Assembly (NCBI GenBank): GCA_000004985.1
Contig: GG738859.1
Reading direction: 5' to 3' (one strand)
Source of the DNA: Naegleria gruberi
Lineage: Eukaryota
DNA length: 64,000 nucleotides
Made by a program: the position numbers and the translations under genes. Under the pieces are notes generated by a model. That model worked only from the letters and a program-made list of their open reading frames with translations. It was not told the origin of the DNA and made no database searches. This document shows positions 1 to 64,000 of the stretch, in pieces (positions within the stretch are counted from its first letter, which is position 1; the number at the start of each line of letters is the position of its first letter).

Positions 1-269
1 GTTCCTTCAGGTCTCAAACATAACTTATTTCCTTCAATAGCATCACGTGATGAGAGAATAAACATTTCCTTTGATATAATATCAGTGTCGGCTCCGAGAG
101 TTCTCTCGAATAATTTTCTCTCCTCTACGATTGGAGTTTGTGCAAATTGATAATCGAATGTCTTTGCTGTTTGTTCTCCGACTCTAATAATTTTTGAATA
201 GCACTTGGTTGAAAATTGTGAAGGAAGGAAATCAGCCATTCCTTTCACACACTTCGTATGATACGACAT
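1..269 (-). CDS. 5'-partial CDS, unknown function (gene continues past window start); ATG at 267-269 (reverse complement), open to position 1, reads MSYHTKCVKGMADFLPSQFSTKCYSKIIRVGEQTAKTFDYQFAQTPIVEERKLFERTLGADTDII...
   Basis: Manual minus-strand translation; open frame >85 codons reaching the window edge; codon usage matches neighbouring genes. No family recognised. Confidence 0.3.
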   Translation of the reverse strand, partial: MSYHTKCVKGMADFLPSQFSTKCYSKIIRVGEQTAKTFDYQFAQTPIVEERKLFERTLGADTDIISKEMFILSSRDAIEGNKLCLRPEG

Positions 270-360
270 TTTTTTTGATTGAATTAATCTTATTAGGCAC
301 CTTTTTGTTTAATGGTAAATAGAAAGACGAATAATAGATTGAATTAATACTGAATATTAT

Positions 361-1482
361 TTATTTGTGAACTTGTTTAAAGTAACCAACTGTTCTCTTC
401 TTGGCTTCCTTCATATCATAAACAGGCTTATATGTGAATAAACGAGTAGCTTTTGTGGAATTGAATCTTCTATCAGCAACTAACAAGGCATTCTTATCCA
501 ATTCAAATTGTGGTGGAATAGCAAACTTGATACCACAGAACTTCAAAACAAAGGCAACAATCAACAAAATGTAGCTGATGACATACATAATTTGGACTGG
601 AACACCAATCTTTGGAGTTGGATAATTGAATTCCTTCAAAATATCAGCCATAAATCCCCAGAACAATTCAGGTTCTTGATTTGTGACAAAGAATGGTTCA
701 CCACTAACTTCATCTTTATCCAAATGAGTTGATGCTAAAATGAGTGAGTGTGTGACGTTCTTAACATATGTATAATCCATATAATTTTTACCATTTCCGA
801 CATAGAACTTGGTCTTTCCTGCCTTACCATTATCTAAAACAGTAGGAATAAATAATAAATCTCTTTCACCGAAAATACTTGCTGGTCTAATAGCAACAGT
901 TCTGATCTTATCCTTATGTTCTTTACCATATTTAAGTGTTAATTTTTCTTGTTCAACTTTGGTGTCAGTATAAACATTAACACCTGATTTGACATATGGT
1001 TTAGTTTCATCACAATTATTGGTATCAGTACCATCAAAAACTACAGATGCAGATGAAACAAGAACGAAATTCTTGGTTTCCTTTCCAGAAGCAGTTTCAA
1101 TTAAACAATCCAACAAATTACGAGTGCCTTCAACATTGACCTTGTAGAGAACTGCAGCTGGTGATTTGAAAGGATCAGGAGTGGCAGTGTGGAAAACAGT
1201 ATCTACATTAAAATCTTGGAAAGCTTCAAGAACTTGCTATATAAATGTTAAATTACCATGTCACACACTGTGGAAAAACTATGAACTTACCTCCTTGTTG
1301 CAAATATCGGTCTTGTAAAATTTAACATCCTTTGTGATGGTTGGTTCTCTGATATCCATAACACCGACATTATATCCCTTGGCCTTCAAGTCTTCAACAA
1401 GATGTTGACCCAAAAATCCTGCTCCTCCAATAACAAGACAATTCTTGACTCTATTACTTCCAACAACGTTAAATCCGCTCAT
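361..1482 (-). CDS. NSDHL: Sterol-4-alpha-carboxylate 3-dehydrogenase (NSDHL/ERG26-type 3beta-HSD); 2 exons complement(join(361..1236,1291..1482)); 54-nt intron 1237..1290 (GTAAGT...TATAG)
   Basis: Exon 1 carries the GxxGxxG Rossmann motif (CLVIGGAGFLGQHLVEDL). Exon 2 aligns along its length to NSDHL (SSASVVFDG, YxxxK region, FYVGNGKN, C-terminal TM). Phase-0 junction joins ORFs 1279..1482 and 361..1116 in frame. Confidence 0.8.
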
Positions 1483-1795
1483 TTTTTTGATTGTGTTAAT
1501 CCGAAAGGTAATAGGTTGAGAGAATTGGCAGGGAATTCGGTGTGCTACAAATTACTCTTCTATTATCAATTTACAAAGACAATTCTCAATGGTTGGGTTA
1601 GGAGATCATATTCAATTTCCTTTAAGAAGAGAGGTTGAAGAGTTTAATAAATTATTATTTTTATAATCATTGATGGAAAATTGAAATGATTATTTGATTC
1701 ATGTCTTGTTGTTCCGTACATGAAATATTCATTCTCGAATTTTAAAATTATTGTCTATCCATTAAAGTAATGTCAATATCGATTGTTTGTGTTCT

Positions 1796-2116
1796 TTAAA
1801 CCTTGTTACCTTCTCTTTCAAGAATTTTAGCCTTTTCTTCTGCGGAGAGTTTTCTGTTTTCTTTGGACTTCTTTTCTTGTTCTTCTCTTAATTTCTTCAA
1901 TTGATGGAAGGCAGGATAAACCTTTTCAGCTTCTTTTTGATTTTGAGCATATCTTGTTTCATATTCGTTATCAAGACAAATATCCAATAACTTTTTCTTA
2001 TCCGTACAAGGATTCAAAAAGTTAACAACATTTCTTGTTTTATAACATTCCATCAATGCATTCATAGCATCGACACACTCCTTGCTGTGGTCTCCTTCCT
2101 TAACAACTGGGTGCAT
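1796..2116 (-). CDS. CMC2: COX assembly mitochondrial protein 2 homolog (twin Cx9C CHCH protein)
   Basis: MHP... N-terminus and two Cx9C motifs (CVDAMNALMEC, CTDKKKLLDIC) with LDNEY, colinear with human CMC2. Confidence 0.7.
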   Translation of the reverse strand: MHPVVKEGDHSKECVDAMNALMECYKTRNVVNFLNPCTDKKKLLDICLDNEYETRYAQNQKEAEKVYPAFHQLKKLREEQEKKSKENRKLSAEEKAKILEREGNKV

Positions 2117-2399
2117 TTCCGTATTATTGTATTATTGATTATCGGTATTCCTATTCCACAACACAACTAGGTGATGAAAAGTTTCGATATTTTTTAATTG
2201 TTTTTAATTTGGAGTTAATTGGTGATGGAGGCGAAATTGGGTTTATTTGAATTCAAATTAAAACTCTATTGATATTTGTAATATTATTGAAAGATAACAA
2301 TTATGAATTGAGTATGTTTTTTAAATAAATTATATTCTTTTCTTCAAATGATTTGAAATTTGAATATTAATACATGTAATCAAATTAATAAATAATAAT

Positions 2400-3122
2400 T
2401 TAATCATCAGAATCGTCAGAATCATCACTGTCATCTCCAAACAGTGAAATCTTAGCTTTTTGAGTTGTTGGCACTGCTGCATTAGTTTCATATTGGAATT
2501 TATCAAAGTCAATTCGAGGAATCTTTTGTTCTTCTTGTTCTTTTTCTGCATTGAGCTTTTCTGTATATTTAGTTTTGTACAATCGTAAGGTGCTTGGATA
2601 TAGGAGTGATAGAGGCCAAATTTCTGGAGCTGGGAAAGGTGCTAATTGCATGTCACTTTCTTTCAGAGCTGGCTGTTCACTGGTTACCTTACTTATGAAA
2701 TGTGAATATGAAAATACTTCATCCAAATTTAAATTCTTAGACTCCTTGATAGATTTAACAATCGGAGATGATTGATGTAGTGCATTTCCTAATTTTGAAT
2801 GTACAGTTTCCAATGCTTCTGTTAATTTAGCAATTTTATATTCCTTTTCGTCCAAAATTTGTTTTGTTTGATCGATCTTTCTTTGAAACTTTTGATTTTC
2901 CACTAATTCTAGTAATAATGTTTTTAATTCTTTATCCTTTTCTATTAATAATTCTGTTTGTAACATGATTTCATTCTTGATCATAGCTACAAGAGCCTTG
3001 CTTTTAGCAGTCTCTCCTGTCAGTGTTCTTGTACCTTTTGATATTGCAGCACAAAGAGCTTTAAAGGTAAGAACCATTTCACTAATACATTTTAATATCC
3101 TCTGCTGCACCGAACTCATCAC
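2400..3122 (-). CDS. MED4: Mediator complex subunit 4 homolog
   Basis: 240-aa coiled-coil core, conserved PxPEIWP..YPS block (PAPEIWPLSLLYPSTLRL) and acidic Ser/Asp C-terminal tail, as in MED4. Confidence 0.55.
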   Translation of the reverse strand: MMSSVQQRILKCISEMVLTFKALCAAISKGTRTLTGETAKSKALVAMIKNEIMLQTELLIEKDKELKTLLLELVENQKFQRKIDQTKQILDEKEYKIAKLTEALETVHSKLGNALHQSSPIVKSIKESKNLNLDEVFSYSHFISKVTSEQPALKESDMQLAPFPAPEIWPLSLLYPSTLRLYKTKYTEKLNAEKEQEEQKIPRIDFDKFQYETNAAVPTTQKAKISLFGDDSDDSDDSDD

Positions 3123-3248
3123 GAATATTTTTTTAAATTGTATTTTTATTTGATTTTGCTTTTCTGTTCATCAACATCGGAATGGTTCCAATCAAATGAA
3201 ATTACTTCATCAAATAAGAGAATACTAATTAATTTTTTATAAATAAAT

Positions 3249-4166
3249 TTAATATTTCTTTCCACCTTTATTTCCACCTTTGAATTTCGATGAATGATTT
3301 GTTGGAGCAGGAAACATGCAAGCGAAAATTCTGCAAGGAGCACCATGTACATCGGCACCATTATATAAGAGACATTCACGAACACTACGCCATTCCTTGA
3401 ATAAAATCATAAATTGATTCTTGTTACTCTTTGAACTTTCTATCGAGACAAGAGAACCACATTCTTCAACATATGACCATAATTCTTCTTCAGTGATTGG
3501 AGCTCCCTTGACAACCATTAAACATGCCTTGTCATTTTCACAAGCAAAACGAATGTTAATTGGAATACCTTCAATAATAGCTCCATTGTAATCTTCAAAA
3601 ACTTGTGCATTTGCAAATTCCTTTTCAAAAATAACAATAGCAGCCTTTGGACCTTGAATAAGAGTAGCTTGCTTATTGTTAGTATTCTTTTGTTGTGCAT
3701 TTCTCAAAGCATTACTAGCCAAAGCTTCAGATTCCTTTGATGATAAATTCTTTTGGAAAATCAAAATTTCCTTAAGCTTTTGTGCAGAATTACCACTAGC
3801 TTCGGCAATTTCATTCATACAGCCCTTGAGTACGATTTCATCAACAGAGAGGGCAAGATTTGAAATCAATAGTATATTCTTATAAATTTTAGAAGAGTTG
3901 GTGGTAATTTTGCCTGTAAAGGTAGGATCTTGTGTAGCGTTAATATATTCTTCGGTATCATTGGTTTCCTTCTTGGCTTTTTTAGTGAGTGATTCAAGAG
4001 TTGGTTCTTCTCCGGATGATGTAACTTTTTCATTTTTACGTTTAACTCCTTGTTGACTCTTTTCAGGTACTTCATCTACCATCAAGTTGGTATCAACTTT
4101 TTCCTCTTCCTTCTTGTTGCCTGCAGCAGGCTTTTGTTGTTTGTTATTCTTTCTGTTCTTGGTCAT
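3249..4166 (-). CDS. Lys/Glu-rich protein with two RRM-like domains (nucleolin/NIFK-like nucleolar RNA-binding protein, putative)
   Basis: Basic/acidic N-terminus followed by two RNP-like beta-alpha-beta segments (AAIVIFEKEFANAQVFEDYNGAIIEGIPINIRFA; CLMVVKGAPITEEELWSYVEECGSL). Family-level call only. Confidence 0.35.
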   Translation of the reverse strand: MTKNRKNNKQQKPAAGNKKEEEKVDTNLMVDEVPEKSQQGVKRKNEKVTSSGEEPTLESLTKKAKKETNDTEEYINATQDPTFTGKITTNSSKIYKNILLISNLALSVDEIVLKGCMNEIAEASGNSAQKLKEILIFQKNLSSKESEALASNALRNAQQKNTNNKQATLIQGPKAAIVIFEKEFANAQVFEDYNGAIIEGIPINIRFACENDKACLMVVKGAPITEEELWSYVEECGSLVSIESSKSNKNQFMILFKEWRSVRECLLYNGADVHGAPCRIFACMFPAPTNHSSKFKGGNKGGKKY

Positions 4167-4403
4167 TTTTTTTATCTGTTCACAATCAAAATTTTAAATT
4201 CAATATTTTTATCGAATGCAAAATTCAGTTCAACGACAGCCAAAAGTTGAATAAGAAATTTGTTCCGTATAATGTTGGTCTATCATTAAGAGTGCCTTCC
4301 TCAATTAATTGAAACTCTCATTCTATCAATTTAAATAGATTCATCAAAAAAATAACAACCTATATCTTTATTCAACTTGAATAATACCATCTACTCATCT
4401 TTT

Positions 4404-6316
4404 TTATAAAACCCATTCCCACTCACTGGCTATGTTAAAATCAACTTTCCCAAAGAAATCAATTTTCTGTGGCACAAAGAATGTCAAAATATGATCAATT
4501 GACTCATAGATTCCATCTCCAGTGAGTGCACAACCTGCTTGTATGTACCATTTTCTATCTGTTATGCTGTTCAGATTCAAATCATTGGCGATATTGGCGC
4601 AAGATGCAGCACTGAAGAAATCCTGCTTATTACAAAACACAACAATTGAAGTTTTCTTTGGAATACTTTCCAAAACAGTCCAAAGTAAATCTTTGGCTTG
4701 ATTCATTCTGCCAGTGTCTGTAGAATCAACAACAAATATTACAAAATCTGCTTCTTGTGCATAATCTTTCCACAAGTTGGCTAATCCACCAAAATCTTTC
4801 TATTCAAATATTAAATTAAGATGGTAAAAAATAAATTACTTACAATTGTAAAGTCAACATCTTTGTAATTAATCATTTGTGTGTTAAACTTATCAGTTGG
4901 AATAGTTAACACAACTTCACCCAAATACCACTTGTACAGGAGGGTTGTTTTACCACCACCATCAAGACCAATTAAAAATCCATTCTTTTTGGTTCGTTTC
5001 TTCTGTTTCTTCTCGAGGACCTTAATTTCTTGGAGACCCAATAGTTCTTTTGGAACTCCTCTTACGTGCAGAAGTGATTTGAGCATAATATCCTTCAGTT
5101 GATTTTTGGCAGATGTGAATAAATCTTCCTTTCCAAGATTTACAAAAATTGAAAAGAATGGAAACAAAATCTCATCATCATTAATTTTTGAAAAATCAAT
5201 AAACTCGAGCACGAATTTGTAAGCTTCCTCAAATCTTGCTTCATAATCTGTAACCACCCAAAAAATCAAAAAGTAAGTGACAGCCATCAAATCACCATTC
5301 GACAATAAACTCAATAGAATTTGTTTTAGCAACTCGAATGGCATTCTTCCAATCACCTTGTAATGAGCGTATTTGCTAACAACATAGCTAATCATTGCAT
5401 GCAAATCTTTCTCTGTAAATATTGGAACATGTTGCATCAAAGTTTGTTTGAATAACTTCTTGTCCTTTGTTGAATAACAACTGAGATCCTCTTCGAGCTC
5501 TGTATAACCAACCTTTCTATAAATTGGATCACATATAATGCAAGATGGTTGTGCAGAAATAATTGGAATAGTCTCTTCATAAATTATTGATTTGCAATCT
5601 TCAGATAATTCAATGGATGCAAGTGAAATAGTGAGAGCATTGTAGGCATTACAAACTTTGGAAATGGATTTTGTTAAACTCTCAACTTGATATTCATCTG
5701 CGATTTGTAGCAAACCTATTAAATCATCCATTTTAACAATAATTTCACTTTCTGATTTTGATTCGAATGTTAACTTATCAGAACCCAAATATCCAATGTG
5801 CACATAGTCAATCATCCATTCAAAATACTTATCAGATGTCTCAAGTGTCATTTCACTTGTTCTTGCTTCAATCATTTCACTATTTAACATTCTCTCAAAA
5901 ACTTTGCATTCTCTGGAAAGTATTTTCTTGGAAACTTGTAAATTGACCTTTCTATTAGGAATGCTAATATTGAATACATCTTGTTCATCAGTATTTTCAC
6001 TTTCGTATTTCACCAAAATGAAACCAACACCATTATTTTCAATTTTCTTTTTTACTTGATCGGAAGAGGCAACATTTTCTCTTCTCAGATAATAGCCGAT
6101 ATTTTGCTGAATGTAATCTATCAGAGAGGTGTTGATACCATAATTACTAACGAAACCTTTCCAATAACTTTCAAAATTGGTTGGAGGTACAACATCAGAT
6201 TGCATACCAAGAATATAATTCTGATCGAGTTCGGGAGAAATACAATACCAATGCGAGAGATTTTTAATTTCTTCTGTGTTGGCAATGGTATAATCAATAA
6301 TATCTTGGTTGATCAT
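4404..6316 (-). CDS. BTB/POZ domain - ARF-like small GTPase fusion protein (~622 aa); complement(join(4404..4799,4844..6316)); 44-nt intron 4800..4843 (GTAAGT...AATAG)
   Basis: N-terminal ~490 aa contain a BTB-like segment (DVFNISIPNRKVNLQVSKKILSRECKVFERMLNSEM...LLQIADEYQVESL). The C-terminus has ARF-family G motifs: G1 GLDGGGKTT and TIPT in exon 1; DFGG, NKQD and CALTGDGIYESIDHI in exon 2. The intron splits the GTPase domain. Confidence 0.7.
4800..4843 (-). other. Spliceosomal intron (44 nt, GTAAGT...TAG) inside the ARF-like GTPase domain
   Basis: ORF 4811..6316 runs into GTAAGT in frame. Splicing joins it to ORF 4404..4775 in frame and restores the DxxG (DFGG) motif. Confidence 0.7.
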
Positions 6317-6381
6317 TTTTTCTAACTGTTTTCGTGGATAAATATTTTACAAAATATCTTTAATGTGAAAAAATGTTTTAT

Positions 6382-7452
6382 TTAGTTTCTTTCATTGGTA
6401 ACTTCACTCAATAATTGAGCAGTCCATTCATTAATTGAAGTGGTGGATGCATTTGGACAAAGATGAGCATGAGTAAATGCCATCCATCTTCCAGACTTGA
6501 TACATTTAGCACCAATAGACTTCAAACGTTCTCTCAATCCTCTATCGGATGTAACAAATAGACAAGAATCCAAAGTGCCAGCAATATTTTGTCTATTTGC
6601 CAATTCAACAAGCATATCATCAGCAATGGTGAAACCTTCCTTCTTGGCAGATGAAACAACAAATGTTCCATCATTGAAAGTACCATTAACTTGATTGCTT
6701 GAAGCATCGAAAACAACATGCATTAAATTCAATTTTTGATTTAAAGTTGTTTCAGAGAACTGAGAATACTTTTTGGCCATATGGACTAGTAATTCTTCAA
6801 CGAGGTGTTTCTTCTTACTCTTTAGAATTAAACCTCTCAAAGTACTGGTTTGGAAGAAGAGATTATTACCATCAATTACAATTCTACTAATTTCTGGATT
6901 CATCTTGGATGCAATTCCAGTACTTTCATCTACAAGAATTACATCATCAGTATGAATCTTTTGAGATTCTTCATTTTGGAAACGACGTTTTTCTTGACGT
7001 TCTTGTTTCTTGAGCTCTCTTTCAGCTTTTCTTTCACGCTTGTCATTGGAAACTTTATCCTTCTTTAACTTTTTCATTCTAATCTTGAAATCAACAATGA
7101 ATGATTCAACAGAAGTTGTGATGGAGGAATCAAGACGATGTTGAAGAATGGAATTAATAGAATTGGTCCAATCTTCATCAGTATGAAGGACTCTAAATTT
7201 TTTACCAGATTTTGCCTTAAAATCCTTAACCTTAACAATCTTGACAGATTTTGGTTCTTCATCATCATTCAAATTTGAATTAAATTGCTTTTCAATATAA
7301 TCTTTCAAATCTTGAAGATTTTCCAATGGAGAGAAAGAAGGTACACTTTGTTCAATAATTTGAATATCATCATGCTTCTTCATCATATAATTTAATTTAA
7401 TTCCAATTGGTTCGGAAGCATTGGTGTTGTTATTAATTGTGTTACTAATCAT
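6382..7452 (-). CDS. NYN (LabA/YacP-like PIN) nuclease domain protein with Lys/Glu-rich N-terminal region
   Basis: C-terminal half has the NYN pattern VIDGNNLFF ... HVVFDAS ... LFVTSDRGLRERLKSIGAKC. The N-terminus is a low-complexity charged coiled coil. Confidence 0.45.
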   Translation of the reverse strand: MISNTINNNTNASEPIGIKLNYMMKKHDDIQIIEQSVPSFSPLENLQDLKDYIEKQFNSNLNDDEEPKSVKIVKVKDFKAKSGKKFRVLHTDEDWTNSINSILQHRLDSSITTSVESFIVDFKIRMKKLKKDKVSNDKRERKAERELKKQERQEKRRFQNEESQKIHTDDVILVDESTGIASKMNPEISRIVIDGNNLFFQTSTLRGLILKSKKKHLVEELLVHMAKKYSQFSETTLNQKLNLMHVVFDASSNQVNGTFNDGTFVVSSAKKEGFTIADDMLVELANRQNIAGTLDSCLFVTSDRGLRERLKSIGAKCIKSGRWMAFTHAHLCPNASTTSINEWTAQLLSEVTNERN

Positions 7453-7801
7453 TTTCTAATTATTATATTAATATTGATTGACTTGTTTTTTTAGTTATTT
7501 GGAATTGAGATATGATCGTGGCCTTTTTATTTTGCCTTGGAAAACAAAGTTCACCTTTAAAAATAGATAATTCATGGATAGAGGGTTACCTTGAGAACGT
7601 TTGCGTGTACTGCTTGTTACTTGAGATGATATGAATTCATTGACTCAATAAGGGTGGTTGTATTCTTCAATTATTAAGGTTGGATTGTCAAATTAAGTTG
7701 GTCTTTGCGTTGTGTTCATTGTACATGAATGAATAATATACGTAATTTGGACCTAAACTGATTTAAGAGGTTAAATGCAAAACACAACAATCAAAAGCAT
7801 C

Positions 7802-7873
7802 CTCCCATGCCGGGAATTGAACCCGGACCTCCTGGGTGAAAGCCAGGTATCCTAGCCATTGGACTACACGGGA
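7802..7873 (-). tRNA. tRNA-Glu (anticodon UUC)
   Basis: Reverse complement gives TCCCGTGTAGTCCAATGGCTAGGATACCTGGCTTTCACCCAGGAGGTCCGGGTTCAATTCCCGGCATGGGAG. It has a 7-bp acceptor stem, anticodon stem CCTGG/CCAGG with loop CTTTCAC, and a GGTTCAATTCC T-loop (B box). Confidence 0.9.
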
Positions 7874-7927
7874 TTACATTAAGGTTGATTAAGGTAATTT
7901 TTAATCGCTTAGTATTTTGAATTTTGT

Positions 7928-8851
7928 TTAATAGTAATCTCTACGACATGTTCTTTCAATATTTACAATTCTTCTATCTGAATCATCAACTATTACCTTA
8001 AGGTCTAAGTTGTCCGTATATCCTCCACCAGCATTATAATATGAAGGAAATATATATCCTTCAAGATTTGACAAATAAAGTGGCTCATGTCTATCTGATA
8101 ATTTTACATCATTGACATTCAATACTTCAATTAATTCAAAAGGAGATATCATTGGTGTGAAATTTTCAACATTCAAACCAATATCATATTGAATTACAGT
8201 TTCATGTGGCATTAAATATTGAGATAACTTGGAAAAATTGTCTGCATAATTATCAGCTTTCAAAACACAAGAAAGGAATGTCAATAGAGGTATTTCTGTT
8301 GTCATTTCGATACCTAACCTATTTTCACAAAGCTCAGCTTTCACTTTGTCAATAAATAAATTAGGAGTGTATCCAGAAACTGTCAATGAATCATATACAA
8401 TAGTGATAATGTAATGATCCAATATATCCTCTACATTCAATGGAATTTCCTTTCTAAATTTAAAAGATGCTCTATTTGCTTCTAAAAGCAGAGTATTTGT
8501 ACAATAATAATCTTCTCTATCATCTTCCTGTTTAAAGAATGATTGATAATTATCTGCAATCTCCAAACTATTAACTTCATATGGTTGATCTTTGGCATCA
8601 TTTTGTTTTTTAGGAATTTTCCAAGTAATTTCCAATAATTTAGATAACCAACAACAATTATTATCATTAGTAAGTGTATAATATTGATCAATCCTATAAT
8701 AATCACAATACATCATCTTCCAGAAAACTTGATTGGAATGAACACCTCTCTTCCACACATTATTCACTCTCCTGCACTTAATTATTTCATCTATCGGAAG
8801 GAATGACACAATGTGAGCAACTTCATGTACATGCAACTCGTGTTCGAACAT
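7928..8851 (-). CDS. F-box-like domain protein (307 aa), function unknown
   Basis: N-terminal F-box-like motif (HIVSFLPIDEIIKCRRVNNVWKR). The rest is unrecognised. Divergently paired with the F-box gene at 8926. Confidence 0.45.
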   Translation of the reverse strand: MFEHELHVHEVAHIVSFLPIDEIIKCRRVNNVWKRGVHSNQVFWKMMYCDYYRIDQYYTLTNDNNCCWLSKLLEITWKIPKKQNDAKDQPYEVNSLEIADNYQSFFKQEDDREDYYCTNTLLLEANRASFKFRKEIPLNVEDILDHYIITIVYDSLTVSGYTPNLFIDKVKAELCENRLGIEMTTEIPLLTFLSCVLKADNYADNFSKLSQYLMPHETVIQYDIGLNVENFTPMISPFELIEVLNVNDVKLSDRHEPLYLSNLEGYIFPSYYNAGGGYTDNLDLKVIVDDSDRRIVNIERTCRRDYY

Positions 8852-8925
8852 TTTTTACTTGAAGTTTCAACATGTTTTCAACATGCAAGTAAACTGGCTC
8901 ATTTTGAAAATTCAATTTCAAAAAA

Positions 8926-10524
8926 ATGCACACAGACATTCTGCGAGAGATTTTCATTCATTACATTGGTGATAGCATCTCTGTTTTGCATAATACGAAT
9001 CAATTCATGCTCGTTTGCAAGGATTGGTATGAAGCTACACAATCGGGAAATTTTTGGTCAATCCTGTTGAAAAAGATGATTAAAGAAGAGAAGGAAAATG
9101 TGTTGAAACAACAAGAACATAAAGAAGCAGCACTATTTACATATAGATGTCGCTTTGGAAGGCCAAAGAGATGTTGTTTAAACCATCATCCTAAGAATTA
9201 TTTAAAGTACTTGGAGAGATTGGAGAAAATTCAAGTCAACCAAGAAATTATATACAAGACAATGACAAGAAAATTATTTGAAAAGAGAAAATGGTTTGCC
9301 ATTCAAACCAAGATTGAGAATTTATTAATCCTTAAAGATAGAATTAATGATGATGAGGTGGAAGCTTGGAAAAATATTGTAAATTATATGGAAACGAAAC
9401 CATTTGGTAAAACACCAAAAGAAATTTGCCAATTCAAAATTTACGACAGAACTTTGCTTCAATATTTGTGCATGCATTTTTTTGGATATGATGAACAGAA
9501 ACAACATTTGTTTGACACTCTTGTTGAAAAGTATGAAGCAAACGTTTTGCCATGTTTGCAATATACATATTTTTCACGTGACTTCATTCAAAAGAACTAT
9601 ATTTTGGCTGATATTGAAAAAAGCAAAGGAAAAAGTGTGCCATTTGATATTTTAATCCATGCATTTAACAAGAATTTTTTCTCTAAGGAAAATCTTGATC
9701 AATTAGTTATTTTATTGAAAAAGTATAGACAGAGAGATTTCAGACCTTTATTTATGAAAAGGATATTGCCTCGTCTTTTGGGTGAAATATCTGAAACCTA
9801 CGTTGATTTTGCTAAAAAATTGAACTATCTCATAACCAAATTGAAAGTTTATTTATTGGATAATTTTTCTAGAGACGACATATCTAAGTGTGTGAGTGAT
9901 ATGTTTATAAACAGCAATCACCTTCGTTATTTTAATGATGATTCTCCAAACATTGATAAGGAAATTTATGAGCTTGTAAAAATGGGTTATGGACAGTATT
10001 TGAATTTACTACCTATTCCACTAGTATCATCATCAGATGATACACTCAATCTACTCAAACTTGTTGTTGAGCAGGGTATAGATCTAAAACAATATCCATA
10101 TATAATTCATGAAACATTGATGAGCAAAAGCTATAAAAAAATACCAACCTTGAAATATTTGATTGAGGAGAGGAATATCAAATATATTAGACCACCTAAA
10201 CATGAAAATGACATTCTAAATAGATTTATCTGCCCTTCAGAAGAATATTTGGAAAACATTGAATATCTCTCCTCAAAATTAGGTCTACGATTGACCTGTA
10301 TTGATTCATTTGTTCACTCTCTGAATTCAGATGTTAGGTTTGCCACATTGCAGAAAATAGTTGATCATGTAACTGAGAAATTTAAAATTGATGTTGTTTC
10401 AAATTGCCTCTCAAGAGTTTATTATAGTTGGCAGAATATAGCAGCACGCGAAGATGCTAATTTAGAAACTCAAAAGAAAGTATTGAGATATTTGGAAGCT
10501 AAGTTTCCCAATGCAATAATTTAA
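8926..10524 (+). CDS. F-box-like domain protein (532 aa), function unknown
   Basis: N-terminal DILREIFIHYIGDSISVLHNTNQFMLVCKDWYEATQSGNFW resembles an F-box. 74-bp spacer to the divergent gene at 8851. Confidence 0.4.
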   Translation: MHTDILREIFIHYIGDSISVLHNTNQFMLVCKDWYEATQSGNFWSILLKKMIKEEKENVLKQQEHKEAALFTYRCRFGRPKRCCLNHHPKNYLKYLERLEKIQVNQEIIYKTMTRKLFEKRKWFAIQTKIENLLILKDRINDDEVEAWKNIVNYMETKPFGKTPKEICQFKIYDRTLLQYLCMHFFGYDEQKQHLFDTLVEKYEANVLPCLQYTYFSRDFIQKNYILADIEKSKGKSVPFDILIHAFNKNFFSKENLDQLVILLKKYRQRDFRPLFMKRILPRLLGEISETYVDFAKKLNYLITKLKVYLLDNFSRDDISKCVSDMFINSNHLRYFNDDSPNIDKEIYELVKMGYGQYLNLLPIPLVSSSDDTLNLLKLVVEQGIDLKQYPYIIHETLMSKSYKKIPTLKYLIEERNIKYIRPPKHENDILNRFICPSEEYLENIEYLSSKLGLRLTCIDSFVHSLNSDVRFATLQKIVDHVTEKFKIDVVSNCLSRVYYSWQNIAAREDANLETQKKVLRYLEAKFPNAII

Positions 10525-10579
10525 ATAAATGTAATAGTGGATATTTTCACACTAAGGCTGCAACATATCCTTAATATGT

Positions 10580-10652
10580 TCCCCCTTAGCTCAGTCGGCA
10601 GAGCGTCAGACTGTTAATCTGCAGGTCGGTGGTTCGAGCCCACCAGGGGGAG
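10580..10652 (+). tRNA. tRNA-Asn (anticodon GUU)
   Basis: TCCCCCTTAGCTCAGTCGGCAGAGCGTCAGACTGTTAATCTGCAGGTCGGTGGTTCGAGCCCACCAGGGGGAG: cloverleaf with anticodon loop CTGTTAA, A box TAGCTCAGTCGG and B box GGTTCGAGCC. Closely resembles metazoan tRNA-Asn. Confidence 0.9.
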
Positions 10653-10910
10653 AATGTTTTTTATATTGACATCATCCCAACGGTTTTAACAAAAGAAAGT
10701 AAAGTTATTGTTTAGGGATTCTATTAGGACAGTTCAAATGTGTTTGAATCCTTTCAAATTCTTCAATTCCTCACATACCCGGCTATTTTCCTGAAATTGT
10801 TTTTGTCTTGAATTAATACTATCGAATTGCATGTCAGATAAAAGGAGCATACAAAGCAGAATAGAAAGGAAAGAAGTAATCCATAATGTGGAGCAATAAA
10901 TGTCTGACAT

Positions 10911-13337
10911 TTATTCATATATTTCTCCCATGATGAGAGTGATAAGAGCAGACCAACCAGTGAAAGGATGAGCTCCTTGCCCCTTCCCGGTTTGAGCATT
11001 ATATTGTTCGTAGAGGGTTCTAGATCTTCTCCATTCGTTATATAATGTTTGAATAATGTTGGTTCTGAGAGCATTATAAACTTCACCACATCTTGCTGAT
11101 TTCTGCTTACAATTGTGAAGAGCTCTCAAAGTCAAATAATTCAAATTAATCCAAATAGGGCCTCTCCAGTAATTTTCCTTAGTTCCAAACATTGGGTCAG
11201 TTTGACTCAAAGATGTCAAACCGTGCACGGTCCATAATTTATCTCTAATGATAGTGTCCAAGGCATGTTGAAGAAGTTTTGGTTCTTGTTCAAAGTCAGG
11301 AACATCAAAGAGGAATGGGAAAAGTGAAATATAACCAATGTGAGGTGAAAATTCTGGTCTAGTATCATTGCCAACAGGTTTACCAGCATAGTCACTAAAC
11401 CATTCAATATTCTTATTGTAATGTTGAGTCTTGATATTGGATTTCAAAGTCTTGAGTCTTTCAACTAATACTGGATCGTCCTTCTTGAAAATAATATTAT
11501 TAATCTTGTTCATTGTGTCTGTCATCATGTAAATCCAGCAATACAAATCCAAGTGACGTTCGTCATCACTAGGTTCAACATTACCTCTTGGATAATCATC
11601 AAGACCAGAAGAAAGTGTATGACCAGGAGTTCTACCTCTCCATCTGTATGAGTTTGGAATCTTTCCTTTTTGTGTGGACAAATACCATTCATAATTCTTC
11701 TTCATGTTAGGATAGACTTGATTGAGGAAAGAAACCATAGCTTCTGATTCAGACAATGATGCTACTCTTTGTGTGGCATCCAAATCTAGTTCAATTTGAT
11801 GATTTCTAGCATGATTCTTCAATAACTCCAAAACAGCAAGGAAGAGCATTGGAGGATTGGCGTGAGTATCGTGTTGGACTTGGAATTGTTCTGGAACTCT
11901 TGTTCTGGCTTCTGCTCCAAGAATTTGTTCTCTTGGAATCCATCCAGTACTCTTATCCATAACATTGAACCAATTGTTAATAATATCCTTTGCAATTTGC
12001 TTATTCCACTTTTGAATAAGAAGAGAGTGGAAACCTTCATCCCACAAGAATCCACGAGGGAAGAATGATCTACATGGACAGGCAGTAAACAAGGCATATG
12101 GCTCAATGGTTCTAATTTCTTGAAGATTTCCCTTTTGATGATAAGAATCACCATAATAATATCCAATACCTCCCACAAGATTAGAAAGAGCATACATGGT
12201 CATTTCTTTTTCATCTTCTTTCAAGTTCTTTTCCTTAAGGTTGAAAGTTTCTTGGAACTTTTGTTCAAAGCATGTCTTGAGTTGCTTAATATTGTTATCA
12301 AAGTTGTCGATATGATCTGAACCATGTTGCTTAATTTGGAAGTTGGAGAAAATATCTGGATGTTGCTCATGTGAAAGGAATGCAACATTCAAATCAAATG
12401 GTGCATAGAAAAATTTTTGAATAACAAGGATATTGCTGTCTTCCTCAATAAAGTTTGGCAAAGTGGCAATTGGGATTGGATAGTCTTTTTGTTCTGGCAA
12501 TCCTTTTTGTCTTCTTTCTTGTTGATCTTCAATCATTTGTTGGAAGGATTTTTTCATTTGAGAAGAGAACATTTCCTTAACTTCATCTCCAATTTTCCAC
12601 ACATCACTTGGAGTTCTCTTCACACCATAGAAATAAAAGTTTGCATGTTCATCAACTTGAGATTTTTCATTAGAGGTAAAGTACATGGAAAAATCTCCAA
12701 TGTCACCACTGTTTCCTCTAATAATTACTGGAAGATTGGATGGAAGACCTTGCTTCTTTGAACCTTGGATTCCAGAAATTCTAAATGATCCTTCTCCATC
12801 ATTTTCAAGAGCAATATAGAAACAAACAGACATGGCTTGCTTGGTTTTCATTTGTTTCAATTCCTTTCCAATAAGTCTAACAGTCCAATCACCCCCCTTT
12901 TCATTAACAGAAGGAACAAATGTATTTTCCGAAACATGTTTCATCATTCTAGTTTCGATTTGAAGAGAATTTTCGTGATCTTTGATTGTTTGCATGGCAA
13001 AGTTTTGTCCATCATGTCTATTCCACCCATAGACTACATTATTAAAATCCATATTACTATTGTGTCTCATCTTGTTAACTCCATCCCAAGTATCTGCTCT
13101 GTTCCACATTAATCCTGTAATAACAGACTTTGGATTTCTAGTTTTCATTCCGAATATTACTTGTGGTCGATAGGTTCCCCACTTCATTGTGTGATTGTAG
13201 AGAGTGGTTTGAAAGACTGGATCCGATCGGTGAATACAATTATTAGTTTCCAATTCATTTCCCATGACAATTTGAGAAGTTATCATCAATGTGCTAATAA
13301 AACACAATAACAAAAGTGAATAAAAGAATCTACTCAT
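10911..13337 (-). CDS. MOGS: Mannosyl-oligosaccharide glucosidase (ER glucosidase I, GH63), type II membrane protein
   Basis: Full-length colinear similarity to MOGS/CWH41, including the diagnostic FFPRGFLWDEGFH, HANPP, LDDYPR and the C-terminal (GH)PFTGWS blocks. Probable start is MSRFFYSLLLLCFIS (signal anchor) at 13337; the track ORF extends to 13412. Confidence 0.85.
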   Translation of the reverse strand: MSRFFYSLLLLCFISTLMITSQIVMGNELETNNCIHRSDPVFQTTLYNHTMKWGTYRPQVIFGMKTRNPKSVITGLMWNRADTWDGVNKMRHNSNMDFNNVVYGWNRHDGQNFAMQTIKDHENSLQIETRMMKHVSENTFVPSVNEKGGDWTVRLIGKELKQMKTKQAMSVCFYIALENDGEGSFRISGIQGSKKQGLPSNLPVIIRGNSGDIGDFSMYFTSNEKSQVDEHANFYFYGVKRTPSDVWKIGDEVKEMFSSQMKKSFQQMIEDQQERRQKGLPEQKDYPIPIATLPNFIEEDSNILVIQKFFYAPFDLNVAFLSHEQHPDIFSNFQIKQHGSDHIDNFDNNIKQLKTCFEQKFQETFNLKEKNLKEDEKEMTMYALSNLVGGIGYYYGDSYHQKGNLQEIRTIEPYALFTACPCRSFFPRGFLWDEGFHSLLIQKWNKQIAKDIINNWFNVMDKSTGWIPREQILGAEARTRVPEQFQVQHDTHANPPMLFLAVLELLKNHARNHQIELDLDATQRVASLSESEAMVSFLNQVYPNMKKNYEWYLSTQKGKIPNSYRWRGRTPGHTLSSGLDDYPRGNVEPSDDERHLDLYCWIYMMTDTMNKINNIIFKKDDPVLVERLKTLKSNIKTQHYNKNIEWFSDYAGKPVGNDTRPEFSPHIGYISLFPFLFDVPDFEQEPKLLQHALDTIIRDKLWTVHGLTSLSQTDPMFGTKENYWRGPIWINLNYLTLRALHNCKQKSARCGEVYNALRTNIIQTLYNEWRRSRTLYEQYNAQTGKGQGAHPFTGWSALITLIMGEIYE

Positions 13338-13590
13338 AGGTGGTGAAGATGACACTGAACACGTGTTAAGCTGGTGGTGATTTGCTGTGCCAAGTATCAT
13401 CCGTGTGGTCATTTTTTATTCTTTTGTTACTAGAACCTCTCAAAGCTTTAATAATTCATACTAGTAGTAATGAATAATTTGTTTTATTATCTGTTCTTTG
13501 AATAGTTGATGAATAAATATTCATTGAATACTAATGGGATGAAGACTTGATTGTTGTATGATGATAAGAAAGAATAATAAAAAATTAAAA

Positions 13591-14177
13591 ATGGATCCAC
13601 AACTCTTGAACGCCATTCAAAAAATCAACGCCCAACAAGAAGAAGTCAACAAACTCACTGCTGGTATGTGTTTAAATGTGAAGATTGTTCGGATATATAT
13701 TGTTTTTAATATTGGATTTTATTGGATTTTTAATGGTGATGGAATGATGATACATTTTGTATTACTTTTATTGGTTGGATAAATTTGATGAATGATGTGA
13801 TGATCATGACAATTTAATTATGGATGGAACGGAACAACATTGTAGAGGTTCAAGTAATTTTGGCCAAACAACAATCTCTCTTGGCTCAAAAGAACGAAAA
13901 TGATACTGTCAAGTTAGAATTTGATCTCATCGATGAAACATCAGATGAAGTTGAAGTTTATAAACTCATTGGACCTGTCCTCATCAAACAAGATGCTGCC
14001 GAAGCTAAATCAAACGTTGAAAAACGATTGGAATTTATCAAGAAGGAAGTGGAAAATGCTGATAAAAAGATTGAAGAATCATTAAAAAAGAAGGAAAGTC
14101 TTGAAAAGAGTATGGTTGAAATCTCACAATGGGTACAACAAAGAGTTGCACAAATCCAACAACTCCAAAAGAAATAA
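13591..14177 (+). CDS. PFDN1: Prefoldin subunit 1; join(13591..13663,13846..14177); 182-nt intron (GTATGT...GTAG)
   Basis: Exon 1 (MDPQLLNAIQKINAQQEEVNKLTA) and exon 2 (VQVILAKQQ...LEFDLIDETSDEVEVYKLIGPVLIKQDAAEAKSNVEKRLEFIKKEV...) match the beta-prefoldin PFDN1 coiled-coil/hairpin layout. Phase-1 junction is consistent. Confidence 0.7.
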
Positions 14178-14360
14178 ACACTTATTTATTATCAAATAAC
14201 CGTAAATATTAATAATTTGATAATTAAAACTCATTTATTAATAATCAAGATGAAATACATGTGAAGTCAATTTATTGCTTAATTGACCAACTAAATAATA
14301 ATGTAAAATAATAGAGTCGAGAAATAATAATTTTGTTTTCTTATTTCCTCACCAAATAAA

Positions 14361-15011
14361 ATGAACAACAAATCATCAACAGAAACCCAACAAAGAGTTG
14401 TGCCAGGACAAAGAATCGGGCAAACCGATACTTATCAATCAGGACGAGGAACATACGTGAAGGATAATCGGATACATGCTAGTGTTGTAGGAAGTGTTAA
14501 AATTTCTAATCATGCTGATATTGATGAATCTACACCATCATCATCAAATAATTCATCATCAACTTCGGAGGTTGCTTCTCTTCCATATATTCATGTTATT
14601 CAAGAAAATAATCAAGAAACTATTGTACCAAATATTCTATCAGTTGTTACAGCTAAAGTTATCAAGACAACAAAATCATTTGCTAAAGTTGACATTTTGT
14701 GTGTGGATGGCAAACCTGTTACTAAATCAGGATCAGCAATTAGTGGACTTTTAAGAGTTCAAGATATTAGAGCAACAGAAATTGACAAGGTTGTTCTGTA
14801 TGAATGTCTCAGACCAGGTGATATCATTCTTGCAGAAGTCATTTCATTAGGTGATTCGAGAAGTTACTACATTTCAACAGCTAGAAATGAATTAGGAGTT
14901 ATTTATGCAACATCAAGTTTTGGATATCCAATGATTCCTCTCGATTGGACAACTATGGTTTGCACAAAGACAAATGCTAGAGAATTAAGAAAGGTTGCCA
15001 AAGTTTTGTAA
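14361..15011 (+). CDS. EXOSC1: Exosome complex component CSL4 (S1 domain + Zn-ribbon-like)
   Basis: VVPGQRIG...GRGTY N-terminus. S1 domain with DILCVDGKP ... RVQDIRATEIDKV ... RPGDIILAEVISLGDSRSYYISTARNELGV... closely parallels human EXOSC1. Confidence 0.8.
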   Translation: MNNKSSTETQQRVVPGQRIGQTDTYQSGRGTYVKDNRIHASVVGSVKISNHADIDESTPSSSNNSSSTSEVASLPYIHVIQENNQETIVPNILSVVTAKVIKTTKSFAKVDILCVDGKPVTKSGSAISGLLRVQDIRATEIDKVVLYECLRPGDIILAEVISLGDSRSYYISTARNELGVIYATSSFGYPMIPLDWTTMVCTKTNARELRKVAKVL

Positions 15012-15136
15012 TAAATTAAAGAATTTATGAAATCATTTTCGAACTGGAATAAACCAAGTTGACTGATGTAATCTTACAAATGGCAGAAAATGAGAAAAAT
15101 TCGTGCTTGCTCGTCGGCCAATTAAAGAAAACTAAA

Positions 15137-16270
15137 TTATTTTTCTTCATTCAAGAGATTTGCAGTATCTGAAAGATTTTCATCATTCTGAAAGTAATCT
15201 TGCATTTCTAATAGTGAGAAGAAGGCATCTTGATTAGCACTAATTGAAATAAAAGTATTCGAATCGAGTGATTCCTTTGAACCCCACTTGTTCTTACTTT
15301 CAATTACTTCCACTCTTTTGAACTGACAAATGGAAGTTTTTATGGCTACTGCACCTGCCAAGACATCATGGAACTTTTTTCCTTCAGCATTCTTTTCTAA
15401 ATATTTGGCCATTCCTCTATAAATAATTCTCAATCCTATTAAAGCTAAAACTTGACTTGGTGTCTTGTTTTTCAAATTCGAATACTTTTCAATTTGAGAT
15501 TCCAAACTTGTGTGTCTTTTTGGTCCATATATCACACCGTGACAAACATTCTTCGAAACCAGTATTCTCCTATCAATCCATTTCGAATTCAGCACCATCT
15601 TGGCTGCTGGAACATTTCCTCCAAAATTATATGTTGAAACCATCTCTTCATTCTTGAATTTCTTCAATCTGAAAGGTTCTGGTACAACATTTGGACCAGC
15701 ATATCCCCCCTGAATGACACACAATCCAATCCTCTTTTCCTCCTCATTGAATTCATCTTGATTATTCTTAATAAATGTTCCAAGATTACTGAGAGGAGCT
15801 CCTGTAACGAATAGCAACTTAGTTCCATGCACTCTCCAACATTCACTCATCAAATCATATCCCAAACCGTCACCAATCGATTCTTCCTCCTCCATGAATT
15901 TAACATAGTTAGGATAGAGTTTAGCTAAAAATCCCGAAAGACAATCCTTCTTATGATGAGGATTAAAAGCACCCACTTTAATCTTGCTCAATCTTTCAAT
16001 AATTGAATTCATATCAAGACCACTTTCCAAATCTGCCTCTTGTTTCTTGCACTCGACTACTAATTCAGATAAAAAACATTTTACAAAGGCAATTTGACTT
16101 TTCGAACCAGGAGCAATTGTTATACATTGAATATCAATCTCGGGATGGCACACTAAAAAGACCATATTGAAGAAATCATCAGGATCACCTGTTTCCATAT
16201 CAATAATGCATGGAATCATTTTTTTTGTGTATGAACTCTTGAAAATAGATTCAATTTTGAAATCAACCAT
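15137..16270 (-). CDS. Inosine-uridine preferring nucleoside hydrolase family protein
   Basis: N-terminal IU-NH aspartate cluster (CIIDMETGDPDDFFNM), a DxDxxxDD-type motif, and overall size/fold pattern. Substrate not inferable. Confidence 0.55.
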   Translation of the reverse strand: MVDFKIESIFKSSYTKKMIPCIIDMETGDPDDFFNMVFLVCHPEIDIQCITIAPGSKSQIAFVKCFLSELVVECKKQEADLESGLDMNSIIERLSKIKVGAFNPHHKKDCLSGFLAKLYPNYVKFMEEEESIGDGLGYDLMSECWRVHGTKLLFVTGAPLSNLGTFIKNNQDEFNEEEKRIGLCVIQGGYAGPNVVPEPFRLKKFKNEEMVSTYNFGGNVPAAKMVLNSKWIDRRILVSKNVCHGVIYGPKRHTSLESQIEKYSNLKNKTPSQVLALIGLRIIYRGMAKYLEKNAEGKKFHDVLAGAVAIKTSICQFKRVEVIESKNKWGSKESLDSNTFISISANQDAFFSLLEMQDYFQNDENLSDTANLLNEEK

Positions 16271-16322
16271 GTTTTATTATTAGTATTTCAGAAGATTCGA
16301 ATTTCAATAAGAGATAATTCCA

Positions 16323-18209
16323 TTACCGTTCTTTGTGAGGATTCTGTTGTACATAGCTTTCAAATAATTGTAAAATATCATCCTTATACTGATAATCAAC
16401 ATGAACGTTAATATAGTCAAGAGCTGATACTCCATGAATTTGTGTATGAACATTTGGTTTTCTAGCCAATAACTTTGTCAAAACCCTCATTAACTTTTCC
16501 TTGTTTTGAATGGTGTCATAAACCACAGCACTTATAATTCTTTGGAGTGGACTCGAACCAACAATATCTGACATTTGGTCATCAAATAATTCATCATCTA
16601 TTCTATCAATGAAATATTCTATGGTATCCAATAATTGTTCACCACTATCAAAAGATGCATTAAGGTATTGATAAATGAGAGGTATCTTATTGGGAATCTT
16701 GTTTGGTAATTTAAACCCCCTTACATCACAAAAATATTTTACAAAATCAAGGTTTCTACTAGTTGCAAACAGGTATATGATATCATCAGTAATCATACAC
16801 CTGTTTTGTGTCTTTTCGTAGAGCTCGAAAATATGAATAACATTTTCAACGGTAAGGTGATGTTTTCGAAATGAAACAAACGGATTTGGGCTCATGAAAA
16901 TGTCATCAAGATTATTTTGGCATTTCTCAATTAAATTCACTCCTTCTTTAGTGAACCTCCAATCTGAGACTGCCTTTTCAAATAATTCTAAAGAAAATTG
17001 TAATCTAAATGCATAGTTAGCATGTTCAATTAACGAGAAAGCAATCACATCTTCATCACATTTGAATGTAAAGCTGTTTTTCTTTTTCTCTTCTGATACA
17101 AAAGAAGGAAATAATTGATTAAAGCAGTTCAGGTAGTACATTATTTCATCAACAGGGTATGATTTGTCCAAAAAAACACTCATGACCTTCATTCCAAAGA
17201 TCAATATTTCCTTGTGATTTAGGTAGGGATTTGTAACTTGTTGTTCATTTTCTGCTTTTTTACAATCCTCCACCAGAAAATCCAAAATTCCTTTCACCAA
17301 TTCAAAATCCATAGTTTCAACAGCAACTTGTAAACAGTAGTAACCATTGATAGGATATTTAAATCTCTTTCCACTAGTAAGTATTCTAACTGGTTCAATA
17401 ATTTGTCTATTCAAATTCCAAAACTCTTTCACGGATTCTTCTATTGATGGGTTAATTTGCCGCACTAATTTGCATTTAATGAAAGAATAATCTTTCGAGA
17501 ATGAATCAGCAAATTTTCCTGAAAATCCTTTTTGTAATAAATATCTTTGATCCATATAAATCTCATCTCCACAGTCAGGTTTTAAATTATTCTCCACAAA
17601 TTCTATTAGATTATTCCACTTTTCAGTTATTGGCACAATAACTTCTGCTAAATTAGAATGAGAATTTGATTGTGGAGCTACTGTTCGATCCATTAAATTT
17701 GTCAATTTTTCAGTATTCCGCCCAAGCAAGAATGCCTTAACCTCCTTCTTGAAAATTGAATAAAATCTAAAGCCTGTAAAGAAATTTACATCCTCATATC
17801 CCTCCTCCGATTTACAAACTTTTTCTCTGTGATATAATTTTTCAGCTTCATCAACATGACTCCTTCTCAAATCATTTAATTTTTTAATTTTCCCCTTGGT
17901 TTTACTTTTCATCAGGGCTTTTGCATCATTTTCTAATTTCTCCTCTTCAAATTCTATCCGATCTTGTAAAAAGAATGAAAATCTCATTCTCCACAAAGCC
18001 TCATATCTAGCCACTCCGAGCCAATGTCTATTGAGCAGTAATAAATTAGCAACATCCCTCGTCTTGGAACACATTAGAAAAATACTGAAAATTAAATCCT
18101 CCTGCAATTCATTCATTTTTTTTCGATAATTATTACAAAATCGACTTGATGGAAATACTGAATATTGGATCATCCAATTTTCTAATAAGAAGATTAATCT
18201 TAATGACAA
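16323..18209 (-). CDS. F-box-like domain protein (up to 628 aa), function unknown
   Basis: F-box-like segment LQEDLIFSIFLMCSKTRDVANLLLLNRHWLGVARYEALW near the N-terminus. True start may be the internal Met (MNELQ...). Confidence 0.4.
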   Translation of the reverse strand: MSLRLIFLLENWMIQYSVFPSSRFCNNYRKKMNELQEDLIFSIFLMCSKTRDVANLLLLNRHWLGVARYEALWRMRFSFFLQDRIEFEEEKLENDAKALMKSKTKGKIKKLNDLRRSHVDEAEKLYHREKVCKSEEGYEDVNFFTGFRFYSIFKKEVKAFLLGRNTEKLTNLMDRTVAPQSNSHSNLAEVIVPITEKWNNLIEFVENNLKPDCGDEIYMDQRYLLQKGFSGKFADSFSKDYSFIKCKLVRQINPSIEESVKEFWNLNRQIIEPVRILTSGKRFKYPINGYYCLQVAVETMDFELVKGILDFLVEDCKKAENEQQVTNPYLNHKEILIFGMKVMSVFLDKSYPVDEIMYYLNCFNQLFPSFVSEEKKKNSFTFKCDEDVIAFSLIEHANYAFRLQFSLELFEKAVSDWRFTKEGVNLIEKCQNNLDDIFMSPNPFVSFRKHHLTVENVIHIFELYEKTQNRCMITDDIIYLFATSRNLDFVKYFCDVRGFKLPNKIPNKIPLIYQYLNASFDSGEQLLDTIEYFIDRIDDELFDDQMSDIVGSSPLQRIISAVVYDTIQNKEKLMRVLTKLLARKPNVHTQIHGVSALDYINVHVDYQYKDDILQLFESYVQQNPHKER

Positions 18210-18404
18210 ACTTTTATCAGAGTGTTCTCTAGGTACCTCATAAAGGCTTGACTAAATTTTCCATAACGGAACCTTAAAAGTACAAAAATGCGGCGATTGA
18301 CTTAACTTCGATCAAAAAGCTGAGTGTACGTAAAGAGAGGCTTAAAAAAGCTTTTTAAAATTAAAAAAAATTTGCAAACTCTAATTACTCCTATCCTATA
18401 CAAA

Positions 18405-19394
18405 ATGACTAAACCAACAATGAAGGTCCTCGTCACTGGTGCTGCAGGTCAAATCTGTTACTCTCTCATTGGTATGATTGCTAGTGGTCAAATGCTCGGT
18501 TTCGATCAACCAATCATTCTCCACTTGCTCGAAGTCCCAGTTGCCATGGACGCTTTGAAGGGTGTTTGTATGGAAATTACCGATTCTGCTTATCCATTGG
18601 TTAAGAAGGTTGTTGCTACCTCTGATTACCAAGAAGCTTTCACTGATATTGATGTTTGTATCATGGTTGGTGCTATGCCAAGAAAGGACGGTATGGAAAG
18701 AAAGGATTTGTTGGAAAAGAATGCTTCCATCTTCAAGGGACAAGGTGAAGCTTTGGAAAAGTATAGCAAGAAGTCTGTTAAAGTTCTCGTTGTTGGTAAT
18801 CCAGCCAACACTAACTGTCTTATTGCTAAGACTTATGCACCATCTATTCCAGCTGAAAACTTCTCTGCTCTCACTCGTTTGGATCATAACAGAGCTAAGG
18901 CTCAAGTTGCTGATCGTCTCGGTGTCAATGTTTCCGATGTTCACAATGTCACTATTTGGGGTAACCACTCTTCCACTCAATATCCAGATGTTTCTCACGG
19001 ATATGTCACAATTAATGGTGAAAAGAAGTCTATCACTGAAGCTGTCAATGATGATGCTTGGTTGAAGGGTGATTTCATTAGCACTGTTCAAAAGAGAGGT
19101 GCTGCTGTCATTGCTGCTAGAAAATTGTCTTCTGCCACATCTGCTGCTAAGGCTATTGTCGATCACGTCCATGATTGGGTTTTGGGTACTCCAGAAGGTG
19201 AATGGGTTTCTATGGCTATTCCATCCGATGGTTCTTACGGTATTCCAGAAGGTGTTATTTATTCATTCCCAGTTACTTGCAAGGATGGTGTTGTCACTAT
19301 TGTTCAAGGTTTGAAGATTGATGATTTCTCCAGAAACAAGATGGAAGTTACCGATAAGGAATTGAGAGAAGAAAAGCAATTGGCTTTGAACTAA
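18405..19394 (+). CDS. MDH1: Cytosolic NAD-dependent malate dehydrogenase (MDH1 type), intronless
   Basis: [16 protein letters not shown] Rossmann motif, catalytic [12 protein letters not shown] and full-length colinearity with cytosolic MDH. Strongly biased codon usage suggests high expression. Confidence 0.9.
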
Positions 19395-19597
19395 ATTGTG
19401 TATAAATATGTAAAATTTAAAATTGTACAAATAATTATTTAAATATTATTTATTTTCTCCACAAATCGAATGGATCCTTTTCAATTCCAATTTTAAAAGC
19501 AATTTCCAAAATTATTTGTTCTTGATGATAGACATGATGAATAATTAGCCACCAAATGTAAGTGTACCAAATTTGCTGACTATGTTTCTATGCCTAA

Positions 19598-19978
19598 TTA
19601 TTGTCCTCCAGGAGGAATTTGTGATGTTGCTCTTCCTGATGTTAATCCGAGAGTACCACGCAAAGCTTCTCTCTTCAAACGTTCCTTCTTGATATTCTTA
19701 ATTTCATCAATTGTCAAATCTGGAGCACTTTCATTTGTTGTTGGAATATCAGCCTCTAACATATCATCATTTGACATTAATTTATTTTCCACTCTACATT
19801 TCAAATATTCGGAGGCTTCCTTTCTACATTTTGATGCAAAATTTTGATTATCTTGAAGACATTTATAATAAAGCTCTACAGCTTGGTCACATTCATGAAG
19901 ATGATCCAATGGAAATGATCCTCTCTTTGGACCAGGACCAACTCGTACTTCCTTTGCTTGTTGAGTTCCTCTATTCAT
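19598..19978 (-). CDS. COX19: COX19 homolog (twin Cx9C cytochrome c oxidase assembly factor)
   Basis: KRGSFPLDHLHEC plus two Cx9C motifs (CDQAVELYYKC, CRKEASEYLKC) and RVENKLM, colinear with human or yeast COX19. Confidence 0.75.
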   Translation of the reverse strand: MNRGTQQAKEVRVGPGPKRGSFPLDHLHECDQAVELYYKCLQDNQNFASKCRKEASEYLKCRVENKLMSNDDMLEADIPTTNESAPDLTIDEIKNIKKERLKREALRGTLGLTSGRATSQIPPGGQ

Positions 19979-20072
19979 TTTTTATTTAAATAATTAATAA
20001 TTTGTACCCAGAAATGGAAAGTGCACAACAATTTACATTGAAAATTAATCTTTATTGATGTTATTGAAACAC

Positions 20073-21788
20073 TCAATGATTACTGTATTTTACATTTCCT
20101 TTTTTCAAATCAATCACTACAACAGTGTCCATAGCTGCTGTTTGAGTGATAAGAAATAACTCTCCATTACTTCTTACCTCTCCAAATACAGATTCTGATT
20201 CTCTATTTAAATTCATAGGTCCATTACCAGCTCGGTTGAGTGATACAAAGTGTTCACGACTTGGTTTCAAAACTATATTTTCTTTGTAAACTAATGAACC
20301 ATCATCTAGTCTGACTCGTTCTAAACGAGATTTCAAATAGGAAGGATCGATGTGAATAAACATTAAATCAAATAGATATCTCCTGTCTAGTTCATCAAGA
20401 GGAGTGTTGTCTCTTCTTTCTGACCTTCTCTTTCTAATAGTTACGCCATCAAGGGGAATCCACAAATATTTTGTTTCGAAAAAACCAGAATAAGATTGAA
20501 ACTCAAGATTTCTGCTCCACTTTTCAGTACAGTCCATTGAGATTAGCACATTGTCTGCTTTTCTATGTTGATATTTGAATTCTAGTAAGCAAACTCTATT
20601 GAGTGTATAGAGTATCACATTAGTTAACATGGTAACATGTTGGTCATTGTCATTTTGTTGCTCCACTGAAAGAGTAGCCATTTGTAAAATAATATCCTCA
20701 TAGAAATACATTAATATTCGTCCAGTCAAGGCATGAATGAGAATGTAACACTGGTTTTCATCTTCATCCATTGGTTGTAACAGGAAATTTCCAGAGACAA
20801 CATCCATCAAGCGCATTGGAATGTTCACTCCTGGAATACCCTTCACCTTATTAAATAGATTTCTAATATCAATACTCCACAATTTTTGTCCATTCTCAAT
20901 ATTCCAAGCATGGAATGTTTTAAATTCACTGCAAAATGTATCCACAATTCCGAATTCATTATTTACAGCATCGTTGAGATGAATTTTCTTGTTGGGGCCA
21001 TCTTCATTCTCCCAAACGAGACTTCCATTCGAACAATCCAGGACCTTGATTCCAGATGTGTTGATACCCATTAACACATAATTCTTTCTTGGGTAGTGAT
21101 AAATATTGGTACAATTGACTAACCTAGTCAAATAATTTTTCTTTTCTTTTTCAAATCTAAGCAGCGGTTCCAATCGAATCGACCAAACTTGATTTCCAAA
21201 CAAATCAAAATATTCTACAGTTTCATGTTTTACAATAATTCCTCCCATTTTCTTTGCGATTTGAGATTCTTCCAATCCTTTTTCTCCTCTCAATACCTTA
21301 TCCATATTTTCATTAGTAATATTTACAGAAATGTACAAATCAATATCATAAGTTAAGTTATCAAAACTATTATTCGGATGAAAAAAATGATAGCCATAAT
21401 ATCCACCCTCCTTATATTGTGCAGGAATATCAGAGAGACAGTAGGCACTCTTTTTCATCAGTGGAAAAGAACATAACTTGTATGAACCATTTCCATTCCG
21501 AATCATTTCAACAACACTCCCCCTAATTAGAAATTTCCTATAATTCAATCTCCTACTCAATTCTTTAAATAAATCCAACCAGGTAACTTTTTCAGTGATC
21601 AAACTTTTCCATTCTCTCCTAGCCTCTTCTCCATAATAATCAACGAAATAATTCATCCACAGAAAATCATTCGTATCTATCAATTGATGCCAACTCCGAC
21701 AACATGTAGAGATGTAGTTGAGGAGAAAATGTGGAGGAAGCATTGAAAAAATTGTCAACAATATTTCCTCTGGTACATTTTCAAACAT
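20073..21788 (-). CDS. F-box domain protein (~571 aa from the internal Met; ORF extends to 21863)
   Basis: Classic F-box at the N-terminus (MFENVPEEILLTIFSMLPPHFLLNYISTCCRSWHQLIDTNDFLW). Remainder unrecognised; possible beta-propeller. Confidence 0.5.
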   Translation of the reverse strand: MFENVPEEILLTIFSMLPPHFLLNYISTCCRSWHQLIDTNDFLWMNYFVDYYGEEARREWKSLITEKVTWLDLFKELSRRLNYRKFLIRGSVVEMIRNGNGSYKLCSFPLMKKSAYCLSDIPAQYKEGGYYGYHFFHPNNSFDNLTYDIDLYISVNITNENMDKVLRGEKGLEESQIAKKMGGIIVKHETVEYFDLFGNQVWSIRLEPLLRFEKEKKNYLTRLVNCTNIYHYPRKNYVLMGINTSGIKVLDCSNGSLVWENEDGPNKKIHLNDAVNNEFGIVDTFCSEFKTFHAWNIENGQKLWSIDIRNLFNKVKGIPGVNIPMRLMDVVSGNFLLQPMDEDENQCYILIHALTGRILMYFYEDIILQMATLSVEQQNDNDQHVTMLTNVILYTLNRVCLLEFKYQHRKADNVLISMDCTEKWSRNLEFQSYSGFFETKYLWIPLDGVTIRKRRSERRDNTPLDELDRRYLFDLMFIHIDPSYLKSRLERVRLDDGSLVYKENIVLKPSREHFVSLNRAGNGPMNLNRESESVFGEVRSNGELFLITQTAAMDTVVVIDLKKGNVKYSNH

Positions 21789-22127
21789 TTTTTTTGTTTT
21801 TACAATCAACCTTGGCAACTTTCCAAAATGAATCTGAATTAAAAGTAGTTGAAAAGAGTTCAAACTTCATTGACTTGCTTTTCAATTGTCATGTGTGTTC
21901 TTATTTCATTTAATGAAGAAATTTAAGAAAATTGAATGGAATTACAAGTTCCATTTTCACAAATTTTTGTCCTTGATTACATGCCACCCTTTCCGAAATC
22001 TCTCATTCAAATTTCTAATATTTCAATTATTTTGTGATTAAGATGGAGAGAAAAATTCACCATCAACATGTTGATGTTAATAGTAAACAAATATTTTTTA
22101 AAATTAAAAATTAAAAAAAAATTAGTG

Positions 22128-32532: not shown

Positions 32533-35136
32533 TTATTCTGTACAATTTTCCTTAGCCTCAGTTTCTAAGATATCTAAAATCTCAGCATAAAACTCATCAT
32601 CGAATTCGTCCTCAATTTTATCCTCTTCAATTTCCTCGGCACTTTCTATAGTATCATCTTGTGGCACAGGGAAGAGAGCGTCGTCTGTCATAGTTAATCC
32701 CATAGTGAGATAGCTTACGAGTGAAGATACTACAGATTGGCTCATATCTTGTTTGATTGATAGAGCTCTGGACAATGCAATATCGTCGGCCTCAGTATCA
32801 CAAGTCTCAATATCGTCAGAACTAGAAAGAGAATTTTTGGTGAATTTAGGGTATCTGTGCATTTCGTTAATATTCAAATAACTTGGAATATTCAACCTTG
32901 TCTTGTGTAGCATACTCAATAAATAGGGTAAAACATCTGCAAGAGTCTCTTTCAAATTGAATAAATGTGAAAAAGTGGAAACATCTTCAAAAGGTAAAAA
33001 ACCTAGATAAGCCTTTTTCACCATTGACTCGTCACTATCCTGATTTTTTACAAGTAATAATAGCTGTTTAAGCTTTTCTTCTCGCTCTTTAAATACTGAC
33101 TTGACTAACTTGGGTGCCAAAACTGACTTTAAACCCTTAGCATCAGGTATGTGACCTTGGTGATAGTAAAGAACTGCTCTACTTGTTGTCAAAAACTGAT
33201 ACTCATTGAAAGTGGTAGTTTGTTGTGTATCCTCATAGGTGTTACTCATTTTTCTTCCAAATGAACTATCTGATAAGGAGAAGGCATCTAGTGATTTGCT
33301 CAATGCTGTAATATCTTTACAAAAATATGGAGAGTTGGATTGAACATAATTTGTTAAAGTTTGCTCTGGAATATTTTTCTCGGATTTGTAAACATTGAGT
33401 ACATCCTTTTCCAAATTAAATTCCAAAATTCCAGTGTTTTTATCTCTTTTTCCATACAGTACTCTAGCTGCTGCGTGATGAATGGTTGTACCAATATCCA
33501 TATGAATATTGAAAGTTTTAGATTGTTGTTCCTTAGCTTTCTTATTCTTAGATTTTTTTTTGATTGAATCAGCTATCTTCTTTGCTTGTTTTTCAACTTT
33601 CTTTAACTTGTCTGATTTTACAGGAGATGAAAATAAATCCATCTTTCCATTTTTCACTCCCAACACGAAATATTCCAATTGATTGATGGCATGTCTCAAA
33701 TCTCCATTTGATCCTGAAACAATGATATTAAAGTCTTCTTCACTAACTTTGCTGAAGCACTTCTCCTTTCTTGATATGTTTTTCAAGATGGGAGTAATAA
33801 TCGTCTTTGGTGGCTTTGTAATCTTGACTACAGTACAACTTTCTCTAAACTCTTTTGGATAATTTACAAGGAGATCATAATCGGATGAAGAGGAATTTGT
33901 GTGGTCGTGCAACACAATAAATTTAACCAATCTCTTCCTCTTGTTAATTTCCAAATTTTGTAATAATGAAAGTCCATAGTGTAAAGCTTGAAACAGTTTC
34001 TCTTTTTGTTGCTTGGTATGTACAGGTGGAAGCTCTTCGATCACTATAATATCTACATTATATCCTCCAAGAGAGGTAGATGTTTTCTTTACATCTGAAT
34101 TTGTGTGCGATTGAACATATGAAATATCTAAATCGTTACTATTACTCGATAAATTGAGACTCTTTTTAACAATGGTTGTTCTTAAGAAATCTCTAAAACT
34201 GGAAATAACAGAGTTTGGATTTGGACCCTTGTTAAGGTCTTCAATCCAATTCTTTGTTTCGCCCATTTGATTGTCCTCAACTTGTTGTTCATCCTTGTTG
34301 ATCTTGTTTGGGTGATAGATATGTACTCTTCCAAATCCAAAATGTTTCTTAATCATCAAATAAACCATTGTTCTTTTGCCAGATCCTCCTGGCCCAATGA
34401 CAATACATGGCTTATTCTTGAAAGAAATATCCTTGGGATAACTACAAATCCAATCCTCAAAATCCGAAACAACATTAGGCTTTATCCATATCTCTGAAAT
34501 ATCTGTAGGAACATGCTTTTCACACCAACTCATTCCAGTGGGTGTCACTCGATTTTTAACTGCTTTTTTAGTTTCCATCACACTATCTTCATCATCTTCA
34601 TCAGAAATAACAATGGTATGTTTTTTCTTTTTTGGTGGGGTATATTCTTCAGGTTCTTCTTCCTCACTTTCGTCATCTATTACTTTAGAAAATTTTGAAG
34701 GTGATTTCTTTTTCCACTGTCTCGATGGTTTTTCTTCATCATCACAGCAAGATACACTGGGAGATGTTTTCTCTAATTTTTTCCTTGTAGAGGAATTAGA
34801 AGATGAATTTGATGACAATTGTGAAGGGGAAGAGGCATATTGGCTATTCGATGAATCTACATCCGATTGACTACACACAAGATTAAGTGATTTTTTCCCA
34901 GAATTTGATGATTGTTTTCTTTTCCGCGAAGTTGTTGTTTTATGATCCGATTCTTCTACATCCAAACTCGATGGATCACTCCTTCTTCGTGATGAAGACG
35001 ATGATGAGGCCTTCTTTTTCCAGGCTCCTTTTGAACTCATTTTTTTGATAATTTGCTTTCCAGAATCTAGAAGAAATGGAATTTGGCGCCAAAAAACACC
35101 AACAACAATTTTTGTTCTCGAAAATATTAAGAACAT
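32533..35136 (-). CDS. RAD17: Checkpoint clamp-loader RAD17/Rad24 homolog (AAA+), with Ser-rich N-terminal extension
   Basis: WCEKHVPTDISEIWI (WxxK[YH]xP motif); Walker A CIVIGPGGSGKRT; DIIVIEELP (Walker B/DExx-like); sensor region SGSNGDLRHAINQLEY matching RAD17 GDIRSAINSLQF. Confidence 0.65.
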   Translation of the reverse strand: MFLIFSRTKIVVGVFWRQIPFLLDSGKQIIKKMSSKGAWKKKASSSSSSRRRSDPSSLDVEESDHKTTTSRKRKQSSNSGKKSLNLVCSQSDVDSSNSQYASSPSQLSSNSSSNSSTRKKLEKTSPSVSCCDDEEKPSRQWKKKSPSKFSKVIDDESEEEEPEEYTPPKKKKHTIVISDEDDEDSVMETKKAVKNRVTPTGMSWCEKHVPTDISEIWIKPNVVSDFEDWICSYPKDISFKNKPCIVIGPGGSGKRTMVYLMIKKHFGFGRVHIYHPNKINKDEQQVEDNQMGETKNWIEDLNKGPNPNSVISSFRDFLRTTIVKKSLNLSSNSNDLDISYVQSHTNSDVKKTSTSLGGYNVDIIVIEELPPVHTKQQKEKLFQALHYGLSLLQNLEINKRKRLVKFIVLHDHTNSSSSDYDLLVNYPKEFRESCTVVKITKPPKTIITPILKNISRKEKCFSKVSEEDFNIIVSGSNGDLRHAINQLEYFVLGVKNGKMDLFSSPVKSDKLKKVEKQAKKIADSIKKKSKNKKAKEQQSKTFNIHMDIGTTIHHAAARVLYGKRDKNTGILEFNLEKDVLNVYKSEKNIPEQTLTNYVQSNSPYFCKDITALSKSLDAFSLSDSSFGRKMSNTYEDTQQTTTFNEYQFLTTSRAVLYYHQGHIPDAKGLKSVLAPKLVKSVFKEREEKLKQLLLLVKNQDSDESMVKKAYLGFLPFEDVSTFSHLFNLKETLADVLPYLLSMLHKTRLNIPSYLNINEMHRYPKFTKNSLSSSDDIETCDTEADDIALSRALSIKQDMSQSVVSSLVSYLTMGLTMTDDALFPVPQDDTIESAEEIEEDKIEDEFDDEFYAEILDILETEAKENCTE

Positions 35137-35355
35137 TTTAGTTTGTCCAATACCTTAACCGAAACGAAAAACTAGAATTTTATTTTCATCTCCTCACTTG
35201 GCTTTAGAAGTGAACTTGGAAAACCTTCTCTCCCTCAATAGCAATTAATTGAATTTATAGATGGTCCATCACAGCATATCGTTCATCATAAAAAATATTA
35301 AAAAAAATTGTATTACTACAAGGTGGAGCCTTACTCAATAACAACAAAAAGGAAA

Positions 35356-35895
35356 ATGAACATTAATTACGCTGCTAACGAAGCCCTCAGACCATTGTTC
35401 AATGCTGTCGATTTGGACAAGTCAGGAAAGATTACTCACAACGAATTACAAAAGGTTTTGACCATGCCTGGAAGCGAACTTCAAGGTGGTTCTTTCAGCG
35501 AAAGATGTGCTAAGAGACTGGTTAAAATGTTTGATAGAAACGGAAATGGTTCTGTCGATTTTGAAGAATACTCGGCACTCCATCAATATCTTATTCAAAT
35601 GAAGGCTGGCTTTGAAAGTGTTGATACAAACAAATCAGGAAAGGTTGAATTTAACGAAGTTACCATTACATTATCTCGTGTCGGATTCAATTTTTCACCA
35701 CAAATTGTTCAAAAGTTGTTCAAATTATTTGATTTCCAAAATAAGGGATCTTTGGATTTTGATGGTTATATTGAATTGTGTGCTTTCTTGGGTTTGATGA
35801 GAGCTCAATTTATTCCACGTGATGCTAACTACTCTGGACAAGCCATGTTCACTTGGGAACAATTCATTCAAGCCTGTATGGAAGCCTATATGTAA
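35356..35895 (+). CDS. PDCD6: Penta-EF-hand calcium-binding protein (ALG-2/PDCD6-like)
   Basis: Consecutive EF-hand loops (DLDKSGKITHNE, DRNGNGSVDFEE, DTNKSGKVEFNE, DFQNKGSLDFDG) and the PEF-type C-terminal pairing helix. Length matches ALG-2. Confidence 0.75.
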   Translation: MNINYAANEALRPLFNAVDLDKSGKITHNELQKVLTMPGSELQGGSFSERCAKRLVKMFDRNGNGSVDFEEYSALHQYLIQMKAGFESVDTNKSGKVEFNEVTITLSRVGFNFSPQIVQKLFKLFDFQNKGSLDFDGYIELCAFLGLMRAQFIPRDANYSGQAMFTWEQFIQACMEAYM

Positions 35896-35928
35896 ATTTG
35901 AATAACATAACTTTCATTTATTAGATAA

Positions 35929-37497
35929 TTATTCTGTGGCATTCTTTGCAGGAACTCTTTTAATGACTCTCTTGATAACCTTCTTTCCTGGTGTTGTGGT
36001 AGTTGAATTATTTGACGAATCTTGGATTGTTGATGAAGAGTTGGTGGAAGTAGGTTGTTGCTCTTGAGGTGGTGGAATTTTTGGCGTTGGAGAGCTGTCT
36101 CCATCAGAGTCATTGGAAGTAGGTCTGTATCTGTCTTCTTCAGAAAATTTTCTTTCCAAGAGTGGAGAAGATTGAATAGGAGAGGATTTTGCAATGATTG
36201 CCTCTCTGTGTCTTCTTCTACCACCATCGCTGTCTGTATTATCATCTCCAGATGGAATATAGTGACGACTGCCAAGTGAGTCATCATTATCTTCCAAATA
36301 TCTGCGTCTAGTATCATCAACTGGAGAATAGGAATTATCTGTTTGTGAAAGTCTGGCTCCTCTTCCAGAACTCGAATCAGATGAATCGTTATTGTCTTCT
36401 GTTTTTCTAAATGATTTGACTTGTTTCTTTTCAGTTGACTTTGTTCTCAAACTCTCTGTCACAACACTTGTCGATCCAGAAGCATACTGTTCCACATACT
36501 TTTCACACCACTTGAATTTAACAGGAGCCCTTGGAGATGTCACCTCATCCTTCATTTGTCTCGAAGAGTATGTAATGAGGAGTGAGTTAAAACTTGGTAT
36601 CGATTCCTTAATATCCACTCCATTATACATTAGTGATTTATCGAGTGCTGTATAAACTGACAATAATTGCAACTCACTCTCAAATTGCAAGTAATATTCC
36701 ACATTCATTCCTTGTAAATTTTCACTCAAAATTTGAAGAACAGATCTCTGTTTGCTATTATTATTATTCTGACTTGGATTCAAAACAATGGATATTTCTG
36801 TTTTTTCAATAGTCAAAGGACATAGATCAGTCATTTTCTTATCCTTGAAAATACATAATGCATATTCACCTCCATTTTGTCTATGATAGAGAATACACAT
36901 TGATAGTGGTACAATTGAGCATTTAGAATCTCTTTGAAGAATAATCTGTTCAACTTTTGGAAGGTAGAATCTCACTTGTTCCTTCTTTTTAGCAATAACA
37001 AATGCTTTGGAGAATTTTCGGAATTTGATAGATTGTTTCTCAATGTCCTCATAATTGATTTTTGGATTGTAGAGATCTTCCTCTTCTATTAAATTGTTGT
37101 CATTTACAATATTGTTAATGATGATGATGGTGAAGATTGTACAGTAGTGGATGATGGTAAAGAGGAGGAGCTGTTATTATTATTTGATGGTTGAGTGGTG
37201 GATGTATTATTTGTAGATGATGAATTGTTGGAAGCAGTGTTAGGAGAATTGGAAGTTGTTGGTATTGTTATTGATATTATTGGTTGATGAAACTACTGAA
37301 GGTGATGGATTGTTTGTTGGTTGCTCATCGCTTGGTGTTGTTGGTTGTTGTGTTTGAGCATTGTTGGCTTTGTTGACTGTCCTGATTGGTATCTTTCTGG
37401 TAATCACAACTTTGGACATTTTTTTGATGGGAAGATTGATGACAGTATTGACAATTAGAGCATTTCTTTTATTACACAGAAGTAAGGTTAGCTTCAC
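35929..37497 (-). CDS. Ser/Thr/Asn-rich protein of unknown function; 3' exon 35929..~37170 is confident; 5' structure unresolved (candidate first exon 37240..37497 begins MSKVVITRK...)
   Basis: ORF 35929..36975 stays open upstream to ~37170 with no in-frame ATG, so an upstream exon is required. A candidate is ORF 37240..37497. The only canonical in-frame join is a weak GTAGTT donor plus a ~126-nt intron. The 37100-37330 region is open in alternative frames encoding S/T/N runs. Confidence 0.3.
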
Positions 37498-37532
37498 TCA
37501 TTTCATCTTTGAGATTAATTCATAGATTAATT

Positions 37533-38096
37533 TTACGAATTATTATTGAATTTCTTTTGTAAATCATCCAATCTCTTACCAATATCTGAGTAAATTGAAT
37601 TTGGATTTCTGAATCCATAATCCTTCAAAAAGCAACCAAAGCCATAAACTGAGTAACTGTATGAATATCTATATCTGTACACTTTTGTTGCACCCAAAGG
37701 TTTATAAAACACATCAATGGCAGGTATCGAAACAATATTCCTCTCATAACAAACTTTTGGTGTAATCGAACAGTCAACCTCCACAAAATTGGCATCATCT
37801 TTATAATGTGGTGCAATTTCTCTAATCTTTTTTTTCAAATATTCACAAGTATACTTGTATGGAGCTGTAAAAGCAGCAGCAACTGGTTTTCCCTGATTAA
37901 TTATTTCATCAAAATGCTCCTCACTCTGAATGACTGTAACATTTCCTCTCGGAAGAGGATGATCCGTTGTTTTATAATATTTCCATAGCAAAAATTCTCT
38001 CCATTCCAATGGTTCATTCTGTTCTTGTTTTTTCTTTATGTTTTGAATTGTTGAATAACTCCAAAAAACATCCTTCTCACTTTCATTATTAGACAT
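37533..38096 (-). CDS. Thioredoxin-fold protein (single Cys, no CxxC), unknown function
   Basis: Central beta-alpha-beta thioredoxin-like pattern (GKPVAAAFTAPYKYTCEYL...FVEVDCSITPKVCYERNIVSIPAIDVFY). Family-level call only. Confidence 0.3.
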   Translation of the reverse strand: MSNNESEKDVFWSYSTIQNIKKKQEQNEPLEWREFLLWKYYKTTDHPLPRGNVTVIQSEEHFDEIINQGKPVAAAFTAPYKYTCEYLKKKIREIAPHYKDDANFVEVDCSITPKVCYERNIVSIPAIDVFYKPLGATKVYRYRYSYSYSVYGFGCFLKDYGFRNPNSIYSDIGKRLDDLQKKFNNNS

Positions 38097-38409
38097 TTTT
38101 TTAAAATTGGAAAAATCAAATAATTTGATATCGATATTTCTTTTTAATTGTTGTTATTATTATTAAATACTAATATTGGTTTACTTATTTTAATCAACTT
38201 GATTGTTGATATGGCTATCTTGAATTTGAGGTAACGCTTATTGGAATAGTGTGAAAAACCACAACATTGAATTGGATGGCATATTTTTTGAGTCAAGACG
38301 AGATTTAATGGCTTTGCACCCCTATCGTTTTATAATATAGTATAGTGTGTTTGATTTTAATCTTCCCGCCAAAATACAGTACTGAATTTGAAAAACAACT
38401 ACAAAAATA

Positions 38410-39786
38410 ATGGCTGAACATGATAGCAGTTTGATGGAGGATAGCTCAATGTTGGATCCCGAGAGCACTTCCAATATTAATGATTATTCAAATATGAGAT
38501 CATCTTTTGAGGAGGGATCCTATGCTGAGGAAGATCCTCTTGCACAAGATGGAAGAGTTATGGAAGAGGAAGATGACGAATTAACTGATGACGATGATTC
38601 TGAAGAAAGACATGAAGGAGAATTTACATCAGAGACACAAGGAAATAGTACACTGAATATATCTACAGAATTTGAAACAATTGATGAGGATGCTCACTAT
38701 GTTGATGAGGAAGATTCGGAGGATGATGAGGACTTGGACGACCCTCGAGCAAGAGAGGCCAGATTACTGTACCTTAAAAAACAAAAGTACATTGAAAAGT
38801 ATGCAGATGAATTGAAAAAAAGAGAGACAATCTATTCAAAACACAGAAAAGCTCAAAAAAGATTGGCTGAAATATTTAGAGTAACAAAAGGAGCAGAAAG
38901 GTTTGCTAACACTGCTCCTTCTTCGGAAGTCGAAGAAAGATATGCAAAGTATGTGGCAGAACATAAGGAATTAAGAGATGAAATGGAAGAATTGAGGCGA
39001 AAAAATGCTGTTCAGCTGAATGAGATGAGAATAAGATTGGAGGAAAGAGAAACCAATGCATCTGAATTACAAAACTCTTTTAGAGAATTCAAAAGAAGCA
39101 TGGCTCTTAGTGCTGTAGATAGTAGAACTGGTAAGAAAATTCCATCAAACTCAATAGAACAGTACATAGACAGAGACAGACAAAAGGATGACATGATAAG
39201 AGAAATCAGAACAACCTTTATTGAACTGAAAAATACAAAAGACTCTTTAGAAAAGCTCATAAAGAGTAGAGAAGAATTCTCAGAAGGTCTTCACTTGATG
39301 GACTATGAACAACTGAAAATGGAAAACTCAACCCTAATGGAAAAGTTGAGAGAAAAGAGAGACAACCTTAAGAAATCAAGAGAAAAACAAACTACAACTG
39401 TCCACATTTTAACTCACGTTAAAGAAAAATTACAATATGTACAGACTGAAAATTCAGAATTGCAAAAGAAGTTGGACAAACTAAACATCAACCTTACCGA
39501 GTATAAAGACATGCTTACTAGAATCAAAAAGGAGCGAGACATGTTAAAAAAACAAAACATGGAAATGAGAGAAAAGGAGCCTCTAGTTGGAACTGACTCT
39601 TTACTCCTTGACTATCAAAGTAGAAAGGACGAACTAGATATGTTAAAAGATCAAGTTATGGAGCTGAAGAATACCTATAACAGACTGATACTGAAAACAA
39701 AGAGTTACAACAAACAAACAGAAGCATTTGAAAAGAGAAATGCTCCAAAAGTCACAACCTATACTCTTCCAGATATTCACAAATAA
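38410..39786 (+). CDS. Coiled-coil protein with acidic N-terminus (possibly CCDC96/CCDC113-like, cilium/centrosome-associated; speculative)
   Basis: Acidic D/E-rich head followed by ~300 aa of heptad-rich K/E/R/L sequence. No enzymatic motifs. Confidence 0.4.
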   Translation: MAEHDSSLMEDSSMLDPESTSNINDYSNMRSSFEEGSYAEEDPLAQDGRVMEEEDDELTDDDDSEERHEGEFTSETQGNSTLNISTEFETIDEDAHYVDEEDSEDDEDLDDPRAREARLLYLKKQKYIEKYADELKKRETIYSKHRKAQKRLAEIFRVTKGAERFANTAPSSEVEERYAKYVAEHKELRDEMEELRRKNAVQLNEMRIRLEERETNASELQNSFREFKRSMALSAVDSRTGKKIPSNSIEQYIDRDRQKDDMIREIRTTFIELKNTKDSLEKLIKSREEFSEGLHLMDYEQLKMENSTLMEKLREKRDNLKKSREKQTTTVHILTHVKEKLQYVQTENSELQKKLDKLNINLTEYKDMLTRIKKERDMLKKQNMEMREKEPLVGTDSLLLDYQSRKDELDMLKDQVMELKNTYNRLILKTKSYNKQTEAFEKRNAPKVTTYTLPDIHK

Positions 39787-39927
39787 TAAATTTATAAATA
39801 ATTCTCATCATTTCTTGTCACGTTGCAAATATATTTGCTCTCAGGCGATTCTCAACCATGTTACTGTACCAACCATTTTGTTATTCGGAGAGTGGATCGA
39901 TATTTTATGCTTTTCCAAGACAAAAAA

Positions 39928-42683
39928 ATGAGTGTAAGCGCAGAGTGGGTCCAACTCGGAAAGGGTAAGAAGGGAGTACCAGTGTACTACCGAAAGAAAG
40001 AAATATACACTATGGAATGGGGAGATGATAATATTAATCTCTCCGAATGTCTGATCGCTGCTGCAAATTTTGGTGGACCTATTGGTAGGTGTAAAATTTT
40101 TATTATTTAATATTTAACGATTTTTTCAAAATATTACCATCGTCATCATAATTAAAAAACTCTCTGCAGCTCTCACAAGGGATCCTAAAAAGTTATTAAG
40201 ATTTAGAGGAACTGATTCAAAACAATATGTACATGTATTTTCAAGTTCAGGAAAAAGAATTTCAAAATTTGAGGTAGGTTATTTAGTTTGAGTTTTTTGA
40301 GATCAATTTTATAAGTGGAATACACAATTAAACAAATCACTCCTTTATATGGGATGGACACAAGAGGAATCCTTGATTTGTGTAACAGAGTAAGTGGCTC
40401 CTGAACTTATGAAATTTAAACCTGTATAAATAGTGAGGCTCACGTATTCATTTTCGATATTTTTGGAAAACAATTACAACAATTCCCATTCCCAGAGGAA
40501 GTTAAAAGTGCTGGAATTTTAAAAGTTAAACATTGGGAAACTGGTATTGCTATTCTTACAAGAGATTTTAATGTTTGGGTAATTTCGGATTTGGAATTTA
40601 TTGATTGTCAACAATTAGCTTCTCTAGGTAGGTAAAACATTTCAAATTTGTATGTGATAGATTTTTAATAGATGTTCCACTTGAATTCAATGATGAAAAG
40701 GAAATTGGAATGTGTATCTTACAACCAAATATTGCAACAAGTGGAGATTTGGAAGTAATTATCAGTGTACCTCAAGCAAGAACTGTTTATGTTGTAACTT
40801 CTGAGGAATGTAATAATTTAGGACTCGATAATGGTCCATTTCCTAAAATTTGTGCCTCTCCTTCCGGAGAAGCTTTAGCCACCTTTAATGAATCTGGATC
40901 ATTGTGGGTTGTTAAATCCGATTTTACTGAAAACCATGCAGAATTTGATACAAGATCATCAAGTACACCATCACAAGTAGCTTGGTGCGGTGAGGATAGT
41001 GTTTGTTTATATTGGGAACCTGAACAAGTTAATAATAGAGAAGGAAATGTATCTTTACTTTTAATGATTGGACCAAATGGTGACTATAGCACATTCACCT
41101 ATGATAGTCCAATTCACCTTGTGACAGAAATTGATGGTGTCAGAGTTATTACCAATGATTCCTGTGAATTTTTGCAAAGAGTACCAGAAGCAAACTTTGA
41201 TATTTTCAAAATTGGTTCTCTTACTCCATCAGCCATGCTCTATGATGCCTACATTGAATTTGAAAAGAAGAATGCCTCATCAATCAATAATATTAGATCT
41301 ATTAAGAATTCGCTAAGAGGAGCCGTTAATGCTTGTCTTGAGGCTGCTGCAAATGAATTTGATACATCCCTTCAAAAATCCCTTTTACGTGCTGCTTCAT
41401 ATGGTAAATCCTTTTGTGATGAATTTGAACATTCCGAGTTTGTTAATACTTGTAAAATTCTTAGAGTTATGAATGCTGTCAGAGATTCGAATATTGGTAT
41501 TCCAATCACTTTGGATCAATACAAGAGATTAACACCAAAAGTTTTAATAGATAGACTTGTGAATAGAATGCAACATTTGGTAGCCTATAGAATTTGTACC
41601 TACCTCAAGATCAAACCAAACAATGTACTTGTTCACTGGGCTTGTTCCAAAGTACTGTCTAATGAAGATGATCATGTAATATTGGATTCCATTGATAAGA
41701 AGCTTTCTGAATGTGAAGGTGTTCCATTTTCTACTGTAGCTTCAACTGCCTACAGTGTAGGTAAGAAGAACTTAGCTATTCAACTCTTGGAAAGAGAAGA
41801 AAGAGCTAGCGAACAAGTTCCACTCCTTTTAAATATGAATGAAACTAAGAATGCTCTCAGAAAAGCCATTATCAGTGGTGAAACTGATCTTGTCTATTTG
41901 GTACTTCTTCACATGAAGAAAAACATGGAAGTATCAAGCTTCTTCTCTGTAATTAATGAAAAGGGATTCAGAGTTGCTAGAAATCTTCTAGTAACATATT
42001 GTAAGGAGAGAGATATTGATTTCCTTAAAATTTTCTTCCATGCTTTGGATAAACAAGAGGAAGCAGCTGCTATGAATGTATTTGAATCATTCTCATTTGA
42101 AGGGGAACCAGCAGCTCACAAGAAGCTCCTACTCCAAGCTAAAGAACTCTATAATAAGAAGAAGGATTACCAATTGGACAGTAAACTTTGTGAAGAACAA
42201 GTTAAATTGCTCCAAATGCAAAGAGAGTTTGATAACGCATTGGGAAGACAATTATTTACAGGACTTTCTGTTAGTGAAACTATCTATCAATGTCTCCTTA
42301 ATGGTAACAAACAAGCAAAGAAAGTCAAGAAGGAATTCCAAGTTTCTGATAAAAAGTTTTGGTGGTTAAAGATTGCTGCCTTCTCCAAGTTGGGCAAGTG
42401 GAATAAGATGGAAAAATTCTCCAAGAAAAAGTCACCAATAGGATACAGACCTTTTGTTGAGGCATGCTTACAACAAAAGAATACAGTAGAAGCCCACAAG
42501 TACATTCCAAAAGTAACAGATCCATGGGAAAAGATTGAACTTTATGTAGAATTATTGTCTTTCAAGGAAGCCATCGAAACTGCTTTCGCACACAAGAATA
42601 CTGACATGCTTAGATGGATTAGAACCAAGACAAACCACTCTCAAACCAAGTTAACAATTGATGATTTACTTTCTAAACTCTAA
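39928..42683 (+). CDS. VPS16: Vacuolar protein sorting 16 (HOPS/CORVET core subunit), 846 aa; join(39928..40084,40170..40273,40316..40389,40434..40627,40672..42683); introns 85, 42, 44 and 44 nt
   Basis: N-terminal exons reproduce human VPS16 (MSVSAEW..YYRKKEIYTMEW..CLIAAANFGGPIA; LTRDPKK..; WNTQLNKSLLYMGWTQEESLICVTE; GIAILTRDFNVWV). Exon 5 has the Vps16_C region (LAIQLLEREERASEQVPLLLNMNETKNALRKAIISGETDLVYLVLLHMK; KKFWWLKIAAFSKLGKWNKMEKFSKKKSPIGYRPFVEACL). All junctions are GTAGGT/GTAAGT...AG, phases verified. Confidence 0.85.
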
Positions 42684-44557
42684 ATAAACCTATTTCCATA
42701 AAAAGGTTGATAAATAGCTAACTTGAATCCATATTTCAAACCACATTCTGTCAACAGTTCTGTATCTAATTGGCTACCGTTTCCATACAAAATTAACCTT
42801 TCCAAATTAACCAAGACTGTTGCAAGTTTGATAAATTCTTCATTTGATACCATACCCAATGCTAATGTTGTTAGATTCTTCAGCCCAATTACTTGTTCAA
42901 ACACATCAGTACAGCTGGTTTGTGAAATGTATAATTCTCTTAGTTTCTTGAATTGTTTCAAGTTTTTGATATAATTTAAATTATTCAAATTGGACATAGT
43001 AAGGGTATTTAACTTTTCCAATTTTTCCAATCCATCAATAGTTTCCACCTTTGTATTCGAAATATATAATTCTTGTAAGTTTATCAAATCTGAGAGTGAA
43101 CTAATGTTTGCAAAATTGTTATTAGCCAAACGTAAATCCTTCAATTTTGTCAAATGTTTTATCTCATCAATGTTATCTATTAGGTTTGATGACAATGCCA
43201 ATGTCTCTAAATTTTCTAATCTACATAAAAAACGAAATCCCATAGTTCCTATTTGGTTTCGTGATAAGTTTAAAACTCTTAATTGTTTTAATTTGGAGAT
43301 TGAATGGACAACCGTGTCAGTTAGTTTAGAGTCTTGTATGACTAGTTGAGTTAGTTTTGTTAGACTACTTAGTCCTTCCAAGTCAATTAAATTACATGAA
43401 AAACAATTAAGTGAATTCAAATTTTGTGGTAATTTACATTCAATCTCGAAATGTGTAATATTTAAATCTTGCAATTTATCTAAACTATTTAAATATCGAT
43501 AATCCATAGTTGTCAGATTATACAAGCGAATATTTAATTTCTTTAAATTAATTAAACTTGCAAAGAAATCAAAATTACAATTTCTAATATCTAATTCAGT
43601 TAGATTTGTTAGTTGAGATAAACTATTAAAATTAGCCACTTGATACTTGTACAATTGGTTGATATCAAGCTTTTTTAATTGTTTAATTTTGGAAATTAGT
43701 TCAACTTCTTTAAGCTCAGCCATTGTGTCAATCATAATTAATTCTGCTAATTTTGGTAACTTTGCAATGTACTTGATACTACTTTTATCAACAGAAGTCC
43801 AAGATAAATTTAAATGTTCTAACAATTTTAATTTCAAAATATCCTCCTTAATTTCATCAATATTTTTACAAGTTTCCAAATTTAAATGGACCAAGCTACT
43901 GAGATTATTACATATTAATTTGAGTTCTTCATTCCCTATTAGAGAATTAGCCAATTTCAACCTCTTAATATTTTTAAATTTGAATATAACTTTTAAATGT
44001 CCAATTTCAAATTTAGATTGAAAAGTTGGAACATTAATTTGTTTACTTATTAAATTAATATATTTAGTAGCAATTAATTTCCATTTCTTTGATAAGGCCA
44101 TTAACTTGAAAATAAGCTCCTGATTCAAATGTATCAATATATGATGAATAATAATATCAGTTGATAATTTTTCAATTCTAATTCTTGGTAACTTGTACGA
44201 TTGTTGTTTAATAAGATTAACCAAGTTTAAATTGGTAGGTGATTTCTTATCACTGGTCGATTTTTTAGTTCGGATGCCACTTCTGCTAGGAGAGGAAGTA
44301 GTACTCTTGCTTTTGGTGGTAGACAATAAACTCGATGAGGATTTGTTCAATAATTTAGACTTTGATGTTGTTGTAGTGGTTAGAGTAGTTTTTGTTATTG
44401 TTGTAGAGGTTGTACTTCCAATTGAGGAGGACCTGGCCCTCAAAGGAGTAGTGGCACGAGATGTCCCACCACCAGTAGTATCAGTTTTCTTGCTTGTAGA
44501 TGGGGTCCTATTCCGAGTGGTGATATTAGTACTTCTTGATGGTGAGGAGCTAAACAT
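42680..44557 (-). CDS. F-box/LRR-repeat protein (FBXL type) with Ser/Thr-rich N-terminal region
   Basis: F-box (LSTDIIIHHILIHLNQELIFKLMALSKKWKLIA) followed by >15 leucine-rich repeats (LxxLxLxxN/C pattern). Its stop codon overlaps the VPS16 stop. Confidence 0.6.
   Translation of the reverse strand: MFSSSPSRSTNITTRNRTPSTSKKTDTTGGGTSRATTPLRARSSSIGSTTSTTITKTTLTTTTTSKSKLLNKSSSSLLSTTKSKSTTSSPSRSGIRTKKSTSDKKSPTNLNLVNLIKQQSYKLPRIRIEKLSTDIIIHHILIHLNQELIFKLMALSKKWKLIATKYINLISKQINVPTFQSKFEIGHLKVIFKFKNIKRLKLANSLIGNEELKLICNNLSSLVHLNLETCKNIDEIKEDILKLKLLEHLNLSWTSVDKSSIKYIAKLPKLAELIMIDTMAELKEVELISKIKQLKKLDINQLYKYQVANFNSLSQLTNLTELDIRNCNFDFFASLINLKKLNIRLYNLTTMDYRYLNSLDKLQDLNITHFEIECKLPQNLNSLNCFSCNLIDLEGLSSLTKLTQLVIQDSKLTDTVVHSISKLKQLRVLNLSRNQIGTMGFRFLCRLENLETLALSSNLIDNIDEIKHLTKLKDLRLANNNFANISSLSDLINLQELYISNTKVETIDGLEKLEKLNTLTMSNLNNLNYIKNLKQFKKLRELYISQTSCTDVFEQVIGLKNLTTLALGMVSNEEFIKLATVLVNLERLILYGNGSQLDTELLTECGLKYGFKLAIYQPFYGNRFI
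42683..42688 (+). promoter_or_regulatory. AATAAA polyadenylation signal overlapping the VPS16 stop codon (TAAATAAA)
   Basis: Hexamer directly visible; it lies inside the 3' end of the convergent F-box/LRR CDS. Confidence 0.3.
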
Positions 44558-44819
44558 GATTAATCATTTTTTTGAACTTTTACTTCCCGCCACTACTTTT
44601 AATTACAATCTTACATTTTAAATGATAATTGAATATTCTATACAATCCATAGCATGTATTCAATTCATAAAAACATCATATATTCTAATAGCATTAATTA
44701 ATAATCTAAAATATAATTTATGCATAAAAATTCAAACTTGGAAAAATTTTGTGCATTAAATGTTGTAAAAATTGCAAAAAAAATATTCGTAGTAGTGGAG
44801 GCCTTTTTTCATTTTAGCG

Positions 44820-46346
44820 ATGTACAAGAAAATCATCAGCGCTTCAACGAAGACCCTTTCTTCTTCGGTTACAGCCCAACAATCATCATTAAATACCAAC
44901 ACATCATCTTTGGTTATTTCAACAACATTAACACAAAAGAGATATAAAAAGTCTTCAAAGGACCAAAAATCAAAGGATGCCAAGTGGATGAGACAAGCTG
45001 GTGTCTTTAGGTACAAGAAACCAAAGTATCAATTACAAAAGATGAACATTGATAACTTCCCTGTATACAACACTTCTTTCGCTGCTACCGACGAATTGAG
45101 AGAAACATATCAATGGTTAGGAACACTCTACAATGATGAAAAACTCATAAAAGAAGGTATTACCGAATTAAAACCATTGTCAGAAAATTCCTTTGCCAAG
45201 TTTGCAAAGAGCCATACTTTCGAAGAAGTAGCAAATATGACTGCTGGTGATATTGAAAAACAACTTGACAATCCTTCTTGGGACGCTTTTGAATTCCACC
45301 TTTCCCTTGATGCTGATCAACAAGATGATTTGGCTTTCAATTTGTCCAATACATTATTACCATCATTAATCGCTACACCAAGAGAAACATTGCTTCCTCA
45401 TGTCTCTGATATGGAACCAGATTTTACAAATGACTTTTCTAAATTACCTAAAAACCCAGCCGATAGAAAAGTTGTTGAAGGACGACTTGTAACAAATGAA
45501 TACTTGAAGCAAATTCACGAACGTTTCGGACAAGAAGGTGATTCTCCAGAGGATACTTTCTCCACTTTGTGTTTATATGAAGAAGCACTTTCATATGAAC
45601 AATCAGAATATAATCACGAAAAGGAATTGGCTGAAAAGGTCAGAGAACAAGATTTTGTTCTTAAACATGTTTCCAAGGCTGATTTGGGTAGAATGTTTGA
45701 ACTTCACAAGAAGGATCCTGCCTATTGGACTGGTGAAAAGTTGGCACTTGAATTCGGAATAACTCGTGAACAAGCTTGGTCTTCTTTGATTTTACAAGAA
45801 TGGCAAGAAGCTGAAGAAACTGGCAAACCATTCAGATATGATAAGGCTAAGATTGTTTTCAATGACGAAATCAGAAAGGCTACTAAGAGAGAAAAGGAAG
45901 AATCCATGCCAAATGAAGTTACTAAGATTTTGACTAAACAAATTACTGAAGAAGAAGCATATAGACGATTTTTGGAAGAATCATCGAAACCAATTGAAAC
46001 TGCCTCAGATGATAATTTACCAGATTATATCAAATATCCATTCCAAGAACCTGTTGTTGGTGAACAAGAACAAAAACAAGTCAAGATTATTGATAAGGAA
46101 GTTGAAAATAATACTGGATTCGGTTCTGATGTTGCAAGATACAAGTTATATGTTGCTGAAATGAAGAAGAAGTTTGAAAATGAAAGTGATAGAAGATTCA
46201 TGGTTTCTGAAGAAGATGGTTCATTAAGAACAATGTCACAATCTGAACTTGCTTTCATGCATCGTCATGGTACATTCCCTAAGACTAGAGAAGGTCTTGG
46301 TGGTAAGGAAAAGAGAAAGAACGAAAGAAGAAAGAGAAGATTCTAA
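44820..46346 (+). CDS. Basic protein with presequence-like N-terminus (possible mitochondrial protein), unknown function
   Basis: Hydroxylated/basic N-terminal 60 aa without acidic residues, Lys/Arg-rich C-terminus (KEKRKNERRKRRF). No family recognised. Confidence 0.3.
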   Translation: MYKKIISASTKTLSSSVTAQQSSLNTNTSSLVISTTLTQKRYKKSSKDQKSKDAKWMRQAGVFRYKKPKYQLQKMNIDNFPVYNTSFAATDELRETYQWLGTLYNDEKLIKEGITELKPLSENSFAKFAKSHTFEEVANMTAGDIEKQLDNPSWDAFEFHLSLDADQQDDLAFNLSNTLLPSLIATPRETLLPHVSDMEPDFTNDFSKLPKNPADRKVVEGRLVTNEYLKQIHERFGQEGDSPEDTFSTLCLYEEALSYEQSEYNHEKELAEKVREQDFVLKHVSKADLGRMFELHKKDPAYWTGEKLALEFGITREQAWSSLILQEWQEAEETGKPFRYDKAKIVFNDEIRKATKREKEESMPNEVTKILTKQITEEEAYRRFLEESSKPIETASDDNLPDYIKYPFQEPVVGEQEQKQVKIIDKEVENNTGFGSDVARYKLYVAEMKKKFENESDRRFMVSEEDGSLRTMSQSELAFMHRHGTFPKTREGLGGKEKRKNERRKRRF

Positions 46347-46623
46347 GTTTATTAACAAAGATATATTATAGTTATAAAAAAAATATTTGCTTTTTGAAAT
46401 GTTTACCTTTACTTGAAAATTGTTACTGCACAATAGAGAACTCATTATTAAGATTCAAGATGAGAAAATTTATAATTCAATTTAATGCTTCCGAGGTTTG
46501 TTGATTGACTGAATCAGTAAACTGTAAAATTCAATTATGAACGCGAAACAATAGAAAGTCCACACGATGCAATTGCTACCGAAAGAACAATAGGCTTGGA
46601 AATTACAAAAAAAAGCTAAAAAT

Positions 46624-49068
46624 ATGCTATCGGGATCCAGCAAGGATGAAGATGTTGTGATGAAGGAAGCCACTAGTTCTTCTTCCGTGATTCATAAACT
46701 CTTGGTTGGAGAGGATCAAATCAAACACTTGTTGTCTATTGGATTATTTGGTAATAGAAGTCTATTCAAAATGATGGTTCATGCGTAAGTTTTAAAGCCT
46801 TCTTTGCATAGGCTTCAACAACATCATCATACAATGATCAAAAGTTATTTTCATCAATCAATGAATGGATGTCTTTTACATGATTGTACAAACTCTTACT
46901 GTAAACGAAATACTCCTCTTAATGATACGGAGGCAGCCAAACTTTCTGTTGAATATGCAAAGAAAGCCTTCGACAAGACAAATCCACAATTCTTTTTATG
47001 TAATACTATTAATCCTGTTCTTCCTCACTTTTCTCCAACACTCGGTATGTTTTTATTAAAGGCTTTCATCATCTAATATTGAAAGATTTATGTGTTCAGG
47101 AGGAATGCATTAGAATGATAATGGATGATGCTATTAAAACTAGTGACTATTCAATACTTTTGGAAATCATCAAGAGAGTATTTTGTAATGATGCTTCACT
47201 TTCTTATAGTTTTCAAACTCGTGATTCGTTCACTAAACAAGCAAATTATACTCTAGATAATGATTCAGTACAACGTGTTTACAAACTTATTATGAACTCT
47301 GTAAGTATTACTACTTTCTTTTTATTAATTATAGAAATTAGAGAAATGATGTGGTTATTAATTGTCTTGCTTCTTCGATCGATGAACTCGGAAAGAGATT
47401 TTATAATCATATTGAAAGAGTATCAAATGTAAATTTCATAATTACACTCCTTCAGTGTCCTCTAATGATGGAACCATCATCTCACAAATCACTTTCTCAT
47501 CTAATGCAAGGTATTCTCAAACTTCCAGCAAATTTACTTAAAAGATTGAAGGAGCTATTGGCACTAACACCTAAAGAAATATTGTCAGGATTTATCAACA
47601 TTTTCCAACAATTTATCACAGTTCAATTATATTCGAGAGGGTACATTGATGAAGAAATTTCCTATGCCACTAAAGTTTTGGGAATTATCAGTAAGTATGA
47701 AGATCAATATATTCTAACACGATCAATTTATCAGATACTTCAAATGAATTAAAGCCATTCAATCAAAAGGTTGACTATAGGGAATTTTATAATGATGCTG
47801 TTAATAATATTGTGGATATCAAGGAGGATTATGTTCGTTGGATTAAAGCTCTCAAGACACAGGATAAGGGATTTGATTGTTTTAACTTTTGTGAATATCC
47901 ATATGTTATTGACCCTAATTTTAAGAGTAAGATTTTACAATTGGATGCTGAAATTCAACAAAACAAGGAGCTCCGTAATGCCTTTATTTCTTCACTATTC
48001 AGACAACCAACATCTTTGTTTTGTATCCTTAAAGTTGATAGACATAATTTACTTCAAACAGCTCTCAATGAAATTATGAATAGAGCTGATGATTTGAAGA
48101 AACAATTGCGTGTCAAATTCATTGGAGAGGAAGGTATCGATGAGGGTGGTGTCAGAAAGGAATTTTTCCAACTTGTTCTCAAAGAAATTTTCGATGTCAA
48201 TTACGGCATGTTTGTCTATGATGAACAGCAAAGAACATTTTGGTTTAATATGAATTCCTTTGAGACCGAAGATAATTTCAAGCTTATTGGTATTGTTATC
48301 GGTTTGGCAATCTACAATAGTATTATTTTGGACATTCACTTCCCTCGAATTGTCTATAAGAAAATGCTGGGATTGAAACCTAACCTTGAAGATCTCAAAG
48401 AGACATTCCCAGATTTGGGCAGAGGTATGCAACAATTGCTAGAATTTGATGGTGATGTTGAGGATGTATTTTGCCGAACATTCCAACTTGAAACTGATGT
48501 CTTTGGTCAAATTGTTACTCATGACTTGAAGCCAAATGGTGGTGATATTCCAGTAACAAATCAAAACAGAGAAGAATATGTCCAATTGTTTATTGAATGG
48601 AAACTTGAAAAATCAATTCGAACACAATTTAATTCATTCATTGAAGGATTCAAGATGGTCTGCAGTGATCAAACAATTTTGGATTTGTTCAGAGCTGAAG
48701 AACTTGAATTGTTAATTTGTGGTAGCCCAGTTTTGGACTTTGAAGCTTTGGAACGTACTACCAAGTATGCAGATGGTTATGATAAAGATCATCCACTTAT
48801 TAAGGATTTCTGGGATATTGTCCACCACTTTAGTGAAGAAGACAAGAAGAAATTCCTCATGTTTTGTACAGGAAGTGACAGAGTGCCAATTAAAGGATTG
48901 GGTGAATTAGGTTTTGTTATTGTAAAGAATGGTGATGATGATAGAAGATTACCAACAGCTCACACTTGTTTCAACCACTTGCTGCTACCAAAGTATTCCA
49001 CAAAGGAAAATATGAAAGAAAGATTATTGTCAGCCATCAATAATTGTATGGGCTTTGGATTGCAATAA
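46624..49068 (+). CDS. UBE3A: HECT E3 ubiquitin ligase, UBE3A/E6AP-like with N-terminal AZUL zinc-binding domain; join(46624..46784,46812..47044,47086..47300,47342..47690,47735..49068); exon 1 tentative
   Basis: AZUL block YFHQSMNGCLLHDCTNSYCKRNT...FFLC matches UBE3A [23 protein letters not shown]. Other matches: SILLEIIKRVFCNDASLSYSF (SPLIRVIGRVF); ILKLPANLLKRL...FQQFITV. The complete HECT domain runs FIGEEGIDEGGVRKEFFQL...HTCFNHLLLPKYSTKENMKERLLSAINNCMGFGL. Introns 41, 41 and 44 nt (the last with a CTAAC branch-like motif), plus a doubtful 27-nt first intron. Confidence 0.75.
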
Positions 49069-49072
49069 ACAT
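49067..49072 (+). promoter_or_regulatory. AATAAA polyadenylation signal overlapping the HECT-ligase stop codon (TAAATAAACA..)
   Basis: Hexamer directly visible at the CDS end; convergent PEX10 ends 65 nt downstream. Confidence 0.3.
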
Positions 49073-49136
49073 TATTTATTCTAGCTTATAACGTTCAGAC
49101 ATAAATGAATCAATTTTCTGTTGGCACTTTATTATT

Positions 49137-50474
49137 TCATTCACCCTCTACTTGCTTTACCATTTGGGAATCATAGCAATACAATCTACATAGTGATTGA
49201 AGAGAAATAGATTGTCTGCAAATTGGGCATTTTGGTTCCTTACTATTCGAAACGCATTCAGTAATGCAATCCCAACAATATAAATGTCCACACATAGTAG
49301 CTGTTGTCTTGACTCGTCGTTCCAAACAAAGACAACATTTAAATTCAGTTTCAGTTCTTCCATCAATATATTCCTCAATATACGAAACACCATCAAGAGT
49401 TATTGATTCATTATTGTCACATTTTTTTTCCTCCTTCTTTTTTGAGATATGCTGCACAACGGCAGATTTAATAAATAAGAATGCAGAAATAACCTGTTGT
49501 ATCATTATCAGGAGTGAGAGCAAGAAAAAGTTTGGTCTCTTATAGGAATCTCCATCTGTTTTACCAGTATAAATCTGAAAAATTTGAAAATTAATTATTC
49601 CACTAAAGATAAAGTAACTTACATATCGAATGCCTGCTAACCTTTTAGACACTTGCAAGAATTTTCCATTGATATAGAACGAGACTAAATTGAATCTTAA
49701 AATAAATTGGACAAACTCTTTCAACATGCTAATGTAATATCTCATATTTTCAGAGATACCATTAGGACTAAAATAATGGCTCAACCAATGACTTGTACCT
49801 CTATCGAACAAATAAGGAACAATTAATTCATATAATACAAATAATAATCTCGTAGAGGATGTTGATTTGACTATATATAAAGTTTTTGGAGAGAATTTGT
49901 TAGAATTTGTTGAATTAACCTGTTGTGGTGGTTTGGTTTTTTCTTTGAGTTGCACCTGAAGTAAATCACAATATTCCTCTCCCAATGTTGATTGTCCTGT
50001 ACAAGTAGTGGTTCCATAATAAATTAAATTACAAACGAGTTGAATTTCTCTTTCAAATCTAATGGTAAAACGTTGTCCAAAAAACCAATTACACAACTCT
50101 TTTAAATTATTGAACATTACATGATTACTGTAAAATTCATCCTTCTGTAAAGATCTCACAATATCAGGCTGTCCCGAAAATGGAAATCCAAAAGTTAATA
50201 TTCTCGTTGGATAATTAAATGTATTTTGATTTCTAGATGCTGTTGATTCATTATTCCGATTATTACTACTATTTGTATTAGATGATCTATTCTTTGACTT
50301 TCTCTCTGCACTTGTTCCATTACTCCTCTCCGAAGAAGAAGATCCAGCACTATTTATCGATGATTGTGCCAATCCTCCTTCATTATTCCGATTATTTGAT
50401 GTTGCTCCACCACTCAAGTTATTTCTTTGATTCGATGAAGAGGATGATGGCACTGATTGTATTGTTTGTTGCAT
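49137..50474 (-). CDS. PEX10: Peroxisome biogenesis factor 10 (RING peroxin) with S/N-rich N-terminal extension; probable in-frame 48-nt intron 49575..49622, i.e. complement(join(49137..49574,49623..50474))
   Basis: PDIVRSLQKDEFY and LVCNLIYYGTTTCTGQSTLGEEYCDLLQV match PEX10 PEVIRAAQKDEYY / [29 protein letters not shown]. C-terminal C3HC4 RING is CCLCLERRVKTTATMCGHLYCWDCITECVSNSKEPKCPICRQ. Confidence 0.8.
   Translation of the reverse strand: MQQTIQSVPSSSSSNQRNNLSGGATSNNRNNEGGLAQSSINSAGSSSSERSNGTSAERKSKNRSSNTNSSNNRNNESTASRNQNTFNYPTRILTFGFPFSGQPDIVRSLQKDEFYSNHVMFNNLKELCNWFFGQRFTIRFEREIQLVCNLIYYGTTTCTGQSTLGEEYCDLLQVQLKEKTKPPQQVNSTNSNKFSPKTLYIVKSTSSTRLLFVLYELIVPYLFDRGTSHWLSHYFSPNGISENMRYYISMLKEFVQFILRFNLVSFYINGKFLQVSKRLAGIRYVSYFIFSGIINFQIFQIYTGKTDGDSYKRPNFFLLSLLIMIQQVISAFLFIKSAVVQHISKKKEEKKCDNNESITLDGVSYIEEYIDGRTETEFKCCLCLERRVKTTATMCGHLYCWDCITECVSNSKEPKCPICRQSISLQSLCRLYCYDSQMVKQVEGE
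49575..49622 (-). other. Probable in-frame spliceosomal intron (48 nt, GTAAGTTACTTT...AATTTTTCAG) read through by the six-frame ORF
   Basis: Perfect GTAAGT donor and TTTTCAG acceptor. Removal gives SKRLAGIRY|IYTGKT, aligning with human AKRLTGITYLRVRS without a 16-aa insertion. Confidence 0.5.
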
Positions 50475-50643
50475 TTTTTTCTAATTAATTAGCAAAGACC
50501 TTTGCATTAAATAGAAGCAACAATCAATGATATTAGAGAATTAATGATAAAATCAATAATGCAACAATGAAGAATAAGATTTTGATCATTACTTTAATAT
50601 ATTTTGAAAAGAAGAATAAATTTCAAGAAGACAATTTAGAAAA

Positions 50644-51411
50644 ATGAGTGGACGAGGAGTTGCCTTTGAGGATGAGGATCGTGGTGTTGGTATTGGTACA
50701 AATTCTCTGTTGGATAATTATTCTTCTTCATCGATGGGAGTCGGAAATGATGATAATCAATTGATGAATGAACAACAACAACAACAACAGGAAAATAATT
50801 ATTCAAATGTTGGCAATAACGCGAAAAGTTTTCTAGGCTCTGATGAAGATGATGATGACGGATTTTATGATAGTTTATTCTATGAAGATATTGAATCAAG
50901 ATTGTGGGAGAATGATTCGTCCTATCTGATTGCTGTCTCTCCCAAGATTTTCGAGAATAGTCGAATAAGAATGAAAGTCATCTTGGGATATAGAGTACAA
51001 TCTGTGGTTCATGCTCTTCCGAGTCCAAACTCTATGGATGGCAGTGCAGTGGCTGGTCATTTGCTTCCCTATGATAGATATAATAGAAGGAGACTCTATC
51101 AATCCTACTATAATAGAGATAGAATTGAGAGGATGAGTCCAGAGGAATTTAATCAACTTCCCGAATATCAACAAAGAAGGATACTCAAGGAGAGATTTCT
51201 CAATAAGAGAATGGAACAGAGAAGAGGATTGAAGGATTCACTTAGTGAGAATATGTATGGTCCATCATCATCGTCGAATGGTAATTATTCAAATTCATCC
51301 CTGGGTAATTTCATGTATTGGGCTACTAGGAATTTGGATCAATTGGGATGGAAAAGTTTATTGGGTGTTGTTGCCTTTGTATTTGGATTGTATAGGACTG
51401 TTTCACCTTGA
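50644..51411 (+). CDS. Tail-anchored membrane protein, unknown (acidic/Q-rich N-terminus, Arg-rich region, C-terminal TM LLGVVAFVFGLY)
   Basis: ATG ORF with native-like codon usage and a single C-terminal hydrophobic helix. No family recognised. Confidence 0.3.
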   Translation: MSGRGVAFEDEDRGVGIGTNSLLDNYSSSSMGVGNDDNQLMNEQQQQQQENNYSNVGNNAKSFLGSDEDDDDGFYDSLFYEDIESRLWENDSSYLIAVSPKIFENSRIRMKVILGYRVQSVVHALPSPNSMDGSAVAGHLLPYDRYNRRRLYQSYYNRDRIERMSPEEFNQLPEYQQRRILKERFLNKRMEQRRGLKDSLSENMYGPSSSSNGNYSNSSLGNFMYWATRNLDQLGWKSLLGVVAFVFGLYRTVSP

Positions 51412-51523
51412 TGCAGATCACATTTTGGAAATTCTCAAAATCATCTCAATAGAAATATAACTGAGAGTGATTAATTGGATTTAAGCAATCTGAGATACAA
51501 TCAAATCAGATTGTGAATTACTT

Positions 51524-52630
51524 TTATTCGTCAAGTAATTCAATAGTACTGCCACCATCACAAAGGCAGAATGCAGGACATAGTATAGGAGCATGTGGAA
51601 TATCCTTAAAAGCAATACCATAATTAGTTCCATTTACAATGAATGAAATATTTCCATCTTTTAATTCACATTCAATAATGGACCCATCAATAATACGTGA
51701 ATTTACATATACATCTCTACCATCACGTCTTTGAGAATATAAATTACCATTAGCACAATATAAATAATAGCCACATTTCGAGAAACTATGGTCTAAATCT
51801 AAAGATTTAGGAGCAAAACCTATCATTGCATCCTGACACGAACATATAAGCTTAACTTTGAATGAATTTGTTGGTGTTTGCATTGCTAAAACACATGAAT
51901 CAAAATTACAGCTTTTTCCAAGTTTTCTAGCTATTGTTGGAGAATCTAATTGAATTTTAGATGAACAGTATTCCTTATCAAATTGCACATAATCCAAATA
52001 ATCAATTCCATCATATTTTGATTTTAATAATTTAATTCCCCTTCTTGGCAATATATCAAATATAGGTGTAATTTGATAAAATACAACTTCTTCAATAAAA
52101 TTATCCAAATCATTATTACTTAGATTTTCAATCTTTTGTTTGATGTCAATTCCTCTCAAATAGTTCAATACTAATTGAAAATGCTCACTCGGTCTATCAA
52201 TAAAATAAGCAATATCATATAGAGAATTGTTATTAGAAAGTGGAACAATAATTGGATCGAAATGATTATTAAAATAACCAGTAAAAAAGGTGTCATTCAC
52301 ACTTTTCAATGTTGCTAAACTGGTTGTAAATATTTTCCCACCAATATTTAAATTAACAACTTGTTGATCATTATCAAGACTTGGACGTCCAGATAATTCA
52401 CTAAATAACTGCCTAATCCTTCTTTCCTCCTCTTTTAATAATTCTTCTTGTTTGATTAGTTTGGCTTCTCTTTCGGAGAGTTGTTGCTCTTTTACTTCCA
52501 ATAATTGTTGTAATTGTGAAAGACTTTCCAATTGTTGTTGATCGATCAATAGTGGTGGAGTATTGTTGGCATTCTCTTCTTCTACTTTTTCAGAATTGGA
52601 AGGCCATAGAAAGTTCAATAATCTAAACAT
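51524..52630 (-). CDS. Coiled-coil / T1-type (KCTD-like) BTB / SPRY-like domain protein
   Basis: N-terminal coiled coil, then a T1/KCTD-type BTB (VNLNIGGKIFTTSLATLKSVNDTFFTGYF...HFQLVLNYLR). The C-terminal beta-rich domain has a SPRY-like signature (GYYLYCANGNLYS...ISFIVNGTNYGIAFKDIP...LCPAFCLCDGGSTIEL). Confidence 0.45.
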   Translation of the reverse strand: MFRLLNFLWPSNSEKVEEENANNTPPLLIDQQQLESLSQLQQLLEVKEQQLSEREAKLIKQEELLKEEERRIRQLFSELSGRPSLDNDQQVVNLNIGGKIFTTSLATLKSVNDTFFTGYFNNHFDPIIVPLSNNNSLYDIAYFIDRPSEHFQLVLNYLRGIDIKQKIENLSNNDLDNFIEEVVFYQITPIFDILPRRGIKLLKSKYDGIDYLDYVQFDKEYCSSKIQLDSPTIARKLGKSCNFDSCVLAMQTPTNSFKVKLICSCQDAMIGFAPKSLDLDHSFSKCGYYLYCANGNLYSQRRDGRDVYVNSRIIDGSIIECELKDGNISFIVNGTNYGIAFKDIPHAPILCPAFCLCDGGSTIELLDE

Positions 52631-52749
52631 TTTTTTTTTAATATTATTTAACTTATTGTAATGAATATATTAATATTGCTATTATCAATTTTGTATTATA
52701 TTTTTACAATGGAAATTATTAAACCTATCATCCTTAACAATCAAAAAAA

Positions 52750-54229
52750 ATGTCTTGTATTTTTGTATTTCTCGGGCAAGCTGGAAATCAAGTCGGGAAC
52801 GAGTTTATTAAATTGCTGAATGGAGAGTGAGTATTAACAAGAATTGATGATAGAGTCGTGATGATGATATTAATTATTATTCCATGATACTTGATGTATA
52901 ATATAATTGTATTATTCAATAGAAAGATATCTAAAAAGTCTAAGGGATTTTTTGATACCTATTTCAATACAACCTATTCAAAGGCAAGGGTAGTAATGGT
53001 TGATGCCGAGCCAAAGGTTATTAAATCAATTTTAGATGAAGAAAAGAAATCAAAATTATCAATTTATAATCCAAAGAATGTTGTATACTCGGAGGTAAGT
53101 AAATTCTTAATGGTGATGATGATAATAATTCTAAAACAATTAGAGTGGATGTGGTAATAATTGGGCTCTTGGATATAATTTTAAAGGAAAAGTTAAGAAT
53201 TTGACTAGTAATATTGCTCTCTCTGAAACAGAATCGCTATTGGAGGAAACAATGGAAAGAATTAGAAGAGAAATTGAGTGTTGTGACATTGTGCAGTCAA
53301 TATTCGTGTTTCACTCTATGGGTGGAGGTACTGGTAGTGGTTTTGGATCCAGAGTTGTTGAGGAAATAAGGAACAAGTATCCGAATTATTACGTTTTTAC
53401 AGTTTCAATTGCTCCATTTCAACATGGAGACACACCACTCCAACACTACAATTGCCTGCTCACTTTGAATCATATCCATGAACATTCTGATGGTGTTTTC
53501 CTGTTTGTGAATGATGATATTCTGAGGTCAATTACTAAAAATGCAAAAAGAAATAATGCTGGTCACTCAACTTTATTGGATGTGAGCTATTCAGTTTCAG
53601 ATATTAATAAGTACATCTCGTCATGCCTATGTGGAATGCTTCTTCCTATATATAATAAGGACTCCAAATCACATACTCCCTTCGATGCTTTCTCACTTGT
53701 GAATCAGGTTATTCCCCTTAAGGATACTAATTTTGTGGAATTACATACCAGTGCTCTCATCACCCATAATGCAGCACAATTTACATCATGGCAATATATT
53801 GCTGAAGATTTGACTAAACATGTCCCAATTTATGATATTGGACATGCAAATATTAGAACAATATTCTCAAAGACATTTATAAGAGGTGGCTTACAAACAT
53901 CACACGATCTGAATATTGTCAAATCAGTACTTCAAAAGCAAGCATTCTCTCCTGTGGATTGGATGTACGATAGAAAGGAGGAATTCAACAATGTAGTTTC
54001 CAGTGAGGAAGCCCTCAAAAGTTACAAACTTCCATACTCTCTAACTGTTTGTGCCAATAGAACAAGTTTCATGGAGCTTTTCAACAGGGTTTTGACCAAG
54101 TCATACACCATGTTACAATCCGGAGCATACATTAATTGGTATGAAAGACATGGATTGGAAAGGGAAGATTTTGATAATGCCATTTGCAATTTACAAAGTG
54201 TTGTTGATCACTATGTAGAATTGATGTAG
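52750..54229 (+). CDS. TUBD1: Delta-tubulin (centriolar tubulin), 444 aa; join(52750..52826,52923..53094,53144..54229); introns 96 and 49 nt
   Basis: Exon 1 MSCIFVFLGQAGNQVGNEF (tubulin N-terminal GQCGNQ motif). Exon 2 VVMVDAEPKVIKSIL. Exon 3 has SGCGNNWALGY and the tubulin signature SMGGGTGSGFGS. The C-terminus AYINWYERHGLEREDFDNAICNLQSVVDHYVEL matches TUBD1 [33 protein letters not shown]. Confidence 0.8.
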
Positions 54230-54705
54230 TGTAGATTGATCCTTTTGAGAATCAAATTAATTCAGCGATGAGGAAGTGGATCAATACTGAAAAGAATTAA
54301 TTCATTTAGATGGAAATAATAATTTAATACTTTACAAAATATGATTTGAATTCGGAATGAAGAATCAACGTTGAAATCCTCACACAATGTTACTGCTTGC
54401 TCTCAAGTTAGCTGAAATACAAGCAAAACAGACATACAGCATTAATGTCATGCATTATTTTTGAATTACTTCCAAAAATCCTCATTTGCAAATTTCAAAT
54501 CAATTCAAATACCAAATAAATCAAGTTTCGATTTTGAAATAAGGACAAGATTACTAGAATTTACAGTGACGTTGTAAATCAGCTCTTTCTGAATAGGGTA
54601 AATAGCCTCCAAGAGGTAAATTAATGATTGATGATTCCACAACGCATTGACAATATTTAATGATAAAGTTGCTACTCAATTCTCAAAAAGAAACAAGCAA
54701 AAAAC

Positions 54706-56079
54706 ATGAGTGACGATACATTGAGATTTGTAGACGAAACCAAACAAACTCAAGACACCTACTCCTACCTCAAGCCAATCGGTATTCGAAAGCTAAGAAA
54801 ACAAATCAACACTAAAGAATTCAAAAAGAATTACTTTGTCATTGACACTAGAAAGGAACAACCACTCGTTGTCCACTACGATCCAAACCATGTAAAAACT
54901 CCTCAATCTGCAGGTGGTAACTCCACTTCAGGAAGTAGTAGTTCAACTTCATCTGCTCCATTCATGAATAGCAATAATCAATCCCATCATGATAATCAGA
55001 CATTTCCTTCTTCATCACACCCTCCAAACAAATCATTAAGCTATCAACAATCAGGTAAACGTGTACAATTTTCTCAGAGAAATTCAATTTCACAACCCTA
55101 TCCAGCAACTCATCAACAATTTATGATGATGAATGGTGCTGAGAGTGATAGTTTGGTAGGTAATAATGGACAATCTGGTTCATTGTCTCAATTGATGGGT
55201 CAACCATGTGCAAGTAGAGAAATGAATCATCTCAATTCGAGAAGAACTTTATCAATGCCTGAGTTTTTGGCCCATTATTCACCTCCAACTGAGCTTGAAA
55301 ATTGTGATGAGACGAGTGGTCAATTGTTTGATGATCATCCACAAAATGAATCTCATCCATTAGATCAAGACTATTTGATGCAAACTGGTGGTAATAATGA
55401 GAATTCCATATCACCCATCTATAGAAAATCATCCATTGATTGCCAATTTACTCCAATTGACCAACAAATGATGGATGGTTATGCTCCATTCCTAACTCCT
55501 CACTCGATGAGTCCAGAAGATGAACAGCAAATTATTCAGCAGAATAATCAAACTGAAATTCATTCCCACCAACAATCCATTCAACATCATCAATTATTGA
55601 ACAAACACTTTTCCATGAATGATATTGGAAAGTTGACGATTCTCAATGGATTAGTCGAAAGTGGTCTATGCTACAATAACGATACTGTCAATATTCTAGA
55701 GACATTACAAATGGCCTGTAATGCTCATCATCAACAATCCCTAATGCTCAATATGCAATGTCAGCAAGATCAAATTCCACACCAAGAAGCAATGGATGAA
55801 CAACATGACGATTCCATGCAACAAGAAGAAGAAGAATCAGATTGTGATAGTAGTTCAGTTGCCAATACAGCTATCAGAAATAATAATTCATTTAATGATG
55901 GCAATATATCCTCAGAGCAACTGCATCATGATGAGATGAGCTCTCAAGAGAAATGCAACGTTTCTGAGAATAATCAACCACAAGAGGCTTCTTTAGAGGA
56001 ATATTCAGATTTACTGATTAATGATAATGAATTATTCGAGAATAACATCTTCTCTGATGAATATCTGTATGAAGAATAA
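54706..56079 (+). CDS. Low-complexity Q/N/S/H-rich nuclear-type protein, unknown (possible transcriptional regulator)
   Basis: 457-aa ORF dominated by polar low-complexity runs with an acidic C-terminus. No recognisable domain. Confidence 0.3.
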   Translation: MSDDTLRFVDETKQTQDTYSYLKPIGIRKLRKQINTKEFKKNYFVIDTRKEQPLVVHYDPNHVKTPQSAGGNSTSGSSSSTSSAPFMNSNNQSHHDNQTFPSSSHPPNKSLSYQQSGKRVQFSQRNSISQPYPATHQQFMMMNGAESDSLVGNNGQSGSLSQLMGQPCASREMNHLNSRRTLSMPEFLAHYSPPTELENCDETSGQLFDDHPQNESHPLDQDYLMQTGGNNENSISPIYRKSSIDCQFTPIDQQMMDGYAPFLTPHSMSPEDEQQIIQQNNQTEIHSHQQSIQHHQLLNKHFSMNDIGKLTILNGLVESGLCYNNDTVNILETLQMACNAHHQQSLMLNMQCQQDQIPHQEAMDEQHDDSMQQEEEESDCDSSSVANTAIRNNNSFNDGNISSEQLHHDEMSSQEKCNVSENNQPQEASLEEYSDLLINDNELFENNIFSDEYLYEE

Positions 56080-56112
56080 ACATCTTTTACACACTTTCTG
56101 ATATTCGAAAGT

Positions 56113-56361
56113 TTATGGCAAACCAGGCCAATTGTCAACATACTGAATCTTAAAATCTGGCCAATTATCAACAATTTGAATCTTGAAATCAGGGAAACTT
56201 GTTACAATTTGCCACTTTCCAGGTTTATCAGGCCAGTTGGAAACTTTTTAAACCTTAAGATCAGGCCAATTATTAACAACTTGAACTTTGTAATCTGGGA
56301 AGCTATCGACGATTTGAATCTTTCCATAGATTTTAGCAATTTTATCTTTAGCAATGGTCAT
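56113..56361 (-). other. Small repeat-protein gene (or pseudogene) encoding tandem 11-aa repeats, consensus Q-[IV]-V-[DNT]-[NS]-[FW]-P-D-[FYL]-K-[VI]; reading frame interrupted once (+1 shift near 56215-56250)
   Basis: Minus-strand translation from ATG at 56359-56361 gives MTIAKDKIAKIYGKIQIVDSFPDYKVQVVNNWPDLKV*. The +1 frame then continues (V)SNWPDKPGKWQIVTSFPDFKIQIVDNWPDFKIQYVDNWPGLP* to the stop at 56113-56115. The underlying DNA is a 33-nt tandem repeat. Confidence 0.4.
56122..56330. repeat. Tandem array of ~6 degenerate 33-nt units (e.g. caggccaattatcaacaatttgaatcttgaaat), coding on the minus strand
   Basis: Direct visual periodicity of ggccaatt / ggccagtt / gggaaact motifs every 32-38 nt. 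Confidence 0.7.
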
Positions 56362-56724
56362 TTTGTTTAATTGATTGTTTTTTTTGTTTGAGATCAAGTT
56401 TCTTGGTGGTTATTCAGAGATTTATTGGAATATTTTGAGGTGTTTCATGGATTGTTATCTTCCTCAGGACCATAAATGTTAGTTCTGACAAGTTGTGTGG
56501 GCTTTTAGAACACGAGTCCTTGATTTCATCGTAGTTGAATAGCAGCTTATTTCACATACGGTACAAAAATTCAAAGTCTAGCTTGAGAATGCAAGCTTCT
56601 TTGGTTATCGGAAACCTTTCGGTTAACTATAGATCAATAAAATCAGGCAAAATATTTGCGTATGTATTAGATTAATAATTTATGTTGTGAATAGTTATAT
56701 TTACAAATTTAAATGCAAAATGTC

Positions 56725-57936
56725 CTATTTTGCATACTCTTCTCTCAGTGTACCCATCATCATGTCTATTATTCTATTGGAAATACCATAGTTCACATAG
56801 TCACCTCCCTCTTCAAAGTGATGAATAAAGTGATGTGATTTGAGTGTCTTCCAGTAATCTGAATTGACATAGTAAGAAATTGGATTCAAGAGTGATGATT
56901 TCATATTAGTTTGATGGTGCAACCAATAATGATGCATATCATAAAAGAGGTAACCAGTAAATGCACCAGCAATTAATAAATTGCTATAGGAAGGCAGTAT
57001 AAACTTGACAAGTAAATAGACAGGTGCAGATAGAACACACATCAATGTTGGAGGAACGACCAATCTGTCCTTATCCATTGGAACCTTATGATGGAAACCA
57101 TGAAGTAAGAAGTGAGCAATGTTTGTCAAGTAGTAACCCATTTTGCCTAGTGAATCCCAGTGGAATAAGAATTTGTGAAAGAGAATTTCAATACCAAACC
57201 AAGCTAAAAATCCAGTGACATATCCCAGAAACATGATAGAGAGTTGTGAATTGTGTATTTGTGAGGAAATATAGAGATTGTAGATAATGAATGGGATCCA
57301 AATGAGGGGTACCACATACCATGGAGTAAGAGACAATGGTTCTAATAGCCCACTTTGAAATAATGGAACTGGTTCTTTAAAGTAAACAGGAGATGTGTTG
57401 TGAACCCAGTGGAAATAATCCTTTCCCATCAAACCTACTTGATGACACAGTGGTTGTTGATAATTGGCAGGATCATTGGCGTCTTGAGTCAGTGTGGTAG
57501 CTGTTTCAGAGCTTAATGTTGATTTATAATTAGGTAAATAATCACTGGCCTTTCCAACAAGATACTGATTGAGCATTGAGAAGGCATTCTTTGAGTGTTT
57601 GTGAATTGAAACATCACTCATTACTTGAGTAACATCCTGTCCAAGGTAATCCTCAATTATATCAAAGCCACCTGGATGAACATCAACAAACTCTGTCATA
57701 TCATAAATATGATCGTTTACAATAAGCCACTTTGCAGGTAATCTCTTTTCTTCGGAGGCAGCAGTTGAGGTTGAAGCGTTTGACTTGAGCAAGTTTGAGT
57801 TGGAGGTGTTGGTGCCAGGACGTTGCCCACCACTTGCAATTGTTGTTGTTGATGAGGAGGAGGAGGTACTCAATACAGGTTGATGTACACCAAAGGCAAT
57901 AGCAGTTGCATTGCTATGAGCATTCACGCTTATCAT
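56725..57936 (-). CDS. FA2H: Fatty acid 2-hydroxylase (N-terminal cytochrome b5 domain + sterol-desaturase-type di-iron hydroxylase)
   Basis: Cyt-b5 HPGG motif (FVDVHPGGFDII). Four TM helices with His boxes HGFHHK, HHYWLHH and HFIHHF. Colinear with FA2H/SCS7. Confidence 0.85.
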   Translation of the reverse strand: MISVNAHSNATAIAFGVHQPVLSTSSSSSTTTIASGGQRPGTNTSNSNLLKSNASTSTAASEEKRLPAKWLIVNDHIYDMTEFVDVHPGGFDIIEDYLGQDVTQVMSDVSIHKHSKNAFSMLNQYLVGKASDYLPNYKSTLSSETATTLTQDANDPANYQQPLCHQVGLMGKDYFHWVHNTSPVYFKEPVPLFQSGLLEPLSLTPWYVVPLIWIPFIIYNLYISSQIHNSQLSIMFLGYVTGFLAWFGIEILFHKFLFHWDSLGKMGYYLTNIAHFLLHGFHHKVPMDKDRLVVPPTLMCVLSAPVYLLVKFILPSYSNLLIAGAFTGYLFYDMHHYWLHHQTNMKSSLLNPISYYVNSDYWKTLKSHHFIHHFEEGGDYVNYGISNRIIDMMMGTLREEYAK

Positions 57937-58828
57937 ATTTGTCTATTGTGATAGATTATGGTTAGTAATGTGACGTGGTATTGAGAGTGTTTTTTTTAAT
58001 AATTGAGAAAACTAAATAGATTAATGCTCCCACAACGGAATGAAATCGAAATGATTTAAATCTGTAACAACATCATGTTGGATGTTATTAATTGGTTGCT
58101 GAGGTGTTTTGTTGGAGAACGTTCTTTCTTCTCACATGTGTCGGCAATGTGTGCTAGGGGGAGGTGATATCGTAGCACTTTAAATTCCTCCACCATTGGC
58201 GCTATATTGGGTGGATTTTTATATGGCTGTTTGTTTGGTTGGTTATTTGATAGAGTGAGAGGATACTAGTATCTGAATTTCATTGCACCAAATATGAAAC
58301 TCAACCATTCTCTGATTGATTGTAAAGTGAAATTCTCTAGTTGAAATGGATAAGGAAGAAGAAATGGATCTTTATGAGAAACAACTTCTAATAATCAAAT
58401 CACCATTGTATTAACCTATTCCTTTGAATTACGGAAATCAAAACATTGAATTGAATGGCTGAGTAAGGAATTGCAACGGATATTTGTTAATTAAAATGAG
58501 CGCTGTGGTTTTACTTCGCCCGCTCAATGATCGGAATTTGCGTGCTTAATACTCAAGCGCCTCGGAAATTCTGATGAAAATCTGTCACTTCAATTATATG
58601 ATTGTCCTTTCATGATTCTAATAAAGTCTTAAACTTTCTAATTGAATTTAAGTGATTGTCAACAAATGAGTAACGGTACAATTTTCAAATTTAAAAAATT
58701 AAATAGCAATAATATTTCTCAATATTTTCTAATGGATTAGTTTGGAAATACAAATGCAATCCAATTTTTATTAATGAAAGCACAAACCATTTATTTCCTA
58801 AACAATTTGAAAATAAAATATAAAAAAA

Positions 58829-59974
58829 ATGCCACCAAAAAAGAAGACAACACCATCATCTGATCCCTATGATGATCCTCTCTTCCTTCAGGTTATTGCC
58901 GATGTTGAGAGGAAGAGAAAGCGTATGATGGCAAGAATGAAGGGTGATGACGATGATGATGGAGATGTGTTTCGTATTACTCGTGTTGTGACGGAAAATC
59001 CTGATGGAACAAGAAGTGCAAGAAATGTTTTTTACGACCCGAATGATGAATATGCTGATGATGATGATGATGACGATGATGAAATAAGCATTCCCTCATC
59101 GAGAAGTTCTTCATCTAGGAAATCATCTTCAAAATCTTCTACTAGCAGAGCAGCAACAACCTCTTCTAGCAGTAGAGCATCCACTGCATCATCAAGTAGT
59201 AATTTAAGTAGTGCACTTAGTGCAATTATGGGAGGTTCTACTTCTCGTTCTAACTCTAATGCACCTGCTGTTGTGCCTCCTGAAGATGTTGGAATTTATA
59301 CAGAATATGGTTATCAATCAACTAGAGAAGCACTTGATGAACAAATAACGTCAACTAGAGCCTACAGAGCTCTCTATCAAGTTAAAGCAGTTATTACTTC
59401 TCCAACTACGAAAAATGTTGTGTATAGAGAATTTGTCATCTCTGCCACAATTTTATTCAAGAATCTCAACGAGTTGCTTTGTCTTTTGTTTGGTTGGTCA
59501 ACTGTTGAAAATTATCATTTTACATATGAAAAGGATGGAGAAACAAAGCAAATCTTGAAAAGAGCTGGTAAAAATAGTCAAGGTGTAAGCAGTACAAAAT
59601 TCTGCCAAGTTTGTCCATATCCAGGAGATTCCTGTGTTTGGTATCCAAATGCTACCACCCAAGTTAGCCTAACTGTCGATGTTATTAATTTAGATGGACA
59701 AGTGGAATCCGTTCCAAGATGTGTTGGATTAAATGGTAAAATTGATTTGGACACTGGTAAACAAGGTACCCTTAATGAAACTGAAACCAATATTGATAGA
59801 GTAAATTCAAAGCTCAAAGGAAAGAGATTTGCAGCCAATTCAGCTAGTAATAACACCAAGAAGAAGGGCATAAAAATGTTAGTCCCTAGAGACACTACCC
59901 AGTCAGAAATTAATCAAATAGCCAATAATGTTTATAGATCTAAATTATTTACACCTGACAGAACTAAATTCTAA
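58829..59974 (+). CDS. Acidic/Ser-rich protein with conserved Cys-containing C-terminal domain, unknown function
   Basis: MPPKKK start, poly-Asp runs, Ser-rich linker, then a ~200-aa globular region (CQVCPYPGDSCVWYP...). No family recognised. Confidence 0.3.
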   Translation: MPPKKKTTPSSDPYDDPLFLQVIADVERKRKRMMARMKGDDDDDGDVFRITRVVTENPDGTRSARNVFYDPNDEYADDDDDDDDEISIPSSRSSSSRKSSSKSSTSRAATTSSSSRASTASSSSNLSSALSAIMGGSTSRSNSNAPAVVPPEDVGIYTEYGYQSTREALDEQITSTRAYRALYQVKAVITSPTTKNVVYREFVISATILFKNLNELLCLLFGWSTVENYHFTYEKDGETKQILKRAGKNSQGVSSTKFCQVCPYPGDSCVWYPNATTQVSLTVDVINLDGQVESVPRCVGLNGKIDLDTGKQGTLNETETNIDRVNSKLKGKRFAANSASNNTKKKGIKMLVPRDTTQSEINQIANNVYRSKLFTPDRTKF

Positions 59975-60103
59975 GCAAACACTTAATATTATTGATTCTG
60001 CTTTTTAATATACTGCCTCTTCAATAAATATTATTAACACTAACTAAAATTTAAATATTATTAAATTCTCATTGTAAAATTAAATTACAAATTTCAAAAA
60101 AAA

Positions 60104-61372
60104 ATGTCTACAGCACAGAGTTGTAATTTTTCATACAAAATTCCCTATTTTGAAACACCAAGTGAAGGATCAACACACTTTAATGTTGGTCTCTGCATTG
60201 GAAAACAATTTAAAGATCAAATCAATGAATATTTGACACGATCCGATCTTCCCTTCCAATCAATTTATTTACCCTATGTATTATCAAAGAAAGATGATCA
60301 AGATGAGTCAAGAAGAATTGAAAAAGAGGCACAATCAACATCTTCCGAAGGTGATCATTATGCACTGTTGAGACCTTGGATTCAACTTGTTGATGAGCAC
60401 TTTCCGAAATATGTTCAGGAAATTCGTGGATTAGCTGCAGGTTCAGAGCAACCATTCGAGTGGCTCTTCATGTTGAACATGTTGAATGAATTGAGGGGTA
60501 AAATATTGCACGATGAAAGATTGAAGGATAAAAAGACGACAAAAGTTGGAGGATGCTCTGAAGTGTTTGTCTGTTGTAAAACCAGTGAAATGGAAAGGGC
60601 ATTGATGGCTCACAATGAAGATGCTGATAAGAGTATGGGCGAATATTCATATATTGTGAAGAGTAATTATTTGGAGGAGAATGGATCTGTTGTTAGGAGT
60701 ATGGTTGCCTATCATTATCCTGGAACAATTGGAGGAAATACTTTTGGATGGAATGAATATTTGGTTTTTGGAACGAATGGAAAATCACCAAAGAAAACCC
60801 TCACAGAATCTTGTGGAATACCAAGATGTTTCATTAATAGATATGTGTACGAATCAAAGAGTATTGAGGAGGTTCACACAAGGTTGGAAGAATATGCCCT
60901 TCTTAGTTCATCAGGATTTTCCACCAATGTTTCAACTCGATTTATTGTTAAGGATGACGTGAATGATTTTTATCAAATGGCTAATATTGAGTTGGCTCCT
61001 TCTCTTGATGGTAAAGAAAAGCAAGTTTCTAAATATTCTATTCCAATTAAGAGAAATAATTCAGATCAACCTCACTATGTACATGTCAATCATTATTTGC
61101 ACTTGATGAATATTCCAGAGGAGGAAGTCCCAAGCTCCAGGCACAGATATGCAAGAGCAATGTGTCATTCCAATATAATATCAGAGAATGAAATTATTCA
61201 ATTGTTGGGAGATACAGAGGACAAGGAATATCCAATCTTTAGAACAAGCAATCACCCAGATAAGGGAAAGACTTTGGCTACCTTTATTGTCAATATAATT
61301 GAACAAACTGTTAATATCTATGTTGGCAATCCAATTCACACACCTCCACTTTATACAATGACATTGTTTTAA
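60104..61372 (+). CDS. Putative N-terminal-nucleophile (Ntn) hydrolase, peptidase C45 / acyl-CoA:6-APA acyltransferase-like
   Basis: Gly-Cys autoprocessing-like site (KVGGCSEVFVCC), followed by AHNED and the length/pattern typical of AAT/C45 proteins. Tentative. Confidence 0.3.
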   Translation: MSTAQSCNFSYKIPYFETPSEGSTHFNVGLCIGKQFKDQINEYLTRSDLPFQSIYLPYVLSKKDDQDESRRIEKEAQSTSSEGDHYALLRPWIQLVDEHFPKYVQEIRGLAAGSEQPFEWLFMLNMLNELRGKILHDERLKDKKTTKVGGCSEVFVCCKTSEMERALMAHNEDADKSMGEYSYIVKSNYLEENGSVVRSMVAYHYPGTIGGNTFGWNEYLVFGTNGKSPKKTLTESCGIPRCFINRYVYESKSIEEVHTRLEEYALLSSSGFSTNVSTRFIVKDDVNDFYQMANIELAPSLDGKEKQVSKYSIPIKRNNSDQPHYVHVNHYLHLMNIPEEEVPSSRHRYARAMCHSNIISENEIIQLLGDTEDKEYPIFRTSNHPDKGKTLATFIVNIIEQTVNIYVGNPIHTPPLYTMTLF

Positions 61373-61379
61373 TAACATG

Positions 61380-63317
61380 TTAATCAGCTTTATTTTTCAT
61401 TATTTGTCCATTCATTGTTAAACATTTGGCACGTATTGGTGAAATTGTTTTAGAGATGGATTGTTGAGAGAGTTTAGAATTGGAGGTTTGGGAAATTTCC
61501 ATCTTGATTTCCAAACAACCAAGAATTAAGGCATTGTACATGAACGTTTTCTTATCCTTTTGAGAGGTATTTACAAGGTTGGAAAGGAAGAAATCTCTAG
61601 TATTGGCATCACCAAAATACATACAACCACATTCTGAAAGCTTAGTAAGAGTGTTAGTAATCTTGGTAATTTTCATAATCTTCAATCCCCAAGTGTTATC
61701 AATTACGTCCATACTAGAGTTATCGTAACCTTCAGATTTTACACAGACAACATATTCACTCCTTTGAGAATCATAAAAGTTTGTAGCAAGCATATTGAGC
61801 TCCTTTCCATTAGAACCACTGAATCTGCTGAATAATGAAGAACCACTACTACTTGGAACATTTAGAATTTCATCGTAACAATAAAACTGACGATTTCCTC
61901 CATGTACATTAAAGTGAGGGTCTAACAAATCAGTTCCAAGTTGATTGTCCTTACTCTTCTTTTTCTTTGAAATAATAAAGTGGTTCTTTTCCAACATTTG
62001 GAATACTTCATGATGAGTGAATGGAAGATAACTGTGATATTTCCAGATTGAGGTCTTATCTAGTGGGAGATCATGATGAATTTTTCTATTTACATTCTTG
62101 GAGATCATTGAAAATGTGAATGTCCCTCCATTTCTTGACAAGTAATCCTTGTGTACATGGTTTGGAATACACTTGTTGGAATTGATTGCCTCCATATTTG
62201 AAGGAATGGTATATACAATATCCCAATCCGGTGAATCAGCCATTAATGAGTTCATATAGTTCATGTGTTCTTCAGAGAGGAAGAGTGATGATTTCATTTC
62301 AGCAAGAGATTTGAATAATGATTCTCTTTCAGACCTTACTGGTATAGCCAACATGTTGAGAAATTCTGAAACGTTTCTATTCGATAAGAGGAAGATATTA
62401 TCCTTGGATTTTCTTCTATGTGATCTATTTTCAAAGTGGTGGTGATGATTGAAACTGACTCCACTTGTTGAAGTAGCTGTACTGTTAGTATCAGCTGATT
62501 CTTCCTCATCATCTTCATCTGAATTGTGATTGGTAATAGCAAATGAATTTCCTTCCCGTTCTCCATCCAATTTCGAAGTATCTTTGAGTGTTGAATATTC
62601 CGTATCAGTATGTCTTGAACTTAGTGATGATTCGTCTGAAAGTTTAATGTCTAGAATGGCATTAGAATCTGTACTTCCAATAAATGTCGAATCATCTATA
62701 CTCGATTGAGTTGCAGAATATGAATTAGCAGGTGAGTGTGCTGCAGCTCTTCCCAAAATCAAATTATTAAAATGGTCAGAATGAATGCTCAACGTTGTTG
62801 AACTCTCAGTATTTCTAGGAGATGTCAAATAAGAATTACTCTTCTTAATACTCCTCAATCGATTGATAATGTGCAATTTGAAAGCATCAGTTCTAATAAA
62901 CCTTGGAAAGGCATCATGTTTCAAAAAGCATTCAATCTCCCACTTCTTCTCAGCATATAACAAGTTATCATAATAAGATGGATTATGTTTCATTTGCAAA
63001 TACAATGAGAGAAGAGGAATATATCTACCATCACTATCACTTTCCAGAAAGTGTTTAAACAAGGACAATATCGTTTGTTGAGCATAAACTGAGGATGAAT
63101 CATTGGCCTCCATCGTCGATGCACTCAAACAACTCTCCATATCAAATGAGTAGTGTTTGAAAATTGATCGTTCCTCCTTCGTTACCTTCTTTCCAGTATG
63201 ATGAGAAATATTAGCCTCTCCTCCCTGTTGTTGCTGTATCTGATTCATTTTCAGTGAGAGTACTTGTTGGTGATTAATACCATTCACTGATGATGCACTT
63301 GATGCTGTAGAGGTCAT
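61380..63317 (-). CDS. RGS (regulator of G-protein signalling) domain protein with long Ser-rich linker and C-terminal globular domain
   Basis: N-terminal region matches the RGS core (ILSLFKHFLESDSDGRYIPLLSLYLQMK ... KHDAFPRFIRTDAFK, like FLKSEFSEENLEFWLACEEFK ... DSYPRFLKSDLY). Confidence 0.45.
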   Translation of the reverse strand: MTSTASSASSVNGINHQQVLSLKMNQIQQQQGGEANISHHTGKKVTKEERSIFKHYSFDMESCLSASTMEANDSSSVYAQQTILSLFKHFLESDSDGRYIPLLSLYLQMKHNPSYYDNLLYAEKKWEIECFLKHDAFPRFIRTDAFKLHIINRLRSIKKSNSYLTSPRNTESSTTLSIHSDHFNNLILGRAAAHSPANSYSATQSSIDDSTFIGSTDSNAILDIKLSDESSLSSRHTDTEYSTLKDTSKLDGEREGNSFAITNHNSDEDDEEESADTNSTATSTSGVSFNHHHHFENRSHRRKSKDNIFLLSNRNVSEFLNMLAIPVRSERESLFKSLAEMKSSLFLSEEHMNYMNSLMADSPDWDIVYTIPSNMEAINSNKCIPNHVHKDYLSRNGGTFTFSMISKNVNRKIHHDLPLDKTSIWKYHSYLPFTHHEVFQMLEKNHFIISKKKKSKDNQLGTDLLDPHFNVHGGNRQFYCYDEILNVPSSSGSSLFSRFSGSNGKELNMLATNFYDSQRSEYVVCVKSEGYDNSSMDVIDNTWGLKIMKITKITNTLTKLSECGCMYFGDANTRDFFLSNLVNTSQKDKKTFMYNALILGCLEIKMEISQTSNSKLSQQSISKTISPIRAKCLTMNGQIMKNKAD

Positions 63318-64000
63318 TTTGCTATTGGAGTAATTTTCAAAGGCTTTGTTTTCGCGGTTTTTTTTTAATATTTTGTTAGTAGATGTTGAATTTGTCTCTT
63401 TAAAGCTGTTAGATAACTTGGAGTTTTGTTAATAATGCAGCATGAATGGTGTTGAAATACTTCATGAGCATGAAATGTTTCGTGTAGTCCAATTATGTCC
63501 ATAGAAAGACAAGTCTTGATTGAAATGGATAAGGTGAAAGCATCATGAACAGCAAGTGAATCGCTCGAATAATTAAAATAGAAAGTATCGAATTGGTTTA
63601 ATACCTATCTCTAGAGAGGGAGAGAAGCAGAACTACAGTTATTCGGCAGAGAGAAACTATTCGAAAGTTGTCAAGTACTATTTAAGAGTTGATGTAAATT
63701 CTTTCTGAAGTGTCTTATCCATTGTCCTTAAATTCAATTATTGGTTCGCACCTTATTCGAACAGTAACAATTTCGAATTAATCCTTCGACAAAGATCATA
63801 AAAAGTCTATGTGAACGATTGGTAGAGCTTGGTTGATGAGAAAACTAAGGAAAGGTTGGTGACAAACAATAATGCACAACTGTAGAGTAGAACATGTTCA
63901 GTAAGAGAGATAGAGTTTAACAAAGAAGAAATTTGACAAATTCTAGAAAACCGTGACCAATTTATTGCTCTGGTTTGTTATACAACAAACACGAAAGAGA

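Follow-up and report, generated by a model that had tools for sequence, protein, structure and literature searches.

The NgrArf1j gene

We have analyzed a stretch of 64,000 nucleotides of the Naegleria gruberi contig GG738859.1 (henceforth the window). On its minus strand there is a two-exon gene that codes for NgrArf1j, a protein of 622 amino acids. The positions of all its parts are collected in Table 1. From the N to the C terminus, the protein consists of an extension of ~110 aa, a BTB domain, a BACK-like domain, a polybasic linker, a G domain that appears to derive from Arf1 and a short tail.

Table 1. Parts of the NgrArf1j gene and of its product, in coordinates of the window.
Feature	Position	Strand	Basis or remark
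Whole gene, NgrArf1j, 622-aa protein	4404..6316	-	ATG at 6316, stop codon 4404-4406; equals the annotated protein
Exon 1, codons 1-491	4844..6316	-	sequence, ORFs, splicing
Intron, 44 nt, phase-0, GTAAGT...ATAG	4800..4843	-	between beta3 and the DxxG motif of the G domain
Exon 2, codons 492-622 and stop codon	4404..4799	-	sequence, ORFs, splicing
N-terminal extension, aa 1-111	5984..6316	-	models, partly low-confidence; family conservation
S21-H-W-Y-C25 motif, family-conserved	6242-6256	-	inside the N-terminal extension
BTB/POZ domain, Pfam envelope aa 117-222	5651..5968	-	PF00651, family profile, fold
phi-x-E motif M148-I149-E150, putative Cul3 contact	5867-5875	-	inside the BTB; aligned with SPOP
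BACK-like all-helical domain, ~aa 236-420	5057..5611	-	KLHL11 profile match; fold; helical hairpins in models
Polybasic flexible linker, aa 431-444, IKVLEKKQKKRTKK	4985..5026	-	pLDDT, hydrophobic moment
Arf-type G domain, aa 445-597, intron-split	4482..4984	-	motifs G450LDGGGKT, T474, D493FGG, N548KQD, C581AL
D493FGG-L497, Leu at the Arf1 Gln71 position	4782-4796	-	alignment to ARF1
C-terminal tail, aa 598-622 (25 aa)	4407..4481	-	conservation across Naegleria members
x-F-G motif F606-F607-G608	4449-4457	-	in the tail; common to Naegleria family members

The letters of the complete intron on the coding strand (4843..4800) are GTAAGTAATTTATTTTTTACCATCTTAATTTAATATTTGAATAG. Left unspliced, this DNA gives two open reading frames, one of 501 codons from the ATG at 6316 to a stop at 4811, and a second one (4775..4404) in another frame. 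Excising the intron joins both into a single frame of 622 codons, and retaining it leads to a stop after 10 intron codons (...DFTIVSNLFFTILI*). The protein reads ...INYKDVDFTI|KDFGGLANLWKDY... at the spliced junction, so that ...DVDFTI|KDFGGL... is an unbroken Arf beta3/switch II, which aligns with ARF1 except for a deletion of three residues. Exon 1 alone stops after a third of the G domain. Neither of the two reading frames could give a working GTPase by itself, since the P-loop is absent from exon 2 and the intron cuts the domain in the middle.

An exact-sequence look-up indicated that the spliced product is, letter for letter, the protein EFC46346.1 / XP_002679090.1 / UniProt D2VA08, annotated as "ARF/SAR family small GTPase" (Naegleria gruberi NEG-M). 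The public annotation thus has the very gene model, intron included, that an earlier note on this DNA had built by hand. The two-exon gene is confirmed as real and had already been annotated. The claim of a 44-nt intron stands, as splicing restores the G domain, the product is the annotated protein and relatives have an intron at the same place (see below). The same note had put the part outside the GTPase at ~490 aa; the figure is actually ~440, since the G domain begins in exon 1, which already encodes a third of it.

The G+C content of the window is 33%, and six further open reading frames in it are exact N. gruberi proteins of the same 530-kb scaffold. There was no second copy of the gene and no related reading frame elsewhere in the window. 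We have also searched the four nearest neighbor genes with Pfam looking for a functional linkage, with zero matches.

BTB and BACK domains

In the earlier note a BTB domain precedes a GTPase of the ARF family, and the Pfam search of what is exactly the annotated protein agrees with this. Arf (PF00025) was found at aa 433-595 with E=4.8e-40, above the curated threshold, and BTB (PF00651) with E=8.7e-5 over the envelope given in Table 1, a score of 23.1 bits compared to a gathering cut-off of 20.5. The N-terminal region thus passes the BTB profile. Since the score of the single sequence is marginal, the assignment was examined with a family profile built on 12 members, using their N-terminal parts. 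This profile matched the BTB domain of SPOP (E=2.3e-9), and also KBTBD2 (1.8e-7), KBTBD4 (2e-6) and KLHL3 (2.5e-5). Besides, its positions 296-374 matched the BACK region of KLHL11 (162-241, E=3.9e-5). The BTB assignment, weak from one sequence, is firm for the family, judging by the profile and the structural models. Pfam gave no BACK match in the 622-aa protein, and the BACK assignment comes from the KLHL11 profile match and the fold. Neither was there any Pfam match to RING or B-box in the 622-aa protein.

The AlphaFold2 model of aa 1-441 had a pLDDT of 73 and a pTM of 0.75. Its BTB core (most of aa 112-270) was predicted with pLDDT values of ~83-96, with a dip to ~53 at aa 181-190. Compared with the PDB by Foldseek, the best fold matches of this model were KBTBD4, SPOP, KBTBD2, KLHL11 and KLHL3, all of them Cul3 adaptors. 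The match to the BTB-BACK of KLHL11 extended over 325 aligned columns, with a TM of 0.51 normalized to the target.

The motif known as phi-x-E appears in the BTB domain as M148-I149-E150, which we take to be the counterpart of M83-S84-E85 of KLHL3 after aligning the two proteins ourselves. In the printed profile alignment SEMIESK pairs with EMEESK of SPOP. The consensus SEMIES is present in most family members and is absent or altered in four (P0096, P0019, P0020 and P0105). It is M83-S84-E85 of KLHL3 that defines the motif, and the change E85A abolishes Cul3 binding (PMC3616122). As far as the profiles and the models indicate, the N-terminal part of NgrArf1j is a full BTB+BACK module, similar to those of the Cul3 adaptors SPOP, KBTBD and KLHL11.

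The linker and the Arf G domain

The linker occupies the position of the N-terminal amphipathic helix of Arf proteins. It contains the run KKQKKRTKK directly N-terminal to the G domain, and in the predicted model the pLDDT falls below 50 at aa 434-439. Its hydrophobic moment was 0.3-1.1, versus 1.8 for the helix of ARF1. We also considered whether the linker could conceal an amphipathic helix of the Arf type and ruled this out, the moment being too low. Since ~444 residues precede the G domain, myristoylation at Gly2 is impossible, and the argument of the earlier note that this architecture cannot have a myristoylated N-terminal helix holds.

We have compared the G domain with the proteins in the PDB, and the scores decreased from ARF1 (139 bits) through ARF4 (122), ARF6 (~115) and ARL1 (~114) to ARL5/8 (~102). 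The "ARF-like/ARL" label that the protein had received should probably be replaced, the best PDB match being ARF1 and the class given by Vargova et al. Arf1. This similarity ranking, together with that published class, itself assigned by 'SeqSim' only, points to a G domain derived from Arf1 and not from an ARL (Vargova et al., 2021; PMC8358228).

The nucleotide-binding motifs are intact in the sequence (G1, the switch I Thr, the Asp and Gly of G3, G4 and G5) and the length of the interswitch is kept. The catalytic Gln and the preceding Trp of WDxGGQ are absent, and the protein has K492-D-F-G-G-L497 instead. In terms of ARF1 the changes are Q71L, W66K and a switch II shorter by three residues, over an identity of 44% to human ARF1. 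The two PDB hits with printed alignments, 9c58 and 7dn8, are both chains of ARF1 in which residue 71 is Leu.

Arf1 Q71L is the classical GTP-locked laboratory mutant, in which GAP-stimulated hydrolysis is strongly impaired. From what is known of this mutant, the Leu of NgrArf1j predicts a domain that would bind GTP with strongly impaired GAP-stimulated hydrolysis. The catalytic position carries the same residue in both, but in NgrArf1j the Leu is natural and, going by the sequence, is accompanied by W66K and the deletion of three residues in switch II. The change of W66 to Lys and the shortened switch II could alter the binding of effectors or even of the nucleotide.

A gene family of Naegleria and Willaertia

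The relatives of NgrArf1j were sought with an exhaustive HMMER scan of the N-terminal profile against 1.84 billion cluster representatives. Word-indexed homologue searches had found two relatives only and had missed the query itself, so that the exhaustive profile search was needed to see the family. The 90% cluster of the window protein is represented by a fragment of 123 aa, an open reading frame of exon 2. The scan gave ~15 proteins homologous across the BTB, the BACK and their flanks, with E from 1e-230 to 1e-21, and after these, with weaker scores, only generic BTB proteins appeared. The named extended matches came from four species and the remainder were metagenome contigs. In N. gruberi the members matched were XP_002672337.1 (Arf1k) and XP_002679438.1 (Arf1c). 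There were also three genes of N. lovaniensis, two of N. fowleri and at least four gene models of Willaertia magna. Pfam found Arf, complete or reduced to its first strands, in all the full-length matches scanned and in most of the gene-call fragments; where the Arf domain of a fragment is partial, prokaryote-style gene calling had stopped at an intron. The orthologues of the BTB-Arf fusion that the earlier note had proposed to look for are therefore, as extended homologues, found only in Naegleria, Willaertia and metagenome contigs. By these searches this is a small gene family confined to the amoeboflagellate genera Naegleria and Willaertia.

In a distance tree, C9374_007058 of N. lovaniensis (33% identity) is the partner of the window protein. 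The surroundings of these two genes showed no synteny within +/-6 kb, so that the orthology is putative and is based on the reciprocal closeness in the tree. C9374_007058 has a single intron of 165 nt at the same phase-0 position (...DVVM|TEVGG...) and its full-length frame is open. The N. gruberi Arf1k gene (contig L001) has an intron of 41 nt, again at the same phase-0 position (...KITM|WDVGG...), and a second intron of 42 nt. The fusion must be old, since it is common to the four species and all three genes examined have the intron at one and the same position.

At the catalytic position, three of the nine full-length members have Q and the other six have L, T, A, S, S and C. The canonical WDVGGQ is kept in three paralogues, indicating that GTP-locking is not family-wide. 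With Gln in a third of the members, the ancestral fusion probably had a normal Arf1-type switch, and the sequences suggest that hydrolysis-competence was probably given up in most of the family.

The published record and related architectures

XP_002679090.1 is entered in Table S1 of Vargova et al. (2021, Genome Biol Evol 13:evab157; PMC8358228) as NgrArf1j, a protein of the Arf1 group with BTB as extra domain. The group was assigned by sequence similarity and the field for N-terminal myristoylation has no entry. Beside it, the N. gruberi ARF paralogues NgrArf1k, NgrArf1l and NgrArlX2 bear the same BTB flag. A link of such Arf proteins to ubiquitin circuits was proposed in that work, and the catalytic glutamine is not discussed there (PMC8358228). 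With the protein listed there with its BTB and the model in GenBank, the finding was already known and the architecture is not new. In our literature search the accession was in the main text of no paper and we found no functional study of NgrArf1j. Literature searches for Naegleria cullins found nothing either.

New here are the BACK domain, the phi-x-E motif, the change of Gln to Leu and the loss of this Gln in six of nine full-length members, the shorter switch II, the lack of an amphipathic N-helix, the range of the family and the conserved intron position, as well as the recognition of orthologues in N. lovaniensis, in N. fowleri and in Willaertia. Also new is the membership in this family of NgrArf1c (XP_002679438.1), which is without the BTB flag in Table S1. 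The practical value is a confirmed gene model to which the BACK, the phi-x-E, the loss of the Gln and the family range are now annotated.

We have compared the architecture with other systems. As in the KLHL and KBTBD proteins (BTB-BACK-Kelch) and in SPOP (MATH-BTB), which gave the best profile and fold matches, NgrArf1j has a BTB with a phi-x-E followed by a BACK. It differs from them in having an Arf domain in place of the Kelch propeller or MATH domain and in its N-terminal extension of ~110 aa. RhoBTB1-3 also have an atypical small GTPase fused to a Cul3-adaptor module of the BTB type. Theirs, however, is a Rho GTPase located at the N terminus, with two BTBs of which the first has an insert, and the fusion has an independent origin. 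With its C-terminal GTPase of the Arf type and its single BTB plus BACK, NgrArf1j is an analogue of RhoBTB and not a member.

TRIM23/ARD1 is another case of a ubiquitin-ligase module N-terminal to an Arf1/6-like G domain without the myristoylated helix. TRIM23 differs in being itself a RING E3 (RING-B-box-coiled-coil) instead of an adaptor for a cullin; it occurs in metazoans only and keeps the catalytic Gln. By Pfam NgrArf1j has no RING or B-box and is only an analogue of it. TRIM23 was named as a precedent by Vargova et al. (PMC8358228). They also described a Rab-BTB-BACK-Arf protein in Malawimonas californiana (Vargova et al., 2021, Fig. 8A; PMC8358228), with BTB and BACK directly upstream of a C-terminal Arf as in NgrArf1j, but with an extra Rab domain at the N terminus and in an unrelated lineage. 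The exhaustive HMMER search gave no homology to the Malawimonas protein beyond the generic domains. Beside RhoBTB and TRIM23, NgrArf1j would be a further case of a small GTPase wired into the ubiquitin system, here in a deeply branching eukaryote.

Proposed function

The earlier note had suggested that the protein could be a CUL3 adaptor. We infer from the sequence and the models that this idea is strengthened, since a BACK follows the BTB, the phi-x-E is kept and the closest matches in sequence and fold are Cul3 adaptors. The reading that we favor, and to which we would give an even chance, is that of a dimeric substrate adaptor of Cul3 with an Arf domain, able to bind GTP but poor in hydrolysis, in the place of the Kelch or MATH domain. 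The BTB-BACK would dimerize and dock on cullin-3 through M148-I149-E150 and the first hairpin of the BACK, as in SPOP, KLHL and KBTBD. The Arf domain, being located in the Kelch/MATH position, is proposed as the module that would recognize partners or substrates. The intact motifs, the Leu, the shorter switch II and the polybasic linker that replaces the helix predict an Arf domain that binds GTP, hydrolyzes it poorly and does not follow an Arf-style membrane cycle. To judge by the sequence, it is probably GTP-locked and not membrane-cycling. Its permanently 'active' surface would bring Arf-binding proteins to the ligase.

An Arf domain working as a GTP-locked substrate receptor would be a distinct route to ligase specificity. 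If true, it could point to Arf-pathway proteins degraded under control in Naegleria, including the pathogen N. fowleri. One could go further and see in these Vahlkampfiid BTB-BACK-Arf proteins Cul3 receptors with a naturally GTP-locked Arf as bait, either to ubiquitinate Arf effectors, GAPs or GEFs or as decoys that trap effectors of pathogens. We consider this specific form of the idea unlikely; if it were true, the loss of Gln in six of the nine members (to Leu, Thr, Ala, Ser or Cys) would be an adaptive fixing of the 'on' shape.

The Arf domain might alternatively fold back on the BTB-BACK and gate the binding of Cul3, with the substrates binding to the extension or to the tail. There is a precedent in the RhoBTB proteins, whose GTPase domain attaches to the first BTB and keeps Cul3 from binding (PMC4931677). 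The flexible linker of the model would allow such a fold-back, and the conserved SHWYC and x-F-G motifs are candidates for additional binding sites. However, the order of the domains is the opposite of that in RhoBTB, there is a single BTB with a BACK versus two BTBs, and the Arf domain is found where typical adaptors have their Kelch or MATH domain, so that we see in self-regulation of this kind a minor chance.

A scaffold independent of cullins has to be considered too, in which the BTB-BACK would only dimerize or oligomerize an atypical Arf acting in membrane traffic or the cytoskeleton and the polybasic linker would bind membranes electrostatically. BTB domains also function without cullins and many BTB proteins are known to work without Cul3, which counts against the adaptor role. 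The run of basic residues placed directly before the G domain would suit this model, and many alternative modes of membrane association have been described in the ARF family (PMC8358228). We find it quite improbable, since the phi-x-E and the BACK/3-box, which are specific to the BTB proteins that bind Cul3, are conserved across the family, and the closest relatives in sequence and in fold are all Cul3 adaptors.

That the protein is an Arf decoy in a host-pathogen conflict, mimicking Arf1 and trapping microbial or viral effectors that the BTB-BACK would get ubiquitinated, appears to us very unlikely. Naegleria and Willaertia naturally harbor intracellular bacteria and giant viruses. The family is restricted to this lineage, multi-copy and fast-evolving, as the low identity of the putative orthologues of N. 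gruberi and N. lovaniensis indicates, and the catalytic residue has been replaced in two thirds of the full-length members. All of these arguments in favor are circumstantial.

We give hardly any credit to the idea that adjacent reading frames were wrongly joined in the annotation or that this is a decaying paralogue or pseudogene, as the divergence of the G domain from human ARF1, with its Q71L, W66K and deletion, might suggest. The intron splits the G domain midway into parts that cannot work alone, its splice sites are canonical and it is of a size usual in the family, the introns of the paralogue Arf1k having 41-42 nt. N. lovaniensis shares both the intron position and a frame that is open over the full length, and the nucleotide-binding motifs are all intact; both the two-gene and the pseudogene readings were rejected on these grounds.

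Residue changes and conserved motifs in the BTB-BACK-Arf family

We have compared the nine full-length members of the BTB-BACK-Arf family in the alignment A3 and found that in six of them the Arf domain has lost its catalytic Gln, with five kinds of residue (L, T, A, S and C) at this position. The canonical WDVGGQ was retained in the other three. The replacement of this Gln in the family is not mentioned in the survey of Vargova et al. 2021 (PMC8358228). Besides, two short motifs located outside the known domains, S-H-W-Y-C and x-F-G, were conserved within the family. The second appears in the Naegleria members as FFG, YFG, HFG, IFG or RFG, and the Willaertia members are without it.

The N-terminal BTB-BACK module was also found in the N. 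gruberi paralogue NgrArf1c (XP_002679438.1), encoded on another scaffold. Its N-terminal profile match, obtained via the cluster representative, had an E-value of 8.5e-39, and the Pfam BTB score was 21.6 bits; the table of Vargova et al. (PMC8358228) lists no additional domain for this protein.

Genomic neighbourhood and a metagenomic copy

The ATG of the BTB-Arf gene lies just 65 nt from the stop codon of NAEGRDRAFT_65698, a gene for which the Pfam scan gave no match. It clusters at 90% identity with NAEGRDRAFT_49463 and NAEGRDRAFT_72723, located on two other N. gruberi scaffolds, which makes it a recently duplicated, multi-copy gene. Three ordinary housekeeping genes are also located nearby, and none of them is obviously connected in function with the BTB-Arf gene.

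Features in and around the BTB-Arf gene (NgrArf1j)
Feature	Window position	Strand	Remark
3-beta-hydroxysteroid dehydrogenase/epimerase-family fragment	361-1116	-	
x-F-G motif (F606-F607-G608)	4449-4457	-	tail past Arf domain; family conservation
Catalytic Gln site, Arf domain	4782-4796	-	family alignment A3
S-H-W-Y-C motif (aa 21-25)	6242-6256	-	near N-terminus; family conservation
NAEGRDRAFT_65698 (356 aa)	6382-7452	-	upstream neighbour
Mannosyl-oligosaccharide glucosidase	10911-13412	-	
Inosine-uridine nucleoside hydrolase	15137-16270	-	

The metagenome contig k127_93829 (ENA ERZ929261, 2348 bp) carries a gene copy that shares 90% identity or more with Arf1k of N. gruberi and has introns of 42 and 41 nt; the sample thus contains N. 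gruberi-like amoeba DNA. Prokaryote-style gene calling had broken up this gene at the introns.

Follow-up and report, generated by a model that had tools for sequence, protein, structure and literature searches.

Five probable F-box genes, mutually unrelated beyond the F-box, within 36.6 kb of the Naegleria gruberi genome

In SCF ubiquitin ligases, F-box proteins are the components that select the proteins to be degraded. In the FBXL class (Skp2, FBXL2, KDM2A/KDM2B), the F-box directly precedes FBXL-type LRRs; the FBXW class (beta-TrCP, Fbxw7/Cdc4) joins a canonical F-box to a C-terminal beta-propeller; and FBXO proteins carry an N-terminal F-box ahead of a C-terminal region in which no interaction domain is classified. 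In plants (FBA, FBD, Kelch) and nematodes (FTH/DUF38, FBA2), lineage-specific expansions comprise numerous rapidly evolving F-box genes whose C-terminal regions are confined to the lineage, mostly in tandem arrays of recognisable paralogs that have one C-terminal domain in common. For Naegleria gruberi, diversification of both F-box and BTB proteins has already been published (PMC4327156, supplementary text).

Here we analysed a 64-kb stretch of N. gruberi nuclear DNA (the window), in which a first-pass annotation had placed five F-box genes, F1 to F5, among housekeeping genes. All five open reading frames are present where they had been placed, and housekeeping genes do sit between them; the one correction concerns F3, whose reading frame (16323-18209) exists as described but whose annotated protein begins with the ATG at 18116 rather than with the TTG at 18209. 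The 36.6 kb spanned by the five holds 22 genes, five of them F-box genes, versus none among the 16 remaining genes of the window, and the unrelated genes in between occur on both strands. The same 64 kb also carries two BTB genes, one HECT gene and one RING gene.

To establish the identity of the five proteins, each sequence was searched singly against the Pfam F-box and F-box-like models (PF00646 and PF12937), for which the curated gathering cut-offs are 20.5 and 24.3 bits, the latter being that of F-box-like. F4 alone exceeded a curated cut-off, and did so with both models (F-box-like, 38.6 bits, E 9e-10; F-box, 27.4 bits). F1 (17.8 bits, E 0.0028), F2 (13.5 bits, E 0.071), F3 (12.6 bits, E 0.12) and F5 (11.5 bits, E 0.31) all fell below. 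Four of the five thus miss the curated threshold on their own sequence, which is formally the outcome that the first-pass annotation had named as speaking against its proposal. By Pfam alone only F4 stands, whereas homologs and profiles support all five.

Such scores invite the reading that fewer than five are true F-box proteins and that the weak ones, above all F1, F2 and F5, have Leu/Ile-rich N-terminal helices plus a Trp that mimic an F-box, leaving no notable cluster. The sub-threshold range (11.5-17.8 bits) fits this, as do a leave-one-out profile of the other proteins that recognised neither F2 nor F3, N-terminal profiles of the F1 and F3 families that found no F-box in the PDB, a comparison of F1 with F3 by hhalign that was not significant, and AlphaFold2 (AF2) models of F1 and F2 whose low-confidence N-termini gave no usable F-box. 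The library-wide E-values nevertheless imply per-model p-values of ~1e-7 to 1e-5. For each of F1-F4 no Pfam family scores higher than the F-box; in F5 it is the weakest listed Pfam match, yet the sole one outside the LRRs. Its position is canonical throughout, at the N-terminus in F1-F4 and immediately ahead of the LRRs in F5, with a separate putative interaction region downstream. None of 20 other open reading frames of the window matched an F-box in Pfam at E<=0.5, nor did any of 14 further ones, screened at E<=0.001 only, and a local F-box profile run against all 340 six-frame open reading frames of the window found nothing beyond the five.

Family-level comparisons point in the same direction. 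The leave-one-out profile recognised F1, F4 and F5, and a profile built from F1, F2, F3 and F5, with F4 left out, retrieved 14 PDB chains, all of them F-box proteins (best E 0.038). Homologs lift the Pfam scores, to 27 bits for F3 and 22 bits for F2; the F2 family matches beta-TrCP, and F5 aligns in register with FBXL2. UniProt itself names F3, P0004 and P0008 F-box proteins. We therefore consider it unlikely that fewer than five are genuine: the F-box identity of F1, F2, F3 and F5 is rescued by homologs and profiles, orthogonal support being least for F1 and own-sequence evidence weakest for F2. Judged from sequence comparison, the five are very probably F-box proteins of the SCF-adaptor type.

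F5 (42680..44557, minus strand; 625 aa with a Ser/Thr-rich N-terminus) is the only one of the five in which an F-box is followed by LRRs, the arrangement that defines the FBXL class. Its F-box lies at aa 131-166 (nt 44060-44167) and the LRRs at about aa 190-600 (nt 42758-43990; LRR_4, E 2e-23, plus other LRR families). Searched against the PDB, aa ~95-300 returned KDM2B/FBXL10 (E 0.0067), FBXL2 (E 0.013) and Skp2 at the top. The alignment to FBXL2 runs in register from the F-box into the LRRs, with LS opposite LP where the F-box begins, and the leave-one-out profile recognised F5 at E 0.0015. These alignments identify F5 as a predicted FBXL-type F-box/LRR protein. F5 departs from members of that class in a long N-terminal extension rich in Ser/Thr, in its total of about 17 LRRs and in its F-box, which scores 11.5 bits in Pfam and lacks the terminal LW; the likeness is to the class and does not amount to orthology with a named FBXL. 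The F5 stop codon overlaps the end of a convergent Vps16 gene by 4 bp.

F4 (20073..21788, minus strand; 571 aa from the ATG) carries its above-cut-off F-box at aa 5-48 (nt 21645-21776), and its PDB matches are exclusively F-box chains. Farther along, three stretches match PQQ_2 (22.9 bits, E 7.5e-5, below the cut-off of 27.6), the best at aa 231-307 (nt 20868-21098). The protein also matches the Pfam EMC1 beta-propeller and contains repeated 'D/N-x-x-x-G-x-x-[LV]-W' motifs, so that its C-terminal part resembles a beta-propeller of the PQQ type. A canonical F-box with C-terminal propeller matches recalls the FBXW class; the propeller signal of F4, at 22.9 against 27.6 bits, is however PQQ/BamB-like, not WD40. 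WD40 was matched by none of the five in Pfam, which leaves the FBXW class, as so defined, without a member here. The claim that the non-F-box parts contain no known substrate-recognition domain accordingly holds for F1-F3, but F4 departs from it with its sub-cut-off PQQ_2 match. A metagenome scan yielded no relatives of F4. F4 (beta-propeller-like) and F5 (LRR) are both conventional receptor architectures.

Like FBXO proteins, F1, F2 and F3 join an N-terminal F-box to a C-terminal region that has no classified interaction domain; they differ from FBXO proteins in general in that these regions match no Pfam family. F1 (NAEGRDRAFT_65699; D2VA10, 'predicted protein'; 7928..8851, minus strand, 307 aa) has an F-box-like motif at aa 6-48 (nt 8708-8836), to which the plain F-box model also responds below its cut-off (E 0.02); its paralog P0006, on another N. 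gruberi scaffold, gives E 0.016. The other four families, combined into a leave-one-out profile, recognised F1 at E 1.3e-5. P0006 was the sole relative returned by the homolog search. The C-terminal ~250 aa gave no Pfam match and no known domain, and the AF2 model, computed from a two-sequence alignment, was unusable (pLDDT 31).

F2 (NAEGRDRAFT_65700, D2VA11; 8926..10524, plus strand, 532 aa as an open reading frame) has its F-box-like motif at aa 2-48 (nt 8929-9069). The public model comprises aa 113-532 only, starting at nt 9262, and the first 112 residues, F-box included, appear to be missing from it. Two homologs were found among 1.84 billion representative proteins. P0008 from N. lovaniensis, annotated by UniProt as F-box domain-containing, aligns to F2 from residue 4, and its F-box scores 22.1 bits (E 1.3e-4). 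The F2-family profile matched the beta-TrCP F-box in the PDB at E 0.0018, followed by the ankyrin repeats of FEM1C and RNase L at insignificant values (E 0.1-0.5). An AF2 model built from three sequences was of mediocre confidence (pLDDT 54.6) and all alpha, and a Foldseek search of it against the PDB gave alpha-solenoid matches only, none significant. The part of F2 beyond the F-box is thus predicted by this model to be all-helical.

F3 (NAEGRDRAFT_65705; D2VA16, 'F-box domain-containing protein' in UniProt; 16323..18116, minus strand, 597 aa from the ATG) carries its F-box at aa 4-46 (nt 17979-18107). Its relatives consist of one paralog and one N. lovaniensis homolog (28-31% identity). The paralog (P0003/P0010), located on another scaffold, is 48-50% identical to F3, and its F-box begins with a canonical LPEDL and scores 27 bits, above the 24.3-bit cut-off. 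The C-terminal ~500 aa of F3 returned no Pfam match and no known domain.

Outside the F-box, the five proteins are not paralogs of one another. All-vs-all BLASTP found no significant similarity among their C-terminal parts, bearing out the first-pass annotation on this point, and the hhalign alignment of the F2 and F3 family profiles is confined to the F-box region (E 0.0056). Homology of F2 and F3 beyond the F-box, suggested by eye from a helical region and a charged linker in each, was likewise rejected by hhalign. The idea of a lineage-specific family survives in part: F1, F2 and F3 each belong to a small family restricted to Naegleria-like organisms, whereas the five do not form one family beyond the F-box.

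The comparison with nematode and plant expansions fares less well. Many fast-evolving genes with lineage-restricted C-terminal regions are a common trait, and the Naegleria F-box families do evolve fast, N. lovaniensis homologs being 28-31% identical to their N. gruberi counterparts. Those expansions, however, consist mostly of tandem arrays of recognisable paralogs, while here five neighbours are unrelated; no pair is similar outside the F-box, and none of the C-terminal Pfam domains of the plant and nematode families (FBA, FBD, FTH, Kelch) occurs in the five. F1 and F3 have their nearest relatives on other scaffolds, so the locus is not a tandem array of the nematode or plant kind. An ancient local tandem duplication whose remnants have diverged past recognition outside the F-box would accord with the F-box common to five closely spaced genes and with this fast evolution. 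It is hard to reconcile with architectures of different kinds (LRR, beta-propeller-like, all-alpha), with similarity that is absent even from profile to profile, with F1 and F3 paralogs that remain recognisable on other scaffolds, and with the non-F-box genes between the five; we regard it as extremely improbable.

F1 and F2 are arranged head to head, and the 74-bp spacer described for them (8852..8925, start codon to start codon) is real, as read directly from the sequence. It contains an 11-bp tandem direct repeat, (G/T)TTTCAACATG in two copies at about 8864-8885. Of the window's 11 divergent spacers it is the shortest, followed by one of 169 bp. The spacer, together with the uneven distribution of F-box genes over the window, could be taken as the mark of a non-random, possibly co-regulated SCF adaptor cluster, in which one bidirectional promoter would serve F1 and F2, for example during the amoeba-to-flagellate change or stress. 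Short spacers are nonetheless common across the window (median 237 bp over all spacers), and between the five lie unrelated housekeeping genes, on both strands.

Nor is the arrangement conserved. The F2 and F3 homologs of N. lovaniensis lie in different neighbourhoods, where the 10 kb to each side are free of other F-box genes, and a WD40 gene stands upstream of the F2 homolog in place of an F1 relative. A conserved F1/F2 pair was also rejected at the locus L003, where neither the divergent neighbour of the F2 homolog nor a second F-box-like gene is related to F1. A high background of such genes is suggested by the two BTB, HECT and RING genes of the window and by an unrelated 7.3-kb contig of a Naegleria relative, which carries two dissimilar F-box-like genes 1.1 kb apart. 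Another locus, L004, added no independent baseline, since it nearly duplicates the L002 region in the same order and may be a second haplotype.

Whether gene density could produce such a grouping was approached by a scenario calculation. With at most about 300 F-box genes genome-wide, ~0.05 clusters of five in 36.6 kb would be expected, which would argue against a reading of the locus as mere density; such a cluster becomes probable by chance only if the genome holds at least about 500-800 F-box genes, a dependence that lends the co-regulated cluster some support. The literature searched describes the diversification in N. gruberi qualitatively and gives no number of F-box genes. Only three of the 11 Naegleria-type F-box sequences scanned, two of these three being near-identical, reached the Pfam cut-off, and published Pfam-based counts are therefore probably too low. 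Weighing these points, we find a co-regulated cluster very unlikely.

A broader proposal joins two elements. The 64 kb may form a non-random degradation-adaptor neighbourhood, in which five mutually unrelated SCF-adaptor genes lie with the two BTB, HECT and RING genes under shared regulation that includes the 74-bp bidirectional F1/F2 promoter; and/or Pfam-based counts may fall several-fold short of the true Naegleria F-box repertoire, given that most Naegleria F-boxes would lie below curated thresholds. We hold this proposal, too, to be quite unlikely.

Collectively, the evidence favours five independent F-box genes whose co-location stems from a large and divergent repertoire, much of it below Pfam thresholds, rather than from a functional cluster, a reading to which we assign a probability of roughly 0.6. 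Since the five are unrelated outside the F-box, the region is most likely no more than a typical slice of a gene family whose expansion in N. gruberi is already known, with nothing special about the cluster as such.

By homology, the five proteins would serve as substrate receptors of SCF (Skp1-Cul1-F-box) ubiquitin ligases. The ~45-residue F-box of each would dock onto Skp1, and the differing C-terminal modules would bind substrates for ubiquitylation. On this scheme F5 would represent the FBXL class, F4 a PQQ-like propeller analogous to FBXW, and F1, F2 and F3 the 'F-box only/other' class.

The practical value of the locus is limited: it reveals no new kind of system, its architectures being those of the standard FBXL, propeller and 'other' classes. 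For the annotation of N. gruberi, NAEGRDRAFT_65699 and 65700, currently 'predicted proteins', can be re-annotated as probable F-box proteins. With four of the five local F-boxes below the Pfam threshold, surveys based on domain counts probably underestimate the SCF adaptors of heterolobosean organisms.

The five candidate F-box genes, F1 to F5, lie in a window (G+C ~33%) where long ORFs are tightly packed and mostly without introns. All five ORFs reported in the first-pass annotation are present: F1 at 7928-8851 (-), F2 at 8926-10524 (+), F3 at 16323-18116 (-), F4 at 20073-21788 (-) and F5 at 42680-44557 (-). The F3 frame opens with TTG at 18209, and the annotated protein begins at ATG 18116. 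F1, F2 and F3 are 100% identical at the protein level to NAEGRDRAFT_65699 (D2VA10), NAEGRDRAFT_65700 (D2VA11) and NAEGRDRAFT_65705 (D2VA16), respectively, N. gruberi entries located on a 530,355-bp scaffold. The intervening genes are indeed ordinary eukaryotic housekeeping genes, encoding GH63 glucosidase I, prefoldin, exosome Csl4, a nucleoside hydrolase, malate dehydrogenase, a Cmc1/CHCH protein, TTI1, an EF-hand protein, a thioredoxin-domain protein, a CCDC113/96 ciliary protein and Vps16.

Gene 3′ ends in the window are very compact: Vps16 (+, end 42683) and F5 (-, end 42680) converge with stop codons overlapping by 4 bp (42680-42683), and further convergent gaps measure just 7 and 33 bp. 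A 258-aa ORF (18396-19172, -) antisense inside the malate dehydrogenase gene (18324-19394, +) is most likely a codon-bias by-product rather than a gene. Two adjacent ORFs at 4404-6316 (-) jointly encode a BTB domain and an Arf-family GTPase, with Arf profile positions 4-62 in ORF 4811-6316 and positions 74-170 in ORF 4404-4775; this split suggests a short intron, and the joined ORFs would constitute a BTB-Arf fusion. Three ubiquitin-ligase-related genes neighbor one another at 47812-52630: a gene with a HECT domain (47812-49068, +), which probably represents the final exon of a larger gene; a RING peroxin of the Pex2/Pex12 type (49137-50474, -); and a protein combining BTB_2 (KCTD-type) with SPRY (51524-52630, -). 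The ORF at 53201-54229 (+) is a divergent tubulin-family gene whose similarity to the tubulin GTPase domain is confined to the C-terminal portion (profile positions 89-188), with a weak Tubulin_C match; its 5′ exon is probably separate.

Pfam searches of the single sequences placed only F4 above the curated cut-offs, at 38.6 bits for F-box-like and 27.4 bits for F-box. F1 (17.8 bits, E 0.0028), F2 (13.5 bits, E 0.071), F3 (12.6 bits, E 0.12) and F5 (11.5 bits, E 0.31) fell below them, so that, taken literally, most of the five (4/5) have no significant F-box match in HMMER, an outcome that the first-pass annotation had named as contradicting its claim. These E-values relate to a library of 24,736 models and thus correspond to per-model p-values of roughly 1e-7 to 1e-5. 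Either F-box or F-box-like tops the Pfam ranking of F1-F4, and it is the sole match of F5 outside its leucine-rich repeats (LRRs); the match always occupies the position expected of an F-box, at the extreme N-terminus in F1-F4 and directly before the LRRs in F5. Among 20 other window ORFs scanned at E<=0.5, none had an F-box match (another 14, which have clear domains of other kinds, were scanned at E<=0.001 only), and a local profile of Naegleria F-boxes retrieved no additional candidates from all 340 six-frame window ORFs.

Family-level comparisons provided further evidence. The F3 paralog NAEGRDRAFT_47209, on another N. gruberi scaffold (48-50% identity), begins with MNQLPEDLIF and exceeds the F-box-like cut-off at 27 bits; F3 itself is named an F-box domain-containing protein in UniProt. 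When 1.84 billion representative proteins were scanned in full with HMMER, only two F2 homologs emerged, a metagenome protein and N. lovaniensis C9374_013756, which UniProt calls an F-box protein (F-box-like, 22.1 bits, E 1.3e-4) and whose alignment starts at F2 residue 4. The three-sequence F2-family profile matched the beta-TrCP F-box in the PDB (E 0.0018), with TIR1, FBXW11 and FBXO42 next in rank. For the F5 segment that spans the putative F-box and first LRRs, the best PDB matches were KDM2B/FBXL10, FBXL2 and Skp2; FBXL2 aligns in register, with the F5 'LS' opposite the 'LP' that opens the F-box.

Leave-one-out profiles, from which each protein and its homologs were removed, detected F1 (E 1.3e-5), F4 (0.0029) and F5 (0.0015) and missed F2 and F3. 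A profile of F1, F2, F3 and F5 without F4 retrieved 14 PDB chains, all from F-box proteins (best E 0.038), and the F2-family and F3-family profiles aligned to each other solely across the F-box (E 0.0056). Profiles built separately from the F1-family and F3-family N-termini found no F-box in the PDB, hhalign of F1 against F3 was not significant, and AF2 structure prediction gave no confident N-terminal structure. The assignment is secure for F3 and F4 and probable for F2 and F5; F1, judged from sequence statistics, is also a probable F-box protein.

Beyond the F-box, the proteins are mutually dissimilar, as initially proposed: all-against-all BLASTP yielded no significant similarity, and the F2-family and F3-family profiles shared nothing further. 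The proposal that these regions match no known substrate-recognition domain holds in Pfam for F1, F2 and F3 (zero matches) but not fully for F4, which has a sub-threshold PQQ_2/BamB beta-propeller match in three stretches (22.9 bits, E 7.5e-5), a second, weaker match to the EMC1-propeller, and recurring D/N-x-x-x-G-x-x-[LV]-W motifs typical of propeller blades. F4 probably carries a propeller receptor domain, a known class, and F5 has strong LRRs. AF2 predicts F2 to be entirely helical, reaching moderate confidence only at residues ~360-500, and the model resembles generic alpha-solenoids without any significant structural neighbor; ankyrin matches of the F2-family profile (FEM1C, RNase L; E 0.1-0.5) offer no more than a hint of ankyrin likeness.

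The head-to-head spacer between F1 and F2 measures 74 bp (8852-8925), as first described, given an F2 start at nt 8926. The public F2 model (XP_002678970, 420 aa) begins at Met113 (nt 9262), which would leave 410 bp. Support for the longer ORF comes from the 112 additional in-frame codons (8926-9261, +) absent from the NAEGRDRAFT_65700 model, which are open, carry the F-box motif and are conserved in the N. lovaniensis homolog, whose alignment begins at residue 4; the public model is probably 5′-truncated. The 74-bp spacer is the shortest of 11 divergent spacers (next, 169 bp) in a window where spacers are generally short (median, 237 bp; several <70 bp), and neither of the two related loci examined preserves the pairing. 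Within it, a two-copy tandem direct repeat, (G/T)TTTCAACATG, occupies 8864-8885, each copy containing an upstream ATG on the + strand.

F1-F5 are not mutual paralogs. The recognizable relatives of F1 (43-45% identity) and F3 in N. gruberi lie on other scaffolds. The arrangement of F1-F5 differs from the tandem arrays of the nematode and plant expansions with which the first-pass annotation compared it. Lineage specificity and rapid divergence are supported for F1-F3, whose homologs were found in Naegleria-like organisms alone (28-50% identity); a metagenome scan found no F4 relatives. In N. lovaniensis, the F3 homolog and the F2 homolog with its near-duplicate sit amid unrelated genes, with no extra F-box gene within 10 kb on either side. 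The two F2-homolog loci (PYSW02000075.1 and PYSW02000063.1) are near-identical copies with the same gene order, representing haplotigs or else a recent segmental duplication; the latter contig has an added DDE_Tnp_4 transposase gene at 5286-6817. On a 7.3-kb metagenome contig from a Naegleria relative, the F2 homolog (2861-4624, +) follows, by 1.1 kb, a second F-box-like gene (937-1779, +; Pfam E 0.0027) that encodes 280 aa and is related to neither F1 nor F2 beyond the motif. Such a pair hints at a high density of F-box genes, or a tendency to adjoin each other, in the Naegleria lineage.

Whether five such genes in 36.6 kb are remarkable depends on the genome-wide total, for which we found no count in the literature for N. 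gruberi. In scenario calculations, five would be remarkable with up to ~300 F-box genes, when only ~0.05 such clusters would be expected; with at least ~500-800, five would be expected by chance. Just 3/11 Naegleria-type F-box sequences scanned reach the Pfam cut-off (two of them near-identical), which, together with the two mutually unrelated genes on the independent metagenome contig, suggests that the effective number under the looser first-pass criterion is well above Pfam-based counts. The E3-related genes elsewhere in the window (two BTB, one HECT and one Pex-type RING) are consistent with a genome that is E3-rich overall. Given sparse Pfam detection, the metagenome pair and the E3-rich window, we infer that the co-location of F1-F5 most likely reflects chance in a dense F-box repertoire. 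F-box diversification in N. gruberi is described in the supplement of Grau-Bove et al. (PMC4327156), so the expansion was already known.

What the analysis shows directly is the motifs and architectures of F1-F5. By homology, each protein would bind Skp1 through a three-helix F-box, and its C-terminal module (LRRs in F5, a probable propeller in F4, lineage-specific regions in F1-F3) would present putative substrates to Cul1-Rbx1-E2 for ubiquitylation, following the established SCF paradigm of the Skp2, beta-TrCP and FBXL2 structures. Collectively, F1-F5 are real but ordinary, unrelated members of a known family already reported as expanded, and their analysis, as by-products, newly annotates two probable F-box proteins and corrects one gene model.
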